Part shown: one piece after another, positions 1 through 64,000 of the stretch
How the letters are laid out: each line of letters begins with the position of its first letter
Numbering within the stretch: position 1 is the first letter of the stretch
IMG/VR virus record: IMGVR_UViG_3300047160_006395
Span: 39,398-103,397 of that record
Direction: 5' to 3' (one strand)
From: a virus
DNA: 64,000 nucleotides
Translations under genes and position numbers: made by a program
Notes under the pieces: model-generated
Databases searched by the model: none
The model's input: only the letters and a program-made list of their open reading frames with translations
Told to the model about the DNA's origin: nothing

Positions 1-128
1 GTTGACTGAGCATCGTCAACCGGAGTCGTCACCGCGTTGGGGCTGCTCTTCTGTCGCCAGCCCTGTTCATACGATGCACGGGAAACCGGCCCAAACAAGG
101 GCTGGCGTCCCTCGCTATCATTAGCCAT
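1..128 (-). CDS. 5' end of a hypothetical protein (MANDSEGRQPLFG...), running off the window
   Basis: ATG at 128 with AAGGTGG RBS at 137-143; frame open to the window edge; directly downstream of the tail tube gene. Confidence 0.4.
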   Translation of the reverse strand, partial: MANDSEGRQPLFGPVSRASYEQGWRQKSSPNAVTTPVDDAQS

Positions 129-206
129 GACGCTGACCACCTTGCGGTGAGGTTATGGGCACTAAGGCCCGGGTGAATAGTGCTGGCGGCCGCCGCGCTA
201 TGAATG

Positions 207-818
207 CTAGAACGGCGCTGTTGGAGCAGGCACTTCATTGGCGACTGTCGTGGAATTTCCTTCCGTGTTGAACATCTGGACGAACATCAGCTGAAGTTGT
301 TCGTTGATCACCATATCTTGCGCGGCAACGCTGATACCGACGTTAATAAGTACAGCGAAACTGATGGTGAACTTGGCGTTACCGTACTTCGCAACTCGTC
401 CCGGGTTGTTATCCGACGAGTAACAGCCAGTACCGATGTAGAGATTCATCGTGTTGTTCTGGGCGTTACAGACATCGCCGAACGCAGTGTAAAAAGCTGC
501 CATGAGTACGGCCGGACCGATAACCCGGCCGATTGTCATGTTGCCCTGCACGCGACCACCAACGAAGTAGGTGTAGTTCGAGCCGATCTCATAAAGTCGG
601 GTAACTTGTTGCTGGTAACCAATGTTGACATTCTGCACGATCATTCCGGGCCCGAGCAGGCCACCGCTGCCGCGGCTAAATATGCCACCCTGTTGCGGGC
701 CAAGAGGAATTGACGAGGCACCAACCGTACCAGAGAAAGCAACGGCGGCGCCATCGGCGGACCAAGCTCCGCCCAGAACATTCATCGTCTTATTGAAAAT
801 ATCGGTGCCTGATGCCAT
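207..818 (-). CDS. putative tail tube protein
   Basis: 203 aa; follows the sheath gene; tube-like segment VQNVNIGYQQQVTRLYEIGSNYTYFVGGR; GGAGG RBS. Confidence 0.6.
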   Translation of the reverse strand: MASGTDIFNKTMNVLGGAWSADGAAVAFSGTVGASSIPLGPQQGGIFSRGSGGLLGPGMIVQNVNIGYQQQVTRLYEIGSNYTYFVGGRVQGNMTIGRVIGPAVLMAAFYTAFGDVCNAQNNTMNLYIGTGCYSSDNNPGRVAKYGNAKFTISFAVLINVGISVAAQDMVINEQLQLMFVQMFNTEGNSTTVANEVPAPTAPF

Positions 819-834
819 TGGTTAGACCTCCATG

Positions 835-3603
835 TCAGACAACGAGATGGACCTCGAGATTGTTCAACGGGTAAGGTAGCGTGACATCGATCACGCAGAC
901 CACCCGATCCGGGAGGATAGCGTGAGGTTGGAGACTGACGACTGTCGCAGCAATCAGCTGAGGACCAAGCCGGGCAATGGTCCCATTGGACTTCAGGAAG
1001 TTGATGCACGAATCGATCTCAACGCCCAGAATCATGAGGCCCGAAGGCGTGACGTTCATCAGACCGATAAAAGGAGCCAGCCGCAGGGCGAACAGATAAG
1101 AGATCGAGTCGAGGTTGGTCGTGACCATCTCTTCCGATGAATTCACGTCCGTGTTGTCGGTAGTCAAGGCATGACGAGTGTAAACCGTCCCATCCGGCGA
1201 CTGAGTCACAATCCATGTGCCAGCTCCAGCCATGACGTTGAGCTGGTTACCGCCGAAAAAGTTGGTGGTACGGGTCAAGTCATCGAATCCCGCGATCTGA
1301 AGATTGGTCATGCCTTGGTGGGGCAAGATGCCAGATCGCAAACCGGCCAGGGCACAAGCAAGGTAATATCCTTCCATGAGTACCCCGCCGCTGCCGACCG
1401 TGTCCGGCCAGACCATCTTCACGCGGCGGCTGCCAAAGCTGCCGGCTTGCTCGGCAAGGTCCGCGGCAATCTCATCCTTGCTCAGGTATCGCCAGACTTC
1501 GATCTTCTGTGGCGTCCCTATTTTTGCTGGCGGTCCAGACATCAGCAGGAGTGAGTCTTCCGTGAGCACTTGATCGATGATGTACTCATCATAGATCTCA
1601 TTGCCGCTACTATCGATGCCGTAGTCGGTCCGTACCACATCGCCAGGCTGCACCCTATTGGCGATGAAGTTGGAATTGCTAGGGGTAGGAACGGTGAGCA
1701 AGGTGTATTCAATACCCACCGCCGCGTTGTTCACGTCGATAGTAGCCATGACGACCTGGCCGTTCGACGAGTTAGCCTGGTCGACGACCGCGGCCTGACT
1801 CTTGGCCTGGATGGAGCCCCAAAGCGCGCGCCAACGCGCTTGTTCTGGCGACGATTCATCATTGACGTGTGCCGCGTACAGATCTTGAACCTGGCGGTCG
1901 AAGGTCAGCGGCACGAGGTTGTACACGTCAACGCGACCGACCAACAGATCCAGAACCGCAACCCAGGAATTAAGATCATCAGGGTTAGCAACAGCAGTGA
2001 ACATCACAAACGAGCCGTTGCTGTTGGAGAGCGCGTTGTAGACCCCCCACTTGAGCGGGTTATCAGGAGTGAGCGGCCCGCTGATAGCTTCGTCGATGGT
2101 GCCAACATCGTAGATCCCGTTGACGCTGTTAGCCAGGTCAGAGATCCAGGCACGGTACTCGACATAGATATCGCCAGAAGTGACCGTTAGCGGGCGAGGC
2201 TGGCCGCCGGCGGTGAATTCCTCGTCGTAAGCAATGATCCCGCCATTGACGATGATCTGGGTTCCGTTCTGCGTCCAGTTGGTGATGCCGTCAGAGATCT
2301 GATCGACCATAATGTTACGCTGCACAGACAGCGTCAGATCAAGATTGGGCGGCGTCGCCTGCCCCACCAACTCCGATGGCAGATTGTGACCCAGAACAAG
2401 GACAGCCATGCGACCTTCCTGTACGCCGGTAACGATAACGTAGAACTTATCACCCTTGCGAATACCGGTCGGGGCAGGGCTACCGCTGAACTGGATCAGC
2501 AGCCCATCCGTACCGACAGGGTAGGTGTTGGCAAGATTGTTGACTATCTGAGGCGGACTACTGTCAGTGCCGAGCGTAGTAATGGCACTGAACATGGGGT
2601 AGTCAGGACCAGCAAGATGCCCGCCCTGGGTGAATTCGATGATGTAAGTCGTCGACTGAGCACCACGGAAGCCGCCAACAACGGCACTAGAGGTAGCCGA
2701 GATTGCCGAGTAGGCAGACTGGACGGCTATCGTGAAAACTTGGCCCGAGATCAGATCGCCCGTTCCAGTGAATGTCAATGACAACCCACGGTTGCCTACC
2801 GTAAAAGCAGTACCTGACGCGGCACAAGGAACCCCCATGGCGCTGTCATGACCACTGGCCGTGGTGGCATTCACTGTGGCGGTCGCCAGCGTGCCTCCGC
2901 TCGACGAGTCTGCAATCGTGATCGTGTAGGTATCGTCCAACACACCATCAGCCAGCGCGTCATAATTGGTGATGCTGGCTGTCAGAGTCGGGCCGGTATA
3001 GCCAGTAGGCGGAGTAACGATCGCACTACCCGTCGGATTGGTCTTTCCGTTAGCGCCATCCGAACTCGCTGATCCAACGGACGCACCAGTTGGATCAGCC
3101 TCAACGGCCATGACGTAGGTATCGAGTTCGTAGTTCGTACCGCCAGAAGCACCGCGGATATGCACCAGGTCGCCGGGCTGCACATCGCGATCGAAAAGCA
3201 GCGGATAGCGAGGATAAGCGCCGTTGAGTGCGAAACCGCAAGTCGGAAGATTCGTATCGTCGCAACGAATCTGATTGCTGCTGTTGACGACCGGTGTGAC
3301 CTTGCTGGTACCGGTGCCGGCAGCGGTCAGATCCACATAGTACTCAAGATCGGCATTGTCGATGTAGATCTTGGTGTAATTGAAGTCGATGATGCCGCCT
3401 GGAGGCCGCTGCGGCCACTCACTAACAATGGTGTTGAGCGGATCATAGGCACCCAGAAAAGCCAGGAGCTTCTCATTAGGCTCCGCGTAGCGAAGCAGGA
3501 AGGCGTGTGGCCCGGAGATGTGTGCGTTCAGCGTGCCCGTCAGGGCAGCCGGGGCAATGTTGAACTCCTGGAACACCAGGACTTGCGGTACGATGTAAGC
3601 CAT
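835..3603 (-). CDS. contractile tail sheath protein
   Basis: 922 aa; sheath-like N-terminus MAYIVPQVLVFQEF; C-terminal YLACALAG...HQGMTN...VRHALTT-like segment and terminal VTLPYPLNNLEVHLVV. Confidence 0.75.
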   Translation of the reverse strand: MAYIVPQVLVFQEFNIAPAALTGTLNAHISGPHAFLLRYAEPNEKLLAFLGAYDPLNTIVSEWPQRPPGGIIDFNYTKIYIDNADLEYYVDLTAAGTGTSKVTPVVNSSNQIRCDDTNLPTCGFALNGAYPRYPLLFDRDVQPGDLVHIRGASGGTNYELDTYVMAVEADPTGASVGSASSDGANGKTNPTGSAIVTPPTGYTGPTLTASITNYDALADGVLDDTYTITIADSSSGGTLATATVNATTASGHDSAMGVPCAASGTAFTVGNRGLSLTFTGTGDLISGQVFTIAVQSAYSAISATSSAVVGGFRGAQSTTYIIEFTQGGHLAGPDYPMFSAITTLGTDSSPPQIVNNLANTYPVGTDGLLIQFSGSPAPTGIRKGDKFYVIVTGVQEGRMAVLVLGHNLPSELVGQATPPNLDLTLSVQRNIMVDQISDGITNWTQNGTQIIVNGGIIAYDEEFTAGGQPRPLTVTSGDIYVEYRAWISDLANSVNGIYDVGTIDEAISGPLTPDNPLKWGVYNALSNSNGSFVMFTAVANPDDLNSWVAVLDLLVGRVDVYNLVPLTFDRQVQDLYAAHVNDESSPEQARWRALWGSIQAKSQAAVVDQANSSNGQVVMATIDVNNAAVGIEYTLLTVPTPSNSNFIANRVQPGDVVRTDYGIDSSGNEIYDEYIIDQVLTEDSLLLMSGPPAKIGTPQKIEVWRYLSKDEIAADLAEQAGSFGSRRVKMVWPDTVGSGGVLMEGYYLACALAGLRSGILPHQGMTNLQIAGFDDLTRTTNFFGGNQLNVMAGAGTWIVTQSPDGTVYTRHALTTDNTDVNSSEEMVTTNLDSISYLFALRLAPFIGLMNVTPSGLMILGVEIDSCINFLKSNGTIARLGPQLIAATVVSLQPHAILPDRVVCVIDVTLPYPLNNLEVHLVV

Positions 3604-3650
3604 TGCTATCGGAGCCTCCGTGCGAGTCGAATGGTTTCGTCAGTCCGTTG

Positions 3651-4340
3651 TTACCCGATCCCGGGGCCGCAAACCCCGCAGAGCCGGCCGCCAAGATCCG
3701 TTGGCGAGAACATATTCGCCGATAGCACGAAACGCTTCAGCTTGGGCACATCCTGTTCGATGGTCCAATGCAACTGTGAAGCGTACGCGACGGTGATTGG
3801 AACGGCAAAATTCTCCGTCGCCTCTTGCAGCTCATTCACGGGGCCCAGTTCCGAGACACTGAAGCGCGTCAGGTTCAGCGTTCGACGAATGAGGGAGCTG
3901 AACATCAGCATCTCCCGGAACACTTCGGCACCGAGGATCTCGACCTCGCCGCCCTCGCCGGCCAAACAGAACAAAGTATGAGAGCCACGCATTAGCACGC
4001 AGTAGCGCTCGTATCCATCTGGTGACGGAGTTAGCCGATCGTCGATGGATAGACGTTCAGGCGTCCACGCATTTCGTTTGATAATGATGGCCGGCCGGTT
4101 TTCAACGGCGGCCGGTTTCCAGTCCGTAATGCTCGCGATCAGGATACCATTTCTGGTGTTAGCACTCCAGAGAACGTCGCGTAGCTCTGGATGCTCGATG
4201 TTCTGGCGCCGGGAGAAATGATCCCCGAGCCACTGAAGCAGGAAGCCAGTCATTAAGATCGGCGTGAGCCCGAATGAACACGGGTTCGAGTAGTGCTCGA
4301 TCCTCAGTTCAGGGTTGCCGTTGGAAGGGATCTCGTCCAT
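3651..4340 (-). CDS. putative tail terminator/completion protein
   Basis: 229 aa; lies between the neck genes and the sheath; RPAIIIKR motif and size fit that role. Confidence 0.5.
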   Translation of the reverse strand: MDEIPSNGNPELRIEHYSNPCSFGLTPILMTGFLLQWLGDHFSRRQNIEHPELRDVLWSANTRNGILIASITDWKPAAVENRPAIIIKRNAWTPERLSIDDRLTPSPDGYERYCVLMRGSHTLFCLAGEGGEVEILGAEVFREMLMFSSLIRRTLNLTRFSVSELGPVNELQEATENFAVPITVAYASQLHWTIEQDVPKLKRFVLSANMFSPTDLGGRLCGVCGPGIG

Positions 4341-4402
4341 TGCTGCCAGCTTCCTTGCCCGGAGGCCGCCCCAGGAGTTTATCGATCACCTCTGGGTCCG
4401 GC

Positions 4403-5365
4403 TCATAACTCATCATGTCCTTGGGAGTCATTTGCGGCAACAGGCGACCACCCCGCCATGGCTTGGTACGGCTCTGGTCGGGGCGCGCAGGGGTTTCTGA
4501 GTTGCTCACGAGTCAGTGGAACCTCCACAGTGTAGATGACATCGGTGAATGGTGCCAGTCGTAACTCAGCCTGAGACACCAAAGGAACTGAACGGATCTC
4601 GGCAACATGCTTGACCCGATGGAAGTAAAAACGCAAGTCAGATTGATCAGCTACGAACGCATCCCAGTGAGCCACAGGCGGGTCATGGATGATCCTGGCC
4701 TGCCGGACCAACGAATCATCATCGATCGTACCGCGGCCCTGAAGTTCATCACGTTGCTCGTAAAGCCCGCTAGGTTCGGCATCCAGATCGTAGGGAACCG
4801 GCGCGTAGAAACCACCAAAGAATTCAGTCCCGACAGTAGCCGGATCGACTGTCTTGGTGATCTCGCCGGTCAGATAGTCCGTAACAGAGTTACGGCGATC
4901 AGTCGGGTCAGGTGTTACCCCGGTCCGCTGCCGCTTCAATAACCAGCCTTGAACAACACCGGCGATGCGAAACCGCAGCCGTTCTTTCCTGACGATGAGG
5001 CGGGCCCTGACCCAGCCCCGACTATCGAGAGTGCCGAAAACACCCATAGGTTCTGAGGTGTACTCACCCACAGGTGTACGGAGTATGACACGAAAGTGCG
5101 TCGTCAAGTTGCGACCACCGGTCAAGATCGGGTCCATACTGATGACGACGGTGAACCAATTGGGCAACCAGTCGGTAAGGTCTGTCCAGATCGACGTATC
5201 GACACCGGTATCAGAAACCTGCGGCAGGAATTCCCAGGGCGGCGGATCACAGAACCACGGCGCCATCTCCCAGCTCAGTCGGCTCTGGCCTGCCACCATG
5301 TGGTCGATGCGCAGCCGCTTGAAGACTGGGTTCCGGGTGTAGGGGTTGAGCATATCCGGCGTCAC
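4403..5365 (-). CDS. putative head-closure/neck protein
   Basis: 320 aa; coupled to the upstream gene (GTGA overlap); synteny; GTEFFGGFYAP segment. Confidence 0.45.
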   Translation of the reverse strand: MTPDMLNPYTRNPVFKRLRIDHMVAGQSRLSWEMAPWFCDPPPWEFLPQVSDTGVDTSIWTDLTDWLPNWFTVVISMDPILTGGRNLTTHFRVILRTPVGEYTSEPMGVFGTLDSRGWVRARLIVRKERLRFRIAGVVQGWLLKRQRTGVTPDPTDRRNSVTDYLTGEITKTVDPATVGTEFFGGFYAPVPYDLDAEPSGLYEQRDELQGRGTIDDDSLVRQARIIHDPPVAHWDAFVADQSDLRFYFHRVKHVAEIRSVPLVSQAELRLAPFTDVIYTVEVPLTREQLRNPCAPRPEPYQAMAGWSPVAANDSQGHDEL

Positions 5366-6615
5366 CAGGTAAGCCCCCTCTGAGCAGGAATATAGATCCT
5401 CGAGTAGTCAGAAGGCAGCTCACCCCAGCCTGCTTCCAGGTTGGCCGAGATCTTGCGTTGCTGCACCCACTGCTTGTAGTCGGCCCAGATAGTAGCAGCG
5501 ACCTCTTCGTACTGCTGGGCCTTGGTGCCATGCTCATCGAATGAAACACCGCCGGCCGAATAAGCAACCTGGTTGCGGCGATGCCATTCGGCGGCCAGCC
5601 GGAAGAGCATGGCCTTGGCCCCTTGCTTCCACCAGTACCGATAGGGAAAGTTCTGGGTGGTGTAGCTGGGCGGAACTGGCGGCAATGCCTCGTTCCAGTA
5701 GTCAACGACACTGCGCAGCGCCGCAATGATCTCAGAGTTATCCCAGTACACCGAATCATCAAGCAGTTCACTCTCCAGCGGGGAGCTATCCCGCAGCTCC
5801 AGCCGCATCTCGGCAATCGAAGGTGGCCCGTGGTACTGGAAGGCGCCAAAGAGACTTTGCTCGACGACCAGGAAGAACTTGTTGCTGATGGCGACGCAGG
5901 TGCCTTCGGCATCAAAAACGCCCATCTCGGCGACGTAGATGCCAGGACCACCCAGCGCCGCAGGGTCGATGTCAGCAACCATCAACCCAGAAGATGGGTC
6001 ACTCGAGCTAGCTGCGAAGTCCTGGGAGTAGTTGTAGCAATCCGGCGCGATCCGCAACGTACCCATAACCAGGGCCTGGACACCGGCTTCACAGATGCTC
6101 AGGTCAACCGGACAACCCTGACCATCGACCATTGTCCAGGCGACCGACGGACATGGCGCAGCGCTGACAACGACGGTCTTGATACGCTGCGTAACGGGGA
6201 TCGTTTCGATCGTGGCGATGGTTGGCGAAGAAGGTGGCGTTTCACAAGGCTCGAGGATTGACCGCGGCGCCGCAATAGGTGGTGGGACAACGCGCACCCG
6301 CGGCCCGGCCCTGCGCGCTGGTTGAGCGGCCCGCTTTACAAGAGCGGCCGGACCAATGAGAACTGCACCCTGTTCGGGCGTAACCTCGAAAGCAACAGTC
6401 TGCGGGCTAGGCCCGCCTGTATCCCATACAAGCTGTCCGCGAAAGTGACTGGGATAGGCAATGGCTGCGCCGTACTGGCCGCTGCCCAGATCCTCGACGC
6501 CCTGAACAACCCTGGGACCAATTGGCTTGCCGGCTTTCACCAGCGTGTAGCCGATGGTCTTCAAACCGGCCTTGATCGGGCCGAAGTCAACTCTGGTATA
6601 GGGTTCAAATGCCAT
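5362..6615 (-). CDS. putative head-tail adaptor (neck) protein with N-terminal beta-rich domains
   Basis: 417 aa; C-terminal helical domain PSIAEMRLELRD...YWNEALPP...YSAGGVSFDE resembles adaptor proteins; AAGGAGG RBS. Confidence 0.5.
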   Translation of the reverse strand: MAFEPYTRVDFGPIKAGLKTIGYTLVKAGKPIGPRVVQGVEDLGSGQYGAAIAYPSHFRGQLVWDTGGPSPQTVAFEVTPEQGAVLIGPAALVKRAAQPARRAGPRVRVVPPPIAAPRSILEPCETPPSSPTIATIETIPVTQRIKTVVVSAAPCPSVAWTMVDGQGCPVDLSICEAGVQALVMGTLRIAPDCYNYSQDFAASSSDPSSGLMVADIDPAALGGPGIYVAEMGVFDAEGTCVAISNKFFLVVEQSLFGAFQYHGPPSIAEMRLELRDSSPLESELLDDSVYWDNSEIIAALRSVVDYWNEALPPVPPSYTTQNFPYRYWWKQGAKAMLFRLAAEWHRRNQVAYSAGGVSFDEHGTKAQQYEEVAATIWADYKQWVQQRKISANLEAGWGELPSDYSRIYIPAQRGLTW

Positions 6616-6645
6616 GGAACGAGCCTCCTTGCCGGTTTTTTGATC

Positions 6646-9600
6646 CTATCCCTCCGGCGCTGCTGGGTCTATCCCCCTGGTCGACGGTGGGTCCGGCGTC
6701 ATACCCCTGATTGGCTTGATCGTGGGATCAGTGGTCACATTCGCCTGCCATGCTACTGTACTGTCTTCGGCAAGAATGGCCATCGGCAGTGCCTTCGCAG
6801 TCTTGAAGTCCCACAGCGCCCGGGCCGCTTGAAGCACGCACCGCATGACGATACCAGCCACAGAAGTGAAAGCTCGGGTAAGAGTCAGGTCGGCTATCGC
6901 ATTGCGCTCAGTCGGGCTCAACCCGATACCAGAATACGGATCAGGAGCCACGACATTGAATTTGACCCATGCTGGCTCAGCTCCTGCTGCGGTGGCCATC
7001 AAAACGTACTCACCTGGCACGCTAAGATCCGCAGCGGTAGCTTGCAGTTCGTACCAACCATCGGCTACCTCGCTGACAACACCACTAGCCAGCGCCCAGC
7101 CAACCCCTGGCTTCAACAAACTGACCACCGGCGTGGCGCCAAGTATCGGATCGATCCGATCAGAGCTGGTCAACAAGAACCCAATGGGATATGGGGTATC
7201 GTTGCCTGCCTGTCGGGCCTTGATGGCGATCCCCGCCGGTATACGTGTTCCAACACGCTGAGTCGCCCAACGACCGAACAACGGAACCTTGAGGGTCGTG
7301 GTGTCGGTCGTATGCGTGATGGCCGTGGACTGACTGATGTCCGTGTCCGTCGTATGTGAGATCGGCAACACGTTCAAGAAGATCGAATCTGTGTCGTGCG
7401 TTACCGTTTGGGGTGCTGGCAGCCATGTATCGGTGGAATGGGCAATGGTCCGTACGATGTTGGCTATGGTGTCAGTGTTGTGAGAAAGGACGACGACGTT
7501 GCAGATCAGTGAGTCTGTCGCGTGTCTGACGGTATAGGTTCCCTGCAAGAACGAATCTACGTAGTTAGGTAGATGCCTTGTGCCACGAAGATCCGTATCC
7601 GTGGTGTGCCATACCTGCGGCAACGGCTCTACGTAAGCATCGGCAGTGTGTGTTCGGGTGAACGCTCCAAACTTCGAGGTATCGGTCGTATGCGCCTTGA
7701 TCCGGGTAGCGAGGAGCCTGCTATCGGTCTGGTGAATGATCGTGCGGATGTAGAGATACCGGGCATCGGTCGTGTGGGTCTTCGTCCGCGTCCCGCGCCT
7801 GTTCGTATCGGTGGTATGGGACTTGATGAATGTCTTCCCGTGCAGCATGTCGGTCGTGTGCGTCCGTTTGACCGTTCCCTTCAGCCGCGTATCGGTCGTA
7901 TGCGTCTGGGTCGCTACCCCGAACAGCCAGGCATCGGTCTTATGGGTGCGACTGACTGACCCTGCGATATCCGCGTCAGTAACGTGCGCCCGTGTGTAGG
8001 TGTGGAACACGGGTGATAAGTACGTCGTATCGGTGTGGTGAGTAACCTTATAAGTCTGGGCCACTCTACAGTCAGTGGAGTGCGTACAGGTCCCAGATCC
8101 CAAGAGATCAGACTCGGTCTCGTGAAGTACCGTGTAGGTAAAGACCCCTGCTGTCCACGAATAGGTGGTGCAGTCGGTCTTGTGCCTGACTCTGGGCGAG
8201 CCAAGAAGATCGGCATCGGTCCTGTGGTTCTGGGCGAACGTGGCACGAAGATTGGCGTCAGTCGCATGGGCACGGACGATCGTGCCACGGAGATTGGCGT
8301 CGGTCTTGTGATTGCGGCTGACCGTACCGAGAAGGTCAGCATCAGTCTTGTGCGTCCGGGTCATGGCCCCACGCAGATCGGCATCGGTCGTGTGGGTTAT
8401 GGTGTAAGTCGCAAAAAGCCCCATGAGCCGGCTGTCGGTGCTATGGGAAATGTAGTGCCACTTGATCAGTGTCGAATCGGTAAGATGAATGATGTTCTCG
8501 ACCAGGGTATGCAAACCAACACCGCCCAGCCAGATACCAAAGATGCCCACGAAGCCGGGCGTTTTGACCCCTGGCCGATCCGTGATAAACACGTCGGTGG
8601 AGTGAACCCGCGGGCTCGGACCCATCCACACGTCGGTCTTGTGGTTGAGGAGCTTGGTCTCTTTCAGGTCGCTATCAGTCGAATGCGCGCGGGTGAATGT
8701 TCCCTGAATCAAGGTTGACGTGCTGTGGATCTTGGTAACCGTCAGCAGTAGCCATGCGTCAGTCTTGTGGAATTGGGTATAGGTAGCGTTCCTGAGTGTG
8801 TCAGTGGTGTGTGACTGAAGATAAACGTGATAGGTGGTGGTATCAGTGCTGTGCTGCCGTACCTTCGTTGGACCTCTTGCGTTGAGCAGCTCGATAATGA
8901 TGCCGACTGATGGTGCAGCCAGGGTGATCGTCGCATTGGCCGAGTAGGTTCCGATGGCGGTAACGCTAGGATCATTGGCTGCCTGTGAACTGAGCTGGTT
9001 TCCCGTGGCGCCAACGCTCGATATCAGCGTGCCCCCTACGGCAACAAACGGTGGCGGTGTGATGCCGGCTATCGTGGTGCCCCAGCCGACACCCCAGGCG
9101 CAGACGATGACCTCGGTGTTGACCGGGCTCATCGTGATCGTGATGTAGCCGGTAGCAAGTATGGGGTTGGTGAGACCTGCGCAGTTGGTGGCGCCTATCC
9201 CATAGATCGCGTCGACGCCGGAGTACTCAATGAGATGGAGATTGCACTTGGTCGCCCCTGACGTGAGATTCCAGGTGCCCGTGGTCAGCTGCGACGCGGC
9301 ATTCAGATAGACATAGGCGGCGCCGCCAACGCTGGTGCCATTGATGATCGAGAGAATCTGAGCCCATGCAGGGCTAGGCGGTGTTGGCGTTGCATCCGCG
9401 CCACCCCGCCAGAAGAGAAAAGCAACCAGGGCATCACCGGGCGTGGTTGCGATGGGCCATGTCCCGGTAACCGTGTTGCCATCGGACGCAGTTCCAGTTT
9501 CTTGAATGAGGACGACAGGCGGAGTTGCCGCAAGAATACCTCGAGTGAGACTGCTGTCGGTGTTGTGCGTTATCGTTCTTGTTACCACTGCCGGCGGGGA

Positions 9601-10287
9601 CACAAGGTAACTGTCGGCCTTGTGAGTTATCGCCACCGTCGTCGTGATCACGCTTTGCAGCTGCATGATGACGCCGACTGATGCCGCCGACAGATTGAGG
9701 CCCAGCGTAGCCGAATAGGTTCCAGCAGCTGTGACGGTAGGGTTGATACCTCCTTGTGAGCCGACCCTGGCCTGCGGAATACCAGTACCGCCAGACTGCG
9801 CGCCGCCCAAATAAGAGAACGACGTCGGTGTGATACCAGTCGGCACGATACCGGAAGCAACGCCCCACCCGACGACGATGGCCTGGTTGTCAGAAAAGGC
9901 TTGCGGACATGTGATCGTCCCGGAGGTGGCTGTATTACCAGTCGCGAGTCCCGGGTTACTCTCACCTATCGGAGTGGTTCGATCGCAACCCGAAAACTCC
10001 ATGATGTGAAGCGTGACACCGTTTACCCCGCTGACAGTCCAGGTACCTGTCGTCGTCTGAGACGGTGCGTTCCGATAGAAATAGCCGTCTCCTCCGACAG
10101 ATGAGCCGTTGTAACCATAAGCATCCGAGGTCCAGTTAGGATCCGGTACCGCCGGTACTATCGACCCACCCTTCCAGAAAAGGAGCGCAATCAGGCAATT
10201 ACCGGCTGTCGTCGCAGCAGGCCACGTCCCAACGATCGTAGAACCGCTGGAACCAAACTCAGCATGTTGAACAAGTTGAACGGACAT
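6646..10287 (-). CDS. fibre/adhesin-like virion protein with HxTD repeats
   Basis: 1213 aa; two copies of an N-terminal beta domain (WP.ATT.G..L.A.LFW.GG), many ~16-aa HxTD repeats, C-terminal domain paralogous to 10300..10878. Confidence 0.6.
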   Translation of the reverse strand: MSVQLVQHAEFGSSGSTIVGTWPAATTAGNCLIALLFWKGGSIVPAVPDPNWTSDAYGYNGSSVGGDGYFYRNAPSQTTTGTWTVSGVNGVTLHIMEFSGCDRTTPIGESNPGLATGNTATSGTITCPQAFSDNQAIVVGWGVASGIVPTGITPTSFSYLGGAQSGGTGIPQARVGSQGGINPTVTAAGTYSATLGLNLSAASVGVIMQLQSVITTTVAITHKADSYLVSPPAVVTRTITHNTDSSLTRGILAATPPVVLIQETGTASDGNTVTGTWPIATTPGDALVAFLFWRGGADATPTPPSPAWAQILSIINGTSVGGAAYVYLNAASQLTTGTWNLTSGATKCNLHLIEYSGVDAIYGIGATNCAGLTNPILATGYITITMSPVNTEVIVCAWGVGWGTTIAGITPPPFVAVGGTLISSVGATGNQLSSQAANDPSVTAIGTYSANATITLAAPSVGIIIELLNARGPTKVRQHSTDTTTYHVYLQSHTTDTLRNATYTQFHKTDAWLLLTVTKIHSTSTLIQGTFTRAHSTDSDLKETKLLNHKTDVWMGPSPRVHSTDVFITDRPGVKTPGFVGIFGIWLGGVGLHTLVENIIHLTDSTLIKWHYISHSTDSRLMGLFATYTITHTTDADLRGAMTRTHKTDADLLGTVSRNHKTDANLRGTIVRAHATDANLRATFAQNHRTDADLLGSPRVRHKTDCTTYSWTAGVFTYTVLHETESDLLGSGTCTHSTDCRVAQTYKVTHHTDTTYLSPVFHTYTRAHVTDADIAGSVSRTHKTDAWLFGVATQTHTTDTRLKGTVKRTHTTDMLHGKTFIKSHTTDTNRRGTRTKTHTTDARYLYIRTIIHQTDSRLLATRIKAHTTDTSKFGAFTRTHTADAYVEPLPQVWHTTDTDLRGTRHLPNYVDSFLQGTYTVRHATDSLICNVVVLSHNTDTIANIVRTIAHSTDTWLPAPQTVTHDTDSIFLNVLPISHTTDTDISQSTAITHTTDTTTLKVPLFGRWATQRVGTRIPAGIAIKARQAGNDTPYPIGFLLTSSDRIDPILGATPVVSLLKPGVGWALASGVVSEVADGWYELQATAADLSVPGEYVLMATAAGAEPAWVKFNVVAPDPYSGIGLSPTERNAIADLTLTRAFTSVAGIVMRCVLQAARALWDFKTAKALPMAILAEDSTVAWQANVTTDPTIKPIRGMTPDPPSTRGIDPAAPEG
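7290..8850 (-). repeat. coding tandem ~48-bp (16-aa HxTD) repeats
   Basis: recurrent HTTD/HSTD/HKTD at roughly 16-17 aa spacing in the 1213-aa ORF. Confidence 0.85.
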
Positions 10288-10299
10288 TCATGCCGTCCA

Positions 10300-10878
10300 T
10301 TAAGAGAGCGGACTCTGACCAACGATCGGAGAAGCACCGTCCTGAGCCACGAGCTGTCCTGTCCAGGCCGGATGCGTAGTGTCATCGGTCTCGGTGCATA
10401 CAGTAAGCTGGCCGCTCGTTGGATTGACCGCCCACTTGTTGCGAAGCAACCGCATGGCGTTGAGCAGACATCGAGCCGGTATGGTCGAGATCTGGATCAC
10501 GGTCTGGGTCCAGTCTCGAGTCAGAATCACGTCGGCCATGGCCGTACGCTCGGCAGGTGATAGGCTGATGGCGGCGAACGGATCATACGCAACGATGTCG
10601 TACCGCTCGTCGTAAGGATCACAACTAGGCTCGCTGACGTGGATCTTCAGCTCGCCAAGAACACTCACATCGGCCACCTTCTGAGCCCAGCTATACCAGC
10701 CATTACCTGTCTCGGTGACGACGACAGGCCCAGCCGCGGCGGTAAACGGAGACCCATTCTGGGAGATCGTCAGTTGGAGCGTCCCGGCTTTACCGGTAGC
10801 ACCAGTGATATGGTCAGTCTTGAGCACCAGCAAAAACCCGATCGGGTAAGTGGTGTCGTTTTGCTTTCGTTCCTGCAT
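10300..10878 (-). CDS. virion structural protein (probable fibre anchor), paralogue of the C-terminus of 6646..10287
   Basis: NDTTYPIGFLL...GNGWY...ADVSVLGE...LSPAERTAMADVILTR matches NDTPYPIGFLL...ADGWY...ADLSVPGE...LSPTERNAIADLTLTR. Confidence 0.65.
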   Translation of the reverse strand: MQERKQNDTTYPIGFLLVLKTDHITGATGKAGTLQLTISQNGSPFTAAAGPVVVTETGNGWYSWAQKVADVSVLGELKIHVSEPSCDPYDERYDIVAYDPFAAISLSPAERTAMADVILTRDWTQTVIQISTIPARCLLNAMRLLRNKWAVNPTSGQLTVCTETDDTTHPAWTGQLVAQDGASPIVGQSPLS

Positions 10879-10881
10879 GGA

Positions 10882-13800
10882 TCAGTCTCCATAACCTAGA
10901 GTGCGCGTTCCCACGCGTTGAGAACGGGATCGGGTCATCACAACCTTGGAAAGAAATGATGAATCAGTAGTATGCGTCCGAGTCCTGGTCCACGGCGGCA
11001 AGAGAGTATCGGTCGTATGGGTCCGGGTACCGATCGATCGCGCCGGATCAAGGAACCAAGCTGAATAATAGGCTGCACCTCCAGTTCCCATGCCGATGTT
11101 GAACTGAACGTGACCGCTCACGTTCCAGACCATGTAAGCACCAACATTGGCGTTGGTATTCGTGTTCTGCCCTGGATCGATCAAGATGGGATTGCCAGGG
11201 TTGGTGATGTCATAAACGGTGATGAGTTCAGTTGGAACATCCGCAACGTAGATCGACACGGCGTGCACGAGATTGTCATTGATGACGATCGTGATATCCG
11301 TGGCGCCAAAGCCTACGTACATCCCGAGCCCGCCGTAACCCGGCATGATCGGAATCTGAAGATACATCGGCAAAGGATTGGTCTGGGGCGGCACATAGGT
11401 GCTGGTCACATTCCCACCGCTAAGCGTCACCGTAGCGATTAATGACGACGGCAACACATCCGGCTGCCCGCCCAGCTGCATGATCGAGTAACCTTGGCCT
11501 CCGTACGCACCGACCCAATTACCAAGCCGCCAGCTGTCTCGCTGCAAGAAGACCGCAGTCGACGCACTCCTTAAATAACTGTCGGTAATGTGTGTTCTGG
11601 TCTGTGTCTTACGTAGGCTGGCGTCAGTGTTGTGGGTCCGGGTATACGTTATCGGCAGCCCCGGCTTGAACAATAAACTGTCAGTGCCGTGCGTCTTGGT
11701 GGATGTCTTTCGCACCATGACGTCGGTGAAGTGCTCCTGGATGCGGGTCATGATCCCGCCCACCAGCCCGAACGTGACCATATCGGTGGTATGCTTCTTG
11801 GTCGTCGTCAACATGGGCAGGTTGAACCCGCCAGCCAGCGTCTGGATCTGGTCGTTGGTCAACGCGACGTTATAGATCCGGGCATCATCCATGTTGCCGT
11901 AGTAATACTGGCTGCCGACAGGAGCAGGGCCGCGGAGCGTGCCGCTGCTATAGCTCGCGCCAAGAAACGTAGGCAGATCCGGGCTAGCCTTGGCCAGGCC
12001 ACCGGACATGGTAGCCCCACCCGTGTTGACATAGATGGTCCGGGTCGAAGCAGTCGTGACCATGGCAACGAAGGTCCAGACTCCGCCCGGCACAACCATC
12101 CAGGGCTGCGTCGGCGTGAAGAGCTGGTTACTCCCGGAATTGCATGCGGTCGAGGTCAGCACGCCCGAATTGTTAGTCGCCATACCCCAGCCACGGTCGT
12201 ACGAAGAAACCTGGTGACCGATGAGTGGCTGGTTGGCATTGGAGCCCATAGTCTGAATCCACATCGTCACCGTGAAATTGGTGGCGAAACCATGAGGCGC
12301 CGCCGGTGTTGATGTGGCGAGGTAAGTATTACCGCTAAGCCCCCGTGGCTCGGCACCGGTCATAACAGGCGTACCGCCGAGTGGGAAGTTACGCGCATGG
12401 GGATTATAGAAGTGGAGCGGCGCGACCGTCGCAGAGTTTGTCGTACCCCCGTTGACATCAGCGGCATTGGCAGCTGCCCATCCCCAGTCGATCGCGAGCT
12501 GGCCACTCCCGACTTCGTCAAGATTCCAATAGCTAACGAGCGGGCTCTGAAGCAGAATGTCGGTACGATGAATCCTGGTCGACCAGACCAGCAAGGAGTC
12601 GGTCGTATGCGTCTTAGTTGTAGTTATGACCGCGAATGGATCGAAGCCGCCGGCCAGACTCTGCATCTCGTCAACGGTCAGAGCAGAGGCATAAATACGA
12701 ACATCATCGAGATCGCCCTGGAAGTAGTAGCCCGGGTTACCGCTGTAGTCGACGCCAAGCTGTGTGGGAGCGCTCGGATTGGATATCCCCAGCAAATTCG
12801 AGGTCACCTTGCTGCCACCCATACCGACATAGAGAGAGCGGGTCGTGGCAGTTGTGACCATGCCGACGAAAGTCCAGTACCCGGTCGGTACGGTCATCCA
12901 GGATTCAGTTGGTGTCAGCGTCTGGGTGTCCATGGTGGTGGGTGCCGTCGAGACCAGGAAGCCCTGGTTGTTGGTCATCAGGCCCCAGCCGCCATTTAGT
13001 GGTGCAGGTTGCCTGGTGATGATCGGCTGGTTGCTCTGGCGGATATGCAGCCGGACCCAGGCCGTTACCGTGAAGTTACTGATGAAGTCATGGGCAGGCT
13101 GAGGTCCCGCATCAAGGTAGTCGCCAGGAGGCCCAGGAATACTCATAGGCGGGAAGAAACGGCTGGCCGTGTTGGCGAAGTGAGTCGGCGCTGTGAGTGG
13201 TACCAGCGTAGAAGCATACGTGCTGCCTGTGTGATCGGTGGCGTTGGCGCCAAGTGGCTGCGAATCAATCGCAACCGGACCAAAGGACCCAGTCTCATCG
13301 AGCTTCCAGTAACTGACCAGCCTGCCGAGAAGGAAAGTATCGGTGCTGTGAACCTGGATCCTGGTCACTAGCGAGGGGAACGAGGTATCGGTGGTATGGG
13401 TCTGGGTTATTGTTTGCCGTAGGCTGGAATCGGTGGTGTGAATCCTGATAAACGTCTTGAGCAGGTTGCTGTCGGTGCTATGAGCCTTGGTTACCGACTT
13501 CACCAGGTTGCTGTCGGTGCTGTGAGCCCTGGTCATCGCCCCCTTCAGGTCACTGTCAGTACCGTGGGCCCTGGTCATCGCCCCCTTCAGATCGCTGTCG
13601 GTAGCATGAGCCTTGGTTACCGACTTCACTAGATCACTGTCGGTGTTGTGAGTCCTGGTTATGGACTTAACCAGGTTGCTATCGGTGCTGTGTACTCTGG
13701 TTACCGCTCCCTTCAAGTCGCTGCTGGTACTGTGGACCCTGGTGAACGTCGCGCGCAAGTTGCTGTCGGTGTTATGGGTCTTGGTTACCGACTTCACCAG

Positions 13801-16800
13801 ATCGCTATCGGTGCCATGACCCACGGTGAACGTCTTGCGTAGCAGGCTGTCGGTACCATGAGCCCTGGTTATTGCTCCCTTCAGATCGCTGTCGGTGTTG
13901 TGAACCTTGGTGAACGTCTTGAGCAGATTGCTGTCGGTGTTGTGAGTTCTGGTGAATGTCTTGAGCAGATTGCTGTCGGTGCTATGAACCCTGGTTACCG
14001 GCCCTTTCAGATCGCTGCTGGTGGTGTGGGTTATGATCACCGTGTTCACCGAAAGCACATAGCTATCGGCGGTATGAGCCCTGGTTTGTGTCCCCTTCAG
14101 ATCGCTGCTGGTGGTGTGGGTCTTGGCCACTATCAGCGGCAGCAAGGTATCAGTGGTATGGGCCTTGGTGTACGTCTTGCGAAGCAAGCCATCAGTGCTG
14201 TGATTCCTGGTGAACGTCGCGCGCAGCCAGCTATCGGTGTTATGGATCCGGGTGAACGTCGCTCGCTTCGAGGTGTCAGTCGTGTGCGTCTTGGTGAACG
14301 TCGCGAGCAAATTGGCATCAGTGCTGTGAGTCCTGGTGTACGTCTCGCGCAGCCAGCTATCGGTGCCGTGGGCCCTGGTAAATGTCGCGCGCTGCAAAGT
14401 ATCGGTGTTGTGCGTCTTGCCACCAACCGACTTCGGTGGATCGATGAACCAGGCCGAGAAGATAACGAAGTTGGTATTAGTTGGAACCCCGGTCATGACG
14501 ACCTTGATCCGGCCGCTCGCGTTCCAGACCATGTAAACACTGGTGTACTGCGGTAGCGGCGAGTACTCACCCGGATCGATCAAGATGGGGTTGTTAGGAT
14601 CAGTGACGTTATAGACCGTAAAAGTAGCTTGTAGGTTGTTCCCCGCGTTGGGCATCGCCGCGTAGACCGCTATTGAATGCGAACGGCCATCGTCAAGATC
14701 GAACGTGATGCTCACGGGATTGTTTTGCCAGTAGCCCGCAAGTCCGGCGTAGCCAGGCATACTGGGGATCGGAAGATAAAGTGGATTCGGGGTTGTCGTG
14801 GGGGGAATCCACGAGCTATTGAGGCTTCCATTAGCCAAAGTCACCGAGCATTTCGGCGGCAATACATCTGCCTGTCCGCCCAGGCCCAAGAGCGAATAAC
14901 CCTGCGTGCCATACGGGCCAACCCAGGAACCATTCCGCCAGGTATCCTGCTGCACGAATGTCGCGCTTGCCGTTTGGAACAGGTAGCTGTCAGTACTGTG
15001 GGTCCTGGTAAATGTCTCGCGTAGATCGCTATCGGTGTTGTGGGTCTTGGTAAATGTCTTGACCAGACTGGCGTCAGTGTTGTGTGTTTTAGCCGACGTC
15101 TTGAGTAGGTCGCTGTCAGTGCCGTGGGTCTTGCTAACCGTCAAGCGCAACCAACTATCGGCGCTGTGCGTCTTGCTATACGTCGCGCGTAGATTGGCAT
15201 CAGTGTTGTGAGTCCTGGTGAACGTCGCCCGCTTCGAGGTATCGGTCGTGTGCGTCTTGGTGAACGTCGCGAGCAGATTGGCATCAGTGGTATGTGTCCT
15301 GATGTACGTCGCGCGCAGGTTGGCATCCGTACTGTGAATCCTGACGAATGTCGCACGAAGTAAGCTATCAGTGTTGTGGGTCTTGCTGAACGTCGCGCGC
15401 AGATTGGCATCAGTACCGTGGGTCTTGCTGAACGTCGCACGCAGATCGCTGTCAGTGCTGTGTGCCTTGGTGTTGACCGACCGCACCGGATCGATGAACC
15501 AGCCATTGAGCACTGAATCCGGACCCGTCAGCGCGATCTGGAATTGAACCCGGCCACTTACGTTCCAGACCATGTAGACGCCGGTGGTGTTGATGTCACC
15601 CGAGTTCTGACTGGGGCAGATCAGAACAGGACTACCAGGACTGGTGACGTCATAGACCGAGACGTTCTGCGGACTGGAAAAACAGGCCGCGTAAAGTGAG
15701 ACCGCATGGATCTTGCCGTCATCAAGATTGACCGTGACGGTTAAATTCCCGGGACCGTAATAGAGCGAGAGCCCGGCCTGTACGTACGGGCTAGGAGGAA
15801 TCAGGAGATACCGCGGGTCGGCAGGAGTATTAACGGGGCCGTGACCACTCCAAGGATTGACCAGGCCACCGCCGGCAAGGGTCACTGTGCAATGCAGCGG
15901 TAGAACATCGGGCGTGCCGCTCAAACTCAGGATCGAGTAACCCTGAGACCCATAGGCATAAGGCCAACCCTTACCATTGCACGAAGCATCACGCTGCAAG
16001 TACGTCGCGCTTGCCGGGAAGAACAGGTAACTGTCGGTGTTATGGGTCCTGGTAAGCGTCGCATTCCGTAGGGTATCGGTACTGTGAGTTTTGATGAACG
16101 TCGCGTTCTTTAAGACGTCAGTGCTGTGAGCCTTGGTAAACGTCGCGATCAGTCCGGTATCAGTACTGTGAGTCTTGGTCAGCGTTATGAATGTCGACGT
16201 CAAGGTGTCGGTGCTATGGGTCTGCGTCACGACATTGACGAGACCTGGATCACCACCATTGGCCAAAGTGCTGATCTGGTCGAAAGAAAGCGGGACGTTG
16301 TAAAAGCGGATCTCGTCCATGTCGCCGATCATTCCGGCGGCAGTGGCATCGGTATATAAAGAATTTATGCGTGTCGGGAGATCCGTGCTGGCAGCCGGCA
16401 AAAAGGGCGAAGAATAGATCGATCGCTTACCGTTCACGTAAACGTAACGAGTGGTCGCTGTCACGACGCCCGCGAGATGGACCCAAGTATTAGCCGGAAG
16501 GGCACCCAGATCATTGCCTACCAGCGGGTTGGAAGCAGAACCCGAGCACGCATAGAAATTCAGCAAGTTACTGCCATCAGTCAGCAGACCCCAGCCGCGG
16601 TTATTTGTGGAGATCTGATGGCTTATGATCGGCCTGCCCTTAGATGAGCTGGAGAAGCGAACCCAGGCCGTGATGGAGAAGTTACTCGTGAGTCCGTGAG
16701 CCGGCAGTGGGTTAGCTGTCGTGAGAAAATTGCCACTGGCGCCCGAGAAGTTACGACCACGCGGGTTGTTGAGATAAGGCCAAGTTGGCGCGGAGATCGG

Positions 16801-19380
16801 CGCTGTTGACGAAGGTGTCGTGGTACCCAGGTTATCGGTCGCGTTAGCGCCAAGCGGCATGGAATCGATGGCGACTGCACCCGTCGCAGTTTCATCGAGC
16901 TTCCAGTAGCTAAGCAGGCCACTGCTGTTGAAAGTATCGGTGCTGTGAACCCTGGTTACCGTGCCTTTTAGAGCGCTGTCGGCGGTGTGGGTCCTGGTGT
17001 ACGTCGCTTTCAGCGTGGTACTGGTGGTATGGGTCCTGATGAACGTCGCTTTCAGCCAGGCATCAGTGTTGTGAGCCTTGGTGAACGTCGCGCGCTTCGA
17101 GGTGTCGGTAGTGTGGGTCCTGGTGAACGTCGCGCGCAGCCAGGCATCGGTGTTGTGAGTTACGGTGAAGGTCTTGCGTAGCGAGCTATCGGTATTGTGA
17201 GTCTTGGTGAACGTCGCTCGTCTCGACGTATCGGTAGTGTGGCTCTTGGTGAATGTCGCATATCTCAGCGTGTCGGTGGTGTGAGTTACGGAATTGACCG
17301 ACCGCGCCGCGTCGAGGAACCACCCTGAATAAAAGGACTGACCACCAGTTCCCATGCCGATGTTGAACTGGACGTTACCGCTTATGTTCCAGACCATGTA
17401 AACGCCGATATTGGCGTTGGTGTTCGTGTTCTGAACTGGGCCAATCGGGATGGGGCTGGCAGGAGCGTTGACGTCATAGGCTTGAATCGGTTGAGTCGGG
17501 ACAGTCGCGACGTAGAACGAGATGGCATGAACAAGTCCATCAGTGATATTGATGGTGAAATTGTTGGCACCGAAGCCCGAGTACACTCCAAGCCCGGCAT
17601 AACCAGGCATGACAGGAATCTGAAGATAAGGCGGAAGCGGGCTGGTCGTGGGAGGATTGTAAGAACTGTTGGTGTTTCCACCGCTAAGCGCCACCGTAGC
17701 AACCGTGGGCGCCACGTCTGGCTGCCCGCCCAGCCTCATGATCGAGTAGCCCTGGCCGCCATAAGCATTGACCCAGTTGCCGAGCCGCCAGGTATCGCGT
17801 TGCAAGAAGACCGCGGTCGATGCCTTCAGCAGGTAACTATCGGTGTTGTGGGTCTTGGTGACCGTCGTTACCGCCTTTGCCACCAGCGCATCGGTAGAAT
17901 GCGACCGAGTTGAAGTCGTAGTGGCAAACGGGTCGAGACCGTTGGCAAGGCTCGACATCTGGTCGTTGGTCAGCGCGACTCTATAGATCCGGACATCGTC
18001 GATGTCACCCTGGAAGTAATTGGCAGGGTTGGAGCTGTAGTCCGTACCTATTTGCGTTGGGAGGTTCGGGCTGATGTTGCCTAGCGCGGTCGAGGTTACA
18101 CTGCTCCGCTGCCCGTTGACGTAGAGGTAACGGTTGGTAGCGGTCACAACGGTAGAGACATGGGTCCAGACCCCGACCTGTATGGCGGCCCAAACCTCCG
18201 TCGCCGTCAGATCCTGGGTGCTCACAAGAGAGCCACTGGGCGCAGTCGAGTTCAAGAAGCCCTGACTGTTGGTCATCAGGCCCCAACCGTTGGCGATTGG
18301 AGCGACCTGGTGACTCACGAACGGCTGGTTGCCCTGCACGTTTTGCAGCCGGACCCAGGCCGCAATCGTGTAATTGTTGTTGAAGCCATGAGCCGGTATG
18401 GCGACCGAAGTGTAGAGATAGGTGTAAGGGGTGGTGTTGTTGGGAAAGTGCCGGCTGGCCGTACTAGAAGGAAGTAATGGCGGGGTAGTCGGCGCAAGCG
18501 TAGCCGCAGTTGTTCTGCCCTGCGAATCAGCAGCGTTGGTACTGACTGGCGATGAATCAATCGCGACTGCGCCCAGCGCGGTCTCATTGAGCTGGTAATA
18601 ACCAACAAGGGGCCCGACGAGAATAGAGCTGGTGCTGTGACTTACAGTCGATGTTTTCTTCAGATCAGAGTCAGTGCTGTGACTCTGGGTGCTCGTCCCC
18701 TTCAGACCGGAGTCGGTGTTGTGCTGTTTAGTCGTGGTATACGTGACCACGATCTGGAGCGCGAAGCCGACATTAGATGCTGACGCTGCAAATGTGTCTG
18801 TGCCGTTATAGGTTGTAAGGGTGGATTGGTTCGTGAGGTGGCCAGCTTGTGCCGTGGTGCCGCTGGTCGAGATAAAGGCGCCAGATATGGCGCCAGGGTT
18901 CGCCGGCACTCCCGAGTAAGAACTACTCGTGGTCGTTGTCGCAGTAGCCCATCCAAAACCAATTTCAAAGACAGTGCTGCCGGCTGGAGCCGCGCTGACC
19001 GTAAGACTTCCGCTACCGCACGCGGTGGCAGTTGCAGTAGCAGAGATAGACTGAATAACCGGGCCTATCCCGCCGCCAGTACCTTGGTACTCGATAACGA
19101 TGAGTGCACACTTGATTCCACCCTGCGCAGTGAAGGTGCCTACCGCAGTCGTCGATGGCGCATTTGCATAGACATAAGCTGCACCACCAATAGCAGTGCC
19201 GTTGTTGGCTCGTCTCAGCAGGACCCAGTTGGCTGGCGCCGACGCCGTTACACTCGATCCGCCTGCAAAGAAGAAGTAGGCAACGAGGCAATTACCGGCC
19301 GTGGTAGCGGTAGAGAACGTGGCGCTCGCTGTGGTGCCCACACCGCTACCAGTAGTACTTTGTATGGCACCAACAGCCAC
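10882..19380 (-). CDS. giant fibre/adhesin protein: four LamG/concanavalin-like domains, four 'QRDTW..GNW..AYG.QGYS' domains, HxTD repeat stalks
   Basis: 2832 aa; LamG signatures (YW.LDE...FT.TAWV...W.H...F.GD.DD.RIY..AL) four times; GGAGG RBS. Confidence 0.75.
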   Translation of the reverse strand: MAVGAIQSTTGSGVGTTASATFSTATTAGNCLVAYFFFAGGSSVTASAPANWVLLRRANNGTAIGGAAYVYANAPSTTAVGTFTAQGGIKCALIVIEYQGTGGGIGPVIQSISATATATACGSGSLTVSAAPAGSTVFEIGFGWATATTTTSSSYSGVPANPGAISGAFISTSGTTAQAGHLTNQSTLTTYNGTDTFAASASNVGFALQIVVTYTTTKQHNTDSGLKGTSTQSHSTDSDLKKTSTVSHSTSSILVGPLVGYYQLNETALGAVAIDSSPVSTNAADSQGRTTAATLAPTTPPLLPSSTASRHFPNNTTPYTYLYTSVAIPAHGFNNNYTIAAWVRLQNVQGNQPFVSHQVAPIANGWGLMTNSQGFLNSTAPSGSLVSTQDLTATEVWAAIQVGVWTHVSTVVTATNRYLYVNGQRSSVTSTALGNISPNLPTQIGTDYSSNPANYFQGDIDDVRIYRVALTNDQMSSLANGLDPFATTTSTRSHSTDALVAKAVTTVTKTHNTDSYLLKASTAVFLQRDTWRLGNWVNAYGGQGYSIMRLGGQPDVAPTVATVALSGGNTNSSYNPPTTSPLPPYLQIPVMPGYAGLGVYSGFGANNFTINITDGLVHAISFYVATVPTQPIQAYDVNAPASPIPIGPVQNTNTNANIGVYMVWNISGNVQFNIGMGTGGQSFYSGWFLDAARSVNSVTHTTDTLRYATFTKSHTTDTSRRATFTKTHNTDSSLRKTFTVTHNTDAWLRATFTRTHTTDTSKRATFTKAHNTDAWLKATFIRTHTTSTTLKATYTRTHTADSALKGTVTRVHSTDTFNSSGLLSYWKLDETATGAVAIDSMPLGANATDNLGTTTPSSTAPISAPTWPYLNNPRGRNFSGASGNFLTTANPLPAHGLTSNFSITAWVRFSSSSKGRPIISHQISTNNRGWGLLTDGSNLLNFYACSGSASNPLVGNDLGALPANTWVHLAGVVTATTRYVYVNGKRSIYSSPFLPAASTDLPTRINSLYTDATAAGMIGDMDEIRFYNVPLSFDQISTLANGGDPGLVNVVTQTHSTDTLTSTFITLTKTHSTDTGLIATFTKAHSTDVLKNATFIKTHSTDTLRNATLTRTHNTDSYLFFPASATYLQRDASCNGKGWPYAYGSQGYSILSLSGTPDVLPLHCTVTLAGGGLVNPWSGHGPVNTPADPRYLLIPPSPYVQAGLSLYYGPGNLTVTVNLDDGKIHAVSLYAACFSSPQNVSVYDVTSPGSPVLICPSQNSGDINTTGVYMVWNVSGRVQFQIALTGPDSVLNGWFIDPVRSVNTKAHSTDSDLRATFSKTHGTDANLRATFSKTHNTDSLLRATFVRIHSTDANLRATYIRTHTTDANLLATFTKTHTTDTSKRATFTRTHNTDANLRATYSKTHSADSWLRLTVSKTHGTDSDLLKTSAKTHNTDASLVKTFTKTHNTDSDLRETFTRTHSTDSYLFQTASATFVQQDTWRNGSWVGPYGTQGYSLLGLGGQADVLPPKCSVTLANGSLNSSWIPPTTTPNPLYLPIPSMPGYAGLAGYWQNNPVSITFDLDDGRSHSIAVYAAMPNAGNNLQATFTVYNVTDPNNPILIDPGEYSPLPQYTSVYMVWNASGRIKVVMTGVPTNTNFVIFSAWFIDPPKSVGGKTHNTDTLQRATFTRAHGTDSWLRETYTRTHSTDANLLATFTKTHTTDTSKRATFTRIHNTDSWLRATFTRNHSTDGLLRKTYTKAHTTDTLLPLIVAKTHTTSSDLKGTQTRAHTADSYVLSVNTVIITHTTSSDLKGPVTRVHSTDSNLLKTFTRTHNTDSNLLKTFTKVHNTDSDLKGAITRAHGTDSLLRKTFTVGHGTDSDLVKSVTKTHNTDSNLRATFTRVHSTSSDLKGAVTRVHSTDSNLVKSITRTHNTDSDLVKSVTKAHATDSDLKGAMTRAHGTDSDLKGAMTRAHSTDSNLVKSVTKAHSTDSNLLKTFIRIHTTDSSLRQTITQTHTTDTSFPSLVTRIQVHSTDTFLLGRLVSYWKLDETGSFGPVAIDSQPLGANATDHTGSTYASTLVPLTAPTHFANTASRFFPPMSIPGPPGDYLDAGPQPAHDFISNFTVTAWVRLHIRQSNQPIITRQPAPLNGGWGLMTNNQGFLVSTAPTTMDTQTLTPTESWMTVPTGYWTFVGMVTTATTRSLYVGMGGSKVTSNLLGISNPSAPTQLGVDYSGNPGYYFQGDLDDVRIYASALTVDEMQSLAGGFDPFAVITTTKTHTTDSLLVWSTRIHRTDILLQSPLVSYWNLDEVGSGQLAIDWGWAAANAADVNGGTTNSATVAPLHFYNPHARNFPLGGTPVMTGAEPRGLSGNTYLATSTPAAPHGFATNFTVTMWIQTMGSNANQPLIGHQVSSYDRGWGMATNNSGVLTSTACNSGSNQLFTPTQPWMVVPGGVWTFVAMVTTASTRTIYVNTGGATMSGGLAKASPDLPTFLGASYSSGTLRGPAPVGSQYYYGNMDDARIYNVALTNDQIQTLAGGFNLPMLTTTKKHTTDMVTFGLVGGIMTRIQEHFTDVMVRKTSTKTHGTDSLLFKPGLPITYTRTHNTDASLRKTQTRTHITDSYLRSASTAVFLQRDSWRLGNWVGAYGGQGYSIMQLGGQPDVLPSSLIATVTLSGGNVTSTYVPPQTNPLPMYLQIPIMPGYGGLGMYVGFGATDITIVINDNLVHAVSIYVADVPTELITVYDITNPGNPILIDPGQNTNTNANVGAYMVWNVSGHVQFNIGMGTGGAAYYSAWFLDPARSIGTRTHTTDTLLPPWTRTRTHTTDSSFLSKVVMTRSRSQRVGTRTLGYGD
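13360..14410 (-). repeat. coding tandem 48-bp repeats (T.TR.H.TDS.L)
   Basis: about 20 near-identical 16-aa units, e.g. gctgtcggtg...gccctggt recurring every 48 bp. Confidence 0.9.
14990..15460 (-). repeat. coding tandem 48-bp HxTD repeats
   Basis: ATFSKTH.TDANLR units repeated. Confidence 0.85.
16935..17285 (-). repeat. coding tandem 48-bp HxTD repeats
   Basis: ATFT.TH.TD units repeated. Confidence 0.85.
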
Positions 19381-19408
19381 AGCGCCCCTCCATGGGCTGG
19401 AGGGCCGG

Positions 19409-20245
19409 TCACGTCACAGGCACCGGCGCACCGACCTCCCGTTCATGTCCAGGCACCAGCGAGCCGACTTCACGATCATCGCCGGGACCGCGCACGATAT
19501 CGTAGAACCACGGATGCTTCGGCTGGAAAGCGCCGGCCATGACGATTGATTCATCGCCCATGGTGTAAGCGATGTGCTGGATGTTGCTATCCTCACCGTC
19601 TTGAGTCTGAGCCGTGAGCTGCCAGCCCAATAGGTTGACAACCGATATTTCACCCTGTAGCAATCCGCCGGCAGCCATGGCGCAGCGGCGGCGAAAGATC
19701 ACCCGCTGACCACGATCGAAGTACTGCTCGAACCAGGGCATGCCGCGGTTGCCGTAAAAGACCACGGACATCAGCCGGCTGAAGTCGAGGTGCCTGAAAC
19801 CGATCTCGTGGCGGGTAACCGGCTCGACCATGGGATCGGTCTTGCCGTCTTCGTAGTAGGCAACCCAGCTCAGATCCGGGAAACGATCATCGACTGGCCG
19901 GACCGTGGCAAACCAGGGCAAGGCTTCATCGTATCGGCCGGCCATGACGATCCGGCCATCTTCCGAAACATAAGCGATGTGCTGAACGCAGAGTTCACGG
20001 CCGGTGTGCTGAAGCGTCTCTTGCCAGCCCAGCATGTGGCAAGGAACGTCAGAGAGCGGCGTATGCGGCAAGACGTGATAGATCGCACGCTGCTGCGGCT
20101 CGAAGAGCTGCTCGAGGAATGGACGGCCTTCGTGATCCTTGAGCTGAATGCTCGCGAGCACCGAAGTGTCGAGGTGAAGTCTCTCGTTGCGGCGCTGCTG
20201 CGCAAAACCGCCATCTCGATAGATGGCAGTCCAGGTATAGGACAT
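19409..20245 (-). CDS. hypothetical protein with an internally duplicated domain
   Basis: 278 aa; two copies of W.A.Y.DG...EQ.F...QR.I...LGWQ...QHIAY...IVMAG...PWF; GGAGGG RBS. Confidence 0.7.
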   Translation of the reverse strand: MSYTWTAIYRDGGFAQQRRNERLHLDTSVLASIQLKDHEGRPFLEQLFEPQQRAIYHVLPHTPLSDVPCHMLGWQETLQHTGRELCVQHIAYVSEDGRIVMAGRYDEALPWFATVRPVDDRFPDLSWVAYYEDGKTDPMVEPVTRHEIGFRHLDFSRLMSVVFYGNRGMPWFEQYFDRGQRVIFRRRCAMAAGGLLQGEISVVNLLGWQLTAQTQDGEDSNIQHIAYTMGDESIVMAGAFQPKHPWFYDIVRGPGDDREVGSLVPGHEREVGAPVPVT

Positions 20246-20321
20246 TGTATTGCCCCTCCCAGATCGGACCTTGATGGCCGCAGCGATTGTATTCGGTGAC
20301 GGCCGGTCCTATGTGTAATGG

Positions 20322-20915
20322 TTAGTCTTCGTCTCCAAGTTCGAGCGTATCGACATCTTCACGCCCGATCGTCATCTGCTCGCGACCGCTTCCGTTCCCC
20401 CCAGGGGTCAACGGTGGGGCTTCCGTCGGGCCAACGGTCAGCTCATCCACTTCTTCCCACTGCGGCATCGAAGCCACTACCTCGGCCTTGCGCGCCTCGA
20501 AGAGCTGCTTGGCTTTGTCGTCGAGGGCCTGTTCGGCTCCGACGTAGAGGCAATGCCCCAGCTTGCCGTGCCCGTCGCAACTGTGGTTGACACCCCAGTT
20601 GTTGCCGCTTTCGTCGACGCCGCCGACTGGCTCCTCGAATTCGACACCGATTCGCTTGCCGGGTTCGTTGGAAAGCCGGATGATCTTCCCCTTGCGCGGG
20701 GCATCCAGATGCTCGTGGCCCACGATCCAGTAAACCTCGCCCTTGCGGAGCTTTCGCTGGTGTTCGAGGGGCGGAGCTTGCTCGTGCGGGGCAAGCATCC
20801 GGATTGGTCTGGCCGGGGCGGCTGGACTTGGAGTCTGGGCCCGCGGTGGTTGCGCTGCCGGCTGCCGCGCGGGCGGCATGGGCCGTTGAGGCCGCTGGTG
20901 GCGTGGATCGGGCAT
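20322..20915 (-). CDS. hypothetical protein with an SH3/CAP-Gly-like core
   Basis: 197 aa; KGKIIR...IGVEFEEPVGG...HSCDG..K.GH; AAGGAG RBS. Confidence 0.6.
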   Translation of the reverse strand: MPDPRHQRPQRPMPPARQPAAQPPRAQTPSPAAPARPIRMLAPHEQAPPLEHQRKLRKGEVYWIVGHEHLDAPRKGKIIRLSNEPGKRIGVEFEEPVGGVDESGNNWGVNHSCDGHGKLGHCLYVGAEQALDDKAKQLFEARKAEVVASMPQWEEVDELTVGPTEAPPLTPGGNGSGREQMTIGREDVDTLELGDED

Positions 20916-20954
20916 GATAAAGGCTCCTTTGAAGCAGGCTAATCCAGCAGCCGG

Positions 20955-21548
20955 TTAATTTTCATCGTACTTCCAGACCCACGTCGTCTGCGTGGTTCCA
21001 CCGGGCAAGGCCGAATACGGCACGGTGACCTGGTACACCACCATGTTGCCGAAGTCGTAGGGCGCGGTAAAGGCCATGACGGCTGAGCCGCCCACAGTCA
21101 AAGGACTGGGCGATGGGCCTACGCCATAGGTCCACGCGTCGAGCGGCGTCGCCGGCGTGAGCCCGGCATAATTGGCCGCGAGAAGTTGGGTACCAAGACC
21201 GGTCGAGCCTGTCGCCTGGACATAACCGGTGTTCGAGTTGTTGGTCATCGTGACTTGGCCGATCAACGCAGAGACGCCATTGCCCATGTTGTTGGAAGTC
21301 GATGATGGATACCAGCGCAGGTTGGCGATCTGAGTGGTCGGTAGGTTGCCGCCAGCCTGGATCGTAAGCCGGGTATTCACCCACCAGCTGTAACCAGTGC
21401 CGGAAGCCGGAATCTGAACCGGGCTGGTCGTATCGGCTGTCGTATGTTGGTCCAGTGCATTCGCCCGGGTGTTGATCGTGGTGATGATGCTCTTGGTTAT
21501 GGAACCGGAGGCACCCCACCAACGTGCAATATCAACGCTAGCTGCCAT
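20955..21548 (-). CDS. putative virion structural protein
   Basis: 197 aa; Thr/Gly-rich beta composition; ends WKYDEN; GGGAG RBS. Confidence 0.6.
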   Translation of the reverse strand: MAASVDIARWWGASGSITKSIITTINTRANALDQHTTADTTSPVQIPASGTGYSWWVNTRLTIQAGGNLPTTQIANLRWYPSSTSNNMGNGVSALIGQVTMTNNSNTGYVQATGSTGLGTQLLAANYAGLTPATPLDAWTYGVGPSPSPLTVGGSAVMAFTAPYDFGNMVVYQVTVPYSALPGGTTQTTWVWKYDEN

Positions 21549-21614
21549 GGTGAACTCCCTTTCGTCGGACGACCGTCCGTGTGGACAAGACCAGCCGCTG
21601 ATTCTACGCCAGGA

Positions 21615-22883
21615 CTATATCAGCTGCAAGCCTGGATGGCGTTGACCTTTCAAGGCGACAAGATCGGCATACACGTACTTTAACTCATTCCGCTTGTGCC
21701 AGTCACTCGGGTAGCACTCCCAAACCCGCGCCGCCTCGAAACGGCAACTGATCTCTGGCACATACGCTGCGTAACGCCGATCAGTATAGTACCGGAACGA
21801 GAGATCATTCCAGAAGGAAGCGTGGGTTGGGTCACAGAAGGCCCCCTTGCCGCCCGTGGACGGCGTGCGGCTAATGATCCAGCCGCCAGGTGCCAAACAG
21901 CGCCACAGCTCGTTCATGACGAAAACAACCCGCTCCCTGGGAATATGCTCCAGGAAGTCGGCCGCCCGAAAGATACCGACCGAGTCAGACTCGAATGGCA
22001 GCCCTCGAGCTACGTCGCAGATAACGTCGGCATCTAAAAGATCGACCGACTTATAACCTTCGGGGCAGCCGATCCGGCCACCCAGATCGTACATCGCCAG
22101 TTTGGCTCGCCGGCACCACTCATGGGCCAGCTTCCAGGTATACCTGTTCTGGTTCCGGTGATGAATCTTTTCCAGCGTACCATCACCATGAAAGCTGCGG
22201 AAGCTGTTCTGCGCCTCTGGGTTATCGGCACGATCCCGGTACAGGTAAAGTGCCTTGGAAATGTAATGGAACGGCACCTGGGCCAGATACATCCGGCAGA
22301 TCAGATCGTGGTCGTCACAAACAGGCAGTTCAGGGTCATGACCGCCGACGAGCGCGTAAGCCGCCTTGGTCCAGGCCCTGACATGGTTCGGAGACCAGTA
22401 GATCTGCCGCAGACTGGAAGCAGTCGGCTCGAACGCGCGTGTCGCCATGTACGATCGACCAGCATGCTCGAACGGGTATTCTTCCCATCCCTGCGCTGCG
22501 CCGAAAACATGGCTGCGATGATCGGGCCAGAACTGGACGAAGTCCGAATAAACGAACGCCGGCTGGAATGGGTCGGCTATGGCAGCGGCGATCTCAGCAA
22601 GACAATTGGGTGTCAGGATATCGTCGTGATCCAGCTCAACGATCACGGACCCGGAAGCAAGGTTGCAGAGCTGCCGTTTCAGCCCGCCCACATTTCCAGT
22701 CGTAGTCCAGTCTTCGGGCAGTACACGAACGCGATGCGACGTGGCAATAGCCGTAGGAATCGTGGCGCCACCGTTGGGCAGAAGCAACCAGTCCCAATCA
22801 TCATGAGTCTGGGCTTGCAGACTCGCCCACGCATCACCCAACCAGGTCACATCGTGCGTGGGCGTGATAACGGATATGTGCAT
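21615..22883 (-). CDS. GT2 glycosyltransferase fused to a class I SAM-dependent methyltransferase-like domain
   Basis: ISVITPT...SLQAQT..DW.W, ELDHDD, DDHDL (GT2); DLGG...LPF..DSV...DFLEH...NELWRCLAPGG...DPTH (methyltransferase). Confidence 0.85.
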   Translation of the reverse strand: MHISVITPTHDVTWLGDAWASLQAQTHDDWDWLLLPNGGATIPTAIATSHRVRVLPEDWTTTGNVGGLKRQLCNLASGSVIVELDHDDILTPNCLAEIAAAIADPFQPAFVYSDFVQFWPDHRSHVFGAAQGWEEYPFEHAGRSYMATRAFEPTASSLRQIYWSPNHVRAWTKAAYALVGGHDPELPVCDDHDLICRMYLAQVPFHYISKALYLYRDRADNPEAQNSFRSFHGDGTLEKIHHRNQNRYTWKLAHEWCRRAKLAMYDLGGRIGCPEGYKSVDLLDADVICDVARGLPFESDSVGIFRAADFLEHIPRERVVFVMNELWRCLAPGGWIISRTPSTGGKGAFCDPTHASFWNDLSFRYYTDRRYAAYVPEISCRFEAARVWECYPSDWHKRNELKYVYADLVALKGQRHPGLQLI

Positions 22884-22900
22884 CCAGCGCTCCGCGGGCG

Positions 22901-23338
22901 TTACCGCCGAGCAGTTACTCTTTCAGCCTCTTCCTGGTCGGGCAGTTCAGGCGGAGTAGTACCTGGCTCGAAGTAGACCGGATCGACCATGCCGATCCCA
23001 GTGCCCTTAACGCCGACCATCTGGATCTTGGCGCTGCCGTCATACACGAACTGACCAGGTGTGTAGAGGATGGTCAGGAGACCGGAGGATACGGCCCGCT
23101 CCATCGCCTTGAACTGGCGGTTGCTGGTCTTGACAGCAAGCCGGTCGATGATATTGCCGGCCACCGTCAGCTGCTCTCCAGCGGCCAGCCGCTTGCCGTG
23201 CGGCGGAATAAAGCTGAAGACCGTTTCCATCCCGCTGCTGTTGATAACGGTCGAATAGAGACTGTACTGCGTCGGCGCCGGATTGAGCGGAAACGTGAGG
23301 TTCGGCGGGCTGGAAGGCAGACCCGTACCAGCAGGCAT
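22901..23338 (-). CDS. hypothetical protein (probably virion-associated)
   Basis: 145 aa; AAGGAG RBS; within the head module. Confidence 0.6.
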   Translation of the reverse strand: MPAGTGLPSSPPNLTFPLNPAPTQYSLYSTVINSSGMETVFSFIPPHGKRLAAGEQLTVAGNIIDRLAVKTSNRQFKAMERAVSSGLLTILYTPGQFVYDGSAKIQMVGVKGTGIGMVDPVYFEPGTTPPELPDQEEAERVTARR

Positions 23339-23369
23339 GGTAATAACTCCTTATCCTTGGAACTCGAAC

Positions 23370-23774
23370 TCAGCCTTGTTGCTGAGTCAGGTGTAACTGG
23401 TATGCCAGGGCGGCTGCCCGGACGTAGGGGTTCCTGGTCAGCTCGGCCGCGGCCTGCTTGACCAGACGATCGTTAGCCGGAGCATTGACAGCCCGGGCGC
23501 TGGCCTGTTTGCCCAGAAGAACCTGAAGGCTCTGATGAGCCCCATTCAAGAAGCTGCCTTGAGCACTGGCCTGCTTCTGTTGTTCTTGCTGACCGGCCGC
23601 GAACAAGTCAGCACCCATTTCCAGAAGCTGGACAGCCTCGGCATCGTTGGCCGGAACGATGCCGTAGTCCTGGGCGAGCTTGTTGAAGAACACCGGGGCA
23701 TGGATCTGGCTGTACAAGAAGTCGTACGCCACATCCGGTGCCGGTACTTGAACTTGATCTTGGTTCTCGGGCAT
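23370..23774 (-). CDS. head-associated protein with three KQA motifs
   Basis: 134 aa; QKQAS, GKQAS, VKQAA; GGAGG RBS. Confidence 0.65.
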   Translation of the reverse strand: MPENQDQVQVPAPDVAYDFLYSQIHAPVFFNKLAQDYGIVPANDAEAVQLLEMGADLFAAGQQEQQKQASAQGSFLNGAHQSLQVLLGKQASARAVNAPANDRLVKQAAAELTRNPYVRAAALAYQLHLTQQQG

Positions 23775-23853
23775 GGCGCCCTCCGTGGCTCACGAGGAAG
23801 TTCATGACTAGCGCTAGCTTAGCGAATGGCGAAAGCAAGGGCAAGCCACACAA

Positions 23854-23888
23854 TAGCTAAAAGAAAGAGCCGGATGTAGGCAGCTCTT
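23854..23888 (-). terminator. intrinsic terminator with TTTAGCTA tail
   Basis: AAGAGC/GCTCTT stem followed on the minus strand by TCTTTTAGCTA; directly after the HNH gene. Confidence 0.65.
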
Positions 23889-23913
23889 CATGCTGATACG
23901 CAGCGTAACGGGG

Positions 23914-24636
23914 TCAGGCCAGCTTGCCGTTGGCGTGCTGACGGGCCCGCTCATGCGGACAGTAGCCGTAGCGGCCCTTGGCGTGGTTGCAGTTCGAGCA
24001 CAGCACCTGGAAGCCGGGTGGGTAGTTGTTGGCGATGAGCCACTTGTAGGTGTTTCCTTTACCGATCTTCTTGCGGTGAACTGCCCCGTCGTTGTTGATG
24101 TGGTCGATCTCCAGGAACTCGAAGGTCGACTCGCCGCAGCAGGCGCACTTACCGCCGTAGTGGGTGACGACAGCGCGGCGACGTTTGATGGCGAGCTTCT
24201 GGGCGCGACGGCACTGCTTCGCTGCGCATGCCTCGCCCGTAACCTTACCTGCGACCGCAGGCTCCTTGCCGCACATGACACAGAGACCAGCGGCCTCACG
24301 TTCCGCGTAGTGCTCCTGGATATATCGCTTGTGATCTTCCTTGGTGAGTGGTCGGCGCGCAGCCACAGCAGCAGCTTGCTTGTCGAGGCACTCCTGACAA
24401 CAGGTCTTGCCCTCGACGACCTGCTTGTCCGGGTTGCGGCAGAGCGGACAGATCACGGCCGCCTTGCGGGCCTGATATCTCTTGGCCGCCTGGTCAGAAG
24501 CGATCTTCATGTGGTCCTCGCAACGCCTGTTGCCAGGAACCGCTGGCTTGTTGCACGAGCAGCACAGGCCCTGTGCGGCACGTTCGCGAGCCCGTAGCTT
24601 GTTGGCCTCACGCTGCTCTTCGGGAGTTTTCGCCAT
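23914..24636 (-). CDS. free-standing HNH endonuclease with N-terminal CxxC Zn-finger repeats
   Basis: YGGKCACCGE...LEIDHINNDG...QVLCSNCNHAKG; start chosen at ATG 24636 because of the GAGGTGA RBS. Confidence 0.85.
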   Translation of the reverse strand: MAKTPEEQREANKLRARERAAQGLCCSCNKPAVPGNRRCEDHMKIASDQAAKRYQARKAAVICPLCRNPDKQVVEGKTCCQECLDKQAAAVAARRPLTKEDHKRYIQEHYAEREAAGLCVMCGKEPAVAGKVTGEACAAKQCRRAQKLAIKRRRAVVTHYGGKCACCGESTFEFLEIDHINNDGAVHRKKIGKGNTYKWLIANNYPPGFQVLCSNCNHAKGRYGYCPHERARQHANGKLA

Positions 24637-24690
24637 TGGTGTCACCTCGTGAAACGAGAACAGGGAGGACGGCACGGCGCCGTCTCTCCC

Positions 24691-24721
24691 TGTATATGAC
24701 ACGTTTAAGCAGAAAAGTCAA
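24691..24721 (-). promoter_or_regulatory. putative promoter TTGACT-N15-GTCATATA
   Basis: shares the GTCATAYA box with three other cassette promoters; upstream of the HNH gene. Confidence 0.55.
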
Positions 24722-24733
24722 GAACGATCGTGG

Positions 24734-25678
24734 TTACGCGAAGTCGGCGCGGGCCAGTCCGCCTGTGTGGCCGATCGTCCCACCCATCGTCTCGTAGGCA
24801 AAGAACTCGAGTAAATACGCTTCGCGTTTAATGTACATCGTAGTATCTTCCAATATGTACATTTTGCCTATGAATTTCGGATCAGCATACATGAATATGC
24901 TGTCGTTGGGCACGAGATCGTGCTTGATCGTGATGATCCACCGCTTGTCGAGGAAGTCGGTTTCAGTCCAGCCATTCCGAAGAACGTCCTGGCTGAAGTC
25001 GCCGCCCATCTCATCGCGGCCCCACTTCATGACCTCTTTGATGGTCACGTTGTTGATCAAAACGGTCGCGACTTCGAGTCGCGCGTCGGTACTCGGCATG
25101 ACTTTCAGCGAGTCAAGAACCGAGTCACGAGTGATGCCGCCGTGAATCGTCACCCACTGCGGGATACCCGACCAAGGCACTGCGGTATCGGCGCCAACCA
25201 GCGCGAGCACGGTCGCCCCGATTAGCTTGGAATCTTCCTCCGCTAACATATCCTTAATGGCATTGTCCGAAAGGACTTGCCGAATATCCATGATCCACGT
25301 GCGCAACTCGTCGACGTCCTTGGTGAACCGGGGCGTGACGATGCGGTCGAACGCAACGCGGTAACGCGGGCCGCGGATGTAGACGTTGGTGGGCAACGTC
25401 GCGAATGGGATGGAGATCGCAGCCGGCGAATCCGGTTCTTTGTCCACGATCTTCACCGGTTTGTCAGTATCGACCTGCCGATCCAGCTCGTCGTTGGCGA
25501 TCGGAAGCGGCGGCATGATGCGTCGGGCAAACCCATCTTCACGCATCTTTATGCGGGTAAAGTCATTGACCGCGTCGATGGCGGTCTTGATCATCCCAGG
25601 GTTCGTCAGGTGCGAGAAGAGCGTCTCGTTCATGAGCTGCACTTCGGACCTGGTCATGACGGCGTTGCCGGCTGCCAC
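24734..25678 (-). CDS. major capsid protein (HK97-fold inferred)
   Basis: 314 aa; last gene of the protease-scaffold-decoration block; strong GGAGGAG RBS; MREDGFARRIMPP...EEDSKLI signature. Confidence 0.7.
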   Translation of the reverse strand: MAAGNAVMTRSEVQLMNETLFSHLTNPGMIKTAIDAVNDFTRIKMREDGFARRIMPPLPIANDELDRQVDTDKPVKIVDKEPDSPAAISIPFATLPTNVYIRGPRYRVAFDRIVTPRFTKDVDELRTWIMDIRQVLSDNAIKDMLAEEDSKLIGATVLALVGADTAVPWSGIPQWVTIHGGITRDSVLDSLKVMPSTDARLEVATVLINNVTIKEVMKWGRDEMGGDFSQDVLRNGWTETDFLDKRWIITIKHDLVPNDSIFMYADPKFIGKMYILEDTTMYIKREAYLLEFFAYETMGGTIGHTGGLARADFA

Positions 25679-25734
25679 GTTTATCTCCTCCGTGAATGAA
25701 GGTTATCCTCGACGAACAGTTTGACGGTGGTCTC

Positions 25735-26361
25735 TCAGCCCATGGGCACGTAGACCGGCCAGAACGACACAACCATCACACGGTGATGGTTCTGGTGGCT
25801 GTGGCGGCTGCACACAGCGCAGATCGGAAAAGTTGCACGAGTGACCAGGGCGCCGGAACCGCCTGGCCATGTGGCTGAGGCGAATAGCTTGCCGGCAGCA
25901 GTGAGATCGGTCCCGGTGGTGATCGCCGATTGCGTGGGCGCGGTCATTTGCTGGCCAGGGGTGATAGCACCGACGCCAGCGGCGATGGCCGGGTCGAACT
26001 CGGTCGTTTCCAGCTCATAAGCACCGGTGGCAACGAGGCCCGACATCTTGCCGGTCGGCGCGATGGGGGTCCAGTTGTTGCCGCCATAGTTGTTCACGTC
26101 CAGTTCGTGCGAACCCTGGAGCAGGAAGATTCCCATGTCAGTGGGACCGACGCCGAGCATGAATTCGCCGGCCGCATTGACGTGAACGCAAGTTCCGCCG
26201 TAGACCGGGTCGACATCCACGCCTGGAACAACAGGAGGGCCAGTCTGGGTCGGGCCCGCCAAGAACGCATCGAAGTCGAGCGCAGATTCATCGGGCCACC
26301 CCTTGAGTTCATCAAGGCAGTGCTGAAACATCAGGGTTGGGCCAGTCAGCAGAGTAGCCAT
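25735..26361 (-). CDS. putative capsid decoration/cement protein
   Basis: 208 aa; immediately upstream of the capsid gene; LVATGAYELETTEF segment. Confidence 0.5.
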   Translation of the reverse strand: MATLLTGPTLMFQHCLDELKGWPDESALDFDAFLAGPTQTGPPVVPGVDVDPVYGGTCVHVNAAGEFMLGVGPTDMGIFLLQGSHELDVNNYGGNNWTPIAPTGKMSGLVATGAYELETTEFDPAIAAGVGAITPGQQMTAPTQSAITTGTDLTAAGKLFASATWPGGSGALVTRATFPICAVCSRHSHQNHHRVMVVSFWPVYVPMG

Positions 26362-26405
26362 GTGGTTTATCCTTGCCTCCGTGAAGGTAGTGTGGTTTCC
26401 GTCCC

Positions 26406-26828
26406 TTACCCGTTACCCATGAGCCGCTGACGGAAGATGCGGAAACTCTCGGGCTCTTCTCCATCGCCAAGACGACGCCCCGCGTAGGGGCCTGACCCGG
26501 CGTTGGCTCGCTTCTCGGCGTGGCCGTTGGTGGCCGGTGAACCAAGCGTGAACGAATTGTCGTCCGTCTTGGTTCGCGCGGTCTTGATCAGGATCTGGAG
26601 CGCACGCACAGGATTCTTGAGTGCGTCAAGCGCCGCCTGTTTTTCTTCCGGCTCGATGAGCTTGGCCTTGAGCAGCTCATCGACGGCCGTGGGAATCAGG
26701 TCGGCAGCCTGTTTCTCCATCTCTTCTTGCCGCGAAAGAACCGAGGCCGCCTTCTCTGCCATTGCGGCAGACATATCGACGAACTCGAGAACCTTCTCGG
26801 GCACAGTCTTTGATCGGGCTTGAGCCAT
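26406..26828 (-). CDS. head assembly/scaffold-like protein
   Basis: 140 aa; helical; EKAA, EKQA twice, EKRA; GGAGG RBS. Confidence 0.6.
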   Translation of the reverse strand: MAQARSKTVPEKVLEFVDMSAAMAEKAASVLSRQEEMEKQAADLIPTAVDELLKAKLIEPEEKQAALDALKNPVRALQILIKTARTKTDDNSFTLGSPATNGHAEKRANAGSGPYAGRRLGDGEEPESFRIFRQRLMGNG

Positions 26829-26845
26829 GAATGTATCCTCCGTGA

Positions 26846-28165
26846 TCAGGTGCCGAGAACTTCGGCGAGGTATTGCCGCATTTCGGCCCGAACCTGCTGG
26901 TCGTACGGGGTGCTGGCTACCTTGTAGCCGAGTTTCCCGGAACGCCGCTTGTCCTTGACCGCTTGGGCGATCTTCAGCAAGGTTTCACGTTGATCGGCAG
27001 CAACCTTGGGAGCAGCCGCCGACAGTTCGTCAGGCTGAACGCCCATCTCGTGCATGGCGCCGCTAAGGTTTTCGGTTGGATCGCCGCCGGTATCCGGAGG
27101 GCCAGCAGGTGGCCCGCCGCCGCCATCACCACCACCAGGAACGAGCCCACCCTGCTGAACGGCAGCAACAAGCTGCTGGAGAACCTCGGGCGGCAACTGA
27201 GCGAGGATCTCCATCGGGTCTTGACCGCCGCCATCACCCTGACCAGGAGCGCCAGGAACGGAATCGTCGCCGCCAGCAGCCGGATTGGCCCCGGACGAAG
27301 CATCGCCCGGGGCCGAATGATCCTCTGCTTCCGTAGCGGCTGGATCAGCAGCTTGCTTGACGGTCTTGGCATAAGCATCGATGAACTCAGCAAGACCGTC
27401 AGCTTGCATCTGGGCTTCTTTGATGATGGTTTCGACCATCGCGGAGATCTGGGCGTCGGTACCGCCGTCATCCAGCCCCAAGGCCGCAGCCAGCTTGTAA
27501 CCGGCAGCAGCCGCGGCTTTGGTTTCTTCATCAGGGGGCGCTGGCGCCGGTTCTGGTTTCCCCGGCTCAAGGTTGCTCACCGTGCTGGCCGGCTTCTCGG
27601 GAGTGGCCTTATGCCCACCACCCTGACCGGGAGCGCCGGCGACACAGCTGTCGCCCATAGCCCGCTTCTCGCCACCGAGTTTGCCCTGCCCCAGATCGGC
27701 CATCAGTTCATTACCGAGATTGCCGATCGCGGCGGCTAGTTTCCGGAAGTCCCATTCACCGTACTTCTCACCATCATCGGCCTTCATAACCGACGTGGTG
27801 CCGGGATCATCCTTGTCACCCTTGAAGTCATCCTCAACAGCTGGGTCCTCACCAGTCGGAGCATGCTTGACCCCGATCTGGGTCTCGTACTGCATCTGAC
27901 CCTTGGGATCGCCGGCGTTCTCAACCGATGGCGCACCAATCTCTTCCTTGACGTCGCTCGTATTCTCTTTGAACCGCGCGCCTTCCTGAAGTTTGATAAG
28001 GCCGTCATCGACATCCTTGGACGGATGCGTCGTCGGGCCACCGCGTGAGCCGGGCTCACTTAGCGGTTCAGCCTGCTTCTCCATGTCGATCTCGTCGAAG
28101 AACGAGCGAAGGCTGGAGAAGACAGCGTTTCTTGGCGTTTTCAAGGTCGACATGAGTGGGGTCAC
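26846..28165 (-). CDS. putative scaffold protein
   Basis: 439 aa; acidic and low-complexity with about 10 K-x-A motifs; between protease and capsid genes; the start may be ATG 28153. Confidence 0.55.
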   Translation of the reverse strand: MTPLMSTLKTPRNAVFSSLRSFFDEIDMEKQAEPLSEPGSRGGPTTHPSKDVDDGLIKLQEGARFKENTSDVKEEIGAPSVENAGDPKGQMQYETQIGVKHAPTGEDPAVEDDFKGDKDDPGTTSVMKADDGEKYGEWDFRKLAAAIGNLGNELMADLGQGKLGGEKRAMGDSCVAGAPGQGGGHKATPEKPASTVSNLEPGKPEPAPAPPDEETKAAAAAGYKLAAALGLDDGGTDAQISAMVETIIKEAQMQADGLAEFIDAYAKTVKQAADPAATEAEDHSAPGDASSGANPAAGGDDSVPGAPGQGDGGGQDPMEILAQLPPEVLQQLVAAVQQGGLVPGGGDGGGGPPAGPPDTGGDPTENLSGAMHEMGVQPDELSAAAPKVAADQRETLLKIAQAVKDKRRSGKLGYKVASTPYDQQVRAEMRQYLAEVLGT

Positions 28166-28208
28166 TCCTTTGACCGATGCGTCGCAGCCGTGCCCAAGTA
28201 TCTCTGAC

Positions 28209-29708
28209 TCAGGATACGTAGTTCTGTCGCACCAGTAAAGTGGATGTCAAGGGGAAAGTCCGTTCGTCGGTCGCCCGAAGCGCCGACGCTAATGCCAGTT
28301 TATAGAATGCGTACTGTCTGGCAAGCCTTTCAGCACCGCCCATATCAGACGCCTGCTTGAGCATTTCCTCACCCTGGCCGCGATGTCGCGGCAAAGGCAA
28401 ACTGCGGATCGCATGTAGGTGAACGCGGTCCTGAATACTTTTCGGGTGCAGCCCGTGTGCCGAAGCGAGCTTGGACGCCCAGGTCTGCATGGCCAGAGGC
28501 GGGGCAACCGCATGGCCATTGAAAACATAGATACTATCCCGCACCTGGGTATCCAGGGTCGGACTTCTGGTAAGCCTACCATAGATGCCCGGCAATTGCG
28601 CGGCTACATCTTCATAGGCATCTTCAGCCTGCTTCTCATCCCCGGCCACCAGAACCAGGAAGTCGCGAAGGGGCAACGCGATCTTCTCATGCGCAAGGGC
28701 CCCAAGCATGTGTTCGAGGCGGTTCCTGGTGTGCAGATCATCCGGGAAGTCCCGGACCGGCTCCTGTACCGCAACATCGAAAGCGCGATCGTTGTTACTT
28801 GAGCCTTCGCCCTCCACACGGCGCTCAACTTCAGCCAGTAGTTGAGCCGTCTTGACATGCTGGGTAACCCAGCTCGGCATGAACGGATCAACCATCAACT
28901 CGAGTGGCATCGTCAAGCCGATCTCTTCGGCCAGGGCAGCGCCACCCAAACCAACAACCCGGCCACCAGCGGCAGCCGCCTTTTCGAGACGGCCCAGGCT
29001 CCAGGCAATCCGGTCAGCCGGCTTGTGAACGTGCGAGTCATCAAACCAGATCGGGTTAGGATTCCTGGCATGAAGCATGTGGCCGTCATCGAACGTGCGG
29101 CCGATATTGTCTTTCAGTCCGCCGTACTTGCACAGAGCACCGTCGCAATACTCGCTGCGGGTTCTGGCCTTGTTGCCGCAGCCCGAGCAGATATCGTGAG
29201 CTACCTTGCAGGCCATGGATGTAGGGATATCCTTGCCCGCTTCTAGTAGCTCTATTTCCTTGTCAGCCACCAGGCCGCCATTAGCCTTGGCGGCTTTTTC
29301 ACTACCGTTCAGGCCAGCCAGCAACTCGATCCGCTTCATGGGCTCGTTGAAGGCCGTGTCCAGAAAACGCCCATAGCTCCGATCAGGATCCTTGTTGATG
29401 TGATTCCTGTAGAACCGGCCGAATTTCTGGAAGGTTCCGTGATGCGTCCGACACTCCTTGCGATCGAAGCCATCGCCATTGCGGTTCGGACCATAGTCTT
29501 CGGTGGCGCCCAGGCCGATGATATGCACCGGGACTTCATCTTCAGCCAGCTTGATGTGCCGGAGTCGGTCGGTAAACTCCACTCCAGCTCGCTTCTCGAG
29601 CACTGAACGGTCATTGGGCCCAAGCCGTCCATTGCGGCGGAGCCGGACCAATACCACGGTCGGTTCACCAAAGTCATAAGCGTTGATGCCGGAGCACTTG
29701 AGCATCAT
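28209..29708 (-). CDS. putative prohead (capsid maturation) protease
   Basis: NRNGDGF...FYRNH...TSMACKV..DICSGCGN...C pattern of phage prohead proteases with a Zn ribbon; synteny. Confidence 0.65.
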   Translation of the reverse strand: MMLKCSGINAYDFGEPTVVLVRLRRNGRLGPNDRSVLEKRAGVEFTDRLRHIKLAEDEVPVHIIGLGATEDYGPNRNGDGFDRKECRTHHGTFQKFGRFYRNHINKDPDRSYGRFLDTAFNEPMKRIELLAGLNGSEKAAKANGGLVADKEIELLEAGKDIPTSMACKVAHDICSGCGNKARTRSEYCDGALCKYGGLKDNIGRTFDDGHMLHARNPNPIWFDDSHVHKPADRIAWSLGRLEKAAAAGGRVVGLGGAALAEEIGLTMPLELMVDPFMPSWVTQHVKTAQLLAEVERRVEGEGSSNNDRAFDVAVQEPVRDFPDDLHTRNRLEHMLGALAHEKIALPLRDFLVLVAGDEKQAEDAYEDVAAQLPGIYGRLTRSPTLDTQVRDSIYVFNGHAVAPPLAMQTWASKLASAHGLHPKSIQDRVHLHAIRSLPLPRHRGQGEEMLKQASDMGGAERLARQYAFYKLALASALRATDERTFPLTSTLLVRQNYVS

Positions 29709-29709
29709 G

Positions 29710-31065
29710 TCAGTCGCTCGTCAGGTTACGCCAGATCTGAGGTACGTAAGGTAGCAAGTGCGGCAAAGCGTATAAGCCTGCTCGACCTGCGCTCCCACGA
29801 ATCTTTCCCCATCTGCCTGGACCAACTCCCGCCTTGAGATCAGCCGCGAATCCTTGCTGGCCCTTCAGTCCCAGCCTACTGATGTCCGCCGCAGTCATCG
29901 CTGGTTCTGTTACTGTCCCCGCCGTAGTGTGAGTGCCGCCGCCACGACCAGTCCTGGTGATCGTTGTCTGGGGAATTCCTTCTACACCACCAAGATCCAC
30001 CCCGGGAATGACCGACGGTGAAACACGTCGTGGGCCAGTGCTGGGTGTATTACGACCGGCTTGAATATCTTGTAACTCACGACCCAATCTGGCTTCATTC
30101 AATCTCCGGAATGGGTTCCAACCTCCTCGAAGCGGTATGCCAAACCTCGTTTCACCAAGACTTGGTTCAACATCCGTCAGATATCGCTTGAATCGCAAAG
30201 CCCCGGGATCGGATGAAGGCTTTTCAGGTGTAGGCGATATATCACGCATAGGATCTTGTCTGAACTGCGGTTGATACCCAGGATCACCAGGATTGCCCAC
30301 AGCCGGAATAGGCGGTTGCGGGGTTTCCTTGATCTTGTTAATAGCCGGCGTACCCAGGCTGGGATCAATTCCTTGAACACCCCGCTGTATATCCCGGAAC
30401 AACTGCCCCGGGGCCGTCCTATGGAGATACGCACCCTGAAGCCCGCCAACTCCGGCATGGTACGCAGCCGTGAGCGGGTTCTCCAAACCGGCGCGTATGC
30501 CGCCACGAGCTATCGCGCCAAAAGGCTGCGCAACTCCCTGCCCGATCAGCCCAACAGTAGAAGGCTCTGCCGCAGCGCGGTCGAGCGCGCTCTGCAAGGC
30601 TGGCGGGGGTTCACCGGCGCTGATCGAAGGTGCTGCTGCCCAGGGATTGAGTCGGTAGTGAAGTTTTGCCCAGGGCCCCCACTTCTGGTAAGCCTCAGCC
30701 TGCTGCTTATCCAGCGCTGTGGTCGCTGGCATCGTGTCAGCCCAGTGCTTGAGCCCCTGGTACGCGATGGGCAGAGTACCACCCAGAGTACCACCCAGAA
30801 GGGCACCGGTAAGCGCTGACGTCAGCGGGTTCTTCTTTCGCTTGGAGAACAATCCCATTCCGAGCCCACCTAGCCCGCCCACGCCAGCACCAATGGCGGC
30901 GTGCGTCAGAGCCTGTGATAGATCTGGCGTCCAGGATGGCGGCGCAGGCTGAGCCGTCTTGATGAATCCGCCTACAACACGGCTGGCAACAGCCGTGCGA
31001 GCCAGGAAGTCAGCGGCTTCCGCTGGATTCCTAGACAGCCAGTACGCTGGTTGGCGATGATCCAC
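29710..31065 (-). CDS. putative internal virion protein with glycine-zipper segments
   Basis: 451 aa; IKTA then GAGVGGLGGLG and GALLGGTLGG. Confidence 0.6.
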   Translation of the reverse strand: MDHRQPAYWLSRNPAEAADFLARTAVASRVVGGFIKTAQPAPPSWTPDLSQALTHAAIGAGVGGLGGLGMGLFSKRKKNPLTSALTGALLGGTLGGTLPIAYQGLKHWADTMPATTALDKQQAEAYQKWGPWAKLHYRLNPWAAAPSISAGEPPPALQSALDRAAAEPSTVGLIGQGVAQPFGAIARGGIRAGLENPLTAAYHAGVGGLQGAYLHRTAPGQLFRDIQRGVQGIDPSLGTPAINKIKETPQPPIPAVGNPGDPGYQPQFRQDPMRDISPTPEKPSSDPGALRFKRYLTDVEPSLGETRFGIPLRGGWNPFRRLNEARLGRELQDIQAGRNTPSTGPRRVSPSVIPGVDLGGVEGIPQTTITRTGRGGGTHTTAGTVTEPAMTAADISRLGLKGQQGFAADLKAGVGPGRWGKIRGSAGRAGLYALPHLLPYVPQIWRNLTSD

Positions 31066-32422
31066 CGGTTACTCCGGGGCCTGGTGGCGGCGTGGGGATG
31101 GTACCGACATCCCTCAACATCCGCTCGGTCTTGACGAGGTCACCTACCTGGAACGGATCGAGACTGCCTTGCTGGAGCCGTGTGCGCAATAGTGCGTTCA
31201 TCAACAAAGGCTGCTGGCTAGCCCGCGGGGCCAGCTGGCTGATCTGATTGAAGGCACCCAGGACATCTTCACGATTGTGCCCCTTGATGATCGGATCATT
31301 GGACAGCATATCCTCGATGTCTGCCCGGCTGGCAATATCGCGAAGCGCCTGCTCGTGCTGCGGTGTAGCGATGCGAGCAAGCTGCTTCCCGATGGCCTTC
31401 TCTTTTTCTTGCGGTCGCAAGTTCTCCACGATCGGTGATGCGAACTCACGAGCGAGCATCGCACTGACGCTAGGCAAGAACACTGGACCCGTAGCGGCTT
31501 CTTTGGTGCCCGGCGAGGATATCGGATCCAGTAGTGAAGGTCGCCGGGCTACGACGAAAGGGCGCTCCATTTCCTCCAGGGCGGTTGCCCGGTCAGCGGC
31601 TTGCTTCTCGTTGTCGACAAGCATCTGCCGAAGCCGGCCCGCCAGATCGACCAGATGGGCCACAGTATGGTAAGGCTCACCCATCGCCGAGTGGAACCGA
31701 CCGGTATAGGCCCGCTTCACCAGGTTCGGGCGGGTACGGTGTAGCTGCCTGAGCACCGCCATGCCCTCTTTACCGAACAGCGTTTCGACGTTCTCATGAA
31801 CATCGAGCAGCGTCAGGTTATCCGGCATGGCAAAGTATTCGGCCAGCTTGGCGAAGTCGCCTATGATCTGGTTCTGGATACGCGACGCTTCCAGCCGCTC
31901 TTCTTCATCAGCCCGTGCAGCTTTCTCGCGGGCCCAGATGAGCCGCTGGCCGGCTTCCAGGTCACGGACGGTCGTCGGGTAAGGCGTGACCGTCTTATCG
32001 GTTAGCTTCCAGTCAACAGCTTCAGCCGCCTTCTCCATGCCGGTCTCTTGAACAGACCGGGCATACCAGGTCGGGGCCATGGTATAGCTGTAATGCACCC
32101 CGGACTCGTGTTCGATCGCCGCGGCCGACTTGACGTGAGTAGGATATAGCCGCTCGAGGATTGACGGGGCATCAGCGATAGGAAAGTCGGCTGCCTTGTC
32201 CAACAACGAAGAATGCCCCTCACGCTGACGCGTGGTACGGCCCGTGTTATAAGCGGCCACCATCAGGCCAATCTGGCCAGGTGGGATAGCGTGGTCGGAC
32301 GCCACCTTGACTATGGCGTCATCCGGGGTATCACCCCCGTTGACCAGGTCGACGACGTCATCAAGCGCCGCCTTCAGCCGCGCTTCGCCTTCCTTGGTCA
32401 TTTTCGGCATCGTTCTGGGCAT
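31031..32422 (-). CDS. putative internal head protein, K-x-A rich
   Basis: 463 aa; KVA, KAA, KSA, KRA, KQA, KEA motifs; GGAGG RBS. Confidence 0.65.
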   Translation of the reverse strand: MPRTMPKMTKEGEARLKAALDDVVDLVNGGDTPDDAIVKVASDHAIPPGQIGLMVAAYNTGRTTRQREGHSSLLDKAADFPIADAPSILERLYPTHVKSAAAIEHESGVHYSYTMAPTWYARSVQETGMEKAAEAVDWKLTDKTVTPYPTTVRDLEAGQRLIWAREKAARADEEERLEASRIQNQIIGDFAKLAEYFAMPDNLTLLDVHENVETLFGKEGMAVLRQLHRTRPNLVKRAYTGRFHSAMGEPYHTVAHLVDLAGRLRQMLVDNEKQAADRATALEEMERPFVVARRPSLLDPISSPGTKEAATGPVFLPSVSAMLAREFASPIVENLRPQEKEKAIGKQLARIATPQHEQALRDIASRADIEDMLSNDPIIKGHNREDVLGAFNQISQLAPRASQQPLLMNALLRTRLQQGSLDPFQVGDLVKTERMLRDVGTIPTPPPGPGVTGGSSPTSVLAV

Positions 32423-32423
32423 G

Positions 32424-33395
32424 TCAGTTCTTGGCCTCCATAGTGTCTCCGTTCAATGATGGGGCCGGGAATGCCAGCAGCTCCAACATACTTTGCGCGG
32501 GGATCTCCTGACCGGCCGATATCGCCATAACTTCTTCGTAGCGAAGCTCGGCCGACAAGTCATCGTATCGACCCAGCGGTGGTGCGTCCACATGCCCAAG
32601 CCGCCGGCCGACCGTGAACGGCAAGCTGATGAGCATGGTATGAACATTCTGCTTGAGCGCCTCGGTGGCAACCCCACCAGCACCACCGCCGCCAGTCCGC
32701 TCAAGCTCGACCAGCTTGAGGAATCGGTCGATGATCTCCACGGCGTTGAAGTTATTGATACGGAGCGTCTTCAAGGCCAGCATCGCGACGCGGCGCAGAT
32801 CGTTCTGAGCAACATCGGCAACGAAGTACTTCAGATCACTGGCGCGCTCCGGTACGGCATGGCCGATCGACTGATCAACCATCAGATCCACAGCCAGTGG
32901 TCCGCCCAGCACCGCGAACAGCTTCCAGATCAGATCGTACTCACTGGCCTGGAAGCCCAGATGGATCGCCGGACCCAAGACGCAGTGCATCAAATAGCCG
33001 CGATTGGTAAGACGCTCACGGACGTTGAAAAACAATCGCTCGTAGGCTTCGATGACAGCAACTTCAGTTGCTACGCGCCGGGCGATGTTGTCGAGCTGGT
33101 CATCGGCCACGAGACGGGCCTCGACTTCGCTTCGGACAGGGTTGCCGGCGTCGCCCTGTGTGTGCCAGATATCGTGGGCCCAGTAAAGCACAGGATGCTG
33201 TTCTGACAGAACGGCCAGATCCAGCTCATTGTTGCAGTTATCCTGTTCTTTGATGAACTGAGCCGCGCGAGCGATCCATCCATCGTTATCGCGGCGCCGC
33301 GATAGCGGGTACTCGCCACTGGCGGCCAGCGAGGCGCGCTGCCACCGCCAGTCAACTGGTCGCCGAGGATTCTTGGGAGAGTACGTGTGGATCAT
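32424..33395 (-). CDS. hypothetical protein
   Basis: 323 aa; globular composition; 1-bp gap to the next gene. Confidence 0.7.
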   Translation of the reverse strand: MIHTYSPKNPRRPVDWRWQRASLAASGEYPLSRRRDNDGWIARAAQFIKEQDNCNNELDLAVLSEQHPVLYWAHDIWHTQGDAGNPVRSEVEARLVADDQLDNIARRVATEVAVIEAYERLFFNVRERLTNRGYLMHCVLGPAIHLGFQASEYDLIWKLFAVLGGPLAVDLMVDQSIGHAVPERASDLKYFVADVAQNDLRRVAMLALKTLRINNFNAVEIIDRFLKLVELERTGGGGAGGVATEALKQNVHTMLISLPFTVGRRLGHVDAPPLGRYDDLSAELRYEEVMAISAGQEIPAQSMLELLAFPAPSLNGDTMEAKN

Positions 33396-33413
33396 GGTCC
33401 GTTACGCAGCGTA

Positions 33414-33899
33414 TCAACCGCGGTAGTGCTGGATCCCCATGAAGATGCCGAAGGTCTTGGTACCAGTACCGAGCACAGTCAGTTTCATGTACAGCTTTGG
33501 CTGGGCGCTGGACAAGCTGCCATCGCGGTTGATATAGGGAATGCCGATCTGCGAGTAGGTCCCATCACTACCATCGGCCAACTCGACACGATCATTATTC
33601 GATGCTGCCACCTTGGTTGGCATAATCTGATGCTGGGCCTCGATCGCCGCATTGACGGTGGGTTCGGTACTCGTTTGGGTCACCCCCGGTGGACAGGCGA
33701 CGGCTGCATCGTAGAACGTATAGGAGAAGCCAGACAATAAGTTATTGGACGTGATCAAGGTTCCGTCCGCGTTGAGCTGGATCACCGAGAACTTCATGAT
33801 CAAGCCCATCGCTGGTGCGCCGAGCATGACGCGGACGGTCTGGCCGCCCTGAACTGTCAGGGGAAATAGGTTTGTCCCTTGGGAACTAGTATCGGCCAT
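33414..33899 (-). CDS. hypothetical protein (beta-rich)
   Basis: 161 aa; GGAGG RBS; operon packing. Confidence 0.65.
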   Translation of the reverse strand: MADTSSQGTNLFPLTVQGGQTVRVMLGAPAMGLIMKFSVIQLNADGTLITSNNLLSGFSYTFYDAAVACPPGVTQTSTEPTVNAAIEAQHQIMPTKVAASNNDRVELADGSDGTYSQIGIPYINRDGSLSSAQPKLYMKLTVLGTGTKTFGIFMGIQHYRG

Positions 33900-33907
33900 T
33901 GGGCCTC

Positions 33908-36517
33908 CTAGTCGTTCGTATCACTCTTGAAGTCGATCTTCTGGCCAGCCGCGCCAGGATCAGCCTCGATCGTCTTCTGCTTCAGGTCCAGTACGAGATC
34001 GCCAACATCCTCGAAAGAGTTCCTGAGCATATCTTCCAGCTCGGGAACGTGCTGCTTGCCGTACCGCTCCTCAAATGCCTCGCGGTGCCAGTAGAGCTGG
34101 AAGAGAACCCGGCCGATACGGTCCATGCCTTTCATCATGTCGCCCAGATAGCGATCAGTAAGCTGGTCATCTCGAGTCGTCTTGAGAAGTCCGCCCAGGA
34201 TCGACGTATCGAAGATCTCCCGCTGCCCCTTGGCAGCCGCCTGGGTCGCGGCATGAGCCGCATAGGGGTCAGGCTCGACGATAGGCCGGTACAACTCCTT
34301 ATTGGCCGGATCAGCCTGCATGCCATCGACACGCAGGTAGTCTTCCTGCGGATGCTGCGACGGTACGTACGAACCCAGGTACGAATCCTGGTCATAACGC
34401 GGCTCAGGAATGGAAGGTGCGATCGGGCTATCATCCAGCAGATAGGGATTGGCGGCGAACTTGACCCAGGGAGCGTAGTCGACACGAAACTCCTCGACAG
34501 GACCGCCTGTCTTGGCATTGTTGGCGTGGGCCAGTTTCAGCATGTCCCGGGCACTTTTCTCGCGAAAACCGAGGTTTTTGACCAGGCCAACAATCGCCTG
34601 TTTCTCGGTCATGGCTGGCCCATTATTGATGCGAGCCGTACTGCCGTCGAAGTAGATGTATAGCCGGCTATGCGGGATTGTCGAGCCGAGCCTATCAGTC
34701 CGTACCGCTGCCTTCTTATCGCCGACGTTCTCGGTCTTCTCATGCCACAACCCTAATTCGATATCAAGCAGGTGAGTCGGCATGATCGGCGGCGTTTTGC
34801 TCTCGCCTTTACCACCGGTCAAACTCTTGATCGGCCTGATGGGCTTCATCAGGTTCTCTTCCGGCGGCTCCCACTGGTCGTCGGGGTAATCGGCTTCTTC
34901 GACCTTGAGAAGGCCGGAACCTTCGGGGGTAAATACATCGCCACGACGGCTTCGCATCTCTGACCCAAGGCGGCCGCCAAGGTGAAGTCGCTCCCCGTCG
35001 GCCCAGCGATCATAAACTTCGGTGTTGTCCGTGATGCGCGCTTCATAATACCCCCAAAGAGTCATGCCGCGCATGGCCGCTGGACGCGGCCTTGCCGAAA
35101 ACATATCGTAACGGACGTTCAGGATCTTGTAGCCTTCGGAGCTGCCGATCGAACCTTCGATGATGAACGGCAAGGTAGCGTCAGGCTTCTCCCGGCCGAT
35201 GATCATGTACTGGCCATCGCTCTCACCGGTCAGCGAATCGGCATTGGGTAAACTTTCCGCCCAATCCTTCCACTCCTGATCGGGATACTGCTTCGAGACG
35301 ATGACGTATGATGGGTGGATGTTGATCCAGCCCCTGGGCTCATCGACCCTGACTACCGTGCAGAAAGTCTTGCGGCCATCGGCCCCATAGGGGCCGATGA
35401 TCACCGCCATCTTCTCGAAGACGTCGGGCTTGACCATGACGTCATAGAGACCGGTGGCGTCGGGATTGACCAGCCGGCGGCGTGTTCGCACGTTGTAGGG
35501 CACAGAGACGCCTTCATCCTGCTTACGCTCGTCCTTGATCAGGATCGCATCCCGAAGCAACTTCTCGGTATCCAGCTCATCCAGGCCCTGGGTAGCCTTC
35601 GTAACACCAGCAGAAGGGTCATAGTTATAGACCTGGAGCGAACCCATCTTGATCGGATTGTACGGTTCAAGATCCCCCAACACCGAGTGACCGCGGGCCC
35701 AACCGGGAACAGCTCGGCGCGGGGGAAGATTGAGTGGAGCCAGGACGCTGCTGTTTGCCACAGCCGCAGACTTCTCGCACTTGAGATCAAACAGCAAGCT
35801 GTCGATCATGTTCAGATCGTAAAACTGATCAAGGCCGCGCGCGATCCCTGGATATGCTTGTGCGTACTTCAAGAGCGAACGGACAGCGCGCACCCCGCCA
35901 TCCCGGAGTGCCGATGTCATTTCGCGCACATCCTTGTAGCGAGGATCGGTGAAGGGATTGGTCGTCGCGGCGTAAGCCAGCCCTGGTAGACCCTCCTGGA
36001 GCCATGCAGGGCTGGTCGAGGCGAACTTGGTCGGCGAGTGAACCAGCCTACCCAAGGTAGGTCGGCGCACGCCGACACGGCGAGTGTCTCGGTGAATACC
36101 TTCGCCCAGGCTCATCGGTTTCTTCTGGAGCAAGTAATTGATCCAGTTCTCCTTGAGCGGAACGAATTGATCGTCGTTCTTGATGTAAAGCAGCTCGTGT
36201 CCCTTGAGATCACCGTCGATGAAGAAGACAGGAGCAAAGAGGATCTGCGAGCCGACTTTGAAGCCGCGCACGCCGACCGCCTTGGTGTTATCCTCGTTGC
36301 GATCAAGCAGCTGGAACCCGACTTCGTAGTCGAGCAAACCTGGCGCGCGGTCCTTCAAGTAGGCATGGGCCAGATTGGCAAACGCCTGCTCGAACGCCTG
36401 GTCTTGGCCGTCCCCGGCCCCTTCGGCAGACTTGACATGGGATTGGGCCGCTTTACGCCAGTGGGTAATGGCTTCACGGTTGCGGCCAGGAATTGCAAGT
36501 GTCGGCATTGGCGACAT
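33908..36517 (-). CDS. large putative internal virion protein
   Basis: 869 aa; K-x-A motifs (VKSA, TKFA, EKSA, KKAA, VKFA) appear to separate segments. Confidence 0.7.
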   Translation of the reverse strand: MSPMPTLAIPGRNREAITHWRKAAQSHVKSAEGAGDGQDQAFEQAFANLAHAYLKDRAPGLLDYEVGFQLLDRNEDNTKAVGVRGFKVGSQILFAPVFFIDGDLKGHELLYIKNDDQFVPLKENWINYLLQKKPMSLGEGIHRDTRRVGVRRPTLGRLVHSPTKFASTSPAWLQEGLPGLAYAATTNPFTDPRYKDVREMTSALRDGGVRAVRSLLKYAQAYPGIARGLDQFYDLNMIDSLLFDLKCEKSAAVANSSVLAPLNLPPRRAVPGWARGHSVLGDLEPYNPIKMGSLQVYNYDPSAGVTKATQGLDELDTEKLLRDAILIKDERKQDEGVSVPYNVRTRRRLVNPDATGLYDVMVKPDVFEKMAVIIGPYGADGRKTFCTVVRVDEPRGWINIHPSYVIVSKQYPDQEWKDWAESLPNADSLTGESDGQYMIIGREKPDATLPFIIEGSIGSSEGYKILNVRYDMFSARPRPAAMRGMTLWGYYEARITDNTEVYDRWADGERLHLGGRLGSEMRSRRGDVFTPEGSGLLKVEEADYPDDQWEPPEENLMKPIRPIKSLTGGKGESKTPPIMPTHLLDIELGLWHEKTENVGDKKAAVRTDRLGSTIPHSRLYIYFDGSTARINNGPAMTEKQAIVGLVKNLGFREKSARDMLKLAHANNAKTGGPVEEFRVDYAPWVKFAANPYLLDDSPIAPSIPEPRYDQDSYLGSYVPSQHPQEDYLRVDGMQADPANKELYRPIVEPDPYAAHAATQAAAKGQREIFDTSILGGLLKTTRDDQLTDRYLGDMMKGMDRIGRVLFQLYWHREAFEERYGKQHVPELEDMLRNSFEDVGDLVLDLKQKTIEADPGAAGQKIDFKSDTND

Positions 36518-36544
36518 CCTTGTCTGTCCAGTAGTGCGGTTATC

Positions 36545-37072
36545 TCATGTTACGCCGGGCTTCACGCCGCCAATTTCTCCCGCCCCAAGACTCCTCATTT
36601 GCGAGCCGCCATGAAGGGCCAGATTCGACAGACCGGCCAGTCCCGCCATGCCAGTCGATCCTAACACCCCTTTTGTCATACCCGAAAGTGGACCGGCAGC
36701 CATCTGACCAAGGAATTGCGGTGTCATCGCACCGCTAACCGCGCCGCCGAGCATGCTGCCGATCCCACCGGCCGGTGGCGCCGGGCTGCCAGCCGGGGCT
36801 GTTGGGCGTGCCGTCGCGGGCGTTGGCTTGCCCAGCGTTCCTGGCGCCGCAGCCGGCTGCGGCGTGACATCCGGAACAGCGGGCGCTGCCGCGACATTCG
36901 ATGTCATCGGTTTGGCGCCGAAGTTACCCGCCGTAGCCGCGCCGCCGGGATTGCTGGGCTTGGTGCCGGCGGCGGCAGTGCTAAGGCTGGAACTCGGCGT
37001 CGATGATGTCGTCGCCTGAGCCATCTTCAGATGTAAAAGAGCAGCCTGCCGTCCCAGCTCTCGCGGACTCAT
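36545..37072 (-). CDS. low-complexity Ala/Gly/Pro-rich protein
   Basis: 175 aa; N-terminal LKMA; Gly-zipper-like C-terminus; GGAG RBS. Confidence 0.55.
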   Translation of the reverse strand: MSPRELGRQAALLHLKMAQATTSSTPSSSLSTAAAGTKPSNPGGAATAGNFGAKPMTSNVAAAPAVPDVTPQPAAAPGTLGKPTPATARPTAPAGSPAPPAGGIGSMLGGAVSGAMTPQFLGQMAAGPLSGMTKGVLGSTGMAGLAGLSNLALHGGSQMRSLGAGEIGGVKPGVT

Positions 37073-37086
37073 GAATCATCTCCATT

Positions 37087-37356
37087 TCAGGCTGCAACCC
37101 GAACTGGCGTAGCCGTGAAGGAGTCAGGATCGACAGCAGTATACATCAGAGCTGTAGGCGGGCTGGTCGTATTATCGACGACGATGCAGGGACCATTCGC
37201 TGCGAGATCATCGTGGACATTCTGGTTGGCGTTCTGGACATCATTCTTGAGGCTCTGAATGACTTCAGCCACTTTGTTCGCCACCATCAGGGCTTTATCG
37301 AGCGCTGCCTGGGCTCTGTGTGCGATGTCGATCAGCTGCTTGGTCGTCAGGGTCAT
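37087..37356 (-). CDS. small coiled-coil protein, paralogue 2 (MTLTTKQL...)
   Basis: ATG 37356 with GGAGG RBS; clearly similar to 37430..37735; the longer 205-aa ORF call is an artefact of upstream extension. Confidence 0.75.
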   Translation of the reverse strand: MTLTTKQLIDIAHRAQAALDKALMVANKVAEVIQSLKNDVQNANQNVHDDLAANGPCIVVDNTTSPPTALMYTAVDPDSFTATPVRVAA

Positions 37357-37370
37357 GGTTCCTCCAGTTG

Positions 37371-37406
37371 AAAACTCGGAGCCCGGCCTAAGCTCCGGGC
37401 TCCGAG
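37371..37406 (-). terminator. 12-bp perfect hairpin plus TTTT between the paralogues
   Basis: CTCGGAGCCCGG-N8-CCGGGCTCCGAG. Confidence 0.5.
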
Positions 37407-37429
37407 GCGGCCAGCACCCAAAACACAGA

Positions 37430-37735
37430 TCAGGCCGCGACGCGGATCGGCGTCGCTGTGAAGGTGTTGGGATCGGCCGCGGTGTACATCGTGACCGTTG
37501 ACGGGCTGGTCGAGTCATCGACAACGACACAGGCACCGTTGGCCGAAAGGTCATCATAGACGGCCTGGTTGGCGTCCGAAAGGACCTGCTGGGCCTGTTG
37601 AACTTGCTGCGCAGCCGCTTGGAACTGCTGCGAGGCTTGATCGAAAGCAGCCTGAGCCGCTTCGGCAGCTTGGATGAGCTGCAAAGTTGACATGTCCGAA
37701 CCATCTTTGTTCTTCGGTCGAGGTTTCTTGGGCAC
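37430..37735 (-). CDS. small coiled-coil protein, paralogue 1
   Basis: 101 aa; GGAGG RBS; shares DDL.ANG.C.VVD..TSP.T..MYTA.DP..FTATP.RVAA. Confidence 0.75.
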   Translation of the reverse strand: MPKKPRPKNKDGSDMSTLQLIQAAEAAQAAFDQASQQFQAAAQQVQQAQQVLSDANQAVYDDLSANGACVVVDDSTSPSTVTMYTAADPNTFTATPIRVAA

Positions 37736-37777
37736 GATCAGGTTCCTCCGTTGAGAGTTCAGTAAGATCCCGTCACA

Positions 37778-39772
37778 TCATACCGTCGAACCGCCATGCC
37801 AGATACCAGTCCGCACGCTAGCTGGCGTTTTGGGATGGAACTTGGGCATGTCGTCGTCGGCCATATTATCATCATCGTCGTCCCATGTATCCCCCCCAGG
37901 GTCCCAACCTTGAGTCAAGCCTTGCCGGCCGAAATGCGTGCGTTCAGCTAGGGCAGGAACGTAACTGGTACTGGCGATATCACTACTAGCACCCCGATGA
38001 GCCGCCTGCAAGGTAGCCTTCTCCAAACCTGAACCCAGATGTCGGGTCATCCAGTCAGGATCATGCTGAAGATTGTACATGCCCCGGACCATCGTTGGCT
38101 CGAACGGCGGCGGGGTGTCATGAACTTCCAGGTTGTTGACCCCGAATTCTTTGAGTTCGGGAATCATGCCCGGTCGGATCTTGGTACCGATACTGTGATG
38201 CAACACCGGGCGCTCAAGGTATTTACCCAGGGCCGACGACAAGCCAACCACTTTTGATCCAGGCCGCGGGGTCCAGTTCTTCTCGACGGTCGAGTACGGC
38301 ACGATGTCATCTTCAACATGATCACCGAACTCATCAGTAACCCGGACATGGTCGATCAGGCCCCGGGAGAGTAGCTCGACGTTTCGTCGGTGACTGCCCA
38401 TTCCTGAGCCCTTGAAGGCATCGCCGAATGCTTTGACGAAGTATCGGCGGCCCTCGCCGATGCCTTTGTGCTGGACCATCTCGGCGGGGTTGGGGATGCC
38501 GCCCGAAATAACATCGCCGGCCTCGACACTGTCGCCAACCTTGACGGTTGGATCAAGGCCATGCGGAACGTAGTGCTGCTGAGCACCGACCGAAACGTAC
38601 TTACCACCCTGGGGAGCGTCGGCGATTGTTGTGATCTTGCCGTCAATCTGGGCGTGGGTAGCTCCGCCTTTGAAGGTCTTGGGTACCTGGATCAGTTGGT
38701 TGATATGAGCGAATCCGGAGACTGCCTTGTCAGCGCCGGCGACGCCGCCGGTATGCCGGGCCGAAAGCTGGCCTTGCGAGAGCTTCTCAGACAGGGCCTG
38801 AGTTGCGGCCAGACCAACATAGTCGCCCAAGGGCGCCAGGCCACCACGTTCACGCACTCCGACATCTCGAGCATAGACACCGCCCTGCGGTGGTCCGCCG
38901 ATCATCGGTGATCGAACCAGGATGCGATTGAGCCCTTTGGTCTGGAGATCCTTGAGGATCTTGGGGGTCAGGACCGTGTTCCGCTTGTAGGGCCCGGCAG
39001 GATGGGCCAGCAAAGCTCCTTCGTTGTCAGGATCATCAGCCGTCGTTGGCAGCCCGCGGATCGATGACCTGTCTTCTTCCTCGGCATCATGGCCGGTAAC
39101 GACCAAGCGGTGACTGATCTGGTTGAGCTGCTTGGCCAGGAAGCCGGCTTCCTGGGTCGAGAACTTGGTGGCGGCAACACCCTTGCGAGCACCAAATGCA
39201 CTGGCCCAGTATTCGACTGGTGAAAGACCATGCGGGTAAGCGTGAAGGATCGGAACCGGGATCGGATTGTCATGATGATCAGCGTACATCAGGTCAGAGC
39301 CCAGGAGCGACTTCACGCTCAGCTTGCTACCTCGAGCGCCTGAGAGCACCTGATAAGCGAGTGGATTGCCGGCCTTCTTGGCCTCCTCGAAGACCGTGTC
39401 TTCCATCTCCTTGGTTCGCTCATGCAGTGCGGCAGTGATCGCATGCGCCTTTCGCTCATCGTCCATCCGGGTATCGGCCTGGATCATCTGGATGTGGCGG
39501 CGAAGCTGTTCCTTGATGCGCTCGCCAGCTGGGCTGGGCCGCAGATCTTCCAGGGAGGCAGAGTAACCACCTGTGGCATAGGCTGCATCACGGCCGACAT
39601 CGGAGAGCCGCTTGGCAATATCGCGGTACTTATCGGGATGTTTCTCGGCAATCTCCTGGAACAGCTTCTTGATGCCGCCGCCATCGAGAACGCGGGTATG
39701 GTCCCGCAACTCTTCAGGAAGAGCTTCGTTTATAGCCAGTTGCCCCAGCGTCGTTCTCAGCATCCGTGCCAC
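37778..39772 (-). CDS. rpoC: DNA-directed RNA polymerase beta' subunit, C-terminal part
   Basis: SGARGS; bridge helix EYW.SAFGARKG..ATK..T.EAG.L; trigger loop ATQALSEKLSQ..L...HTGG; HRRNVELL; the start may be ATG 39763. Confidence 0.9.
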   Translation of the reverse strand: MARMLRTTLGQLAINEALPEELRDHTRVLDGGGIKKLFQEIAEKHPDKYRDIAKRLSDVGRDAAYATGGYSASLEDLRPSPAGERIKEQLRRHIQMIQADTRMDDERKAHAITAALHERTKEMEDTVFEEAKKAGNPLAYQVLSGARGSKLSVKSLLGSDLMYADHHDNPIPVPILHAYPHGLSPVEYWASAFGARKGVAATKFSTQEAGFLAKQLNQISHRLVVTGHDAEEEDRSSIRGLPTTADDPDNEGALLAHPAGPYKRNTVLTPKILKDLQTKGLNRILVRSPMIGGPPQGGVYARDVGVRERGGLAPLGDYVGLAATQALSEKLSQGQLSARHTGGVAGADKAVSGFAHINQLIQVPKTFKGGATHAQIDGKITTIADAPQGGKYVSVGAQQHYVPHGLDPTVKVGDSVEAGDVISGGIPNPAEMVQHKGIGEGRRYFVKAFGDAFKGSGMGSHRRNVELLSRGLIDHVRVTDEFGDHVEDDIVPYSTVEKNWTPRPGSKVVGLSSALGKYLERPVLHHSIGTKIRPGMIPELKEFGVNNLEVHDTPPPFEPTMVRGMYNLQHDPDWMTRHLGSGLEKATLQAAHRGASSDIASTSYVPALAERTHFGRQGLTQGWDPGGDTWDDDDDNMADDDMPKFHPKTPASVRTGIWHGGSTV

Positions 39773-39776
39773 CTAA

Positions 39777-39805
39777 TAGCTAAAGAAAAGGGCAGGGCCC
39801 TTTTC
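39777..39805 (-). terminator. intrinsic terminator with TTTAGCTA tail
   Basis: GAAAAGGGC/GCCCTTTTC stem then TTTAGCTA. Confidence 0.65.
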
Positions 39806-39845
39806 CCACAGTGTATCACTGTGCGTTGCCACTTCAAACCATCCG

Positions 39846-40136
39846 TCATGCTGGCTTCTGCACAGCATTCGGAGGCGCGCCTTCTTTCAACATTAGGTTG
39901 CTTAACTTGTAAACGCCTATTGCCATCAATATCGCTGCGGAACGTCTAAACGTCCCAGGCTCGGCACCGCTGTTAATATAAAATGCCAAGCCCCATACGA
40001 CCACGTTGACCGTCAAGATCTGGGCAGCGAGTATCCATCGTTGCTGTCTAAGCGCGGTTATCGCCGGCCATCCGACATACGCCACCAAACCGACGACGAA
40101 GAGCACACCAACGAAGCTCATGAGCGAATCGAACAT
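39846..40136 (-). CDS. small membrane protein (about 3 TM), accessory cassette
   Basis: 96 aa hydrophobic; lower GC; has its own promoter and terminator. Confidence 0.7.
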   Translation of the reverse strand: MFDSLMSFVGVLFVVGLVAYVGWPAITALRQQRWILAAQILTVNVVVWGLAFYINSGAEPGTFRRSAAILMAIGVYKLSNLMLKEGAPPNAVQKPA

Positions 40137-40206
40137 TGTTTATTCCTTCCGGGCATCTAGCCCAATGGTCAGGGTGAAAACAGCCAGACATAGGCTGCCT
40201 TTCACT

Positions 40207-40237
40207 CTTGTATGACAAGGAAAAGCCCGAACTTTAG
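40207..40237 (-). promoter_or_regulatory. putative phage promoter CTAAAG-N15-GTCATACA
   Basis: minus strand reads CTAAAGttcgggcttttccttGTCATACAAG; very similar to 43290-43320. Confidence 0.7.
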
Positions 40238-40244
40238 CCCCGGA

Positions 40245-40295
40245 TAGCTAAAAAAAAGACCGGTACTGTGGGGCTCCGTCGCCCCGCAGTACCGG
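40245..40295 (-). terminator. intrinsic terminator with T8-AGCTA tail
   Basis: CCGGTACTG.GGGGC stem 40260-40295 then a T-run and AGCTA. Confidence 0.75.
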
Positions 40296-40328
40296 CCCTA
40301 ATCCAGCAAAGATGACAACAACGAGAGC

Positions 40329-41462
40329 TTATCGCCGCCGTCGCTTCCGCCGCCCCCTGCCTCTTCTCCGTCTTCTGCTCATCGGCTGCGAGTTAGCATC
40401 CGCGATCGCTTCCGCAACCGTGATCGGATCCTTGTAGATTGGCGTCATGACTACCGGCGAGTACGGTGATTCGCCCCTGACCCACGCGTGTATCGCATCC
40501 AAGGTCGGGGAAGACTTGGGGACCGACGTTCCGTTGACAACCAATCCCGGGCGTGTCGGTCCATGAGCTTTCAGCTCATTCGATACCGGCGCAGGCGGCG
40601 GCTCAGGAGAAGGAGGCGGCGGTTCCACAGGCGGCGGCTCCGGGGGAGCCTGATCAGAAGGCGGCAAGTCAACAGGCTTCTTTGCCCATCGACCGCCATG
40701 CACACCAGGCCCCTTCGGAGCTTTGTACGAATGCTGATTCTTATAGCGACCAGGATTCGCAAAACTCTCCCGATCTTCCGGGTCCTTGGCTCTGCTGCGG
40801 GCTCGAGACTCCTTCTTGGCCTTCGCGCGGTACGCTTTCTTCTCCTCTTCATTCATGCCGACCATGGCATTCCGCGTGATCGCAGCTCGGCGTGCCTGCA
40901 ATGACAGCAGTTTCTTTTCCTTTGGCACGGGCGCCGGCGCGTCTTCCACTGGTGGTGCGGCCGGCGGTGGTGGTGCCGCAGCTGGTGGCGCCTGTGGCGG
41001 CGGCGCGGCCGGTACAACTGGTGGCGGCATGGACTGACGCGCATGATCGGGCGTCGGCTTGGCTCGCGTCTCTCCGAGGGGCACATCCCATCTCTCGGAA
41101 GTCGCGGCTTCTCGCATACGCTCACGGGTACGTGAGGTATAGTTCGGGGTTTCCGGCAGGTCAGGAAACGGCTGGGCTACCAGCGGTTCCTGCGTCGCCG
41201 ATTGCGGCGGCTCCGGCGTGGGCATCGGTTTGGCTGGCTCCGGTACGGGCGCCGACTCCGCTTGAACATTAACGCCAGCATCCGGACCGGATGCCAAGAC
41301 CTGCTGTTCTTGCTGGTCAAAAACGAGTATCAGGTCCACAACGGTATCAGCTTCGATCTCGATCGAGCTGACCGCGATCTCACTATCTTTGAGCGAGACG
41401 CTTCGTAATTCGGAGCCATCGGCTCCGACGAGTCTGACACGGACATTTCGAGCCGCAGCCAT
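40329..41462 (-). CDS. Pro-rich, basic low-complexity accessory protein
   Basis: 377 aa; AAGGAG RBS; own promoter and terminator; Arg-rich C-terminus. Confidence 0.65.
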   Translation of the reverse strand: MAAARNVRVRLVGADGSELRSVSLKDSEIAVSSIEIEADTVVDLILVFDQQEQQVLASGPDAGVNVQAESAPVPEPAKPMPTPEPPQSATQEPLVAQPFPDLPETPNYTSRTRERMREAATSERWDVPLGETRAKPTPDHARQSMPPPVVPAAPPPQAPPAAAPPPPAAPPVEDAPAPVPKEKKLLSLQARRAAITRNAMVGMNEEEKKAYRAKAKKESRARSRAKDPEDRESFANPGRYKNQHSYKAPKGPGVHGGRWAKKPVDLPPSDQAPPEPPPVEPPPPSPEPPPAPVSNELKAHGPTRPGLVVNGTSVPKSSPTLDAIHAWVRGESPYSPVVMTPIYKDPITVAEAIADANSQPMSRRRRRGRGRRKRRRR

Positions 41463-41530
41463 TGGATACTCCTTTGTGCGGGCACGATGTTGTAGGTCAG
41501 GGCAGCATCAAACGTATAATGCTCCTCATC

Positions 41531-41562
41531 GATGTATGACACGAAATATCAGCTTCCTTTAG
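41531..41562 (-). promoter_or_regulatory. putative phage promoter CTAAAG-N16-GTCATACA
   Basis: minus strand reads GCTAAAGgaagctgatatttcgtGTCATACATC. Confidence 0.65.
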
Positions 41563-41620
41563 CTCATCCCTAACACCGAAAGTGAGAAAGTCAAGCTAGT
41601 AGGCAAGAGCGCACGGTGAG

Positions 41621-41680
41621 CTTGCTACGGTTTGCTACGGTTTGCTACGCCTTGTGTCGCTTCGTGTCGCTCACTGTCGC
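41621..41680. repeat. six phased 10-bp direct repeats (3x TTGCTACG, 3x TGTCGC)
   Basis: cttgctacgg tttgctacgg tttgctacgc cttgtgtcgc ttcgtgtcgc tcactgtcgc. Confidence 0.8.
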
Positions 41681-41697
41681 TAATTGGCACAGTTTGA

Positions 41698-41729
41698 TGG
41701 CTAAAAAAAGGGGTGAACGGCCCCCTTTT
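41698..41729 (-). terminator. intrinsic terminator with TTTAGCCA tail
   Basis: AAAAGGGG/CCCCTTTT stem then a T-run and AGCCA. Confidence 0.6.
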
Positions 41730-41732
41730 CCG

Positions 41733-42170
41733 CAGAGCATGGAAGCACCATGTTGCATGATCGGCTCGCTAGACCGATCGCCCTGTGGTCATGTTACAGG
41801 TAGCTTGGCCGTGGTTCTTCCACGGTTGAGCAACTGCCTCTGGGTATTTCGCCCATCGTAACGTGGGCGCGGACGCCGCCGTACCGGCACCTTCTCGCTA
41901 GTTCAAACTCACGTTCAACAATCACAGGAGGGAAGAAAAAGCCGGCGAGAGGACGTGAAGGGTGTTCCACCGACCGTCCCCACGCCGGCAACAGACACGA
42001 CTGAAGGAGTCGCCTCGCAGGGACGATTATCCGCGAGACTGGGGTAACATCCAGTACCCGTGAGCAGTCGTGCTGTGTAAGGCAGGGCGACCCACGACCG
42101 GCTCATGCAAACCGAAGTTGGTAGGCTTGGGCTTTTTGAACAGGAGCAGGTCGCCCTACACTTATATTTG
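41733..42170 (+). ncRNA. putative structured non-coding RNA (~440 nt), family unknown
   Basis: no credible ORF; series of stems with G-U pairs possible only in plus-strand sense; 9-bp long-range pairing 42084-42092 with 42149-42157. Confidence 0.55.
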
Positions 42171-42194
42171 ACGGGAAACGGGCCGAAGTTTAGT

Positions 42195-42449
42195 TCAAAC
42201 TTTCCAAGCAAAGTCTTCGATTCGCTTGGGTTTGAGCGTGTCGACTTTGACACGGTCGAGACCAAGGTTGGACAGGACCTGATTGAAGTTTGCGTCTTTC
42301 GCGTGGGCTACTGTGACGTGAGTTCCGTCGGGAGCGCCCACCCACTCCACGGCGACGGCCAGCGGTGTTCCGTTCGCGCTCTTGACAATCAAACGAGTGG
42401 CCGGGATAACCTGCGGCCGGCCCAGCCCGTCGATGATCTCCAGGATCAT
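42195..42449 (-). CDS. hypothetical protein
   Basis: 84 aa; ATGA overlap with the upstream gene. Confidence 0.65.
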   Translation of the reverse strand: MILEIIDGLGRPQVIPATRLIVKSANGTPLAVAVEWVGAPDGTHVTVAHAKDANFNQVLSNLGLDRVKVDTLKPKRIEDFAWKV

Positions 42450-43201
42450 GAAGCACCGTTCCTGAGTGACCGGGACAGGGCAGCCATGGCGGCTGCCTTG
42501 CTGCGAACTTCACGCAGCGAATCAAGCGAGTATTCCTGCCCGACATCGAATGACCGCCGGCTGCCTTCTTCCATCAGGTCGGAAAGGCTGCTGATGGCAG
42601 AGCCTGCCTTGGTGCCGCCGCCGATCGGACCTTGATCGGCGGTCAGCGGCGGGATCGGGCCAGGGCCAGCTGGCGCTCCCCCACCGCCGCCACCGGCACC
42701 ACCAGCTTCTGCTCCCTGAATATTGGCGCCGCCACCGCCGGCCTGAGCCTGCTCTTGCTGGGCCTGCTGCATCATCCCCTGATCGGGAGGCGGGCCAACC
42801 ACGATCGAAGGCGGTACCTGGACATTCATGGCTTCGCAGAGCTTCACCAGCAGGAACTGGATCGTCCAGAGCTTGGTATCGAGAAGCTGCTGCTCGGCTT
42901 TCTTGCCGCCACCCTTACCATGCATGCCGCCTTCGCCGCCACCGCCCGCAGCGTGAACGGCATGAGCCACCTGGGCCAGCATCGCCGGATCGACTGGCCC
43001 AGGTGGGGGCGCCGGTGCGCCGCCAGCGCCAGCTGCCATTGGATCAGGTATCGCCGCGCCTGGTGCGCCACCGCCGCCGGCGCCGGGGTCGGGCGGTTGC
43101 GCAGTCTTCTCCATATCGCCGTCGTCATCCAGTACGCCTTGGCCAACTCGCCATCTTGCAACGGCCCGTAGATGTGGGTTCAGAAGCGGTGTCACAGCCA
43201 T
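42446..43201 (-). CDS. Gly/Pro-rich putative head protein
   Basis: 251 aa; MEKTAQ motif; AAGGA RBS. Confidence 0.65.
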   Translation of the reverse strand: MAVTPLLNPHLRAVARWRVGQGVLDDDGDMEKTAQPPDPGAGGGGAPGAAIPDPMAAGAGGAPAPPPGPVDPAMLAQVAHAVHAAGGGGEGGMHGKGGGKKAEQQLLDTKLWTIQFLLVKLCEAMNVQVPPSIVVGPPPDQGMMQQAQQEQAQAGGGGANIQGAEAGGAGGGGGGAPAGPGPIPPLTADQGPIGGGTKAGSAISSLSDLMEEGSRRSFDVGQEYSLDSLREVRSKAAAMAALSRSLRNGAS

Positions 43202-43289
43202 GGTTCACATCCTTGTTAGATAGATCCAAGCGGGTGCCCTAGCGTTCATTATCTTAGCGTTGATTGCCTTGTGCGAGCAACGACTGGAA

Positions 43290-43320
43290 CTAAAGTTCGA
43301 GCCATTTCTCGTCATATAAG
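43290..43320 (+). promoter_or_regulatory. putative phage promoter CTAAAG-N15-GTCATATA
   Basis: CTAAAGttcgagccatttctcGTCATATAAG, 60 nt upstream of the plus-strand gene. Confidence 0.7.
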
Positions 43321-43379
43321 GATGATGAGCAGCCTATTTCTGTGCTGCCAGGAACTTCCCCAGGAATAGGACTACTGAC

Positions 43380-43646
43380 ATGACGACGTTCCAGGAACTG
43401 ATCACCCTGCCCAAGCACTGCAAGGCCATAGCCTGGTGCAACGCACCCGGCAAGGAGGCCGTATGTCTCACGTTCCGCACCCATCTCAGACACGGGCAAT
43501 TCCCCAACCCCGGGGAATGGGTACCGGCACGGGAGCACCATCACGGAGTGCTGGTCGCCGATACGCCCGAAGCCGCCCGCGCGGTCAAGGAATGGATCGA
43601 GCGGACCAAGCGGGCGTACAAGGCGTCGATATGGTCGCTTCCTTGA
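43380..43646 (+). CDS. hypothetical protein in an inverted accessory cassette
   Basis: 88 aa; fills the intergenic gap; flanked by a matching promoter and terminator. Confidence 0.7.
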   Translation: MTTFQELITLPKHCKAIAWCNAPGKEAVCLTFRTHLRHGQFPNPGEWVPAREHHHGVLVADTPEAARAVKEWIERTKRAYKASIWSLP

Positions 43647-43655
43647 AGTGCTTGA

Positions 43656-43704
43656 AAGGATGGGCGTGGCTTCGGCCCGCCCATCCTTCCTTTTTCTTTA
43701 GCTA
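43656..43704 (+). terminator. intrinsic terminator (cUUCGg loop) with TTTAGCTA tail
   Basis: AAGGATGGGCG...ggcTTCGgcc...CGCCCATCCTT then TTTTTCTTTAGCTA. Confidence 0.8.
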
Positions 43705-46700
43705 TCAGCGATCCGCCACGATCTCGACCGGCTGATCGACGTTGATCTCGCCGCGACGATAAGCAGCCAGAGCATCGGCCTTGGTGGCAAAGACCCGCGG
43801 CCGCTTGTTGGATCGTGTGGATGACGCTGCATACAAACCAGCCGCATATTCTCTGGATGGTAATTGATGTGCCTTAAAAGAGCTAGTGCTCATTAGGTTG
43901 CGAGAAGGCAGCATCTTCTCGTAGGCGTCCCTGACCGCCTCGTCGGTGACCGGAACGTGGTACTGCATGGCATCGCCATCGAAGTCAGCACCGAAGCCGG
44001 TTACGATCATCGGCGAAACGTGCAGGGTCTCACCTTGCTCCAACCGGGGCCGGAAAGCCATGATCCCATACCGGTGATGCACCGGGGCCCGGTTGATGAT
44101 CACCGGCCGGGCATCCATCTCGGTCACCATGGCCTCGCGGGCCACCGGCTGGCGGTCTCTGACGGCCCGTACGGCGTCGATGCGGTTCATGCCACGTCGA
44201 ACCAGCCGGCGAACGATGAAAGGCTGGTAGACGTCCCAGGCCCTGTTCTCGGGCAAACCAACCTGGTCCATGTCGAGATCCGGGTTGGGCACGATCGTCG
44301 CTCGGCCGACCAGATCGGTCGCACTGGCCAGCAGCTTGCGCTGGACCATGCCCGTCTTGGGGCTGTTGCCAAAGATCTGCTTGAGCACGCCCCGAACGCC
44401 CCGCTCGCGATTCTTGGGATGCAGCGGATCACCCAGCCCGGTGACTGCCTTGAGGGCGCCGTAGTGGGCAGCCCGCTCTTCCGAGATGTCGCTAACCCGG
44501 CCCGACATGTCTTTGAGATTATCCCGGGCTTCGATAAGTTCCTTGTAGAGATAGTTGGCATCGGCAACCATGGGCAGCTTGCTGCCGGCCATTGTTGATA
44601 CGGGCCGGAAAACGGGCGGCAGCACTGGCGCCCGATCGAGCATCCAGTCACGAGGATGCAGCCCATGCTTCTGGGCTGTCTTCAGAAAGCCGAGCTTGCG
44701 CACGGCTGCGTCCCGCGCTCCCTTGCGACCAGAACGAATGTCAGCACGGGCTTCGTCGATCGCCTTGTCGATGTCAATCTTGTCCAGCGCCTTGGCGATG
44801 GCGTCAGGCCCGGTACGGCCGTTGAGCTGCTCCTTGCCGGTCATGACATCCATGAACTTATTCTGGGTTAGGCCCAGCATCCGGCGGATCGGCTCTTCCA
44901 TGACAGGATTGGGCAGCGGCTCGGCCAGCCTGATCGCCGACCATCTGTTACCGCCGTGTCCGCCCGTCAGCGCCTCATCGAATAGCCCGCCCTTGAGCGG
45001 CTTGAGCCCGGTCTTCCAGTCCACTGTATCGCCGTGTGCGATCTCGCGGTCGCCAGCCAGCTCGTTGACGTCGTTGTTCGATAGAGCCATGACATTCAGC
45101 TTGGTGCCCTTGCGAACCACGTTGATGCCGCCGGCCTTGAGCAGGTTCTGGAACTTGTCATAGATCATGGGCGTCTTGGGCGTCGGCATCGGCTGGCCCG
45201 CCATGAACTGCTGCCAGAATTCAGGGTGCGCCTGACCCCGGACGGCGCCGGCATCACGAAGCACCTCGGTGGCGCCATGTGATAGCAGGGCGTTGATGTC
45301 CATCAGGGAGATCCGCTTCGAGCCAGCTTCACCGCCACGGGCAGGAGCGCCTTCCGCAGTATATCCGCCCGTGCCACGGCCCTGGCCCTTCGACTCGCTG
45401 GTATGGTGCAGCTTCATGAACCAGCGGTTGCCAGTGAGGATGCGGGGGATGTCCCGGTTGGCAACTGGATCGTGGATCGTCTCGGCCGACTTCATACCGT
45501 TCTTGGTCAGTTCCTGGATGACCCACTCGGTATAGTTCCGGTCGTTGACAAAGTCAGGAACACGGTAGGGCTTGCCCGTCTTTTCAGCGATCTTGCCCAG
45601 AGCGGCTTCCATCTTCTGGGCCGGGTTCGCTCGAGTGATGATACCCAGCGGGTTCACGAGCACCTCGAAGGGCCGGCCCTGGCTATCGTGCGGCATCTTG
45701 TGATCCGGGACGATGGCCGCGACGACGCCTTTGTCGCCGTAACGCCCGGACATCTTGTCGCCAACCTCCATCGGGTTCAGGCTCTTGACTGAGACGACGA
45801 TGCCCTTGGCTGTCTTCTCGACATCGGTGACTTCACCCGGAGCGTGATGGTTCCAGGTCTCTGAATGATCGGCCCAGGATGCCGAGCGGCCGCGACTGAT
45901 GGCGCCGTGAGTTCGCTCTCGTTCCTTGACGGCCAGGATCAGCGGATCGCCGTGGTTGACGATCGTGCCCGGCTTGACCACACCCTCGTGGTCGATCGTG
46001 CTGAGCATGTTGCGGTCATACTTGCCAGGAAAGATCGAAACATGAGCGTGCTTGCCAGCCTTTATCCCTTCCTCCATGTCGAGCGAGTGCTGGTACATGT
46101 GCTCCGAAGACAACCGCTTGGCCATCGACTCGCTGATGACGGTCGCATCCTCGAAGTTGAGCCCGTGGTACGGGATGTAGGCTACGCGGGCATTCTGGCC
46201 CAAAGCAGCGACGCCCTTCTCATCGGTATAGTTGGACCGGGCCAGTAGATCACCAGGAGCAACCTTGTCTCCTACTCCGACTACAGGAGTCTGGTGTATA
46301 TAGGTCTTCCGGTTGTAGGGATAGTTCACGTATAGTTCGTGCGTGTGTACTTTCCCGTCGCTGCCCCGGATCTTGATGACCCCGTTGGCTTTGTCCACTG
46401 CCGTCACGGTGCCGCCGGTATCACTGTGCAGAGCACCCATGTAACGACCGTAGCGGGCTTCGTAGCTGTCGGTGTCGCTGCCCCTGACGCCAGCCTGCAC
46501 CAGTGGGGACTGTGGATCTTTCAGCGGCAGGGCCTGAGTGATCATACGGCCGGCCATGACCGCGCGCTGGGCCTTGCCGGTCGACTTGGCCGGAACCAGG
46601 TTGCCGATGGCGCTGAAGGCGTCGTCCATCGAGGGTAGTTCGTACTGTACCTGCGACCTCGGTACTTCGCGGATCTTGCCAGCAACCAGCGCCGAGACGT

Positions 46701-49224
46701 ATGGCTTGCTCGAGCGCAGCTCGCCCGGGAAAGAGATCGTTGCATCGGCCAGGTCCTGGGCACTACGGTACTCACGCTTTCCAGTCTTCACATTATGGAA
46801 TGGTGCGTAGAGCCGGCCATCATCGCCCTTCATCGTCGCCTGGGCTACCCGGCTATCGACGCCCACGTGGAGACTTTCAGGAGTAACCACTGGATCGATC
46901 AACCCGAAGTGCGACGGCTGGACGTTGCGACTTTCACTCGGGATCGCATCGAGCGAGTTGCCACACCAACAGGTCTTGCCATTACGACGGATGAAGAGCA
47001 GGCCGCCCGGAACCGAAGCACAATAGACCTTGCCGGTATAGTTGATCTCCTGATATTGATCGCACTTCTTTTGCCGCACCACCAACGCCTCATCGGCGGT
47101 ACGGATCATGACTTGGTATTGCGGCCGCTCGTCGGCTTTATACCGTGTCCTATAGGTTACGGCATAACCCAGCGTGATCGCCAGAAACCCGACCTGTTCG
47201 GCGAGCTGGCGCGAGGCGGATGCGTAGAGGCGTCGCGTCGGCAAGAAGCCACTATTATCCATCGTGGTGATCACATCGAAGAACCGGCGGCGCGATGCCG
47301 GCGATGCAGTCATAACATAGTCAGGCACGAACTTGGCGGCGGCCGTACCGAATTGACGCAAGTAATATGCCAGATGTTTACCTGAGATCTTGAACCGCCG
47401 ATCTTGCTCATAGTGATGAGTGAAGCCGAGGCGCATCAGCAAGTCGGCGATGAACCCGGCTTCGACCGGGTTTCGCGATCGCCGCTTATTGAGTTCAACA
47501 CGATAGTCACCCCGTCGATAAATGCTGTTACCATCAGCCAGGTAACACGCGAGAAATTCCAGCCAGTCATCGAATGGGACTGCGATCGGCGTTCTAACCG
47601 CTGTCCCACAGTTCTGGCCATCGGCCGGTGCCGGCTGGATCATAAAAACGGCCGGCGACTCTCCAAATGTTGCTTGTGCAGCCGCGATCTTGTGTCTCGC
47701 CCGTTTGCCATGGACCTGGTGCGCAGCCACAAACTCGAAGGGACGATCCATAGGCTCACGACCAACCGTTGTTGTCGGTCGCGAAACGTAGAGCCGGTGG
47801 TCAGGGGTCACGAGATAGTCGATACGATCAGTAACGCCGCGAAGCATCGGTCCAGCGTAGTCAGTGACGTGGAGTGACTCCGCCCGCGCAAAGAAAAGTC
47901 GACCATCATCGGTACGACAGGCGAAATTGTCGTCGAGTGTTACTGTGGGCCACGGCTTCCAACCCGCTGCGGTGAGAACCTCGGTATCACTGGAGTAACA
48001 CGGGATGCCGCCCATCCCGAGCCGACTGATCCTGGCTTGCTGATCGAAGATCATCGCAGGGTTGATACCTTCAGTCGGCTGCCCTAGCCCGCTGGACATG
48101 ATCGCCGCGTTGATCCCTCGAGTAAGCAGGTCGGGTTGAACGTGCTTCAGCCCTTCGGTCATGGACGCTTTCCAAAGGGTCTTGCCCAGGAGCATGCGAT
48201 CTTTGCCGACCCGTTCAGCCAGCAGGTCTTCAGGCCCCATCGCCGTCATGTAAGCCAGGTGGTCACGATCATCAGGCTCGGCTTCACCCTTGTTGATCGC
48301 CATCAGCTTCTTGGTGGTATCGAGCATCTGATCCAGGGAGACACGATCGTATGGCTTGCCCAGGGTTCGCTTGGTCACCTCGGGGTCGAGCCCCATCTGC
48401 TCGAACGATTCACGAACTTCTTGTTCTGGTGCCTTGTTCGGGTCGGGCTTGCGGACCATACGGTCATGCAGCTTACCGATGACCGATGGATCGTCCTTGA
48501 GCATGTTGGGCTGATAGAGATCGCCCCAGGCTTCCTGGAGCTGCTTATCACTGGCGCCCATGGCCCGAAGCACACCCGTCAGCGGCATCTTCGACTGACC
48601 CACCTTGAGCCGGAAGACGCCTGTCTCGGGCTCCATGAAAATACGGTGTGCCATGCCTTTGCCTGGCATCACGTTGACGTGGGCTTCCAGCTCGCCGTTA
48701 GACTGGATACGGGTATAGACGCCAGGCCGGAGCCGGAGCTGATGCGATAGGGTGTACTCGGTGCCGTTGTTGATGAACGTGCCGTGATCGGTCAGGTAAG
48801 GCACCGTAGCGACAGTGGATCGCTTCTTGTCGATGATCTTGCCAGTCTCGTTCTCTTTCAGCACCCAGGTGCCACGGAGTCTGGTCCCCAGACTGCGGCC
48901 ACCCAGGATAGCTTTTTTCCAGTCAGAGATTCCATGCTGAACAGCGCCTTCGTACCCGACATCTTCGAGAGTCAGGGTGTGCCGCTGATTGGTGACCGGT
49001 GGGATCTTGGAAGCTGCTTCCCGAACTCGATCTTGAATTCGGGCCCGGATCGCCGCCGAGTCGCCAAATGGCCGGAGGCCCGCCGGCGCATGGAGAGGCA
49101 TGGCCGGCGAGCGCGGAACGGGACGCTCTTTCGGTGTCCCATCGTGGATCTGCCCGTCACCATCACCGTCACGTGGAATGCCATGTAACGACCCAAGTGC
49201 AGACTGTGAAAGTACACTGGGCAT
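43705..49224 (-). CDS. rpoB: RNA polymerase beta subunit fused to the N-terminal half of beta' (catalytic), intein-containing
   Basis: beta motifs FINNG.E...QL, SHFGLIDP..TPE, GDKMSGRYGDKGVV, KLHH; beta' motifs PVLPP.FRP, NRAP..H, GADFDGD. Confidence 0.92.
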   Translation of the reverse strand: MPSVLSQSALGSLHGIPRDGDGDGQIHDGTPKERPVPRSPAMPLHAPAGLRPFGDSAAIRARIQDRVREAASKIPPVTNQRHTLTLEDVGYEGAVQHGISDWKKAILGGRSLGTRLRGTWVLKENETGKIIDKKRSTVATVPYLTDHGTFINNGTEYTLSHQLRLRPGVYTRIQSNGELEAHVNVMPGKGMAHRIFMEPETGVFRLKVGQSKMPLTGVLRAMGASDKQLQEAWGDLYQPNMLKDDPSVIGKLHDRMVRKPDPNKAPEQEVRESFEQMGLDPEVTKRTLGKPYDRVSLDQMLDTTKKLMAINKGEAEPDDRDHLAYMTAMGPEDLLAERVGKDRMLLGKTLWKASMTEGLKHVQPDLLTRGINAAIMSSGLGQPTEGINPAMIFDQQARISRLGMGGIPCYSSDTEVLTAAGWKPWPTVTLDDNFACRTDDGRLFFARAESLHVTDYAGPMLRGVTDRIDYLVTPDHRLYVSRPTTTVGREPMDRPFEFVAAHQVHGKRARHKIAAAQATFGESPAVFMIQPAPADGQNCGTAVRTPIAVPFDDWLEFLACYLADGNSIYRRGDYRVELNKRRSRNPVEAGFIADLLMRLGFTHHYEQDRRFKISGKHLAYYLRQFGTAAAKFVPDYVMTASPASRRRFFDVITTMDNSGFLPTRRLYASASRQLAEQVGFLAITLGYAVTYRTRYKADERPQYQVMIRTADEALVVRQKKCDQYQEINYTGKVYCASVPGGLLFIRRNGKTCWCGNSLDAIPSESRNVQPSHFGLIDPVVTPESLHVGVDSRVAQATMKGDDGRLYAPFHNVKTGKREYRSAQDLADATISFPGELRSSKPYVSALVAGKIREVPRSQVQYELPSMDDAFSAIGNLVPAKSTGKAQRAVMAGRMITQALPLKDPQSPLVQAGVRGSDTDSYEARYGRYMGALHSDTGGTVTAVDKANGVIKIRGSDGKVHTHELYVNYPYNRKTYIHQTPVVGVGDKVAPGDLLARSNYTDEKGVAALGQNARVAYIPYHGLNFEDATVISESMAKRLSSEHMYQHSLDMEEGIKAGKHAHVSIFPGKYDRNMLSTIDHEGVVKPGTIVNHGDPLILAVKERERTHGAISRGRSASWADHSETWNHHAPGEVTDVEKTAKGIVVSVKSLNPMEVGDKMSGRYGDKGVVAAIVPDHKMPHDSQGRPFEVLVNPLGIITRANPAQKMEAALGKIAEKTGKPYRVPDFVNDRNYTEWVIQELTKNGMKSAETIHDPVANRDIPRILTGNRWFMKLHHTSESKGQGRGTGGYTAEGAPARGGEAGSKRISLMDINALLSHGATEVLRDAGAVRGQAHPEFWQQFMAGQPMPTPKTPMIYDKFQNLLKAGGINVVRKGTKLNVMALSNNDVNELAGDREIAHGDTVDWKTGLKPLKGGLFDEALTGGHGGNRWSAIRLAEPLPNPVMEEPIRRMLGLTQNKFMDVMTGKEQLNGRTGPDAIAKALDKIDIDKAIDEARADIRSGRKGARDAAVRKLGFLKTAQKHGLHPRDWMLDRAPVLPPVFRPVSTMAGSKLPMVADANYLYKELIEARDNLKDMSGRVSDISEERAAHYGALKAVTGLGDPLHPKNRERGVRGVLKQIFGNSPKTGMVQRKLLASATDLVGRATIVPNPDLDMDQVGLPENRAWDVYQPFIVRRLVRRGMNRIDAVRAVRDRQPVAREAMVTEMDARPVIINRAPVHHRYGIMAFRPRLEQGETLHVSPMIVTGFGADFDGDAMQYHVPVTDEAVRDAYEKMLPSRNLMSTSSFKAHQLPSREYAAGLYAASSTRSNKRPRVFATKADALAAYRRGEINVDQPVEIVADR
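46957..48000 (-). mobile_element. intein (348 aa) with a LAGLIDADG-type endonuclease in RNAP beta
   Basis: GIP|CYSSDTEVLT...VTPDH...FLACYLADG...VYCASV...CWCGN|S. Confidence 0.88.
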
Positions 49225-49241
49225 GGCCTGATCACCGCGCG

Positions 49242-50414
49242 TCAGTTAATGGGCAAATGGTTAGAAACGCCGTGCTTTTGATCAACCAGGCTGGGGAGCT
49301 TCGGCGGAGGTGGCGGCTCTGGCTTCTGCGACTTCTGCGGCTTGCCGTCGGTCGGCGTCATCATTCTGTCCCAAACGGCACGCTGATTGGCGTGGATTCG
49401 GTTCAGCACCTGATCAGCCGCCTGGCTGATGTTGGCAGTCTTGTGCTCACCGAACCGCATGGGTCTGTTGCCTTCCCCGGCTCCGCTACCTTCCTCTTCA
49501 TTCTCTGGACCATGAATCAGCTGATGCCAGGCTGATCTGTGAGGTGAATAGATCGGCACAGGCGTCGGGACCGCCATGATCGGACTCGGCGCCTGCTCGG
49601 CAATCTGGGCCTGCCGCCGCTTGATCGCCTCTTCGATGGCCTTGTCTTCGGCCAAAGACCGGGTCCACTTGTATGCGCCATAGCCAGCAAGACCTGCGGT
49701 GCCAAGGGCACCCAGCAGACCAAGACCCGTCGCCTCGTTGACCCAGGCTTGCTTCTCGTAAAGATCAGCCAACGCATCGAGCGGATCTGGATCAGTCGCC
49801 GCGATCTTGCGGCGCCCAGCCAGAGCGGCTTCGTACTCCTTCTTGGCCTGCTCCAGTTCACTCTCTTGTTCCATCGACTTAGTCTTCTTGAGCAGATAGT
49901 CGGTCGCTCCCCAGCCAAGCCCAAGACCGCCACCCAGCGCAAGCGCCGTGGCCGGATAAGCCCACGGCATCTGCTTCCAGTTTCCTTCACCCCAACCACC
50001 CAAGGCATTCTGGATAGCACCAGGCTGCTCGAACGGCTTGCGGAGTAGGCCACTGCCAGAAGCTATGTTCTGAGACAGCCAATCCAGAGCGCCTTCGGCC
50101 AGCTTCTCGAAGCTGGCTTCTTTCTCGACGGCGTTTTCTTCCTGGTCGGCCGCGAGCATGGCATCGCGCTCTGCCCGATTATGCACCTTGACCGGCACTG
50201 GAATTCGGACGAATGTCTGCCGCTGCGGGGTCTTCGTTGCGTCACCCACTTCGCGGCCCAGAAAACTACCAAGGCCAGTCAGACCGCGCAGCCCGGCGCC
50301 CGCCGCCAGCGCAGCACCGCCCCAACCAAGAATGTTCCTGACCGCATCTACCTGGGCCTGGTTAGCAGGACCAACCTGGGGGTCGGCCAGGAGCGAACCA
50401 ATCTCGTCGACCAT
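49242..50414 (-). CDS. putative internal virion protein with Gly-zipper hydrophobic helices
   Basis: 390 aa; three hydrophobic Gly-rich segments separated by KEA/KLA/KIA/KQA/KTA. Confidence 0.65.
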   Translation of the reverse strand: MVDEIGSLLADPQVGPANQAQVDAVRNILGWGGAALAAGAGLRGLTGLGSFLGREVGDATKTPQRQTFVRIPVPVKVHNRAERDAMLAADQEENAVEKEASFEKLAEGALDWLSQNIASGSGLLRKPFEQPGAIQNALGGWGEGNWKQMPWAYPATALALGGGLGLGWGATDYLLKKTKSMEQESELEQAKKEYEAALAGRRKIAATDPDPLDALADLYEKQAWVNEATGLGLLGALGTAGLAGYGAYKWTRSLAEDKAIEEAIKRRQAQIAEQAPSPIMAVPTPVPIYSPHRSAWHQLIHGPENEEEGSGAGEGNRPMRFGEHKTANISQAADQVLNRIHANQRAVWDRMMTPTDGKPQKSQKPEPPPPPKLPSLVDQKHGVSNHLPIN

Positions 50415-50426
50415 GATCTTCCCTCT

Positions 50427-50831
50427 TTAGTGCAGCATGTCGAAGCTCTCTCCGCGCGTCCGGGCCACCAGGCTATGGACACCATCTTCCGATTCGGCAG
50501 GAGCAACTCCGTAAACCTGAATCCACTCGAGGTAGATGCGATAATTCCGCTTCACAGGATCGTAGATCTTTTCGCGGTCCATGACTTTGAACCAACCGTT
50601 TACCACGCGGTCCTGAACGTAGATATATTCCTTGGCGTCATCCTGCTCCCACATCAGGAACCAGCGAGCATGGTAAGTGAACCTGTGATCCAGCTCCTCG
50701 TATTCCTGTTGCTTCAGCATCCCGGGAACCCGCCCCAGGATGGGAAACCCCGCATCAGTACCGGGCCATGTCAGATGATCGCCATGGTGCTCCCGCGACT
50801 GCTCTTTCCCGAACTTCTCGACCAATCCCAT
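50427..50831 (-). CDS. hypothetical protein
   Basis: 134 aa; tight operon packing. Confidence 0.7.
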   Translation of the reverse strand: MGLVEKFGKEQSREHHGDHLTWPGTDAGFPILGRVPGMLKQQEYEELDHRFTYHARWFLMWEQDDAKEYIYVQDRVVNGWFKVMDREKIYDPVKRNYRIYLEWIQVYGVAPAESEDGVHSLVARTRGESFDMLH

Positions 50832-50833
50832 GG

Positions 50834-51253
50834 TTAGATACCAAAGTGAGACTTGGGCCTGGCCTGCATCCGTTGCGCGGCATCCATGATCGCCTTGCGG
50901 CGGGCCAGTTCAGCCTGGTTACGGTAGGCAGCAATCAGCTCCTGCCGCTGAACTTCTTCGGGATCAGTGTCCCCCTCACGGAGCTTGGCGAGCCCATAGC
51001 CGCCCAGCGCGCCGGCACCCGCCGCGGTACCGATACCAAGAGGAATACCCCAGCTCAATGCTTTGCCGGCACCACCCAAGGCAAGATCCTTGAGCCCGCC
51101 GCCGATGCTCACAGCCGTATCCCAGGCGTCGAACCCGCCGTGCTTCTCGAGCGCGCGAGTAGCACGAACTTCGGCTTGCTTGACGGTCAGGCCCTCTTCT
51201 GCGCAGCGAAGAAGAAAGCCGTACTTGAACCCTTCCCTGGGCGTCATGATCAC
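50834..51253 (-). CDS. Gly-zipper putative virion protein
   Basis: 139 aa; GIGTAAGAGALGGYGLA; GGAGG RBS. Confidence 0.65.
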   Translation of the reverse strand: MIMTPREGFKYGFLLRCAEEGLTVKQAEVRATRALEKHGGFDAWDTAVSIGGGLKDLALGGAGKALSWGIPLGIGTAAGAGALGGYGLAKLREGDTDPEEVQRQELIAAYRNQAELARRKAIMDAAQRMQARPKSHFGI

Positions 51254-51678
51254 CCTCCTGGCAGGATGAGCTTTGGAGGCGGCGGGGCCGTGCGCCGCTC
51301 TTCACCACGATAGCTATACACGACTTCGGGCAGCAATATCTGCGTCGGTAGCCGGCGTACAGCCTCGGTCACGCCTTCCTGTGTATGCGGGTCAGGATGG
51401 GCCTTGGCCTGTTTGGCCACACGCACCATGTTCTCGACGAGCGTAATGAGCGCTTCACGTTCATCAGGATATTTCTCGCACCATGCTTGACGGGAAAGAG
51501 CCTGGGCTCGTAATAACCAGTCACGGAGCGAGCAGGTAGTGTACTCGCCCGTGACTTCATGAACCGTATGAACAAGCCCGCGTTCGGCCCAGAACTTGGT
51601 CTGCTTGTAGTCGAAGACCTTGCGGTTGGACGACGTCCGCACAGTCGGGGCCAAGGCTCGTCTCGCACGCCTGTTCAT
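51250..51678 (-). CDS. hypothetical protein (MNRRARR...)
   Basis: start set at ATG 51678 because of the GGGAGGA RBS, which also avoids overlap with the upstream gene. Confidence 0.65.
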   Translation of the reverse strand: MNRRARRALAPTVRTSSNRKVFDYKQTKFWAERGLVHTVHEVTGEYTTCSLRDWLLRAQALSRQAWCEKYPDEREALITLVENMVRVAKQAKAHPDPHTQEGVTEAVRRLPTQILLPEVVYSYRGEERRTAPPPPKLILPGG

Positions 51679-51733
51679 TCCATCCTCCCTGACGATACGC
51701 AGCGTAACGGGGCCGACGACCGCCGGCACGGGC

Positions 51734-52420
51734 TCAGTTGCAAGTGCCGCCGGCGCAGCCACCCATCGATACGCCGGCACTGAAGCCACCCATGACCGGC
51801 GATGCGCCATAGAACGATGACCCATAGGTCACCGGCGACGCCCCGTAGTACGCCGAGCTGAAAGCCGGCGAGCTATAGTATGACGATCCGTAAGTAGCCG
51901 GCACCACAGAGCTATAGGTGGCCGGCATAGATGCGTAGCTATACGTTGCCGGCATTGTCGTGTAGGTAACCGGCGCCCCGGTTGAATACGTAACTGGTGC
52001 TCCATAGGAGTAGGATGGGGCTGCTCCGTAGTAAGACGGTGCCGCCGAGTAATACCTGGGTGCTGATCGGTACGATCGGTAAACGGGCGGCTCATCATAC
52101 GCTGGTTCTGACCCATAATAGCCCGGGGTCTCACGCACTGTTACTGCCGGCCTCCAGGCACGACTACCTTCGATCCGCGAGCGCGGAGCCGGCTCATCCG
52201 TGACGACTTGTTGTGCCAGATCGGCAACCTGCGCGCGGGCATCTTCCAGCATTTGTTCGGCTGCCCGGACCTTGGCACGTGCATCGGCCAGGGCGGCAAC
52301 CTTGTCATCTCTGTATGAGCCCTTGGCCGTCTTGATTGTTGCTCTTGGTGCATTCTCTTCGATCAGATCGTAGCTGCCATTCTGGCCAAGCATGGCCAGA
52401 GCGATGATCAGCGCTTTCAT
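51734..52420 (-). CDS. secreted/periplasmic protein with a Tyr/Ser-rich tail and C-terminal CxGGxC
   Basis: 228 aa; signal-peptide-like MKALIIALAML; coiled coil; ends GGCAGGTCN. Confidence 0.7.
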   Translation of the reverse strand: MKALIIALAMLGQNGSYDLIEENAPRATIKTAKGSYRDDKVAALADARAKVRAAEQMLEDARAQVADLAQQVVTDEPAPRSRIEGSRAWRPAVTVRETPGYYGSEPAYDEPPVYRSYRSAPRYYSAAPSYYGAAPSYSYGAPVTYSTGAPVTYTTMPATYSYASMPATYSSVVPATYGSSYYSSPAFSSAYYGASPVTYGSSFYGASPVMGGFSAGVSMGGCAGGTCN

Positions 52421-52716
52421 GTTGGTTCCTCCGGTTGAGATAGGTCTTGCCAGGATGTCACGAGCGTATGCTCGGTGAATTCGAGGTTACGATCACTGTA
52501 CCCGGTTGTGATGTGCGAGACCACATAGGGATCGGCAACAGCCGTGGCGACATTGGCCTGGTTACAGTCAAGGAAAGCATCCTGGGGCTGTTCCGGTGGT
52601 GGAAGCGGCAGTCCTGGTACCGATGGCAGAAATGGCGGCGGATGCCGGCCGGTATGCACCTGGCGGGCATGACGGCGGGCCGTGAGATGGTTCATGATCC
52701 TGGGTGCGTCAGACAT
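52417..52716 (-). CDS. hypothetical protein
   Basis: 99 aa; ATGA overlap with the next gene. Confidence 0.5.
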   Translation of the reverse strand: MSDAPRIMNHLTARRHARQVHTGRHPPPFLPSVPGLPLPPPEQPQDAFLDCNQANVATAVADPYVVSHITTGYSDRNLEFTEHTLVTSWQDLSQPEEPT

Positions 52717-52727
52717 GGGCTAGCCTT

Positions 52728-54779
52728 TCAGATCAGCATGTACTCCAGACCACCTTGAACCGGGTAGCCAACGTAACCCGAAATGGCGAAGCTGTCTCCC
52801 TCGCCGAGCATGGAGTCGCAGGTCTCGGCATCAACCCAGAAGCTGCCGCCTGGTTGGTCGTGCCGCGTAGGCCCGGAGATCCAACCGGTATCGCCCCAGC
52901 TGTTGACGCACAAGAGACCAGGGCGCCCGAACTCGTCATCCACGCCGCAGAAGAGCATGCAATTATGCACCGCAACAACAGCCGCGATATAGCTGTGTGC
53001 ATCTTCCACTTCCAAATTATAGACCGGGCCGCAGTATGGTTCTTCTGTAACCTTGGAGATCGGCAGAACGTAGAAATTACCGATGTGCCGCCCACTCTTG
53101 CGCAATGGACTATTACGCCAATTGATGCGATAGCCAACCTTGGCGTTGGCAAACGCACCCGGACGGTTAGGCCGTGTCGTATGCGCCATCGGATAGAACC
53201 CGAGTGTTGCGAGAATGCGGAAGAACTGCGTAAAAAGCGCTTTACTGCTCGTATCAATGTAGTTGAACGCGATACCTCTTGGATCCCGTCCTTCGCCGCC
53301 ATCACCGTGTCTAAACCCAGCGACGACTTCGCGAAGATCCCACGTCAAAAGCCAAGGTGGTAGTCGTTTCTCCTGCTTGCGACCCCCACCAAACCAAGAA
53401 TGCATCGCATCGGCAAGGCCGGCATGATCGCCGATCACACGTACGTAAGTCCCATAGTCTTCGACACGAGGTTCAATACCAAAGACACGGAACCCCTCGA
53501 CGCATTTCCCGATATCATCAGTCGGAGTAAGCGTAAACCCGACTCTATGACCGGGATACGCAGTACCATCTGCTGCATAGAGTCCAAACCACCATGCCAA
53601 CAGAGCCGTAGCTTGCAAACGGTTTAGCCGACAACTACAGCGATCATGTTCGGGCCATTCCGGGATCACAGCATTAGCGGTCGCTGGGATCTTGGGTATG
53701 CAGAGATAGTCGCCTTTGGTCAACTCACCGGCTGGCACGTAAGCAAAAAACCCGCTCTTCTTAGTAGCTGTTGCAGTAATGATCGCTGAACGACCTTCAC
53801 CCGAAAGGTGCGGATCGTCCAATATTGGCAGCTCATGCCGCCAGCCGATAATACGCTGAGTGGGCCTATAGACGAGTATTGGATGCTCGTCACTCGCGCG
53901 GATGGCCGGCAGACCGATCGTCTTGATACGAATGAGCGCACCATCCAGCCATCGCTCATGCTTCTGTATCACGGTCCTTGCAATACCGTCAGCGCTGTAA
54001 ACAACCGAACCTGATCTGACTGCCTCAATGACATTAGGAACAGGTCCATCCACAAGCGTACCGGGCGGAAAACAATGCGGCCATTTGCCACCACGCCTGG
54101 CGAAGCCATCTTTGTCTCGAACAGTTGACTGACCCTGGTTCTCGAAGCCGACCTGTGAGCAAACAGGCACCGGATAACCATTGGCAATGGCATCCCGTGC
54201 TTCATTGTAATTGCGAACCAGCGAAGCGGTCTTGATCGGATGCTCCTTACAGAATGGCTCCATTGGATCAGGGACGCCGGCATTAGGCATGCCAAGTTTT
54301 TTGGCTGTCTGTCCGTTATAAGTTGTCAGATCGAGCACCGGATACTTATCTCTGATCACAGTCCCATACTTGGTCACGAAGCCAGCCGCCCAGGCGCCAA
54401 CTGACCCGTCTTGAGTACCACACTGACCATTGCCGATCTCGACGCGACTACCGGCATAGATGATCTCGGTGGCCGTCTCGCCGGTGAAGCTCTCCTTCGC
54501 GCCCGCCTGGATCTGGGCGGCTTTAAGTATGTCTACTCCTAACCCATGTCCATGTGAAACGCAGTCTCCTATCGTTTGTTTATGTGTTGGAAACTTGCCG
54601 CCGAAGTACTGCGTGATGAACTTGTAGAGCAGCACGACCTTGCCGGCGCCAGTGTCCTTGATCGGATAAGCGGCCGCATAGAAGAGCGGTTGGGGCAAGA
54701 AGCCCAGGACGCGATCGACTTCCCGGCGGACCACCGCCAGGTCTTCGACGCGGCCGAAATGTTTCTCGAAGTTCGGCAT
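52728..54779 (-). CDS. papain-like (C1) cysteine peptidase with an intein; possible endolysin
   Basis: QTIGDCVSHG (Gln and catalytic Cys), W-P-H|intein|CMLFCG (His), VNSWG (Asn). Confidence 0.85.
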   Translation of the reverse strand: MPNFEKHFGRVEDLAVVRREVDRVLGFLPQPLFYAAAYPIKDTGAGKVVLLYKFITQYFGGKFPTHKQTIGDCVSHGHGLGVDILKAAQIQAGAKESFTGETATEIIYAGSRVEIGNGQCGTQDGSVGAWAAGFVTKYGTVIRDKYPVLDLTTYNGQTAKKLGMPNAGVPDPMEPFCKEHPIKTASLVRNYNEARDAIANGYPVPVCSQVGFENQGQSTVRDKDGFARRGGKWPHCFPPGTLVDGPVPNVIEAVRSGSVVYSADGIARTVIQKHERWLDGALIRIKTIGLPAIRASDEHPILVYRPTQRIIGWRHELPILDDPHLSGEGRSAIITATATKKSGFFAYVPAGELTKGDYLCIPKIPATANAVIPEWPEHDRCSCRLNRLQATALLAWWFGLYAADGTAYPGHRVGFTLTPTDDIGKCVEGFRVFGIEPRVEDYGTYVRVIGDHAGLADAMHSWFGGGRKQEKRLPPWLLTWDLREVVAGFRHGDGGEGRDPRGIAFNYIDTSSKALFTQFFRILATLGFYPMAHTTRPNRPGAFANAKVGYRINWRNSPLRKSGRHIGNFYVLPISKVTEEPYCGPVYNLEVEDAHSYIAAVVAVHNCMLFCGVDDEFGRPGLLCVNSWGDTGWISGPTRHDQPGGSFWVDAETCDSMLGEGDSFAISGYVGYPVQGGLEYMLI
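52962..54074 (-). mobile_element. intein (371 aa) with a LAGLIDADG endonuclease
   Basis: H|CFPPGT...SDEHP...WFGLYAADG...AGFRHGDG...VYNLEV..AHSY...VHN|C. Confidence 0.9.
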
Positions 54780-54791
54780 GTCAGGTCTCTT

Positions 54792-55040
54792 CTATCCGGG
54801 TGGTATCCATCCTGCCCAGCGCTGTTCATCCAGGAACGGCATGTCCGCTTTGCGCAGGGTACACGACTCAACTTGCCTTGCTGCTGCTTCCCAAGCGATC
54901 TGGATCGGTCTCGGCAGATCACCCCAGGCTGGCATCTCGTTGCCCTGGAAGTTCTTGTTGCCGGTACTGGCAGCATAAGCCCGATAGGCACTGGCTGCGA
55001 TATCTCTCCACGCGTGGCCTGCTTCAGCTTCCGGTCCCAT
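54792..55040 (-). CDS. small hypothetical protein
   Basis: 82 aa; GGAG RBS; MPAWGDLP..IQ.AWEAAA. Confidence 0.65.
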   Translation of the reverse strand: MGPEAEAGHAWRDIAASAYRAYAASTGNKNFQGNEMPAWGDLPRPIQIAWEAAARQVESCTLRKADMPFLDEQRWAGWIPPG

Positions 55041-55058
55041 ATACGGCTCCGAATGGGT

Positions 55059-56147
55059 TCAAGGCGCAGCTGCCCGCAATCCGGCTGCAATGTCCTGCCA
55101 GGCTGAAATATGCCCGCCAGGCGTAGAAAGTGTGGTCTTCGCCAACGGTTTCAGGATCTCGTTTAATGCGGTAAAGAATGGAACGTACACATCACGGTCA
55201 GCCCCAATAACGGCCCGATTGGACTTCACCGTAGCGTCGATGATTCCTTGTGGCGTCGTCAGGTGGACAAAGGAAGGAACGCCGGCTACAGCCTGGGAGA
55301 TATCGCTAGCAACCTTGTCGAACGAATTCGCCAGGGCATGCACCTGGTTCTTGCGCTGCGTGATATCCGGGATCTTTGACTTGGCGATATCGTAGACCTG
55401 CTGCCCCAGGTCCGTCAGTGGCGTGACTGGCTGCGGTGGCGGAGTTGGTTCCGGTTGTGGCTCTGGCTGCGGTCCAGGCTCTGGACCTGGCGGAGGCCGA
55501 GGTCCTGGCTGTGGTCGGTCGTCATTACCTGGTTCGCTGGGATCGGGACGGATTGTAACCGTGACCGATGCCATATCGAACGTGTCGTCTTTGGCCACGT
55601 AAAGCGTGACCCGGATCGTCTTGGACTTGGTTCCGGTGGCGATCGAGACTTGCCGGTTGTTCAGCATCCGGCGGCTATACTTGTCGACCCACCTGGGCCG
55701 GATATCCCAGTAGATTGACTGGGGAAGATTACCTGCAACAGAGCCCTGGGATGTCAGGTCCATCGGCACCCCGGCCGGCCAGACCTTGGGAACTTCCTCG
55801 CCGTTCCAGGTCGTGATCATGGCCCTGGCTACCGGTCTGAGGTCATCAGGCGGCGGGCGGGATTCTACAGTCCGCGGCTGCAATGGAACCGGTTGTACCG
55901 CCGATGACTCAAGAGGGTGATCACGATCGTGATCACCAACCTTCGGCGTCGGGTCCGTCTTCGGTGACGGCGAGCGAGCATGATCATGGATAGCTTCCGC
56001 TGGCTTCGTGCCGGACTCGGCACGCTGGATCCCGGGATTAGGCGGCGGCGGAGCGTTACCATGATCCTGTGCTCCTTCCGGGTTGACGAACAATCCAGTT
56101 AGCGCGATCAGAAATACACCGACGGCCTTCGGGAACATCCAGTTCAT
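55059..56147 (-). CDS. exported protein with Pro-rich linkers (lysis-cluster candidate)
   Basis: 362 aa; N-terminal hydrophobic signal, beta domain, PGPEP linker, helical C-terminal domain. Confidence 0.7.
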   Translation of the reverse strand: MNWMFPKAVGVFLIALTGLFVNPEGAQDHGNAPPPPNPGIQRAESGTKPAEAIHDHARSPSPKTDPTPKVGDHDRDHPLESSAVQPVPLQPRTVESRPPPDDLRPVARAMITTWNGEEVPKVWPAGVPMDLTSQGSVAGNLPQSIYWDIRPRWVDKYSRRMLNNRQVSIATGTKSKTIRVTLYVAKDDTFDMASVTVTIRPDPSEPGNDDRPQPGPRPPPGPEPGPQPEPQPEPTPPPQPVTPLTDLGQQVYDIAKSKIPDITQRKNQVHALANSFDKVASDISQAVAGVPSFVHLTTPQGIIDATVKSNRAVIGADRDVYVPFFTALNEILKPLAKTTLSTPGGHISAWQDIAAGLRAAAP

Positions 56148-56230
56148 ACGAGCCTCGGCGGGTCGTTGTTGGACTTGTTCTGGTTGAGATTGCTCTGCTG
56201 GCAGATCAGCCGGTACCGCGACCGGCTTTG

Positions 56231-56794
56231 TTAGTCTTTGCCGTCTTCGCCTGTAGTAGGGTCCGCCAGGTCAGTCCCAGGTTCCTTGGCGAGCATGATC
56301 ACGGGGAACCACCCAGTCTTGTGTCCCCAGAGAGCGGCCCACAGCTCGTCATCCTTGACGGCTTCTTGCACTGCCGCGATGGCAGCGCGGGATAACCAGT
56401 ACCGGCCAGTATCGTCGAGTTGCTGCACAGCTTCGAGCGGCAAGCTGCGAGCGAACCGGCGACGCAGGATGCGGGCCTGTAGCGCTTCAGGCTTGCGGTT
56501 GATCTCCTCGAGTGTTGCCTTGACGTCGGCTTCTGCACAGCGGTTGACCACCGCGATGGCCAGGTTGACGAAAATGTCGAACCAGCTGCGATCGAACTTC
56601 GCAATGACTTCAGGAGCTATCTGCTTGAGTTTGTCCATGACCAGGACAGCGAATAGCTCCGCACCATCAGCCGGCGTCATCGGGCTTGTCAGATCATCGA
56701 GGATCTGCTTGATGACAGGCCCCATCGAGGGCTTTGTAAACTTCGGCGGCGGTTTCCGCTTCGCCGGTTTCGCCCCCTTGTCATCCTTTGGCAT
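56231..56794 (-). CDS. hypothetical protein
   Basis: 187 aa; AAGGAGG RBS. Confidence 0.7.
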   Translation of the reverse strand: MPKDDKGAKPAKRKPPPKFTKPSMGPVIKQILDDLTSPMTPADGAELFAVLVMDKLKQIAPEVIAKFDRSWFDIFVNLAIAVVNRCAEADVKATLEEINRKPEALQARILRRRFARSLPLEAVQQLDDTGRYWLSRAAIAAVQEAVKDDELWAALWGHKTGWFPVIMLAKEPGTDLADPTTGEDGKD

Positions 56795-56972
56795 TGGGAT
56801 CCTCCTTGGATGAGCTTCGTGGTGGAATCAAAGGCTGTGGATTCTCAGGCATGCTTGGCGGCGGAATCAAAGGCGAGCACTCCGCCGATTGCTCCGTCAT
56901 CAAGCGCCGGAACCAGGCAGTGATCTTCTTGATGATACCACGGAAGTGATAGCCCGGCTGATCGGTGGACAT
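56781..56972 (-). CDS. small hypothetical protein (MSTDQPG...)
   Basis: 63 aa; AGGA upstream; overlaps the next gene; contains a short duplicated PLIPP. Confidence 0.35.
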   Translation of the reverse strand: MSTDQPGYHFRGIIKKITAWFRRLMTEQSAECSPLIPPPSMPENPQPLIPPRSSSKEDPNAKG

Positions 56973-57169
56973 TAACTTGGTTCCTAAGTTAGTAGCCCAT
57001 CTTGCACGCACAGGACAGCAATCGGTGAACGCGCCACCAGCGCCAACCTGCCGTACCCAGCGCGGCTGGCCATGCCGCTTCTCACCATTATCCCATCTGG
57101 CCAGACCAGGATATGGAGTAGCTGGACGATGCAAATAGCAAGATACTGCGGCCGGCGGCGATACGCAAC

Positions 57170-58564
57170 TCAGCTGTACAGTGCGTTCGCCACGCCCGAG
57201 ATCAGCCCACCCCACATGCCATAACTCTGGAGCTTCTGTTGTGCTTCCGGTTTCAGTCCGGCCAAGGCGCCCAGCGTTTTGCCCACCGCAAGGCCCGTGA
57301 GCCAGCCCTTACCAGCACCCAATGCCGCAGCCGTCCCAACCTGCCACGGACTCAACACATCTGTCTGGGCCGCCTGCGAGGCACCAGACAGCAGCCCGCT
57401 GACGGCAGCCGCTGCATACGGCGGCGTGCCCATAGGCTGCTGGTTATTACCCCAGGGGCTCTTGGTACCAAAGGCGTTAGGTGGATTGCGCACGTCATTC
57501 CAGACGACCTGGTTGAATGCGTCGACCGGGATGGATTGAGTGAACATGGCACCAGTACCGGCGTAGTCCTGAGCTGCCTTACGAAACCACGGATGGACCC
57601 CGGCAAGTTTGGTCCCGTTTGCATCGAGCGGCGAGTTAGTACCGGGAGGCTCACGGCCCGGTTCTTCTTGCGATAGACTCGGCGGCGGCCATGGTAGGGT
57701 AGTGGGTTGGAAAGGCGGCAGCGATGGCCTGGGCGGCTCACCGGTCGATCCTGGCGGCAGGTTCCGGCCCCGCCACTCAGCCGTTGCGCGCCATAGCCCA
57801 GGCGCTGCACCCAGGGCGGCACCACCTAGCCCCAGGGTCCAGGGCAATCGTCCCTTGTTGACGGCTTCATCGGGCAAGAACTGGTCGGCGATCCAGCCGG
57901 CGCCATAACCCAGACCGCCGCCGATCAAGCTGTTGACGATTGCCGAGGTCAACCCGCTCGGGCCACCGATCGCCGTTTGAATGGCACGATGGGGCTTCGC
58001 AATCGGTTCCAGGTAGCCATCTGCTGCTTTGACGAGCACCCAACCTTCCACCGGCGGCGGTGGAATCGGTTCGATGAACAAGGCCATATTGGGCACGCCG
58101 GGGACGTCGGGAAGGCGCTCCCAATCAGCGCGTTTCTCAATGTCGGCCACTTCAGCCCACGCTGTCGAGGTGCCACCGTGCCACCAGAGTCGGTCTTCCG
58201 GGCCGGCGGCTCGATCCGCCCAGGCGGCGAGACGGCATGCCATTGGGGCGGCTTGCTTGTAAAGAGCAACAACCATAATGGGTACGCGTCGCCAACATTC
58301 GAGATCATAGCCATCAACAATCTCCCCGAGTTGGTCTTCGAGTCGGGCCATCTTGAGCCCCTGCCGCCGGTTGAACTCGGCTATCGCTTCATTCATGCGC
58401 TGCCCTTGCGTTCGCCACCTATCGCGTGAATCGACCTTGTAGGCAGCCCGGCCCAGATTCTGACCGATATTCGAGAGCAAACCCTGCTTCGGATCGTAAG
58501 TAGGCTCCTCGGCAAGAACATTCAGAAATGGCCTCTTGACAGGCGAGAACATCGTGTCGTTCAT
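57170..58564 (-). CDS. putative internal virion protein, K-x-A segmented, with Gly zippers
   Basis: 464 aa; KMA, KQA, KRA, KAA, KLA, KAA; several GGGLGYGAG-type segments. Confidence 0.65.
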   Translation of the reverse strand: MNDTMFSPVKRPFLNVLAEEPTYDPKQGLLSNIGQNLGRAAYKVDSRDRWRTQGQRMNEAIAEFNRRQGLKMARLEDQLGEIVDGYDLECWRRVPIMVVALYKQAAPMACRLAAWADRAAGPEDRLWWHGGTSTAWAEVADIEKRADWERLPDVPGVPNMALFIEPIPPPPVEGWVLVKAADGYLEPIAKPHRAIQTAIGGPSGLTSAIVNSLIGGGLGYGAGWIADQFLPDEAVNKGRLPWTLGLGGAALGAAPGLWRATAEWRGRNLPPGSTGEPPRPSLPPFQPTTLPWPPPSLSQEEPGREPPGTNSPLDANGTKLAGVHPWFRKAAQDYAGTGAMFTQSIPVDAFNQVVWNDVRNPPNAFGTKSPWGNNQQPMGTPPYAAAAVSGLLSGASQAAQTDVLSPWQVGTAAALGAGKGWLTGLAVGKTLGALAGLKPEAQQKLQSYGMWGGLISGVANALYS

Positions 58565-58567
58565 TGG

Positions 58568-61500
58568 TCAACCAAAGAGGTGCCACGGGCGCTTGTAGCC
58601 AGGTGACCCTACCCTGCGAAGGACTTCCCGGAACTGCTCGTTGAGTTCTTCCTTGCGCTGCGACTGACGCTCGAGTACTTCGTCAGCAGACGGTCGAGGC
58701 TTGGCGCCGAACATGCTACTGAGCCAGCCCGGCGGCGGCATCTTGGCAACGTATCGCTGTATCCTCACATTGCGTAGCTCGGGCGGCAAGCCCTCATGGC
58801 TGTCATACCGTAACCCGCGGCCCCTGGCCTGACCCAGACGAGCTTCGTTCCAGTGCGGATCGAGCAGCTGAATGAGTTGCGTACCCTTGGCTGAAATACC
58901 TTCGGCGCCAGCCGGCCCGATCAAGAGCACGCGCCGTTTGCCAGCGTTATACTCATCCAGCATCTGCTTGCGCTGCTCATCGGGCATCTCACCGTGGAAC
59001 TGGCCGTAGGGAATTCCCTCGTGTTCGAGCGCCGCCGCGTAAGGCGTCAGCCCGGCGTCGATGAAGTTCGAGTAGACCAGCGCCTTGGCCTGCGGGTTAC
59101 TGGCCAGGGTCTGCTTGAGATTGCCCATGGCAGACTGGAGTTTGGCCGATGTCTGGAAAGCGCGCATCGGATCTTTGGACGAGTGGTACGGGTAAAGCGA
59201 TAAGGCAGCCTGTCGCGGTCCAGTCATGAAGGCTGATAGATGACCCAATTCCTGCTTGGTGAGCGGGTAGTCGTTGGACAGCTTCCAGCGCATCAGCCAG
59301 GGCATCTTGCCCCACATCAGCTTGTAGAAGTCTTGCTGCTCCGGGCTCAGGTTGACTTCTACTCGTTCATCGTTGGTCTTGACCCCTTCAGGCGAACGTG
59401 ATGCCTGGTAGTCAACGTGCCCCTCGAGCAATCGCTCGAGGTCATCTTCGTTCTGGAGCGATGGCACCTTGACCGACTTGACACCCTGGAGCCAACCCAT
59501 CCAGCCAGGACTGACTGTCGTGCTGCCGACGAACTTCTGATTGAAGGCAGCAGGAGTCATTTCCTTGCCAGTAAGGATTGACAAAGGTACAGCCAGATCA
59601 CTGGGCTGATTGACAATCGGCGTGCCTGAGAGCAAGACCCGATGCGGAGCTGTCATAGCCAGATTCATCGCGGCGCGGGCGCCAGCCGACTCCGGGTTGC
59701 GGATGCGCTGGGCCTCGTCAAGTATAATGGTATTAGGTATGTGTTGAGGTTGCTTACCCATTCCAACCCCAGTATATGAAAGAATATCCGGAGCCGAACC
59801 TGGATCCCATCGCCCAACTTCTTTACGGAAGTTTTCCCGCAGCGATGCTGGAGTGATCGCCGCGTAAGGGCCGCCAATGGCTTTAGCCGCTTCGATCGCA
59901 CTCCGAGTTTTTCCAGAACCGAGGCCGTGATAGACAAGAAGCCCATCACCGTGCGCTACTCGTCCGGCAACTCGGCGTTGGTAGGGCTGCATCTCGACGT
60001 TGAGTTGCGCGAGCTTACTCCTAAGATCTGTTCGATCGGCCAACCACGTTGATGTCGCATGTATAGAGTGAGATAGGCAACTTGCAGCTTTTCTGCCCAG
60101 TCCTTGAGCGAAAGAGTCTCGCCCTGATGCGTCAGAATGATATTGTTTTTGCGGCTGTAACGCCTGTCCAGACTGCCGGACGGACATGACAATACATCCG
60201 CTATCGCCATCCCTTTCTTGATCCTCGCTTTGATCATGGTCGGCGACACGCCCAGCCGTCTTGCCCATTGCCTGATGTTCAGCCGCAGCCCATCGTGTTC
60301 CAGGAACTTGGCCGCCTTGTTCTCCGTCCCGGGCGGCACGGTGAGCGCCTGTTTGACCGACCAACCCGCATTGAGCCGACCCCGCAACGTCATGCTGGCA
60401 ATGCCCGTCTCTTCCGCCCACGCGTCGAGCAGCTGCGTCTTTCCGTTGAACGTGATCCTGCGGCAGTAACGCCGGTTCTTGGCTTGTTGCGCCCGCGACG
60501 CCCAAATGCAGTTGCCCGGGAAGTAACCCTTGTCGTTGTCCTTCCGCTCGATCGTCAGTCCGGGTGGGCATTCGCCCATATCGGCCAAGAAGTTCTCGAA
60601 CTTCAGCCAGCGCCGGCAGACCTTGATCCCCCGACCGCCATAGTCCCCGTACTTCTGGTTTTTCGGGTTCTCGCACCGTTGCAGCATGGTGCCCCAACTG
60701 CGATACGTCCGTGAACCGCTCTGCCCGTGTGTCCTGGCCATTTGCGCCTCTCGTGTGAACTTCGTTGTTCCTTTCATTATACGAGAGGTCCGGGGAAGTG
60801 AAAGATGCCGCCTTGGTGAGCCGGCTTCCGACCACCTTGCGCGGGGCGTGGATCCGGAAGTTGGTCCCGATGTGGGTCAGGCCCACGATGCCGTCCTCGG
60901 CCGAGTCCTGGATGAACTCATTAGGGCGTTCGCTGAGCAGCTTCGCGAGGATCGCGTGCTTGGCCGAGTAATTCTTTCTATCCGACTCGGCCTTAGCACG
61001 TTTCAGGTCGGCCAAAATGGGATGGGGCGCAGCGGCTTTCTCACTCCAGACATGACCGCACCGGTTGCACTTGCCAGTACGGGGATCTTGCTCGAGCCGG
61101 GCTCCGCATTTCGGGCAGCATTCGCCAGGCGGACAAGACTCAATCCTCATGCTGCGCGCCAACTTGTTTAGACCTTCGGCCGCCCCGGTTGTCGGGATCA
61201 TGCCGGCTCCATCCTGCGGGCCTGTCGTGGGCAGCTTGCTCACCCATGCCGGCGGCGCAGGCTTGCGCTGCTTGTCCTCGGCGATCAGATCGTCAGTGCT
61301 CTCGCCCACGTTGGGGCTGCGCTCCGGAATGCCGTCGACTGCCGATGCCTCATTACCAAAACCAGCGAGGCTGGCCAACTTGGCAATCGGATGTGTCTTG
61401 AGCGCCTTGAGTGCGGCGATACGCCCTGTATAGAAAGGCTTGGATTCATCCTCGGGTTTGTACTGACGAATTCGCCTGATCGCTGTGTCGAGATGCCGTA

Positions 61501-64000
61501 GCTTGACCTGCGTGAGGCCGCTAGGCTCACTGAGTGAAGGCGGCACGTACGGATCATCGGTTAGCCGGCCTGCTGTGAAGAAAGTGCGCGTGCCACGATA
61601 GGTCTTGGACCGCTCGGCCTGTTGTGGCGTCCTGTACGGCGGCTTCCATTCGTGGAGCACTGGCGGCACGGGCAGCAACACAGGGTCAGCCACAGTCCGG
61701 CCTGACTCTTCAAAGAACTCACGCGCTCCTGCGGCAGCTGGATCTTCACCAGGATCGATACCGCCGCCAAAGACGCCATGGGTCCGATCTTTATCATAGA
61801 TCCCGCCATAGACCTTGCCACCGCTCATGGCGTACATCTCGGCCCGGTCACGATAGGGCTTTTCATCCGCGGTCTTCAGCCCGGCAGGTTGCACCAGGCC
61901 GATAAGCTCGCCCAGCCGTATAACCGACCCTGATAGATCATCCCATCCCAGCACTCCCCGACTTCGGGGTAATAAGTTCTCATGTACTGTGGGATGCGCC
62001 ATGCCACTCTTGGTTGCGGGTTCGCCGTTGTGGCCTGGATGATACAGGTTGCTCTGGTCGCTACTTGCAACGTGTCGATCGTCATGGCTGGCTACCTTGG
62101 TGGAGATGTTCCATTGCGGCCTTTGAATGACTTCGGCGATACTGCCTCTGAGTCCGAAAAGCCGCGAGATAGTCTGGTAATGATCGTGTCGAACGGCACC
62201 TTGTTTCGTTCTGCCCAAACCGAAACTGGCAGTGCCAGCCCATCGACGGTTAATATCCGGTTGTTCCGTCTGTTCCTTGCTTGTGCGGACCTGGTTGCCC
62301 AGTAGCAGTTGTCCTTGCAATATGGGCCTTTGTTGTCCCGCCGTTCGATAGTCAGACTTGCTGGTGGTAGCCCCATGTCCCTGAAGAAGACTGTGAAGTC
62401 CCGCCACTCCGGACAAACCGTTATGCCTCGACCACCCCACTTTGGATAGTCCTTGTGGCCTTTGTCTGTGCACCGCTGGATCATGCTGTGCCATACCGCA
62501 TAAACCGGCGTCTTCGACATGCCGTGTGTCTGGAGCTGTGCTCGCTTCTGCTCGCTTCGCAGACAACCGCACGACTGAGTTCTGCCCTTCGTCTTTGCAG
62601 TTAGTCGCGAACTTCTGATGTCCTTCACTTTTCCGCAGACACAGCGGCAGGTCCACCAGCTGTTCCGGTTCGGCGGTCTGTTCGGCGCGCGAACGATCAC
62701 TTCCAACCTTCCGAAATGGTCCCCCGGGCTTATTTGGGTAGTCTTCATGGAGCCCTATGAATGAAGGCACACGCAGCGCGCCGCTGGGAAGCTGCTGTTG
62801 TGTTTTGACTCTTGCGACCCGCCCGATATAGGCCGATGGATCACGGGCAATATCCTCGAGAGTCGCATCAGAGAAGCCAGTTCCGATCTTGCCAACCGTT
62901 GGCCCACCTGCCGTGCGCGCGTATGTGAGGCCACCGACAGTACCACGCCTTTTCCCTTCACCTGGGAATGTACCCGTGATAAAAGCATCAACATCTTCCA
63001 TGAGCTTGGCCTTCGATGGTACTCCATGTCGAGGCCAAAAAACAGCTCCCTCCTGAGTTAGTGGGTGCGCGCCCCCACGAACCATGTTCCAGAGCTTGGT
63101 TGCAGCTTCAGAGCCATGATGCTCCTCGGAAAGGTGGAACTTATCCTGGGGCAGGTGAGCCAGGATCTCCTCGAGCATCCGCCGCCGCTCGGCCCGCGGC
63201 GTGACGGACGGATCGATCGGCTTCTTACCATACTGCTGGACGTCGTAGAGCATGTTGCGCAGGGTCAATCCACGCTCTTTCTGGAGCTGGAGGCTGCGCG
63301 CAATGCTGGAGTTGAGTAGAGTCCCAACGTCCTGGGGTCCAAGTCTAGCTCTGCCCGCAGCACCGCCAGATGCAGCATCAGCATCGCTTGTTTGCGGCTC
63401 AGCTTCGGCTCTTCCTCCAGGGCCAGCTGCCATACCCGCAGCACTGCCATTTGTTCCGCGACCCGTCCTTGCAGCATACATCTCACCTTTCAGGATTGAT
63501 CCCTCAAGGTGCTTGGGCACTGGTATCTCAGGCCGGCCACCGAAGAAGCGCTCAGTGTGGAAGATCGGCCGGCCCGTCATCTTTGACGTCCTGAAACTTA
63601 ACATCTCGGCATGGTTCTTGGCCAGCTGCACCAGCTGGCTGGCACCATCGACCTTGGCCTCGACGGTATCACCTTCCTGCATCTTCTGGAGATGGGGCTC
63701 GATAGCTTCGGGAGGGATCTTCTTGTAGTGGACCTTCCCGTAAGGCACTGGATCCCGTGGCGTGGTATTCATCAAGAGCCAGTTCTTGTTGCCCCAGCCC
63801 TTGGGCCTGGCCAGTACGAAGCGCTCTGGGTGTCTCTGGTGAGCTGTCGTGAAATGGACCGATTCCGGCGTGGCTTTGGTAATCAGGACCTGGCCTTCTT
63901 CATGCTTCTTCACCCGGCCGGCGCCATAACCGGATGGGATCACGCCCTCGAAGTCCTTGTACCCGTGGCGATGCACAGGCTGCTGCACAGCCAGGTGCTT
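58568..64000 (-). CDS. polyprotein (5'-truncated): LigD-type 3'-phosphoesterase, ATP-dependent DNA ligase, NUDIX hydrolase, Zn finger, SNF2-family helicase
   Basis: KHLAVQQPVH...FEG.IP.GYGAG (PE); EAKVDG, GEMY, YDV, EGAV, GTGFSD (ligase); GGIDPGED...AREFFEESG (NUDIX); GLGSGKT, LDEAQ, LSGTP, QARGR (SNF2); frame is open past the window edge. Confidence 0.85.
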   Translation of the reverse strand, partial: KHLAVQQPVHRHGYKDFEGVIPSGYGAGRVKKHEEGQVLITKATPESVHFTTAHQRHPERFVLARPKGWGNKNWLLMNTTPRDPVPYGKVHYKKIPPEAIEPHLQKMQEGDTVEAKVDGASQLVQLAKNHAEMLSFRTSKMTGRPIFHTERFFGGRPEIPVPKHLEGSILKGEMYAARTGRGTNGSAAGMAAGPGGRAEAEPQTSDADAASGGAAGRARLGPQDVGTLLNSSIARSLQLQKERGLTLRNMLYDVQQYGKKPIDPSVTPRAERRRMLEEILAHLPQDKFHLSEEHHGSEAATKLWNMVRGGAHPLTQEGAVFWPRHGVPSKAKLMEDVDAFITGTFPGEGKRRGTVGGLTYARTAGGPTVGKIGTGFSDATLEDIARDPSAYIGRVARVKTQQQLPSGALRVPSFIGLHEDYPNKPGGPFRKVGSDRSRAEQTAEPEQLVDLPLCLRKSEGHQKFATNCKDEGQNSVVRLSAKRAEASTAPDTRHVEDAGLCGMAQHDPAVHRQRPQGLSKVGWSRHNGLSGVAGLHSLLQGHGATTSKSDYRTAGQQRPILQGQLLLGNQVRTSKEQTEQPDINRRWAGTASFGLGRTKQGAVRHDHYQTISRLFGLRGSIAEVIQRPQWNISTKVASHDDRHVASSDQSNLYHPGHNGEPATKSGMAHPTVHENLLPRSRGVLGWDDLSGSVIRLGELIGLVQPAGLKTADEKPYRDRAEMYAMSGGKVYGGIYDKDRTHGVFGGGIDPGEDPAAAGAREFFEESGRTVADPVLLPVPPVLHEWKPPYRTPQQAERSKTYRGTRTFFTAGRLTDDPYVPPSLSEPSGLTQVKLRHLDTAIRRIRQYKPEDESKPFYTGRIAALKALKTHPIAKLASLAGFGNEASAVDGIPERSPNVGESTDDLIAEDKQRKPAPPAWVSKLPTTGPQDGAGMIPTTGAAEGLNKLARSMRIESCPPGECCPKCGARLEQDPRTGKCNRCGHVWSEKAAAPHPILADLKRAKAESDRKNYSAKHAILAKLLSERPNEFIQDSAEDGIVGLTHIGTNFRIHAPRKVVGSRLTKAASFTSPDLSYNERNNEVHTRGANGQDTRAERFTDVSQLGHHAATVREPEKPEVRGLWRSGDQGLPALAEVRELLGRYGRMPTRTDDRAEGQRQGLLPGQLHLGVAGATSQEPALLPQDHVQRKDAAARRVGGRDGHCQHDVAGSAQCGLVGQTGAHRAARDGEQGGQVPGTRWAAAEHQAMGKTAGRVADHDQSEDQERDGDSGCIVMSVRQSGQALQPQKQYHSDASGRDSFAQGLGRKAASCLSHSIHATSTWLADRTDLRSKLAQLNVEMQPYQRRVAGRVAHGDGLLVYHGLGSGKTRSAIEAAKAIGGPYAAITPASLRENFRKEVGRWDPGSAPDILSYTGVGMGKQPQHIPNTIILDEAQRIRNPESAGARAAMNLAMTAPHRVLLSGTPIVNQPSDLAVPLSILTGKEMTPAAFNQKFVGSTTVSPGWMGWLQGVKSVKVPSLQNEDDLERLLEGHVDYQASRSPEGVKTNDERVEVNLSPEQQDFYKLMWGKMPWLMRWKLSNDYPLTKQELGHLSAFMTGPRQAALSLYPYHSSKDPMRAFQTSAKLQSAMGNLKQTLASNPQAKALVYSNFIDAGLTPYAAALEHEGIPYGQFHGEMPDEQRKQMLDEYNAGKRRVLLIGPAGAEGISAKGTQLIQLLDPHWNEARLGQARGRGLRYDSHEGLPPELRNVRIQRYVAKMPPPGWLSSMFGAKPRPSADEVLERQSQRKEELNEQFREVLRRVGSPGYKRPWHLFG
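59956..60741 (-). CDS. nested +1-frame HNH-family endonuclease (YGGRGI type) with repeated C-terminal DNA-binding modules
   Basis: THGQS...W..MLQRC.NP....Y.DYGGRGIKVC..W..FENFLADMG..P...TIERKDND.GY.PGNC.WA; ATG 60741 with GAGG RBS. Confidence 0.85.
   Translation of the reverse strand: MARTHGQSGSRTYRSWGTMLQRCENPKNQKYGDYGGRGIKVCRRWLKFENFLADMGECPPGLTIERKDNDKGYFPGNCIWASRAQQAKNRRYCRRITFNGKTQLLDAWAEETGIASMTLRGRLNAGWSVKQALTVPPGTENKAAKFLEHDGLRLNIRQWARRLGVSPTMIKARIKKGMAIADVLSCPSGSLDRRYSRKNNIILTHQGETLSLKDWAEKLQVAYLTLYMRHQRGWPIEQILGVSSRNSTSRCSPTNAELPDE
60776..60803 (-). promoter_or_regulatory. putative internal sigma70-like promoter of the nested HNH gene
   Basis: perfect TATAAT at 60776-60781; TTCACT/TTTCAC 15-16 nt upstream; located inside the polyprotein coding frame. 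Confidence 0.5.
61876..62085 (-). CDS. nested +1-frame small ORF (69 aa)
   Basis: starts 6 nt after the HNH stop with an AAGGT RBS; its stop overlaps the Lys codon of the KTA site before NUDIX. Confidence 0.5.
   Translation of the reverse strand: MTIDTLQVATRATCIIQATTANPQPRVAWRIPQYMRTYYPEVGECWDGMIYQGRLYGWASLSAWCNLPG
62092..62748 (-). CDS. nested +1-frame HNH-family endonuclease
   Basis: G.HFGRLEVI...W.CRC.CG...SCGC...THGMS...W.SM.QRC....WGGRGITVC.EW..F..F..DMG...TIERRDN..Y.KDNC.WAT. Confidence 0.88.
   Translation of the reverse strand: MKTTQISPGDHFGRLEVIVRAPNRPPNRNSWWTCRCVCGKVKDIRSSRLTAKTKGRTQSCGCLRSEQKRAQLQTHGMSKTPVYAVWHSMIQRCTDKGHKDYPKWGGRGITVCPEWRDFTVFFRDMGLPPASLTIERRDNKGPYCKDNCYWATRSAQARNRRNNRILTVDGLALPVSVWAERNKVPFDTIITRLSRGFSDSEAVSPKSFKGRNGTSPPR
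63265..63477 (-). CDS. nested +1-frame small Leu-rich ORF (70 aa) inside the ligase
   Basis: AAAGGTGA RBS 5 nt before ATG 63477; coincides with a ~40-aa low-complexity insertion in the ligase frame. Confidence 0.45.
   Translation of the reverse strand: MLQGRVAEQMAVLRVWQLALEEEPKLSRKQAMLMLHLAVLRAELDLDPRTLGLYSTPALRAASSSRKSVD

Follow-up and report, generated by a model that had tools for sequence, protein, structure and literature searches.

A Lys-x-Ala motif concentrated in head-module proteins of an uncultured large phage, a putative recognition code of its probable maturation protease

In a 64,000-nt window of an uncultured large phage (IMGVR_UViG_3300047160_006395, positions 39,398–103,397), the tripeptide K-x-A is strongly overrepresented in a candidate maturation protease and in the head-module proteins encoded around it. 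We propose that K-x-A forms the core of a seven-residue signal that is most likely recognized by the phage's own maturation protease, the product of ORF 28209. Judged by sequence comparison, it is best read as a putative P3-x-P1 cleavage code, with a known mechanism and a specificity that would be new.

The excess is carried by six ORFs:

23370..23774, minus strand: ORF 23370, small Gln/Ala-rich head protein, 134 aa, 4 K-x-A
26406..26828, minus strand: ORF 26406, small helical head protein, 140 aa, 5 K-x-A, 4 of the 5 as E-K-x-A
26846..28165, minus strand: ORF 26846, acidic, Gly/Pro-rich, scaffold- or core-like protein, 439 aa, 12 K-x-A
28209..29708, minus strand: ORF 28209, probable capsid-maturation (prohead) serine protease, 499 aa, 12 K-x-A of its own
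31031..32422, minus strand: ORF 31031, head or internal protein, 463 aa, 10 K-x-A
33908..36517, minus strand: ORF 33908, large conserved protein, 869 aa, 12 K-x-A

Expected counts were obtained from per-protein shuffles that keep composition, and counts are given as observed/expected throughout. Taken together, the six ORFs contain 55 K-x-A where 15.2 would be expected (Poisson P = 3e-15); of all lysines in these proteins, 40% fall within the motif. Each ORF contributes: 23370 (4/0.7, P = 0.0025), 26406 (5/1.7, P = 0.0135; EKxA 4/0.2, P = 0.0005), 26846 (12/4.0, P = 0.0005), 28209 (12/2.5, P = 0.0005), 31031 (10/2.4, P = 0.0005), and 33908 (12/4.1, P = 0.001). When all residue pairs at gaps 0–3 were ranked, K.A was the strongest outlier (z = 10.2); the second and third, EK and KQ, belong to the K-x-A motif itself. 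The cleavage motif of T4, (L/I)-x-E, served as a positive control and gave the same enrichment signature in gp22 (16/5.7), gp21 (7/2.5), and gp68 (5/2.0).

Shuffles and control motifs led us to reject a compositional cause: A.K, K..A, and KA lie near or below expectation in the six ORFs. A nucleotide-level cause was rejected as well, because the DNA pattern AAR-NNN-GCN is found 55 times in frame vs. 6 and 2 times in the two other frames (5–7 per frame on the opposite strand) and codon usage within the motif is ordinary. These controls bear on the very improbable reading that K-x-A has no signal function and arises only as a structural consequence of helical scaffolds rich in Ala, Lys, and Glu, or of internal-repeat ancestry. 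Several sites do lie in predicted helices, the residues E, K, A, and Q favor helix formation, and the six proteins are compositionally unusual; however, the shuffles keep composition, E.A and R.A are not enriched, just as A.K, K..A, and KA are not, and the sites persist as islands in diverged flanks, including disordered linkers and mutually unalignable proteins, with flank preferences common to unrelated families (see below).

The motif also has defined limits. R.A stands at 12/17.4 in the six ORFs, so that Arg is no stand-in for Lys; together with K.[SG] at 11/18.9 in the window, this led us to reject Arg for Lys, and Ser or Gly for Ala, as general substitutes. Glu-type motifs in the six ORFs show no excess ([LI].E 22/21.9, [SAG].E 32/42.7, A.E 15/19.1), and [VLI].A is not enriched there either (46/52). 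Cutting between Glu and Lys (E|K) by a Glu-specific enzyme was rejected on the absence of a P3 signal and of any x-x-E excess.

Every motif and position quoted in the initial annotation is present in the sequence, and the composition-corrected comparison of head with tail ORFs leaves the excess in the six head-module ORFs. The excess stands, though more narrowly than first claimed. Two further ORFs that had been listed as motif-dense are only marginal:

49242..50414, minus strand: ORF 49242, candidate substrate with TM-like Gly-rich segments and tandem sites at K98 and K104 (50115-50123 and downstream)
57170..58564, minus strand: ORF 57170, marginal candidate substrate, 464 aa, 6 K-x-A

The K-x-A count of ORF 49242 is not significant (5/3.0), but EKxA is enriched (3/0.2, P = 0.0025) and the flank scores of its sites (5.7 and 3.7) are the highest outside the six ORFs; ORF 57170 reaches 6/2.1 (P = 0.0145) with a mean flank score of 1.55. 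Tail and fibre ORFs hold K-x-A at 42/47.0; they are poor in Lys, with no depletion of the motif. RNA polymerase ORFs are at chance (43705, 10/9.5; 37778, 1/3.5). RNA polymerase has been detected in the virion proteome of the relative Arash (Arash paper). The data do not support the proposal that packaged products can be predicted from the motif: this virion enzyme carries no excess, and most sites of a ligase-NUDIX-helicase polyprotein, discussed below, are unconserved.

We then compared the six families across 43 non-redundant relatives whose proteases are <80% identical to one another. K-x-A is enriched 2.2–3.5x in these families and ~1x in neighboring ones; the orthologue counts (26846, 364/166; 26406, 121/37; 23370, 89/27; 31031, 506/185; 33908, 444/177) are phylogenetically non-independent, so pooled P values on them are overstated. 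At 27 of the 55 window sites, K-x-A is present in at least 60% of orthologues despite flank identity of 0.1–0.4, and the number of motifs per orthologue is held steady despite site turnover. ORF 26406 retains all five sites in 65–100% of orthologues and ORF 26846 retains sites 30, 142, 270, and 415 in 83–92%, the first of these being K30 (IDMEKQAEPLS, 28070-28078); site 67 of ORF 23370 is found in 100%. In ORF 31031, all 10 motifs fall within residues 1–310 and the C-terminal 155 residues have none; sites 39 and 76 are found in 100% of orthologues and sites 131, 236, and 307 in 76–81%, at flank identity 0.11–0.17. ORF 33908 keeps a propeptide-like site, K29 (36425-36433), in 92% of orthologues, while its other sites turn over.

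Eighty loci, and gp218–gp226 of Salmonella phage Arash, share the conserved gene order 33908-32424-31031-29710-protease-26846-26406-25735-MCP. ORF 33908 is a candidate virion protein on the basis of this gene-order match to Arash gp218; no BLASTP match between the two is listed at E ≤ 1e-4. Searches of Pfam, PHROGs, and NCBIfam with the six proteins, protease included, found no family, and ESM Atlas models of ORFs 33908 and 31031 were of low confidence with no usable match.

ORF 28209 probably encodes the maturation protease, as indicated by fold matches to annotated models, invariant His and Ser residues, and synteny. The predicted protein combines an N-terminal catalytic domain (~aa 41–245) carrying a Cys4 insert with a C-terminal helical domain, and its gene lies in the head module beside the scaffold and capsid genes. 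More than 600 full-length homologues were recovered (E ≤ 0.001), and IMG/VR gave 186 matches, on contigs of 12–235 kb. Across 30 homologues down to 42% identity, H103, S164, and G209-H210 never vary and D208 almost never does, an arrangement with the order His, Ser, third residue of assemblin-fold prohead serine proteases (MEROPS S21/S77/S78/S80); H103 and S164 are also invariant in a second set of 30. Matches by tblastn include Rhodococcus phage E3 gp77 ("prohead protease"), phage G gp19, and Arash gp222. In BFVD, Foldseek returned 20 matches at E ≤ 0.001, with probability 0.99–1.0 for prohead proteases. Annotations among them read "prohead serine protease," "capsid maturation protease," and "COG3740"; one such model, A0A8S5T591, aligns over 185 columns at rmsd 4.6. 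Foldseek against PDB at E ≤ 0.001 matched neither the full ORF 28209 model nor the confident domain model (pLDDT 85, pTM 0.79); PDB sequence and profile searches were empty; Pfam (S77/S78/S21) and NCBIfam gave no match for ORF 28209, 30 relatives, Arash gp222, phage G gp19, or E3 gp77; and hhalign against T4 gp21 and HK97 gp4 returned a probability of 0.1. The protease assigned to 28209-29708 by the initial annotation is therefore plausible as a maturation enzyme, but it falls in no curated family and matches no solved structure.

Three of the protease's own motifs are candidate processing sites:

29586..29594, minus strand: K39-R-A (SVLEKRAGVEF), candidate N-terminal propeptide site
28974..28982, minus strand: K243-A-A (GRLEKAAAAGG), candidate autocleavage/release site at the catalytic-domain end
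28350..28358, minus strand: K451-Q-A (EEMLKQASDMG), candidate site in the C-terminal linker

The K39 site is found in 98% of orthologues and borders a low-pLDDT segment (1–40). K243 keeps K-x-A in 98% of 42 orthologues at flank identity 0.27, within an AF2 low-confidence linker (228–268). For K451, 86% of orthologues have a K-x-A no more than 3 alignment columns away, at flank identity 0.19; the site is in a low-pLDDT segment (448–456). Some other K-x-A of the window are embedded in folded or conserved parts, at aa 168 and 229 of the protease catalytic domain and in the helices at aa 413 and 470, and these cannot all be cut.

The capsid protein and three further head-region proteins carry a motif near the N terminus, at the positions given in the initial annotation:

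24734..25678, minus strand: major capsid protein, 314 aa, one K-x-A at K31 (PGMIKTAIDAV, 25580-25588), none in the body
29710..31065, minus strand: ORF 29710, Gly-zipper, membrane-like protein, one N-terminal site, K36 (GGFIKTAQPAP, 30952-30960)
36545..37072, minus strand: ORF 36545, Ala/Pro/Gly-rich protein, one N-terminal site, K16 (LLHLKMAQATT, 37019-37027)
42446..43201, minus strand: ORF 42446, Gly/Ala/Pro-rich protein, N-terminal site K32 (GDMEKTAQPPD, 43100-43108), seen in the window sequence

ORF 24734 matches the PHROG major head protein (E = 1.5e-6) and Arash MCP gp226 (28% identity, E = 4e-37). Past residue 45, 24 capsid orthologues hold a single K-x-A against 19 expected; A.K occurs 28 times and K..A 21 times in the same region. 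The N-terminal K-x-A is present in 23/23 orthologues, but this is not independent evidence because the whole capsid N terminus is conserved; the residue after it is Ile, Leu, or Val, which the site logo disfavors at +3. ORFs at the 29710 position in relatives, upstream of the protease, are mutually unalignable, and 25 of 28 carry K-x-A at residues 10–50 (8.9 expected; control motifs 9–14). ORF 36545 has a single BLAST homologue among the relatives' loci. The context of K32 in ORF 42446 resembles that of K30 in ORF 26846. Overall, 13 of 31 head-region ORFs have K-x-A at residues 10–50 (6.0 expected) vs. 5 of 44 in the tail region (4.4 expected).

Sites from the relatives (2083 in all) converge on a single logo, [F/L/M/I]-[E/V/I/T]-K-x-A-[S/A]-[D/A]. 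Position −1 favors E/V/I/T and +3 favors S/A, Pro is depleted at +1 and +3, Glu directly precedes Lys in only 23–33% of sites, and the third position before Lys is uninformative. Scored on flanks only, sites of the six ORFs average 1.79 vs. −0.92 for K-x-A elsewhere in the genome (Mann–Whitney P = 3e-8). This separation stands in five of six families under leave-one-family-out training: ORF 26406 scores 3.65 when held out, and ORF 33908 scores low (−0.53), with background-like flanks and fast site turnover. Where relatives retain Lys at a conserved site without the full motif, the exceptions are mostly K-x-S (12) and K-x-G (4), and this replacement of Ala by Ser or Gly fits a small-residue pocket.

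On this pattern we lean toward a putative cut after Ala (K = P3, A = P1, S/A = P1'), because the studied prohead and herpesvirus proteases follow a P3-x-P1|small architecture. A cut after Lys (P1 = Lys, P2' = Ala) is the less likely placement, though one with an appreciable chance: HK97 gp5 reads TFNK|SLGS at its known maturation site, the BFVD matches include HK97-type COG3740 proteases, Pro depletion affects +1 in addition to +3, and Arg never replaces Lys. Against it, an invariant Ala at P2' would be unusual, the K-x-A-[S/A] spacing matches that of the T4, phiKZ/SPN3US, and herpesvirus enzymes, and the exchange of Ala mainly for Ser or Gly fits a small S1 pocket. Our literature searches for a Lys-x-Ala cleavage rule found none.

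The putative system resembles T4 in having a head-module protease with many sites in scaffold/core proteins and in itself (gp21; scaffold gp22; gp67/gp68 in T4, whose internal proteins bear capsid-targeting propeptides), putative short N-terminal propeptides on internal proteins and a putative single N-terminal capsid cut, and a P3-x-P1 motif architecture. It differs in that P1 would be Ala (or Lys), where T4 has Glu, and ORF 28209 differs from gp21 in its 499-aa length, Cys4 insert, and large helical C-terminal domain, with no detectable sequence similarity. The resemblance to phiKZ gp175 and SPN3US gp245 (MEROPS S80) lies in the setting: large phages whose virions carry a multisubunit RNA polymerase and in which many head and ejection proteins are processed, putatively so here. 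The phiKZ/SPN3US proteases undergo C-terminal autocleavage, act on multi-site propeptides, and use S/A/G-x-E or A-x-E sites, with Val favored at P4 and Ser at P1' (PMC10052503, PMC5694885). The SPN3US logo V-A-x-E|S (PMC10052503) is matched here by the E/V/I/T and S/A preferences at −1 and +3. Unlike here, with Lys at P3 and Ala at P1 (putative), those enzymes cut after Glu, and the RNA polymerase of our phage has no motif excess.

Herpesvirus assemblin (MEROPS S21) has maturation and release sites of the form (V/L/I)-x-A|S. A cut after Ala would give our phage the same P1 Ala and P1' Ser/Ala, and K243-A-A is a candidate release-type site directly after the catalytic domain, as in assemblin; P3 would be Lys rather than hydrophobic, and both hosts and viruses belong to different lineages. 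HK97 gp4 (MEROPS S78, COG3740) cuts gp5 at K103|S104 and thus also has Lys near the scissile region followed by a small residue; unlike in the putative system here, the HK97 capsid protein carries a fused delta domain, 103 residues long, which is removed. We know of no K-x-A rule for HK97 gp4.

We infer cleavage, the bond cut, and the fate of the products as follows. The capsid protein would assemble around a core of protease zymogen, scaffold-like proteins (26846, 26406, and 23370), and propeptide-bearing internal proteins (31031, 33908, 29710, 36545, 42446, and probably 49242). The protease would release itself at the conserved linker sites K39, K243, and K451; the scaffold-like proteins would be cut every 35–45 residues into peptides small enough to exit the shell; and propeptides of 16–40 residues would be trimmed off the internal proteins, with probably 33 residues removed from the capsid protein. 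The mature shell, lacking the motif, would stay intact.

Cultured relatives show the same pattern. In Arash, K-x-A is enriched in gp220 (10/3.0), gp223 (8/3.0), gp225 (7/1.8), and the protease homologue gp222 (7/3.2), and the MCP carries LVKEAG at residue 27; phage G gp19 stands at 8/2.5. Proteomics of Arash particles gave 96–100% protein-level coverage of the K-x-A-rich gp220 and gp223 (Arash paper). Such near-complete coverage does not fit degraded, expelled scaffolds, although the preparation held as many as 116 proteins, ribonucleotide reductase among them. It speaks for an uncleaved docking or assembly motif through which scaffold and cargo would attach to the inside of the capsid, to the portal, or to one another; multivalent motifs in disordered scaffolds and N-terminal targeting peptides would fit binding equally. 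We nevertheless consider docking improbable, since avoidance in the capsid body and enrichment in protease linkers are predicted by cleavage and not by docking, and since the K-x-A density matches the T4 cleavage-motif signature. Recognition by the protease is the reading we prefer: the K-x-A specificity proposed in the initial annotation is consistent with an enrichment confined to the protease and surrounding head-module proteins, its clade-wide recurrence at conserved positions among diverged flanks, capsid avoidance, the repeated occurrence of propeptide-like sites near N termini, the conserved site in the disordered linker that ends the catalytic domain, and the lack of any Glu-type excess.

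The initial annotation also placed K-x-A at the domain borders of a polyprotein:

58568..63988, minus strand: "polyprotein," ligase-NUDIX-SNF2 helicase (Pfam domains), extending past the window end

Its K-x-A count is 15/9.1 (P = 0.03), and all 15 sites lie outside the three enzyme domains: inter-domain stretches hold 14 against 3.7 expected, and the ligase, NUDIX, and helicase domains 0 against 5.4 (regional counts 0/2.6, 4/1.1, 0/0.6, 10/2.6, and 0/2.2). The linkers hold an excess, but most of the sites are poorly conserved and weakly flanked. Their mean flank score (−0.5) is near background; most inter-domain stretches are missing from the 75–86% identical relatives, which retain just two sites, aa 984 (61031-61039) and aa 996 (60995-61003), a comparison of low power because the helicase-part scan yielded only two near relatives. 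In relatives, the ligase, NUDIX, and helicase modules are separate proteins, each with K-x-A at residues 14–46. It is conceivable but doubtful that the code also splits the polyprotein inside the prohead into separate enzymes delivered with the DNA; if so, this would be processing of a virion cargo polyprotein in a phage.

Cleavage rules of head proteases are known for few phage groups, and Glu is the final residue in each of the codes of T4, phiKZ, 201phi2-1, and SPN3US. If true, a Lys-x-Ala rule would be the specificity of a very widespread, uncharacterized protease family, and a cut after Ala before Ser/Ala would connect phage enzymes with the assemblin specificity of herpesviruses. With such a rule, mass-spectrometry searches could be set to the correct nontryptic termini, and the cultivation of Salmonella phage Arash and Bacillus phage G makes the rule directly testable. 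If it is true, scaffold, propeptide, and cargo proteins would become predictable from sequence in a lineage with ~90% of its head genes unannotated.

The window spans bases 39398-103397 of an uncultured phage sequence 103,397 bp long. Every real gene in it lies on the minus strand, and most head genes lacked a family assignment in Pfam/PHROG-type searches of the window ORFs, which are named here by their start coordinates. The features that frame the analysis are:

23914-24702: HNH endonuclease gene (PHROG 2255), flanked by the capsid gene and ORF 23370
24734-25678, minus strand: capsid protein of the head module, with a PHROG major-head-protein match
37778-39772, minus strand: beta'C part of a split bacterial-type RNA polymerase
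43705-49224, minus strand: beta+beta'N part of a split bacterial-type RNA polymerase
58568-63988, minus strand: ligase-NUDIX-SNF2 fusion ORF, at the end of the span of interest

ORF 28209 is probably a head-maturation protease. H103, S164 and G209-H210 are invariant in its homologues, as is a Cys4 cluster in the catalytic domain (aa 174-193: C174, C177, C188, C193) placed between the regions of Ser164 and His210, a possible zinc-binding insert; we know of no such cluster in T4 gp21 or HK97 gp4. The AlphaFold model pairs an alpha/beta domain at the N-terminus with a helical one at the C-terminus, and Foldseek searches of BFVD returned 20 matches at E ≤ 0.001, among them phage G gp19 and models that carry a prohead-protease or capsid-maturation-protease annotation. 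Matches by tblastn were Arash gp222, proteins of three Vibrio phages, Rhodococcus phage E3 gp77 ("prohead protease"), Gordonia phage Stormageddon gp13 ("capsid maturation protease") and phage G gp19, which has independently been called a head-maturation protease (PMC12484599). Pfam, NCBIfam and PDB sequence searches gave no match for ORF 28209 or the searched relatives, hhalign against T4 gp21 and HK97 gp4 was null, and Foldseek against PDB returned nothing, a domain-only model of pLDDT 85 included.

The initial annotation proposed Lys-x-Ala (K-x-A) as the recognition code of this protease, and every motif it quoted is present at its position. Expected counts came from shuffling each protein 500-2000 times. 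Pooled over six ORFs, 55 K-x-A were observed vs 15.2 expected (P 3e-15), so that the enrichment survives correction for composition.

K-x-A counts, observed/expected, in the six core ORFs (P from shuffles) and in their families at 43 related loci
ORF 23370: window 4/0.7 (P 0.0025); relatives 89/27
ORF 26406: window 5/1.7 (P 0.0135), with EKxA 4/0.2 (P 0.0005); relatives 121/37
ORF 26846: window 12/4.0 (P 0.0005); relatives 364/166
ORF 28209: window 12/2.5 (P 0.0005); relatives 634/184
ORF 31031: window 10/2.4 (P 0.0005); relatives 506/185
ORF 33908: window 12/4.1 (P 0.001); relatives 444/177

Ala stands two residues after Lys for 40% of the lysines in these ORFs, and control motifs with the order reversed or the spacing changed were near or below expectation (A.K 12, K..A 20, KA 18). 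When all residue pairs with gaps of 0-3 were scanned without bias, K.A was the far top outlier (z 10.2); next came EK (5.3) and KQ (4.2), both fragments of this same, longer motif. The signal lies at the protein level, not in the DNA: of the AAR-NNN-GCN matches, 55 are in frame, against 6 and 2 in the two other frames and 5-7 for each frame of the opposite strand, and codons inside the motif are chosen as in these genes overall. As a positive control, T4 scaffold, core and protease proteins carry the same signature for that phage's own (L/I)-x-E code (gp22 16/5.7, gp21 7/2.5, gp68 5/2.0).

The two RNA polymerase ORFs showed no excess (10/9.5, 1/3.5), nor did the capsid protein overall (1/1.3) or the 44 upstream tail/fibre ORFs (42/47.0), whose apparent paucity of sites reflects low Lys content rather than depletion. 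Two further ORFs originally listed as dense are marginal candidates: 57170 (6/2.1, P 0.0145) and 49242 (5/3.0, yet EKxA 3/0.2), the latter holding the two best flank-scoring sites beyond the core set. Outside the window (L094, contig G000:C1:1562-2797, minus strand), a Lys-rich protein of 411 aa that matched no family has two high-scoring sites, RMEKLAADN and AAEKLAAQS; it may be another substrate associated with the head, although its gene is distant from the head module. Counts in the HNH gene (7/3.1) are compositional, since A.K is equal (7/3.1); this gene is probably a recent mobile insertion, because a homologue occurs in only 3 of 80 related loci.

Intein or homing-endonuclease insertions in essential genes look common in this phage's clade. 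Sub-threshold matches include LAGLIDADG_3 at aa 667-715 of RNA polymerase 43705-49224 and Intein_splicing at aa 348-606 of a 683-aa ORF (52728-54779) in the same position as the Arash portal gene, and the 863-aa head protease of one relative (P0009) has precomputed LAGLIDADG_3 and Hint_2 domains.

At E ≤ 0.001, full-length homologues of ORF 28209 number more than 600, their contigs reaching 229 kb, and IMG/VR contains 186 matches. We retrieved 80 loci with 10-kb flanks, kept 43 whose proteases are <80% identical to each other, and placed their ORFs in window families by BLAST. In the six families A.K and KA were mostly near onefold, with exceptions for K..A in 23370 (2.3x) and KA in 26406 (1.6x); interleaved families were at expectation (capsid protein 26/23, 25735 16/16, 32424 60/68, beta'C 74/99). 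Because family counts are not phylogenetically independent, we examined site positions. At 27 of the 55 window sites, K-x-A lies within 3 alignment columns in ≥60% of orthologues, in flanks only 10-40% identical over 24 columns. Protease K39 and K243 are each kept in 98% of orthologues, 31031 K39 and K76 in 100% and K131 in 81% (flank identity 0.11), and 26406 K106 in 100% (flank identity 0.09). Low-confidence segments of the protease model (1-40, 228-268, 448-456) are exactly where conserved K39, K243 and K451 fall. Other window sites turn over, yet orthologues hold as many sites as the window proteins do (14.8, 12.6, 11.2, 9.7, 5.0 and 3.9 per orthologue). Selection on a short linear motif is expected to leave such conserved islands with turnover.

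The logo of 2083 sites in relatives reads [F/L/M/I]-[E/V/I/T]-K-[Q/T/E/R/L; not G/P/D]-A-[S/A/E; not P/I]-[D/A/F; not K/R], and the window's own 72 sites match it. A flank-only score trained on the relatives' sites averaged 1.79 in the six ORFs vs -0.92 for 103 K-x-A elsewhere in the genome (Mann-Whitney P 3e-8). With families held out in turn, five of six scored 3.85, 3.65, 0.99, 1.67 and 2.44 vs about -1 for the rest of the genome; ORF 33908, at -0.53, was not well above it. Where conserved sites deviate but keep Lys, most read K-x-S (12) or K-x-G (4); Arg never takes the place of Lys with the Ala kept.

Herpesvirus assemblin cleaves (V/L/I)-x-A-S between Ala and Ser. In T4, phiKZ, 201phi2-1 and SPN3US the cut falls directly behind P1, the last position of a P3-x-P1 motif, and SPN3US additionally favours a P4 Val and a P1' Ser (PMC10052503, PMC5694885). 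By analogy the logo fits this frame, with K as putative P3, A as P1, S/A as P1' and E/V/I/T as P4, and the Ser or Gly replacing Ala would suit a small S1 pocket. A cut after the Lys would instead be a real alternative to this assignment, because HK97 cuts after Lys103, before a Ser that we confirmed in its sequence. A Glu-specific cut before the Lys is unlikely: only 23-33% of sites have Glu in that position, and x-x-E motifs show no enrichment.

The N-terminal sites look like those of cleavable propeptides, such as the internal proteins of T4 and the ejection proteins of SPN3US carry (PMC5694885). K-x-A falls at residues 10-50 in 13 of 31 window ORFs from 23370 upward (expected 6.0) vs 5 of 44 tail-side ORFs (expected 4.4). 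The single capsid site, K31, is conserved in 23/23 orthologues, with LVKEAG at residue 27 in Arash; beyond residue 45, 24 capsid orthologues hold 1 K-x-A vs 19 expected (controls A.K 28, K..A 21), with the caveat that the family itself shows high conservation. ORF 29710, directly upstream of the protease, is a Gly-zipper protein not alignable between relatives that may be a membrane-inserting ejection protein; 25 of 28 relatives have K-x-A at residues 10-50 in this position (expected 8.9; controls 9-14), always preceding the Gly-zipper. At 29710-31065 and at the same position in L003-L080, such a protein is always encoded; it evolves fast, is membrane-like and conserves only these N-terminal sites and the Gly-zipper.

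Sites had also been placed at domain borders of the ligase-NUDIX-helicase polyprotein (58568-63988). All 15 do lie between enzyme domains (regional counts 0/2.6, 4/1.1, 0/0.6, 10/2.6, 0/2.2), but their flanks score close to background (mean -0.5), and sites retained by both close relatives (L096, L097; 75-86% identical in the helicase domain) are limited to aa 984 and 996. Against these relatives the hypervariable middle (aa 400-1400, about the central 1000 residues) has large insertions and deletions. In distant relatives (L082-L086) the modules occupy separate or differently fused ORFs, each with K-x-A at residues 14-46. Proteolytic processing of the polyprotein is possible.

Cultured Salmonella phage Arash (180.8 kb) shares gene order with the window, its capsid protein and protease being 28% and 35% identical to the window's. 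K-x-A is at expectation over the 130 kb analysed (182/174), where gp220 (10/3.0), gp223 (8/3.1), gp242 (8/3.4) and the protease homologue gp222 (7/3.2) rank top; gp225 has 7/1.8. The published particle proteome is protein-level only, so cut sites are not visible in it. In Bacillus phage G (JN638751, 8000-30000), the head protease gp19 has 8/2.5 (P 0.001) and gp21 7/2.9, the portal N-terminus reads MAKQAAS at residue 18, and capsid protein gp27 has zero sites.

The observation thus holds for a six-protein core and a set of N-terminal sites. Its best available interpretation is that K-x-A is probably a head-protease cleavage code; we found no Lys-x-Ala rule in the literature searched. So read, the code would be a new specificity of a known mechanism, and phage G gp19, gp21 and portal N-terminus hint that the rule reaches further.

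What the first reader, a model, noticed from the sequence alone, without database searches (positions are those of the whole stretch)
37778..49224. Phage multisubunit RNA polymerase with an unusual split: beta fused to beta'-N, beta'-C separate
Seen: one ORF contains all the beta motifs followed directly by beta' motifs up to the catalytic loop (GADFDGD instead of NADFDGD), with no obvious beta' Zn-binding Cys cluster. The bridge helix and trigger loop are in a separate gene about 4 kb downstream. Established: cellular enzymes split between beta and beta', cyanobacteria additionally split beta' after the catalytic region, and phiKZ-like enzymes are split into more pieces. Inference: both catalytic barrels on one chain, encoded among virion genes, suggest a distinct and possibly virion-packaged RNAP lineage.
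Basis: partly seen in the sequence, partly recalled or inferred. Interest (0 to 1): 0.7.

Follow-up and report, generated by a model that had tools for sequence, protein, structure and literature searches.

The report
Fused-and-split phage RNA polymerase with intein
An uncultured phage of about 200 kb encodes its only RNA polymerase as two oddly cut chains: all of beta is joined to the catalytic front of beta-prime, and the back of beta-prime lies 3.9 kb away. The first chain is interrupted by a self-splicing intein, and the finished enzyme has no cysteine or zinc site. The layout is real and common in a large, barely studied phage family.

Summary
Window 43705-49224(-) is one 1839-aa ORF that runs from beta straight into beta' as far as the GADFDGD loop. 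Window 37778-39772(-) encodes the rest of beta', including the bridge helix and trigger loop.

An 84%-identical relative without the intein defines its borders exactly.

The layout is not an artefact:
- Salmonella phage Arash (gp206/gp216), Vibrio phages D69/D148/D181 and hundreds of metagenomic protein clusters share it.
- In 34 related viral contigs the whole beta-beta' is a single ORF of about 2100 aa, so the split is probably a secondary change.

The 3.9-kb gap holds four promoter-terminator cassettes. It is bounded by a 24-nt inverted repeat that touches the stop codon of one gene and the start codon of the other.

The family has one polymerase set per genome and no alpha or omega. It has a conserved sigma70-like protein. 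In this lineage the spliced enzyme has no cysteine.

Packaging into the virion is suggested only by mass spectrometry on Arash particles.

I found no paper that describes this architecture. This scan has already noted it on other genomes.

Verdict: a new variant of a known kind.

The parts
43705..49224 (-). Gene for the beta-beta'N precursor (P0001). It is 1839 aa as translated and 1491 aa after the intein is removed.
   Evidence: The ORF and its translation are. Pfam finds Rpb2_6 and Rpb1_2 on one chain. The best PDB sequence matches are bacterial beta (E 1.6e-58) and beta' (E 6e-51).
48001..49224 (-). N-extein, residues 1-408: the beta N-terminal part up to the fork-loop-2 motif GMGGIP.
   Evidence: Alignment with the intein-free allele in L005 and with E. 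coli beta.
46957..48000 (-). Intein of 348 aa (residues 409-756) with a LAGLIDADG homing-endonuclease domain. It begins with Cys1, has TPDH as block B and two LAGLIDADG-type motifs, and ends ...CGN followed by Ser+1.
   Evidence: It is an exact in-frame insertion relative to the 84%-identical L005 protein. Pfam LAGLIDADG_3 matches at E 0.0045. Homologous inserts occur in Lak megaphage and other phage proteins at 23-27% identity. It holds all 8 cysteines of the ORF.
43708..46956 (-). C-extein, residues 757-1839: the rest of beta (the barrel with GDKMSGRYGDKG at 1155-1166), the beta/beta' junction (1366-1381), the beta' clamp helices, and the catalytic loop GADFDGD (1745-1751, window 43972-43992).
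   Evidence: In the AlphaFold model of residues 1150-1839 the junction is a confidently modelled two-strand hairpin. The model matches beta' and cyanobacterial/plastid RpoC1 chains.
45082..45129 (-). Fusion point. The last beta strand (GINVVRKG) runs directly into the first beta' strand (TKLNVMAL).
   Evidence: Alignment to E. coli shows beta ~1340 joined to beta' ~18 with no linker. The model has pLDDT 80-90 here.
44917..44988 (-). Site of the deleted beta' zinc ribbon (GLFDEALTGG..HGGNRWSAIRLAEP).
   Evidence: E. coli beta' residues ~60-100, including C70/C72/C85/C88, have no counterpart in any family member.
39773..43704 (.). Variable island of four accessory cassettes between the two polymerase genes. 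It contains three copies of the promoter-like CTAAAG-N15/16-GTCATA motif (40211-40237 minus, 41535-41562 minus, 43290-43316 plus) and repeated terminator modules ending TTTAGCTAT. A 24-nt inverted repeat (39773-39796 / 43685-43708) bounds it.
   Evidence: The motif occurs 3 times in the window, all inside the island, with 0 expected by chance. Only one small ORF is well conserved in L005. No Rfam intron or other RNA family is found.
37778..39772 (-). Gene for beta'C (P0002, 664 aa from the GTG; the likely start is the ATG at 39763). It carries the bridge helix (residues 194-216) and trigger loop (323-343), has lost the second zinc site (286-305), and has an acidic C-terminal tail (630-641).
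   Evidence: It aligns from residue ~3 to bacterial beta' just before the TTVGR motif, and from residue 27 to position 5 of the cyanobacterial rpoC2 model.
58568..60085 (-). SNF2-type helicase domain at the C-terminal end of an 1806-aa ligase-NUDIX-helicase ORF. It is the orthologue of Arash gp217, a virion-detected protein encoded next to beta'C in Arash. It is a candidate polymerase partner.
   Evidence: Pfam SNF2-rel_dom and Helicase_C. It is 31% identical to gp217 at E 2.5e-61. Homologues lie near the polymerase gene in 15 related loci.

Best explanation
These two genes encode the catalytic core of a phage-owned RNA polymerase of the bacterial type. The core is built from two polypeptides instead of the cellular beta, beta', alpha2 and omega.

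Chain 1 is all of beta fused head-to-tail to the N-terminal, catalytic half of beta'. It is made as a precursor, and its 348-aa intein in fork loop 2 must splice out before the active-site cleft can form. Chain 2 is the C-terminal half of beta', with the bridge helix and trigger loop.

The enzyme needs no alpha or omega. The covalent beta-beta' link replaces the alpha-dimer assembly platform. It has lost both zinc sites and, in this lineage, every cysteine. It most likely finds promoters through a phage-encoded sigma70-family protein that is conserved across the family.

The ancestral form in the family was probably a single chain of about 2100 aa. The split arose at a surface linker about 20 residues upstream of the cyanobacterial gamma/beta' split. 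That position is now a hot spot where self-contained promoter-ORF-terminator cassettes are inserted and exchanged.

Shown:
- the anatomy of the two genes
- the intein borders
- conservation across the family
- absence of alpha and omega
- a single polymerase set per genome
- the sigma-like fold of the partner protein

Inferred:
- catalytic activity
- dependence on splicing
- use of the sigma-like protein
- the direction of evolution (fused first, then split)
- with about even odds, packaging of the enzyme in the capsid and its injection to transcribe early genes
For: - Domain content and co-linearity with E. coli beta/beta', including the barrel lysines, xADFDGD loop, clamp helices, bridge helix and trigger-loop Arg/His.
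- Bacterial polymerases are the best matches by sequence and by fold. They outrank jumbo-phage polymerases.
- The intein is delimited to the residue by an intein-free allele.
- The architecture is shared by Arash, D69 and 10 viral contigs, and is fully fused in 34 contigs.
- More than 150 clusters at 50% identity match at E<1e-196, and more than 100 clusters at 90% identity are 60-85% identical. Most of the latter are 1440-1500 aa, on contigs up to 235 kb.
- There is one beta' catalytic domain per genome in 5 genomes, 2 of them rated complete.
- No alpha or omega is found in the same 5 genomes, while all 14 control genomes give a hit.
- The sigma-like protein is homologous to Arash gp10 and is present in 5 of 5 genomes. 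Its model (pLDDT 83.7) matches only sigma70-family chains at probability 1.00.
- The finished enzyme has 0 Cys in 2155 residues, against 1.09% Cys in the contig proteome. 114 of 119 intein-free homologues also have none.
- The island is bounded by a 24-nt inverted repeat at the stop and start codons, and it holds all three promoter-like motifs of the window.
- In Arash particles gp206, gp216, gp10 and gp217 gave 3516, 1210, 467 and 1148 spectra (PMC10585845).
Against: - No biochemical data exist for this phage or for any member of its lineage.
- The contig is only about half a genome. A second polymerase, or an alpha-like protein too diverged to recognise, cannot be excluded for this phage. 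The complete relatives argue against it.
- The Arash proteome lists about 90 proteins, including nucleotide-metabolism enzymes, so detection there is weak proof of packaging.
- The intein lacks the usual penultimate His (it ends GN), and the solved-structure search by sequence gave nothing. Splicing competence is therefore inferred.
- The tree does not resolve whether the window lineage and the Arash lineage split once or twice, and the root rests on a single outgroup.
- No portal gene could be recognised next to the polymerase gene in this window.
Confidence: 0.75

Rival explanations
1. The anatomy is the same, but the enzyme is not a virion protein. It is made after infection and serves only middle or late transcription, while early genes are read by the host polymerase. 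Its detection in Arash particles would then be carry-over of an abundant protein.
For: - The Arash authors raise this possibility themselves, and their particle proteome also contains ribonucleotide reductase and ligases.
- Family members carry further sigma-like genes that could redirect the host enzyme (Arash gp196).
- No portal or capsid-targeting signal was found next to the gene in this window.
Against: - The genes are co-oriented with the head genes in this window. In 31 related loci the polymerase gene lies a median 935 nt downstream of the portal gene on the same strand.
- gp206 was the single most detected protein in Arash particles.
- There is only one polymerase set per genome, so no separate early enzyme exists.
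- Total avoidance of cysteine fits a protein that spends time outside the cell. This is circumstantial.
Confidence: 0.3
2. The two halves are re-joined into one chain. This would happen either by RNA splicing, with the 3.9-kb island acting as a giant intron, or by protein trans-splicing through a split intein at the break.
For: - Mobile splicing elements are rife in this gene family. There are inteins at many sites, and Vibrio phage D181 has a true group I intron in the orthologous gene.
- In 34 relatives the chain is continuous.
Against: - P0001 ends and P0002 begins exactly where the fused relatives are continuous, so no intein fragments are left over.
- The island holds its own promoter-like and terminator-like modules on both strands, and ORFs on both strands.
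- No intron family is found at E<=0.1.
- In D69 and Arash the gap has quite different content and size, from 0.6 to 4.7 kb.
Confidence: 0.03
3. The locus is a decaying or non-functional copy, or an assembly chimera, of a bacterial rpoBC operon picked up by a phage.
For: - Both zinc sites are lost, and the catalytic loop has G in place of the canonical N.
- The gene carries an intein and is split by cargo genes.
Against: - There are long open frames with no stops, and all catalytic motifs are invariant in 46 aligned homologues.
- The same layout occurs in hundreds of independent assemblies and in cultured phages.
- Similarity to bacterial enzymes is only about 27-30%, so this is not a recent capture.
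Confidence: 0.02

Closest known systems
Salmonella phage Arash gp206 (1525 aa) and gp216 (606 aa), with sigma gp10 and helicase gp217 (OQ632216.1; PMC10585845). The same genes occur in Vibrio phages D69, D148 and D181.
   Same: The architecture is the same two chains, split at the same linker. The zinc ribbon is deleted in both. The sigma-like gene sits among baseplate genes, an SNF2 helicase is associated, and there is one polymerase set per genome. Identity to P0001 is 33-34%.
   Different: - Arash keeps the four cysteines of the second zinc site and has AADYDGD.
- Arash has no intein.
- The genes in its gap are unrelated and mostly on the other strand.
- The portal gene lies directly upstream in Arash.
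- The paper annotates the genes simply as beta and beta' and does not note the fusion.
Single-chain beta-beta' ORFs of about 2030-2150 aa in 34 IMG/VR contigs (for example the complete 195,580-bp genome behind L053)
   Same: They belong to the same family. The beta/beta' junction is the same, the zinc ribbon is deleted, and the sigma-like gene is present. Identity is 32-37%.
   Different: beta'C is part of the same polypeptide, and the second zinc site is kept. They are known only from metagenomes, and no cultured phage in the INPHARED set has this form.
Natural cellular rpoB-rpoC fusions, as in the NCBIfam beta/beta' models PRK09603 and PRK14844. From memory these are Helicobacter and Wolbachia.
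   Same: The beta C-terminus is joined in frame to the beta' N-terminus. This is tolerated because the two ends lie side by side in the clamp.
   Different: The cellular fusions keep a full-length beta' on the chain, both zinc sites, and alpha and omega. P0002 scores lower against these models than against ordinary rpoC.
Cyanobacterial and plastid split beta' (RpoC1/gamma plus RpoC2)
   Same: beta' is cut between the catalytic barrel and the bridge helix. P0002 residue 27 aligns to position 5 of the rpoC2 model, and the model of chain 1 matches RpoC1 chains end to end.
   Different: - The phage cut lies about 20 residues further upstream.
- The halves are 3.9 kb apart rather than adjacent.
- beta is fused to the front half.
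phiKZ- and AR9-type jumbo-phage multisubunit polymerases (reviews PMC7598289, PMC7824862, PMC13282480)
   Same: They are phage-encoded two-barrel enzymes without alpha or omega. One of their two sets is packaged in the virion.
   Different: In those phages beta and beta' are each cut into two or three pieces, there are two sets per genome, and there is no sigma70 homologue. Here beta is whole and fused, there is one set, a sigma70-like partner is present, and the sequence is closer to bacterial enzymes.
Inteins in the second-largest subunit of eukaryotic and viral RNA polymerases (RPB2, RPA2, RPC2; PMC1635734)
   Same: They are LAGLIDADG inteins at highly conserved cleft-lining sites, two of them in the fork domain. 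Splicing is thought to be required before assembly.
   Different: Those are eukaryotic and giant-virus genes with six known sites. In this phage lineage I count inserts at 26 site clusters, at least 17 with canonical junctions, and up to 4-5 in one protein.

Membership tests
Bacterial-type multisubunit RNA polymerase core (beta/beta') | A beta double-psi barrel with the two conserved lysines (GDK..G.KG) | tested here: met
   Pfam Rpb2_6 at E 2e-48. GDKMSGRYGDKG at residues 1155-1166 aligns to E. coli 1063-1074.
Bacterial-type multisubunit RNA polymerase core (beta/beta') | A beta' barrel with the Mg-binding loop NADFDGD | tested here: met
   The loop reads GADFDGD and all three Asp are present. 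The first residue varies in the family (N, G or A).
Bacterial-type multisubunit RNA polymerase core (beta/beta') | Bridge helix and trigger loop | tested here: met
   P0002 residues 194-216 and 323-343 align to E. coli beta' 769-805 and 913-940, with the trigger-loop Arg and His kept.
Bacterial-type multisubunit RNA polymerase core (beta/beta') | Two beta' zinc sites (C70/72/85/88 and C814/888/895/898) | tested here: not met
   The first site is deleted in the whole family. The cysteines of the second are lost in this lineage but kept in Arash and the fused forms. The exteins contain no Cys at all.
Bacterial-type multisubunit RNA polymerase core (beta/beta') | Alpha dimer and omega as assembly subunits | tested here: not met
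   PF01000 and PF01192 give no match in this contig, Arash, D69 or two complete IMG/VR genomes, while all 14 control genomes match. Use of host alpha cannot be tested here.
Bacterial-type multisubunit RNA polymerase core (beta/beta') | Promoter recognition through a sigma70-family factor | tested here: inconclusive
   A conserved sigma70-like protein exists, and the beta' clamp helices that bind sigma are present. The beta flap tip is shortened. Binding and function were not tested.
phiKZ/AR9-type jumbo-phage polymerases | beta and beta' each encoded in two or more pieces, with two sets (virion and non-virion) per genome | tested here: not met
   beta is unsplit and fused. There is one catalytic beta' domain per genome in 5 genomes.
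phiKZ/AR9-type jumbo-phage polymerases | No sigma70 homologue (gp68 or gp226 is used instead) | tested here: not met
   A sigma70-like protein is present in all 5 genomes searched. The reviews state that the phiKZ group has no sigma.
Arash-like two-chain phage polymerase | beta-beta'N on one chain and beta'C separate, cut before the TT(V/L)G(R/Q) motif, with the zinc ribbon deleted | tested here: met
   Three-way and ten-way alignments and reciprocal best matches to gp206 and gp216.
Canonical intein with LAGLIDADG homing endonuclease | An in-frame insertion absent from close homologues, at a conserved site | tested here: met
   L005 (84% identity) lacks exactly residues 409-756. The site corresponds to E. 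coli beta T539/R540 in fork loop 2.
Canonical intein with LAGLIDADG homing endonuclease | Nucleophile at position 1, block B TxxH, C-terminal Asn, and a Ser/Thr/Cys at +1 | tested here: met
   Cys409, TPDH at 473-476, Asn756 and Ser757.
Canonical intein with LAGLIDADG homing endonuclease | Penultimate His in block G | tested here: not met
   The intein ends ...WCGN. The same GN ending is common in the family's other inteins. From memory, this His is not universal among active inteins.
Canonical intein with LAGLIDADG homing endonuclease | Two LAGLIDADG motifs | tested here: inconclusive
   Motifs are seen at 557-567 and 648-659. Pfam LAGLIDADG_3 reaches only E 0.0045, below its cut-off. There is no PDB sequence match.
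Canonical intein with LAGLIDADG homing endonuclease | Protein splicing activity | not testable with these tools
   This needs expression and a gel-shift or mass measurement.

The most novel reading that the evidence does not exclude
The whole family, from Arash to this lake- or soil-type lineage, would run its infection on a single self-sufficient polymerase of the bacterial type. That enzyme has shed alpha, omega, zinc and cysteine. It is held together by a covalent beta-beta' link, is programmed by its own sigma factors, and is packed into the capsid and injected with the DNA. This would be a third kind of virion RNA polymerase, beside the N4/crAss single-chain enzymes and the phiKZ multi-piece enzymes. 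The single chain would be the ancestral form. Mobile promoter-terminator cassettes would have cut it in two, and inteins and introns would pepper it because it is the most conserved gene these phages share.
Probability: 0.4. Interest if true: 0.85.

Novelty: new variant of a known kind. Interest (0 to 1): 0.68.

Why it matters
Current reviews say that phage multisubunit polymerases are confined to phiKZ- and AR9-like phages and that these have no sigma, alpha or omega. This family is at least as abundant in metagenomes. Its enzyme is much closer to the bacterial one, and it makes several questions testable:
- How far can a cellular-type polymerase be simplified? This one has one or two chains, no assembly subunits and no zinc.
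- Can a sigma70-type factor work on such a core without the zinc ribbon?
- How is a 165-235 kDa enzyme packed into a capsid and delivered?

A cysteine-free, two-gene, sigma-programmable polymerase could also be a convenient orthogonal transcription tool. The cultured phages Arash and D69 make experiments possible now.

The density of inteins in this one gene is among the highest I know for any protein. It offers a natural series for studying where a large enzyme tolerates inteins.

Tried and rejected
1. PHROGs and Pfam on 18 neighbouring ORFs gave almost nothing usable.
2. I looked for the portal gene near the polymerase. Profile comparison of the family's portal cluster against every window ORF of 130 aa or more in 30000-64000, and against L005 and L006 ORFs, gave probabilities below 1%. 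The portal of this phage is not identified.
3. The island is not an intron. Rfam gave nothing at the gathering threshold and only two sub-threshold chance hits at E<=0.1. There are no tRNAs.
4. A split intein at the break is rejected. No extra residues flank the cut.
5. The generic sigma70 promoter and terminator scan over 37000-51000 found no more sites than shuffled sequence.
6. The PDB sequence search with the intein alone found no match.
7. Sigma70_r2 (PF04542) does not detect the sigma-like gene. It was recognised only by homology to Arash gp10, by weak r3/r4 and NCBIfam hits, and by fold.
8. The family tree is a quick search with one outgroup. It could not decide between one and two split events, because the deep nodes are unresolved.
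9. The apparent extra split in L006 is a single-base frameshift just after an intein. It is probably a sequencing error.
I therefore could not inspect gene neighbourhoods of the closest metagenomic homologues, or their sample origins.
11. Seven literature searches found no description of the architecture. The library lacks most subscription journals.
Full report
**What is there**

The window is the last 64 kb of a 103,397-bp IMG/VR viral contig that CheckV rates about 50% complete. Almost all of its genes are on the minus strand.

The ORF at 43705-49224 (1839 aa, P0001) carries Pfam Rpb2_6 (E 2e-48) and Rpb1_2 (E 2e-20) on one chain. The ORF at 37778-39772 (664 aa, P0002) carries Rpb1_5. The best solved-structure matches by sequence are bacterial beta (E 1.6e-58) and beta' (E 6e-51) for P0001, and bacterial beta' from about residue 575-665 onward for P0002.

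I aligned these proteins with E. coli rpoB and rpoC, fetched as L058:
- Beta ends at the equivalent of residue ~1340 and continues without a linker into beta' residue ~18.
- The beta' zinc ribbon is deleted.
- The E. coli lineage-specific inserts SI1, SI2 and SI3 are absent.
- The barrel lysines, catalytic Asp triad, clamp helices, bridge helix and trigger loop are conserved.

P0001 is about 350 aa longer than its relatives. The 84%-identical protein in L005 lacks exactly residues 409-756. The junction reads GGIP | C...GN | S.

The insert has Cys1, a TPDH block B, two LAGLIDADG-type motifs, a terminal Asn and Ser at +1. It is related to inserts in Lak megaphage and other phage proteins. It sits between the equivalents of E. 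coli beta T539 and R540, in fork loop 2 at the end of rifampicin cluster I. An unspliced precursor is unlikely to be active at that position; this is an inference.

**This is a family trait, not an artefact**

- tblastn against cultured phages finds the same two-gene layout in Salmonella phage Arash (gp206 of 1525 aa, gp216 of 606 aa) and in Vibrio phages D69, D148 and D181, at 33-34% identity.
- A scan of IMG/VR returned 53 loci. Of the 44 that show both parts, 34 encode the entire beta-beta' as one ORF of about 2030-2150 aa (longer where inserts are present). The other 10 are split like the window.
- An exhaustive profile search found more than 150 clusters at 50% identity with E<1e-196. A second search listed more than 100 clusters at 90% identity that are 60-85% identical. 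Most of these are 1440-1500 aa long and lie on contigs up to 235 kb.
- The window's own lineage is therefore very common in metagenomes and is uniformly of the split type.

In a maximum-likelihood tree rooted on E. coli, the window lineage and the Arash lineage are separate, well-supported clades. The deep branches are unresolved, so there may have been one split event or two. The cut is at the same linker in both lineages, just before the TT(V/L)G(R/Q) motif. It lies about 20 residues upstream of the cyanobacterial gamma/beta' cut. Fully fused forms occupy several deep branches, and the cellular ancestor has an unsplit beta'. "Fused first, split later" is therefore the simpler history, but it is an inference.

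**The gap between the two genes**

The 3.9 kb between the genes is not conserved. Even L005 shares only one small ORF and a fragment of another.

The gap contains four units. Each has a promoter-like CTAAAG-N15/16-GTCATA element, one or two ORFs (or, in one case, an ORF-poor stretch), a hairpin, and a T-run ending TTTAGCTAT. All three exact copies of the bipartite element in the 64-kb window lie in this island, with none expected by chance.

The island is bounded by a 24-nt inverted repeat (39773-39796 / 43685-43708, 88% complementary). Its outer ends overlap the TGA of P0001 and stop one base short of the GTG of P0002. Two cassettes also share a 53-nt promoter-leader module in opposite orientation.

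No intron or other RNA family is detected, and no intein fragments flank the cut. The two halves are therefore separate polypeptides. The cut is a hot spot for self-contained accessory cassettes. From memory, this resembles the mobile promoter/stem-loop cassettes described in the hyperplastic regions of T4-type phages. L005 lacks these boxes at its junctions, so the particular cassettes are younger than the split.

**What the enzyme works with**

In five genomes I find one beta' catalytic domain each and no alpha or omega homologue. The five are this contig, Arash, D69 and two IMG/VR genomes rated 100% complete. All 14 control genomes score for alpha and omega.

A 264-aa protein is encoded 11 kb before the window, among baseplate genes. 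It is homologous to Arash gp10, which is annotated as a sigma factor, and it has a counterpart in all five genomes. Its sequence matches are weak but are exclusively to sigma70-family models and structures. More than 200 homologues exist, and JGI names many of them a specialized sigma subunit. Its AlphaFold model (pLDDT 83.7) has only sigma70-family chains among its top 50 structural matches, all at probability 1.00 and spanning domains 2 to 4.

An SNF2 helicase is the orthologue of Arash gp217. Here it forms the C-terminal domain of an 1806-aa ORF, and it lies near the polymerase gene in 15 loci. It may be a RapA-like partner; this is an inference.

**No cysteine at all**

All eight cysteines of P0001 are inside the intein. 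The 1491 extein residues, the 664 residues of P0002 and the sigma-like protein have none. The contig proteome has 1.09% Cys, which gives a chance probability near 6e-11. E. coli beta and beta' have 7 and 15 cysteines.

Of 119 intein-free homologues, 114 also have none. The rest of the family keeps little beyond the four ligands of the second zinc site. The major capsid protein and several neighbouring head-module proteins are also Cys-free. This fits a protein exposed outside the cell, but it does not prove that.

**Virion association**

The evidence is indirect:
- In Arash, gp206 gave the most spectra of any protein in purified particles (3516). gp216, gp10 and gp217 gave 1210, 467 and 1148. 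The authors note that these may be either delivered enzymes or abundant contaminants (PMC10585845).
- In 31 related loci the portal gene lies a median 935 nt upstream of the polymerase gene on the same strand.
- In this window the polymerase genes sit in the same co-directional array as homologues of Arash capsid and head proteins (24734-25678, 28209-29708) and the tail sheath (835-3603). I could not identify a portal here.

I rate packaging at about even odds.

**Other predictions from sequence**

Several rifampicin-contact positions differ from E. coli: F514P, D516E, H526Q, I572D, V146S and R687T. Insensitivity to rifampicin is likely but untested.

From memory, the first residue of NADFDGD helps discriminate ribo- from deoxyribonucleotides in E. 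coli. It is G in this lineage, A in Arash and N elsewhere.

An AlphaFold model of residues 1150-1839 has a mean pLDDT of 66.7, with 80-95 across the junction and clamp. It shows the last beta strand and the first beta' strand as a hairpin. Its best matches are beta' and cyanobacterial or plastid RpoC1 chains.

**Mobile elements in the gene**

I sampled 269 homologues, and 125 of them carry at least one large insert. In total there are 244 inserts in 26 site clusters. At least 17 clusters have canonical intein junctions, and single proteins carry up to four or five inserts. The window's site is shared by seven proteins.

In Vibrio phage D181 the orthologous gene is interrupted by a group I intron (RF00028, 100.7 bits) followed by a homing-endonuclease gene. 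For comparison, six intein sites were described in all eukaryotic and giant-virus second-largest subunits (PMC1635734).

**Comparison with what is known**

The enzyme works like a bacterial core plus sigma. It fails the membership features of alpha2/omega assembly and zinc binding. It is not a phiKZ/AR9-type enzyme, because it has one set, an unsplit beta and a sigma70-like partner. It combines two solutions known separately in cells, the rpoB-rpoC fusion and the beta' split.

Reviews from 2020, 2021 and 2026 do not mention it, and seven full-text searches found no description. The Arash paper annotates the genes as beta and beta' without comment.

Earlier reports of this scan on other genomes reached the same reading. 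I treated them as leads only. Everything above was tested here.

Noticed in passing
window 52728-54779 (-): This 683-aa ORF carries its own intein (about Cys236 to Asn606, with Cys at +1). TIGR01443 intein_Cterm scores above its cut-off. The L005 orthologue matches over only about 237 aa, in a 312-aa ORF. The host protein has a GDCVSHG motif that looks like a cysteine peptidase.
   Followed up: partly
window 58568-63988 (-): This 1806-aa ORF runs to the contig end and combines ATP-dependent DNA ligase, NUDIX and SNF2 helicase domains. Another first-stage note reports HNH genes overprinted inside it. The stretches between the domains might be inteins, but I did not test this.
   Followed up: partly
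P0001 and P0002 exteins; contig 27381-28175: The spliced polymerase (2155 aa) and the sigma-like protein contain no cysteine. 114 of 119 intein-free homologues of chain 1 also have none. The major capsid protein and several head-module proteins are Cys-free too.
   Followed up: yes
homologues P0003-P0271 of P0001: The beta-beta'N gene of this lineage is an intein hot spot. There are 244 inserts in 125 of 269 sampled proteins, in 26 site clusters, with up to 4-5 per protein (for example P0045 at 3350 aa and P0010 at 2948 aa). One common class of insert lies right after the catalytic DFDGD loop.
   Followed up: partly
L063:4431-4711 (Vibrio phage D181): A group I intron (RF00028, 100.7 bits) followed by a homing-endonuclease gene interrupts the orthologous polymerase gene in the conserved NHPGRLTMAGK motif. 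The record annotates the exons as separate hypothetical proteins.
   Followed up: yes
window 41700-42195 (-): This is the ORF-poor part of the island that another first-stage note calls a structured RNA. It starts behind a variant box (CTAAAC-N15-GTCAAA) and ends with a hairpin plus TTTTTTTAGCCAT. It has no Rfam match at E<=0.1.
   Followed up: partly
L006:9965-16370: This relative (42% identity) has two inteins in chain 1 and an apparent one-base frameshift directly after the second intein (...HN|SGRYG then a stop). Its beta'C ORF is 1395 aa, so it probably carries inteins as well.
   Followed up: partly
window 49242-50414 (-) and L005:8017-9993: The ORF directly upstream of the polymerase gene encodes a probable membrane protein of 390 aa. 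Its L005 orthologue has an extra ~270-aa insert with an HELGH metalloprotease-like motif.
   Followed up: no
contig-wide (window 39778, 41557, 43696 and four sites before the window): AGCTAAAG occurs 7 times in the contig, against 1.8 expected. The 9-mer TAGCTAAAG occurs 3 times, and two of those bound the island between the polymerase genes in inverted orientation.
   Followed up: partly

Follow-up and report, generated by a model that had tools for sequence, protein, structure and literature searches.

What kind of element occupies the ORF-poor gap between the two RNA polymerase genes of this virus? The window, meaning the whole stretch of 64,000 nucleotides analysed here, covers the 64 kb at the 3' end of a 103-kb IMG/VR record whose completeness is estimated at about 50%. 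Its source is an uncultured jumbo phage, and the nearest isolate-phage polymerase shares only 26% identity with its beta' C-half (beta'-C). The minus strand carries nearly all genes of the window, and the order between the polymerase genes on this strand is a 251-aa ORF, an 84-aa ORF, a gap of 727 nt, a 377-aa ORF and a 96-aa ORF, none of which has a match in Pfam or PHROG (Table 1). The stretch 41733–42170, which the original prediction described as an unannotated RNA of about 440 nt, antisense to the operon and with a probable pseudoknot, does lie between the beta/beta'-N and beta'-C genes as had been stated. For comparison we used two related viral contigs, IMGVR_UViG_3300047160_005727 (hereafter L002) and IMGVR_UViG_3300036846_000743.

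The beta/beta'-N fusion itself has a match to the PHROG family "thymidylate synthase" (phrog_85, 2e-12) at residues 408–509 and a sub-threshold LAGLIDADG_3 match at residues 667–715. The region from residue 408 to 715 is possibly an inserted domain or the remnant of an intein.

The stretch is non-coding, unannotated, strongly structured and without a known RNA family. No start codon preceded by a Shine-Dalgarno sequence was found on its sense strand, and the ORFs overlapping it have no Pfam match. Translated comparison with L002 gave matches of 8–14 residues in mixed frames, while the adjacent 84-aa gene is matched in frame at E = 9e-45. A small protein, the 63-aa ORF from 42106, was rejected, as it has neither a ribosome-binding site nor a counterpart in L002.

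The covariance search with Rfam 15 (4227 models, including 6S, RNase P, tmRNA, group I/II introns, riboswitches, tracrRNA, pRNA, GOLLD and ROOL) gave no match at gathering score in the whole window. In the local search the best matches reached 10–17 bits (E 5.8–8.3), and L002 reached 14 bits (E 8.9). ARAGORN found no tRNA or tmRNA gene in the window and no intron model of Rfam matched, in agreement with the original prediction, which could not match the stretch to the hallmarks of these RNAs. A group I/II intron is also rejected by the island-free relative, in which beta'-N and beta'-C are separate genes with two other genes between them. A retron msr-msd was rejected because the neighbouring ORFs contain no RT or other Pfam/PHROG domain, and a Type III toxin-antitoxin (ToxI) because the module is single in the window, the RNA has no short tandem array and the downstream ORFs have no Pfam match. 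The 6S, riboswitch and T-box families are ruled out by Rfam together with the gene context.

The four consecutive hairpins named in the original prediction (41737–41753, 41759–41779, 41782–41800 and 41803–41831) are all present, and so are the CAGAG/CTCTG enclosure (41733–41737 and 41838–41842), the stems within 42061–42105 and the perfect 9-nt complement between 42084–42092 and 42149–42157 (inverted repeat I7). The whole stretch folds beyond shuffled sequences on both strands, with minimum free energies (MFE) of -183.6 kcal/mol on the plus strand and -183.3 kcal/mol on the minus strand (z -4.67 and -4.63; 0 of 100 shuffles equal). This signal is concentrated in 41935–42165, where the minus strand reaches -113.9 kcal/mol (z -7.23) with a centroid fold identical to the MFE fold, compared with z -3.9 on the plus strand. 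Taken by itself, the 3' part is thermodynamically unremarkable (z -1.3 to -2.7).

When 1387 windows of 230 nt were scanned, the best-placed RNA window on the minus strand has a GC-corrected residual of -32 kcal/mol and ties with the most extreme window of the grid, while the residual of its plus strand is only -20 kcal/mol. Over all 64 kb, structure on the minus strand peaks in the 230-nt window 40113–40342, which spans the long T2 hairpin 3' of the 377-aa ORF and the next promoter box. The element 41733–42170 is single-copy in the 103-kb record.

On which strand would such an RNA be made? A promoter-like bipartite box lies on the minus strand ahead of the stretch, with two mismatches to CTAAAG-N15-GTCATAYA; the consensus of the box family is CTAAAG-N15/16-GTCATAYA. 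Its N15 form, with at most two mismatches, occurs at three sites in the window against 0.23 expected, and 0 of 100 shuffles reach three. Nine box sites exist in the 103-kb record, seven of them perfect, and a perfect box stands at the same place in L002 (5003–5034). Every box directly precedes a 5' hairpin, and by its predicted fold H1 is an enlarged version of this box-adjacent hairpin. At the other end, the U tract of the terminator on the minus strand is 7–10 nt long in all three homologous copies (U7 in T1; U-rich tails of 9–10 nt in the L002 copies), against 2–5 nt on the other strand.

The promoter-like box and terminator T1 thus bracket the unit on the minus strand, which is the operon strand, contrary to the proposal of an antisense RNA; the strand had probably been called wrongly, and the unit would have the same sense as the genes. 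On the plus strand, neither a promoter-like box nor a sigma-70-like site was found upstream of the RNA (near 41500–41735), and there is no terminator near 42170; the T1 hairpin, which is roughly symmetrical, would precede a plus-strand RNA and not end it.

The argument from G-U pairs had pointed to the plus strand, and it stands for part of the stretch. The hairpins 41782–41800 and 41803–41831 hold five G-U pairs unique to the plus strand, the latter hairpin with 12 bp, three of them G-U (-18.7 kcal/mol on plus against -11.5 on minus), and 41700–41831 of the window is 6 kcal/mol stabler on that strand. The argument fails for the 5' half, where the minus strand has eight G-U pairs and an advantage of 12 kcal/mol over the plus strand. 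In L002, hairpins 1 and 2 wobble on the operon strand, with three G-U pairs against one A-C in the window. The consensus fold of the same alignment gives -30.8 kcal/mol for sense and -28.7 for antisense, and -22.7 against -25.1 without the terminator, which is near neutral. Energetically, neither strand is favoured by the conserved 3' module.

Nor is the proposed pseudoknot required. In both the MFE and the centroid fold, the 9-nt complement and its extension form the basal helix of H1, one nested hairpin, while GTCGTG pairs elsewhere. A plus-strand RNA with a pseudoknot, to which the promoter search, the terminators, the L002 wobble pairs, the 5' half and these folds are all opposed, is thus very improbable.

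Table 1. Features of the gap and of its surroundings, listed in minus-strand order (positions refer to the window).
Feature	Position	Strand	Remarks
Beta + beta' N-half ORF	43705–49224	minus	Pfam Rpb2_6 2e-48, Rpb1_2 2e-20; beta motifs first
Box before one plus-strand ORF	43290–43318		
84-aa ORF	42195–42449	minus	stop codon 42195–42197
Promoter-like bipartite box, CTAAAC-N15-GTCAAATA	42165–42193	minus	directly 3' of the stop codon of the 84-aa ORF
H1, 87-nt long hairpin at predicted 5' end	42078–42164	minus	-44.0 kcal/mol on minus, -34.9 on plus
H2, branched three-way domain	41991–42076	minus	MFE and centroid folds identical
H3, G+C-rich hairpin (41941–41989), then UUUUUCUU	41935–41989	minus	-31.9 kcal/mol; inverted repeat I3
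Linker, weakly structured, not conserved	41832–41934	minus	z +0.5 on minus, -0.4 on plus; no alignable similarity to L002
Conserved 3' module, hairpins 0–3	41733–41831	minus	covariance model R1, 114 bits; joint UCAUGCAAC between hairpins 2 and 3
Hairpin 0	41803–41831	minus	
Hairpin 1	41782–41800	minus	
Hairpin 2	41759–41779	minus	
Hairpin 3	41733–41757	minus	closed by GCA/UGC
Intrinsic terminator T1	41700–41732	minus	GGAAAAGGGGG, loop, CCCC, U7, tail AGC; -13.6 kcal/mol
Box before 377-aa ORF	41533–41562		
377-aa ORF	40329–41462	minus	Pro-rich, very basic
Box before 96-aa ORF	40209–40237		
96-aa ORF	39846–40136	minus	membrane-like
Terminator T3	39783–39809	minus	about 10 nt upstream of beta'-C start (39772); no box between
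Beta' C-half ORF (beta'-C)	37778–39772	minus	Pfam Rpb1_5 9e-17

Read on the minus strand, the unit consists of a compact 5' part of three domains (H1 to H3), a loose linker and a 3' module that ends in T1. Judging from its shape only, H3 followed by UUUUUCUU could act as an internal terminator, in which case a short form of about 225 nt would result. We dismissed an 8-bp complement linking H1 to the joint of the module (I2), as it is at chance level (about 1.6 expected by estimate). We also noted that 11 nt (AGTTTGAACTA when read on the minus strand) are repeated directly and exactly at 42191–42201 and 41899–41909; this repeat flanks the promoter box and the lineage-specific 5' domain; at the equivalent places L002 has a looser repeat, CGGGTTT(G)AGC. 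This repeat may be the trace of an insertion or recombination.

Within the unit, conservation is confined to the 3' 115 nt, with three hairpins and the terminator. In L002 the 84-aa gene and the perfect box are followed by an ORF-free gap of 840 nt with two terminators. DNA similarity between the window and L002 amounts to 72% in the genes on either side, breaks off at the box and is found again only within the final 115 nt ahead of each terminator. L002 thus has this 115-nt module twice in tandem, at the position that it occupies in the window. Its 5' part has no similarity to the window and folds no better than shuffles (z -1.3).

We built a covariance model (R1) from the three copies, one from the window and two from L002, and the tandem L002 copies score 111 and 120 bits with it. 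The three-copy alignment has 94% of its cells in pairs. Of the 29 pairs, 11 differ on both sides, a number reached by 0 of 500 shuffles and compared with 0–4 pairs in slid controls. This comparison covers the 3' 115 nt, and its covariation statistics are weak, since the three copies come from two lineages and two of them are paralogues in one genome. The conserved single-stranded parts of the module are the joint CA(U/A)GC(A/G)AC and GCGGAA.

Apart from these copies, R1 matches one metagenome contig that is 99.9% identical and, weakly, 39779–39863 of the window (16.8 bits), where hairpin 3 with its terminator recurs at T3, after the 96-aa ORF. Part of the 3' module may therefore be a generic terminator design.

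The search for further homologues was carried out in several ways. A pattern scan of IMG/VR with the module joint gave 64 loci, which were screened with R1 and were only the known relative or chance; scans with the promoter box and with hairpin 3 plus GCGGAA likewise gave only the known relative or chance matches. Matches to the basal helix of H1 in IMG/VR were rejected as an unrelated coding family. Among 108 loci from a pattern scan of genome contigs, none exceeded 17 bits with R1, and the DNA search of isolate phages gave a single chance match of 36 nt. Guided by the neighbouring 377-aa, 251-aa and 84-aa proteins, we found only the two related viral contigs and two short metagenome contigs. 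At the protein level, homologues of the 251-aa gene exist in at least seven further lineages, on contigs of up to 231 kb.

The second relative, IMGVR_UViG_3300036846_000743, is 226 kb long and 100% complete, and its beta'-C is 75% identical to that of the window. There beta'-C begins 10 nt after the 84-aa gene, and R1 has no match anywhere in this genome; the island-free stretch corresponds to L070 5795–6062. What is missing from it is an island of 2.4 kb, from 42189 to 39773 of the window, between the 84-aa gene and beta'-C, which contains the RNA unit, 10-bp repeats and the 377-aa and 96-aa ORFs as promoter-to-terminator cassettes. The island shares with L002 only the RNA and the basic protein. 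Since the RNA belongs to this accessory island, it would be dispensable for the core of the phage.

The basic protein of the island, encoded by the 377-aa ORF, has a C-terminal Arg/Lys run, a disordered look and no family match, and its homologue in L002 (6502–7434) is weak (E = 1e-6). An array of 10-bp repeats stands just before the promoter box of its gene in both phages (41618–41680 in the window; 6262–6375 in L002). In L002 a 15-bp inverted repeat, with a T tract behind it, has six GCAAGCGACW units in its loop, and GTGAGC/GCTCAC encloses the repeats of the window. The 9-mer CAAGCGACA of this array recurs in the joint of L002 module B (5612–5620). A link between the RNA and these repeats as an origin was rejected, because the repeats accompany the basic-protein gene and not the RNA.

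A cis-acting leader of the next gene was rejected as well. T1 and a new box precede the 377-aa ORF in the window, and two terminators and a box stand before the next ORF in L002, so that in both phages a terminator and a fresh promoter separate the RNA from the next gene.

With moderate confidence, we read the locus as a self-contained, non-essential promoter-to-terminator unit on the minus strand for a non-coding RNA of an undescribed family, most likely a trans-acting accessory RNA. The observations behind this reading are the strong fold, the missing coding capacity, the signals at both ends, the partial conservation with compensatory changes and the absence from a close relative. From the sequence we infer transcription, RNA ends, two size forms and a function as follows. 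The box would start the RNA at about 42160, and the 5' 225 nt would fold into the three very stable domains H1 to H3. H3 and its U tract may end the short form of about 225 nt. Read-through past H3 would add the loose linker and the conserved 115-nt module of three to four hairpins, and T1 would set the 3' end at about 41703, giving a full form of about 460 nt. The product would be a stable accessory RNA that acts in trans and is expressed along with the other genes of the cassettes. Its target could be a host or phage protein or RNA, and its role that of a decoy, a sponge or a base-pairing regulator.

Several observations count against this preferred reading. Homologues come from two lineages only, and for the 5' half none could be detected in L002. 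Two mismatches occur in the box ahead of the RNA, and the 3' module is 6 kcal/mol stabler on the plus strand. Hairpin 3 with a terminator also follows the 96-aa ORF. Within the phage's own genome, the search for base-pairing targets found 35 complementary 11-mers compared with 27.6 in shuffles, which is not above chance.

The alternative that survives best is cis-acting punctuation, in which a multi-hairpin terminator or insulator, possibly responsive to a protein, stops transcription from beta/beta'-N or tunes read-through to beta'-C, while the RNA itself has no job. We consider this rather unlikely. A terminator closes the module in every case, L002 has the module as a tandem duplication, H3 is an additional terminator-like hairpin, and hairpin 3 with a terminator recurs at T3, about 10 nt before the start of beta'-C. 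Moreover, the joint motif of L002 module B (CAAGCGACA) is identical to the 10-bp repeat unit that precedes the basic-protein gene, which hints at a shared binding protein. Beta'-C of the window phage stands behind three or four intrinsic terminators, and its expression seems to need read-through, because T3 precedes it without an intervening box; L002 has no terminator at the place of T3. However, a dedicated upstream promoter-like box, kept in both phages, would be hard to explain in a mere stop signal. Compensatory changes have preserved the pairing of hairpins 1 and 2, though termination does not need them, and the structure of the 225-nt 5' domain goes far beyond the needs of a terminator.

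It is unlikely, and more so than punctuation, that the gap holds a decayed or DNA-level element, either a cassette that lost its ORF or palindromic DNA (sites for protein binding or recombination) that mimics a structured RNA. Such an element would fit the folding of both strands beyond shuffles, the lineage-specific 5' half, the 11-nt direct repeat around the promoter and 5' domain, and the variation of the island between relatives. It is opposed by the clear preference of the 5' half for the minus strand in both G-U pairs and energy, by the single copy of the element in the record, by the compensatory changes that kept the helices of the module and by the lack of any remaining trace of a coding frame.

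A bolder version, in which the RNA or its 3' module founds a new class of regulatory RNA in jumbo phages, seems to us improbable. The RNA would then bind a polymerase or an RNA-binding protein, set termination or read-through across the island and control beta'-C, or it would serve as a decoy for a host factor. In its current status, the locus is a candidate with clear limits and a revised strand; it falls short of a demonstrated new RNA class. Hardly anything has been explored of the non-coding RNAs in jumbo phages that encode multisubunit polymerases of their own. If real, a dedicated and strongly folded RNA gene inside the polymerase cluster, acquired along with further accessory cassettes, would be a handle on the organisation of early transcription, on how phages cope with terminators ahead of an essential polymerase gene and on the RNA tools used against the host.

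Among known systems, the put RNA of HK022 is a cis-acting two-hairpin antiterminator. The window resembles it in having adjacent short hairpins upstream of terminators, with essential genes beyond several terminators, but there is no sequence relation and the module of the window includes its own terminator. ToxI is the antitoxin RNA of a Type III toxin-antitoxin system, with a repeat of about 36 nt and a gene for a ToxN-family endoribonuclease. The order of promoter, repeated RNA, terminator and ORF in L002 is similar, whereas the repeat unit there is about 240 nt and is single in the window, and the ORFs that follow are different in the two phages, with no match to ToxN-like or other Pfam families. 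GOLLD, ROOL and phi29 pRNA, all contained in Rfam, are likewise large, highly structured and phage-borne; unlike them, the RNA of the window matches none of the 4227 Rfam models, and it is smaller than GOLLD or ROOL.

Viral single-guide RNAs (vsgRNA) are reported to be compact multi-hairpin phage RNAs that end in a terminator (bioRxiv 10.64898/2026.06.01.729453). The RNA of the window lacks a long repeat:anti-repeat duplex and has no match to the tracrRNA models of Rfam, but it may share with them its compactness, its several hairpins and its terminator end.

Phage non-coding RNAs with their own promoter and intrinsic terminator include lambda OOP, P22 Sar and prophage anti-sRNAs such as AgvB (PMC4104026; review PMC12197685). 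Compared with these, the RNA of the window would be much longer (225 or 460 nt) and more structured, it has no sequence or Rfam relationship to them, and no target complementarity was found for it in the phage genome. Like them, it would be an independent ORF-free unit with a Rho-independent terminator at its end, located among accessory genes and dispensable.
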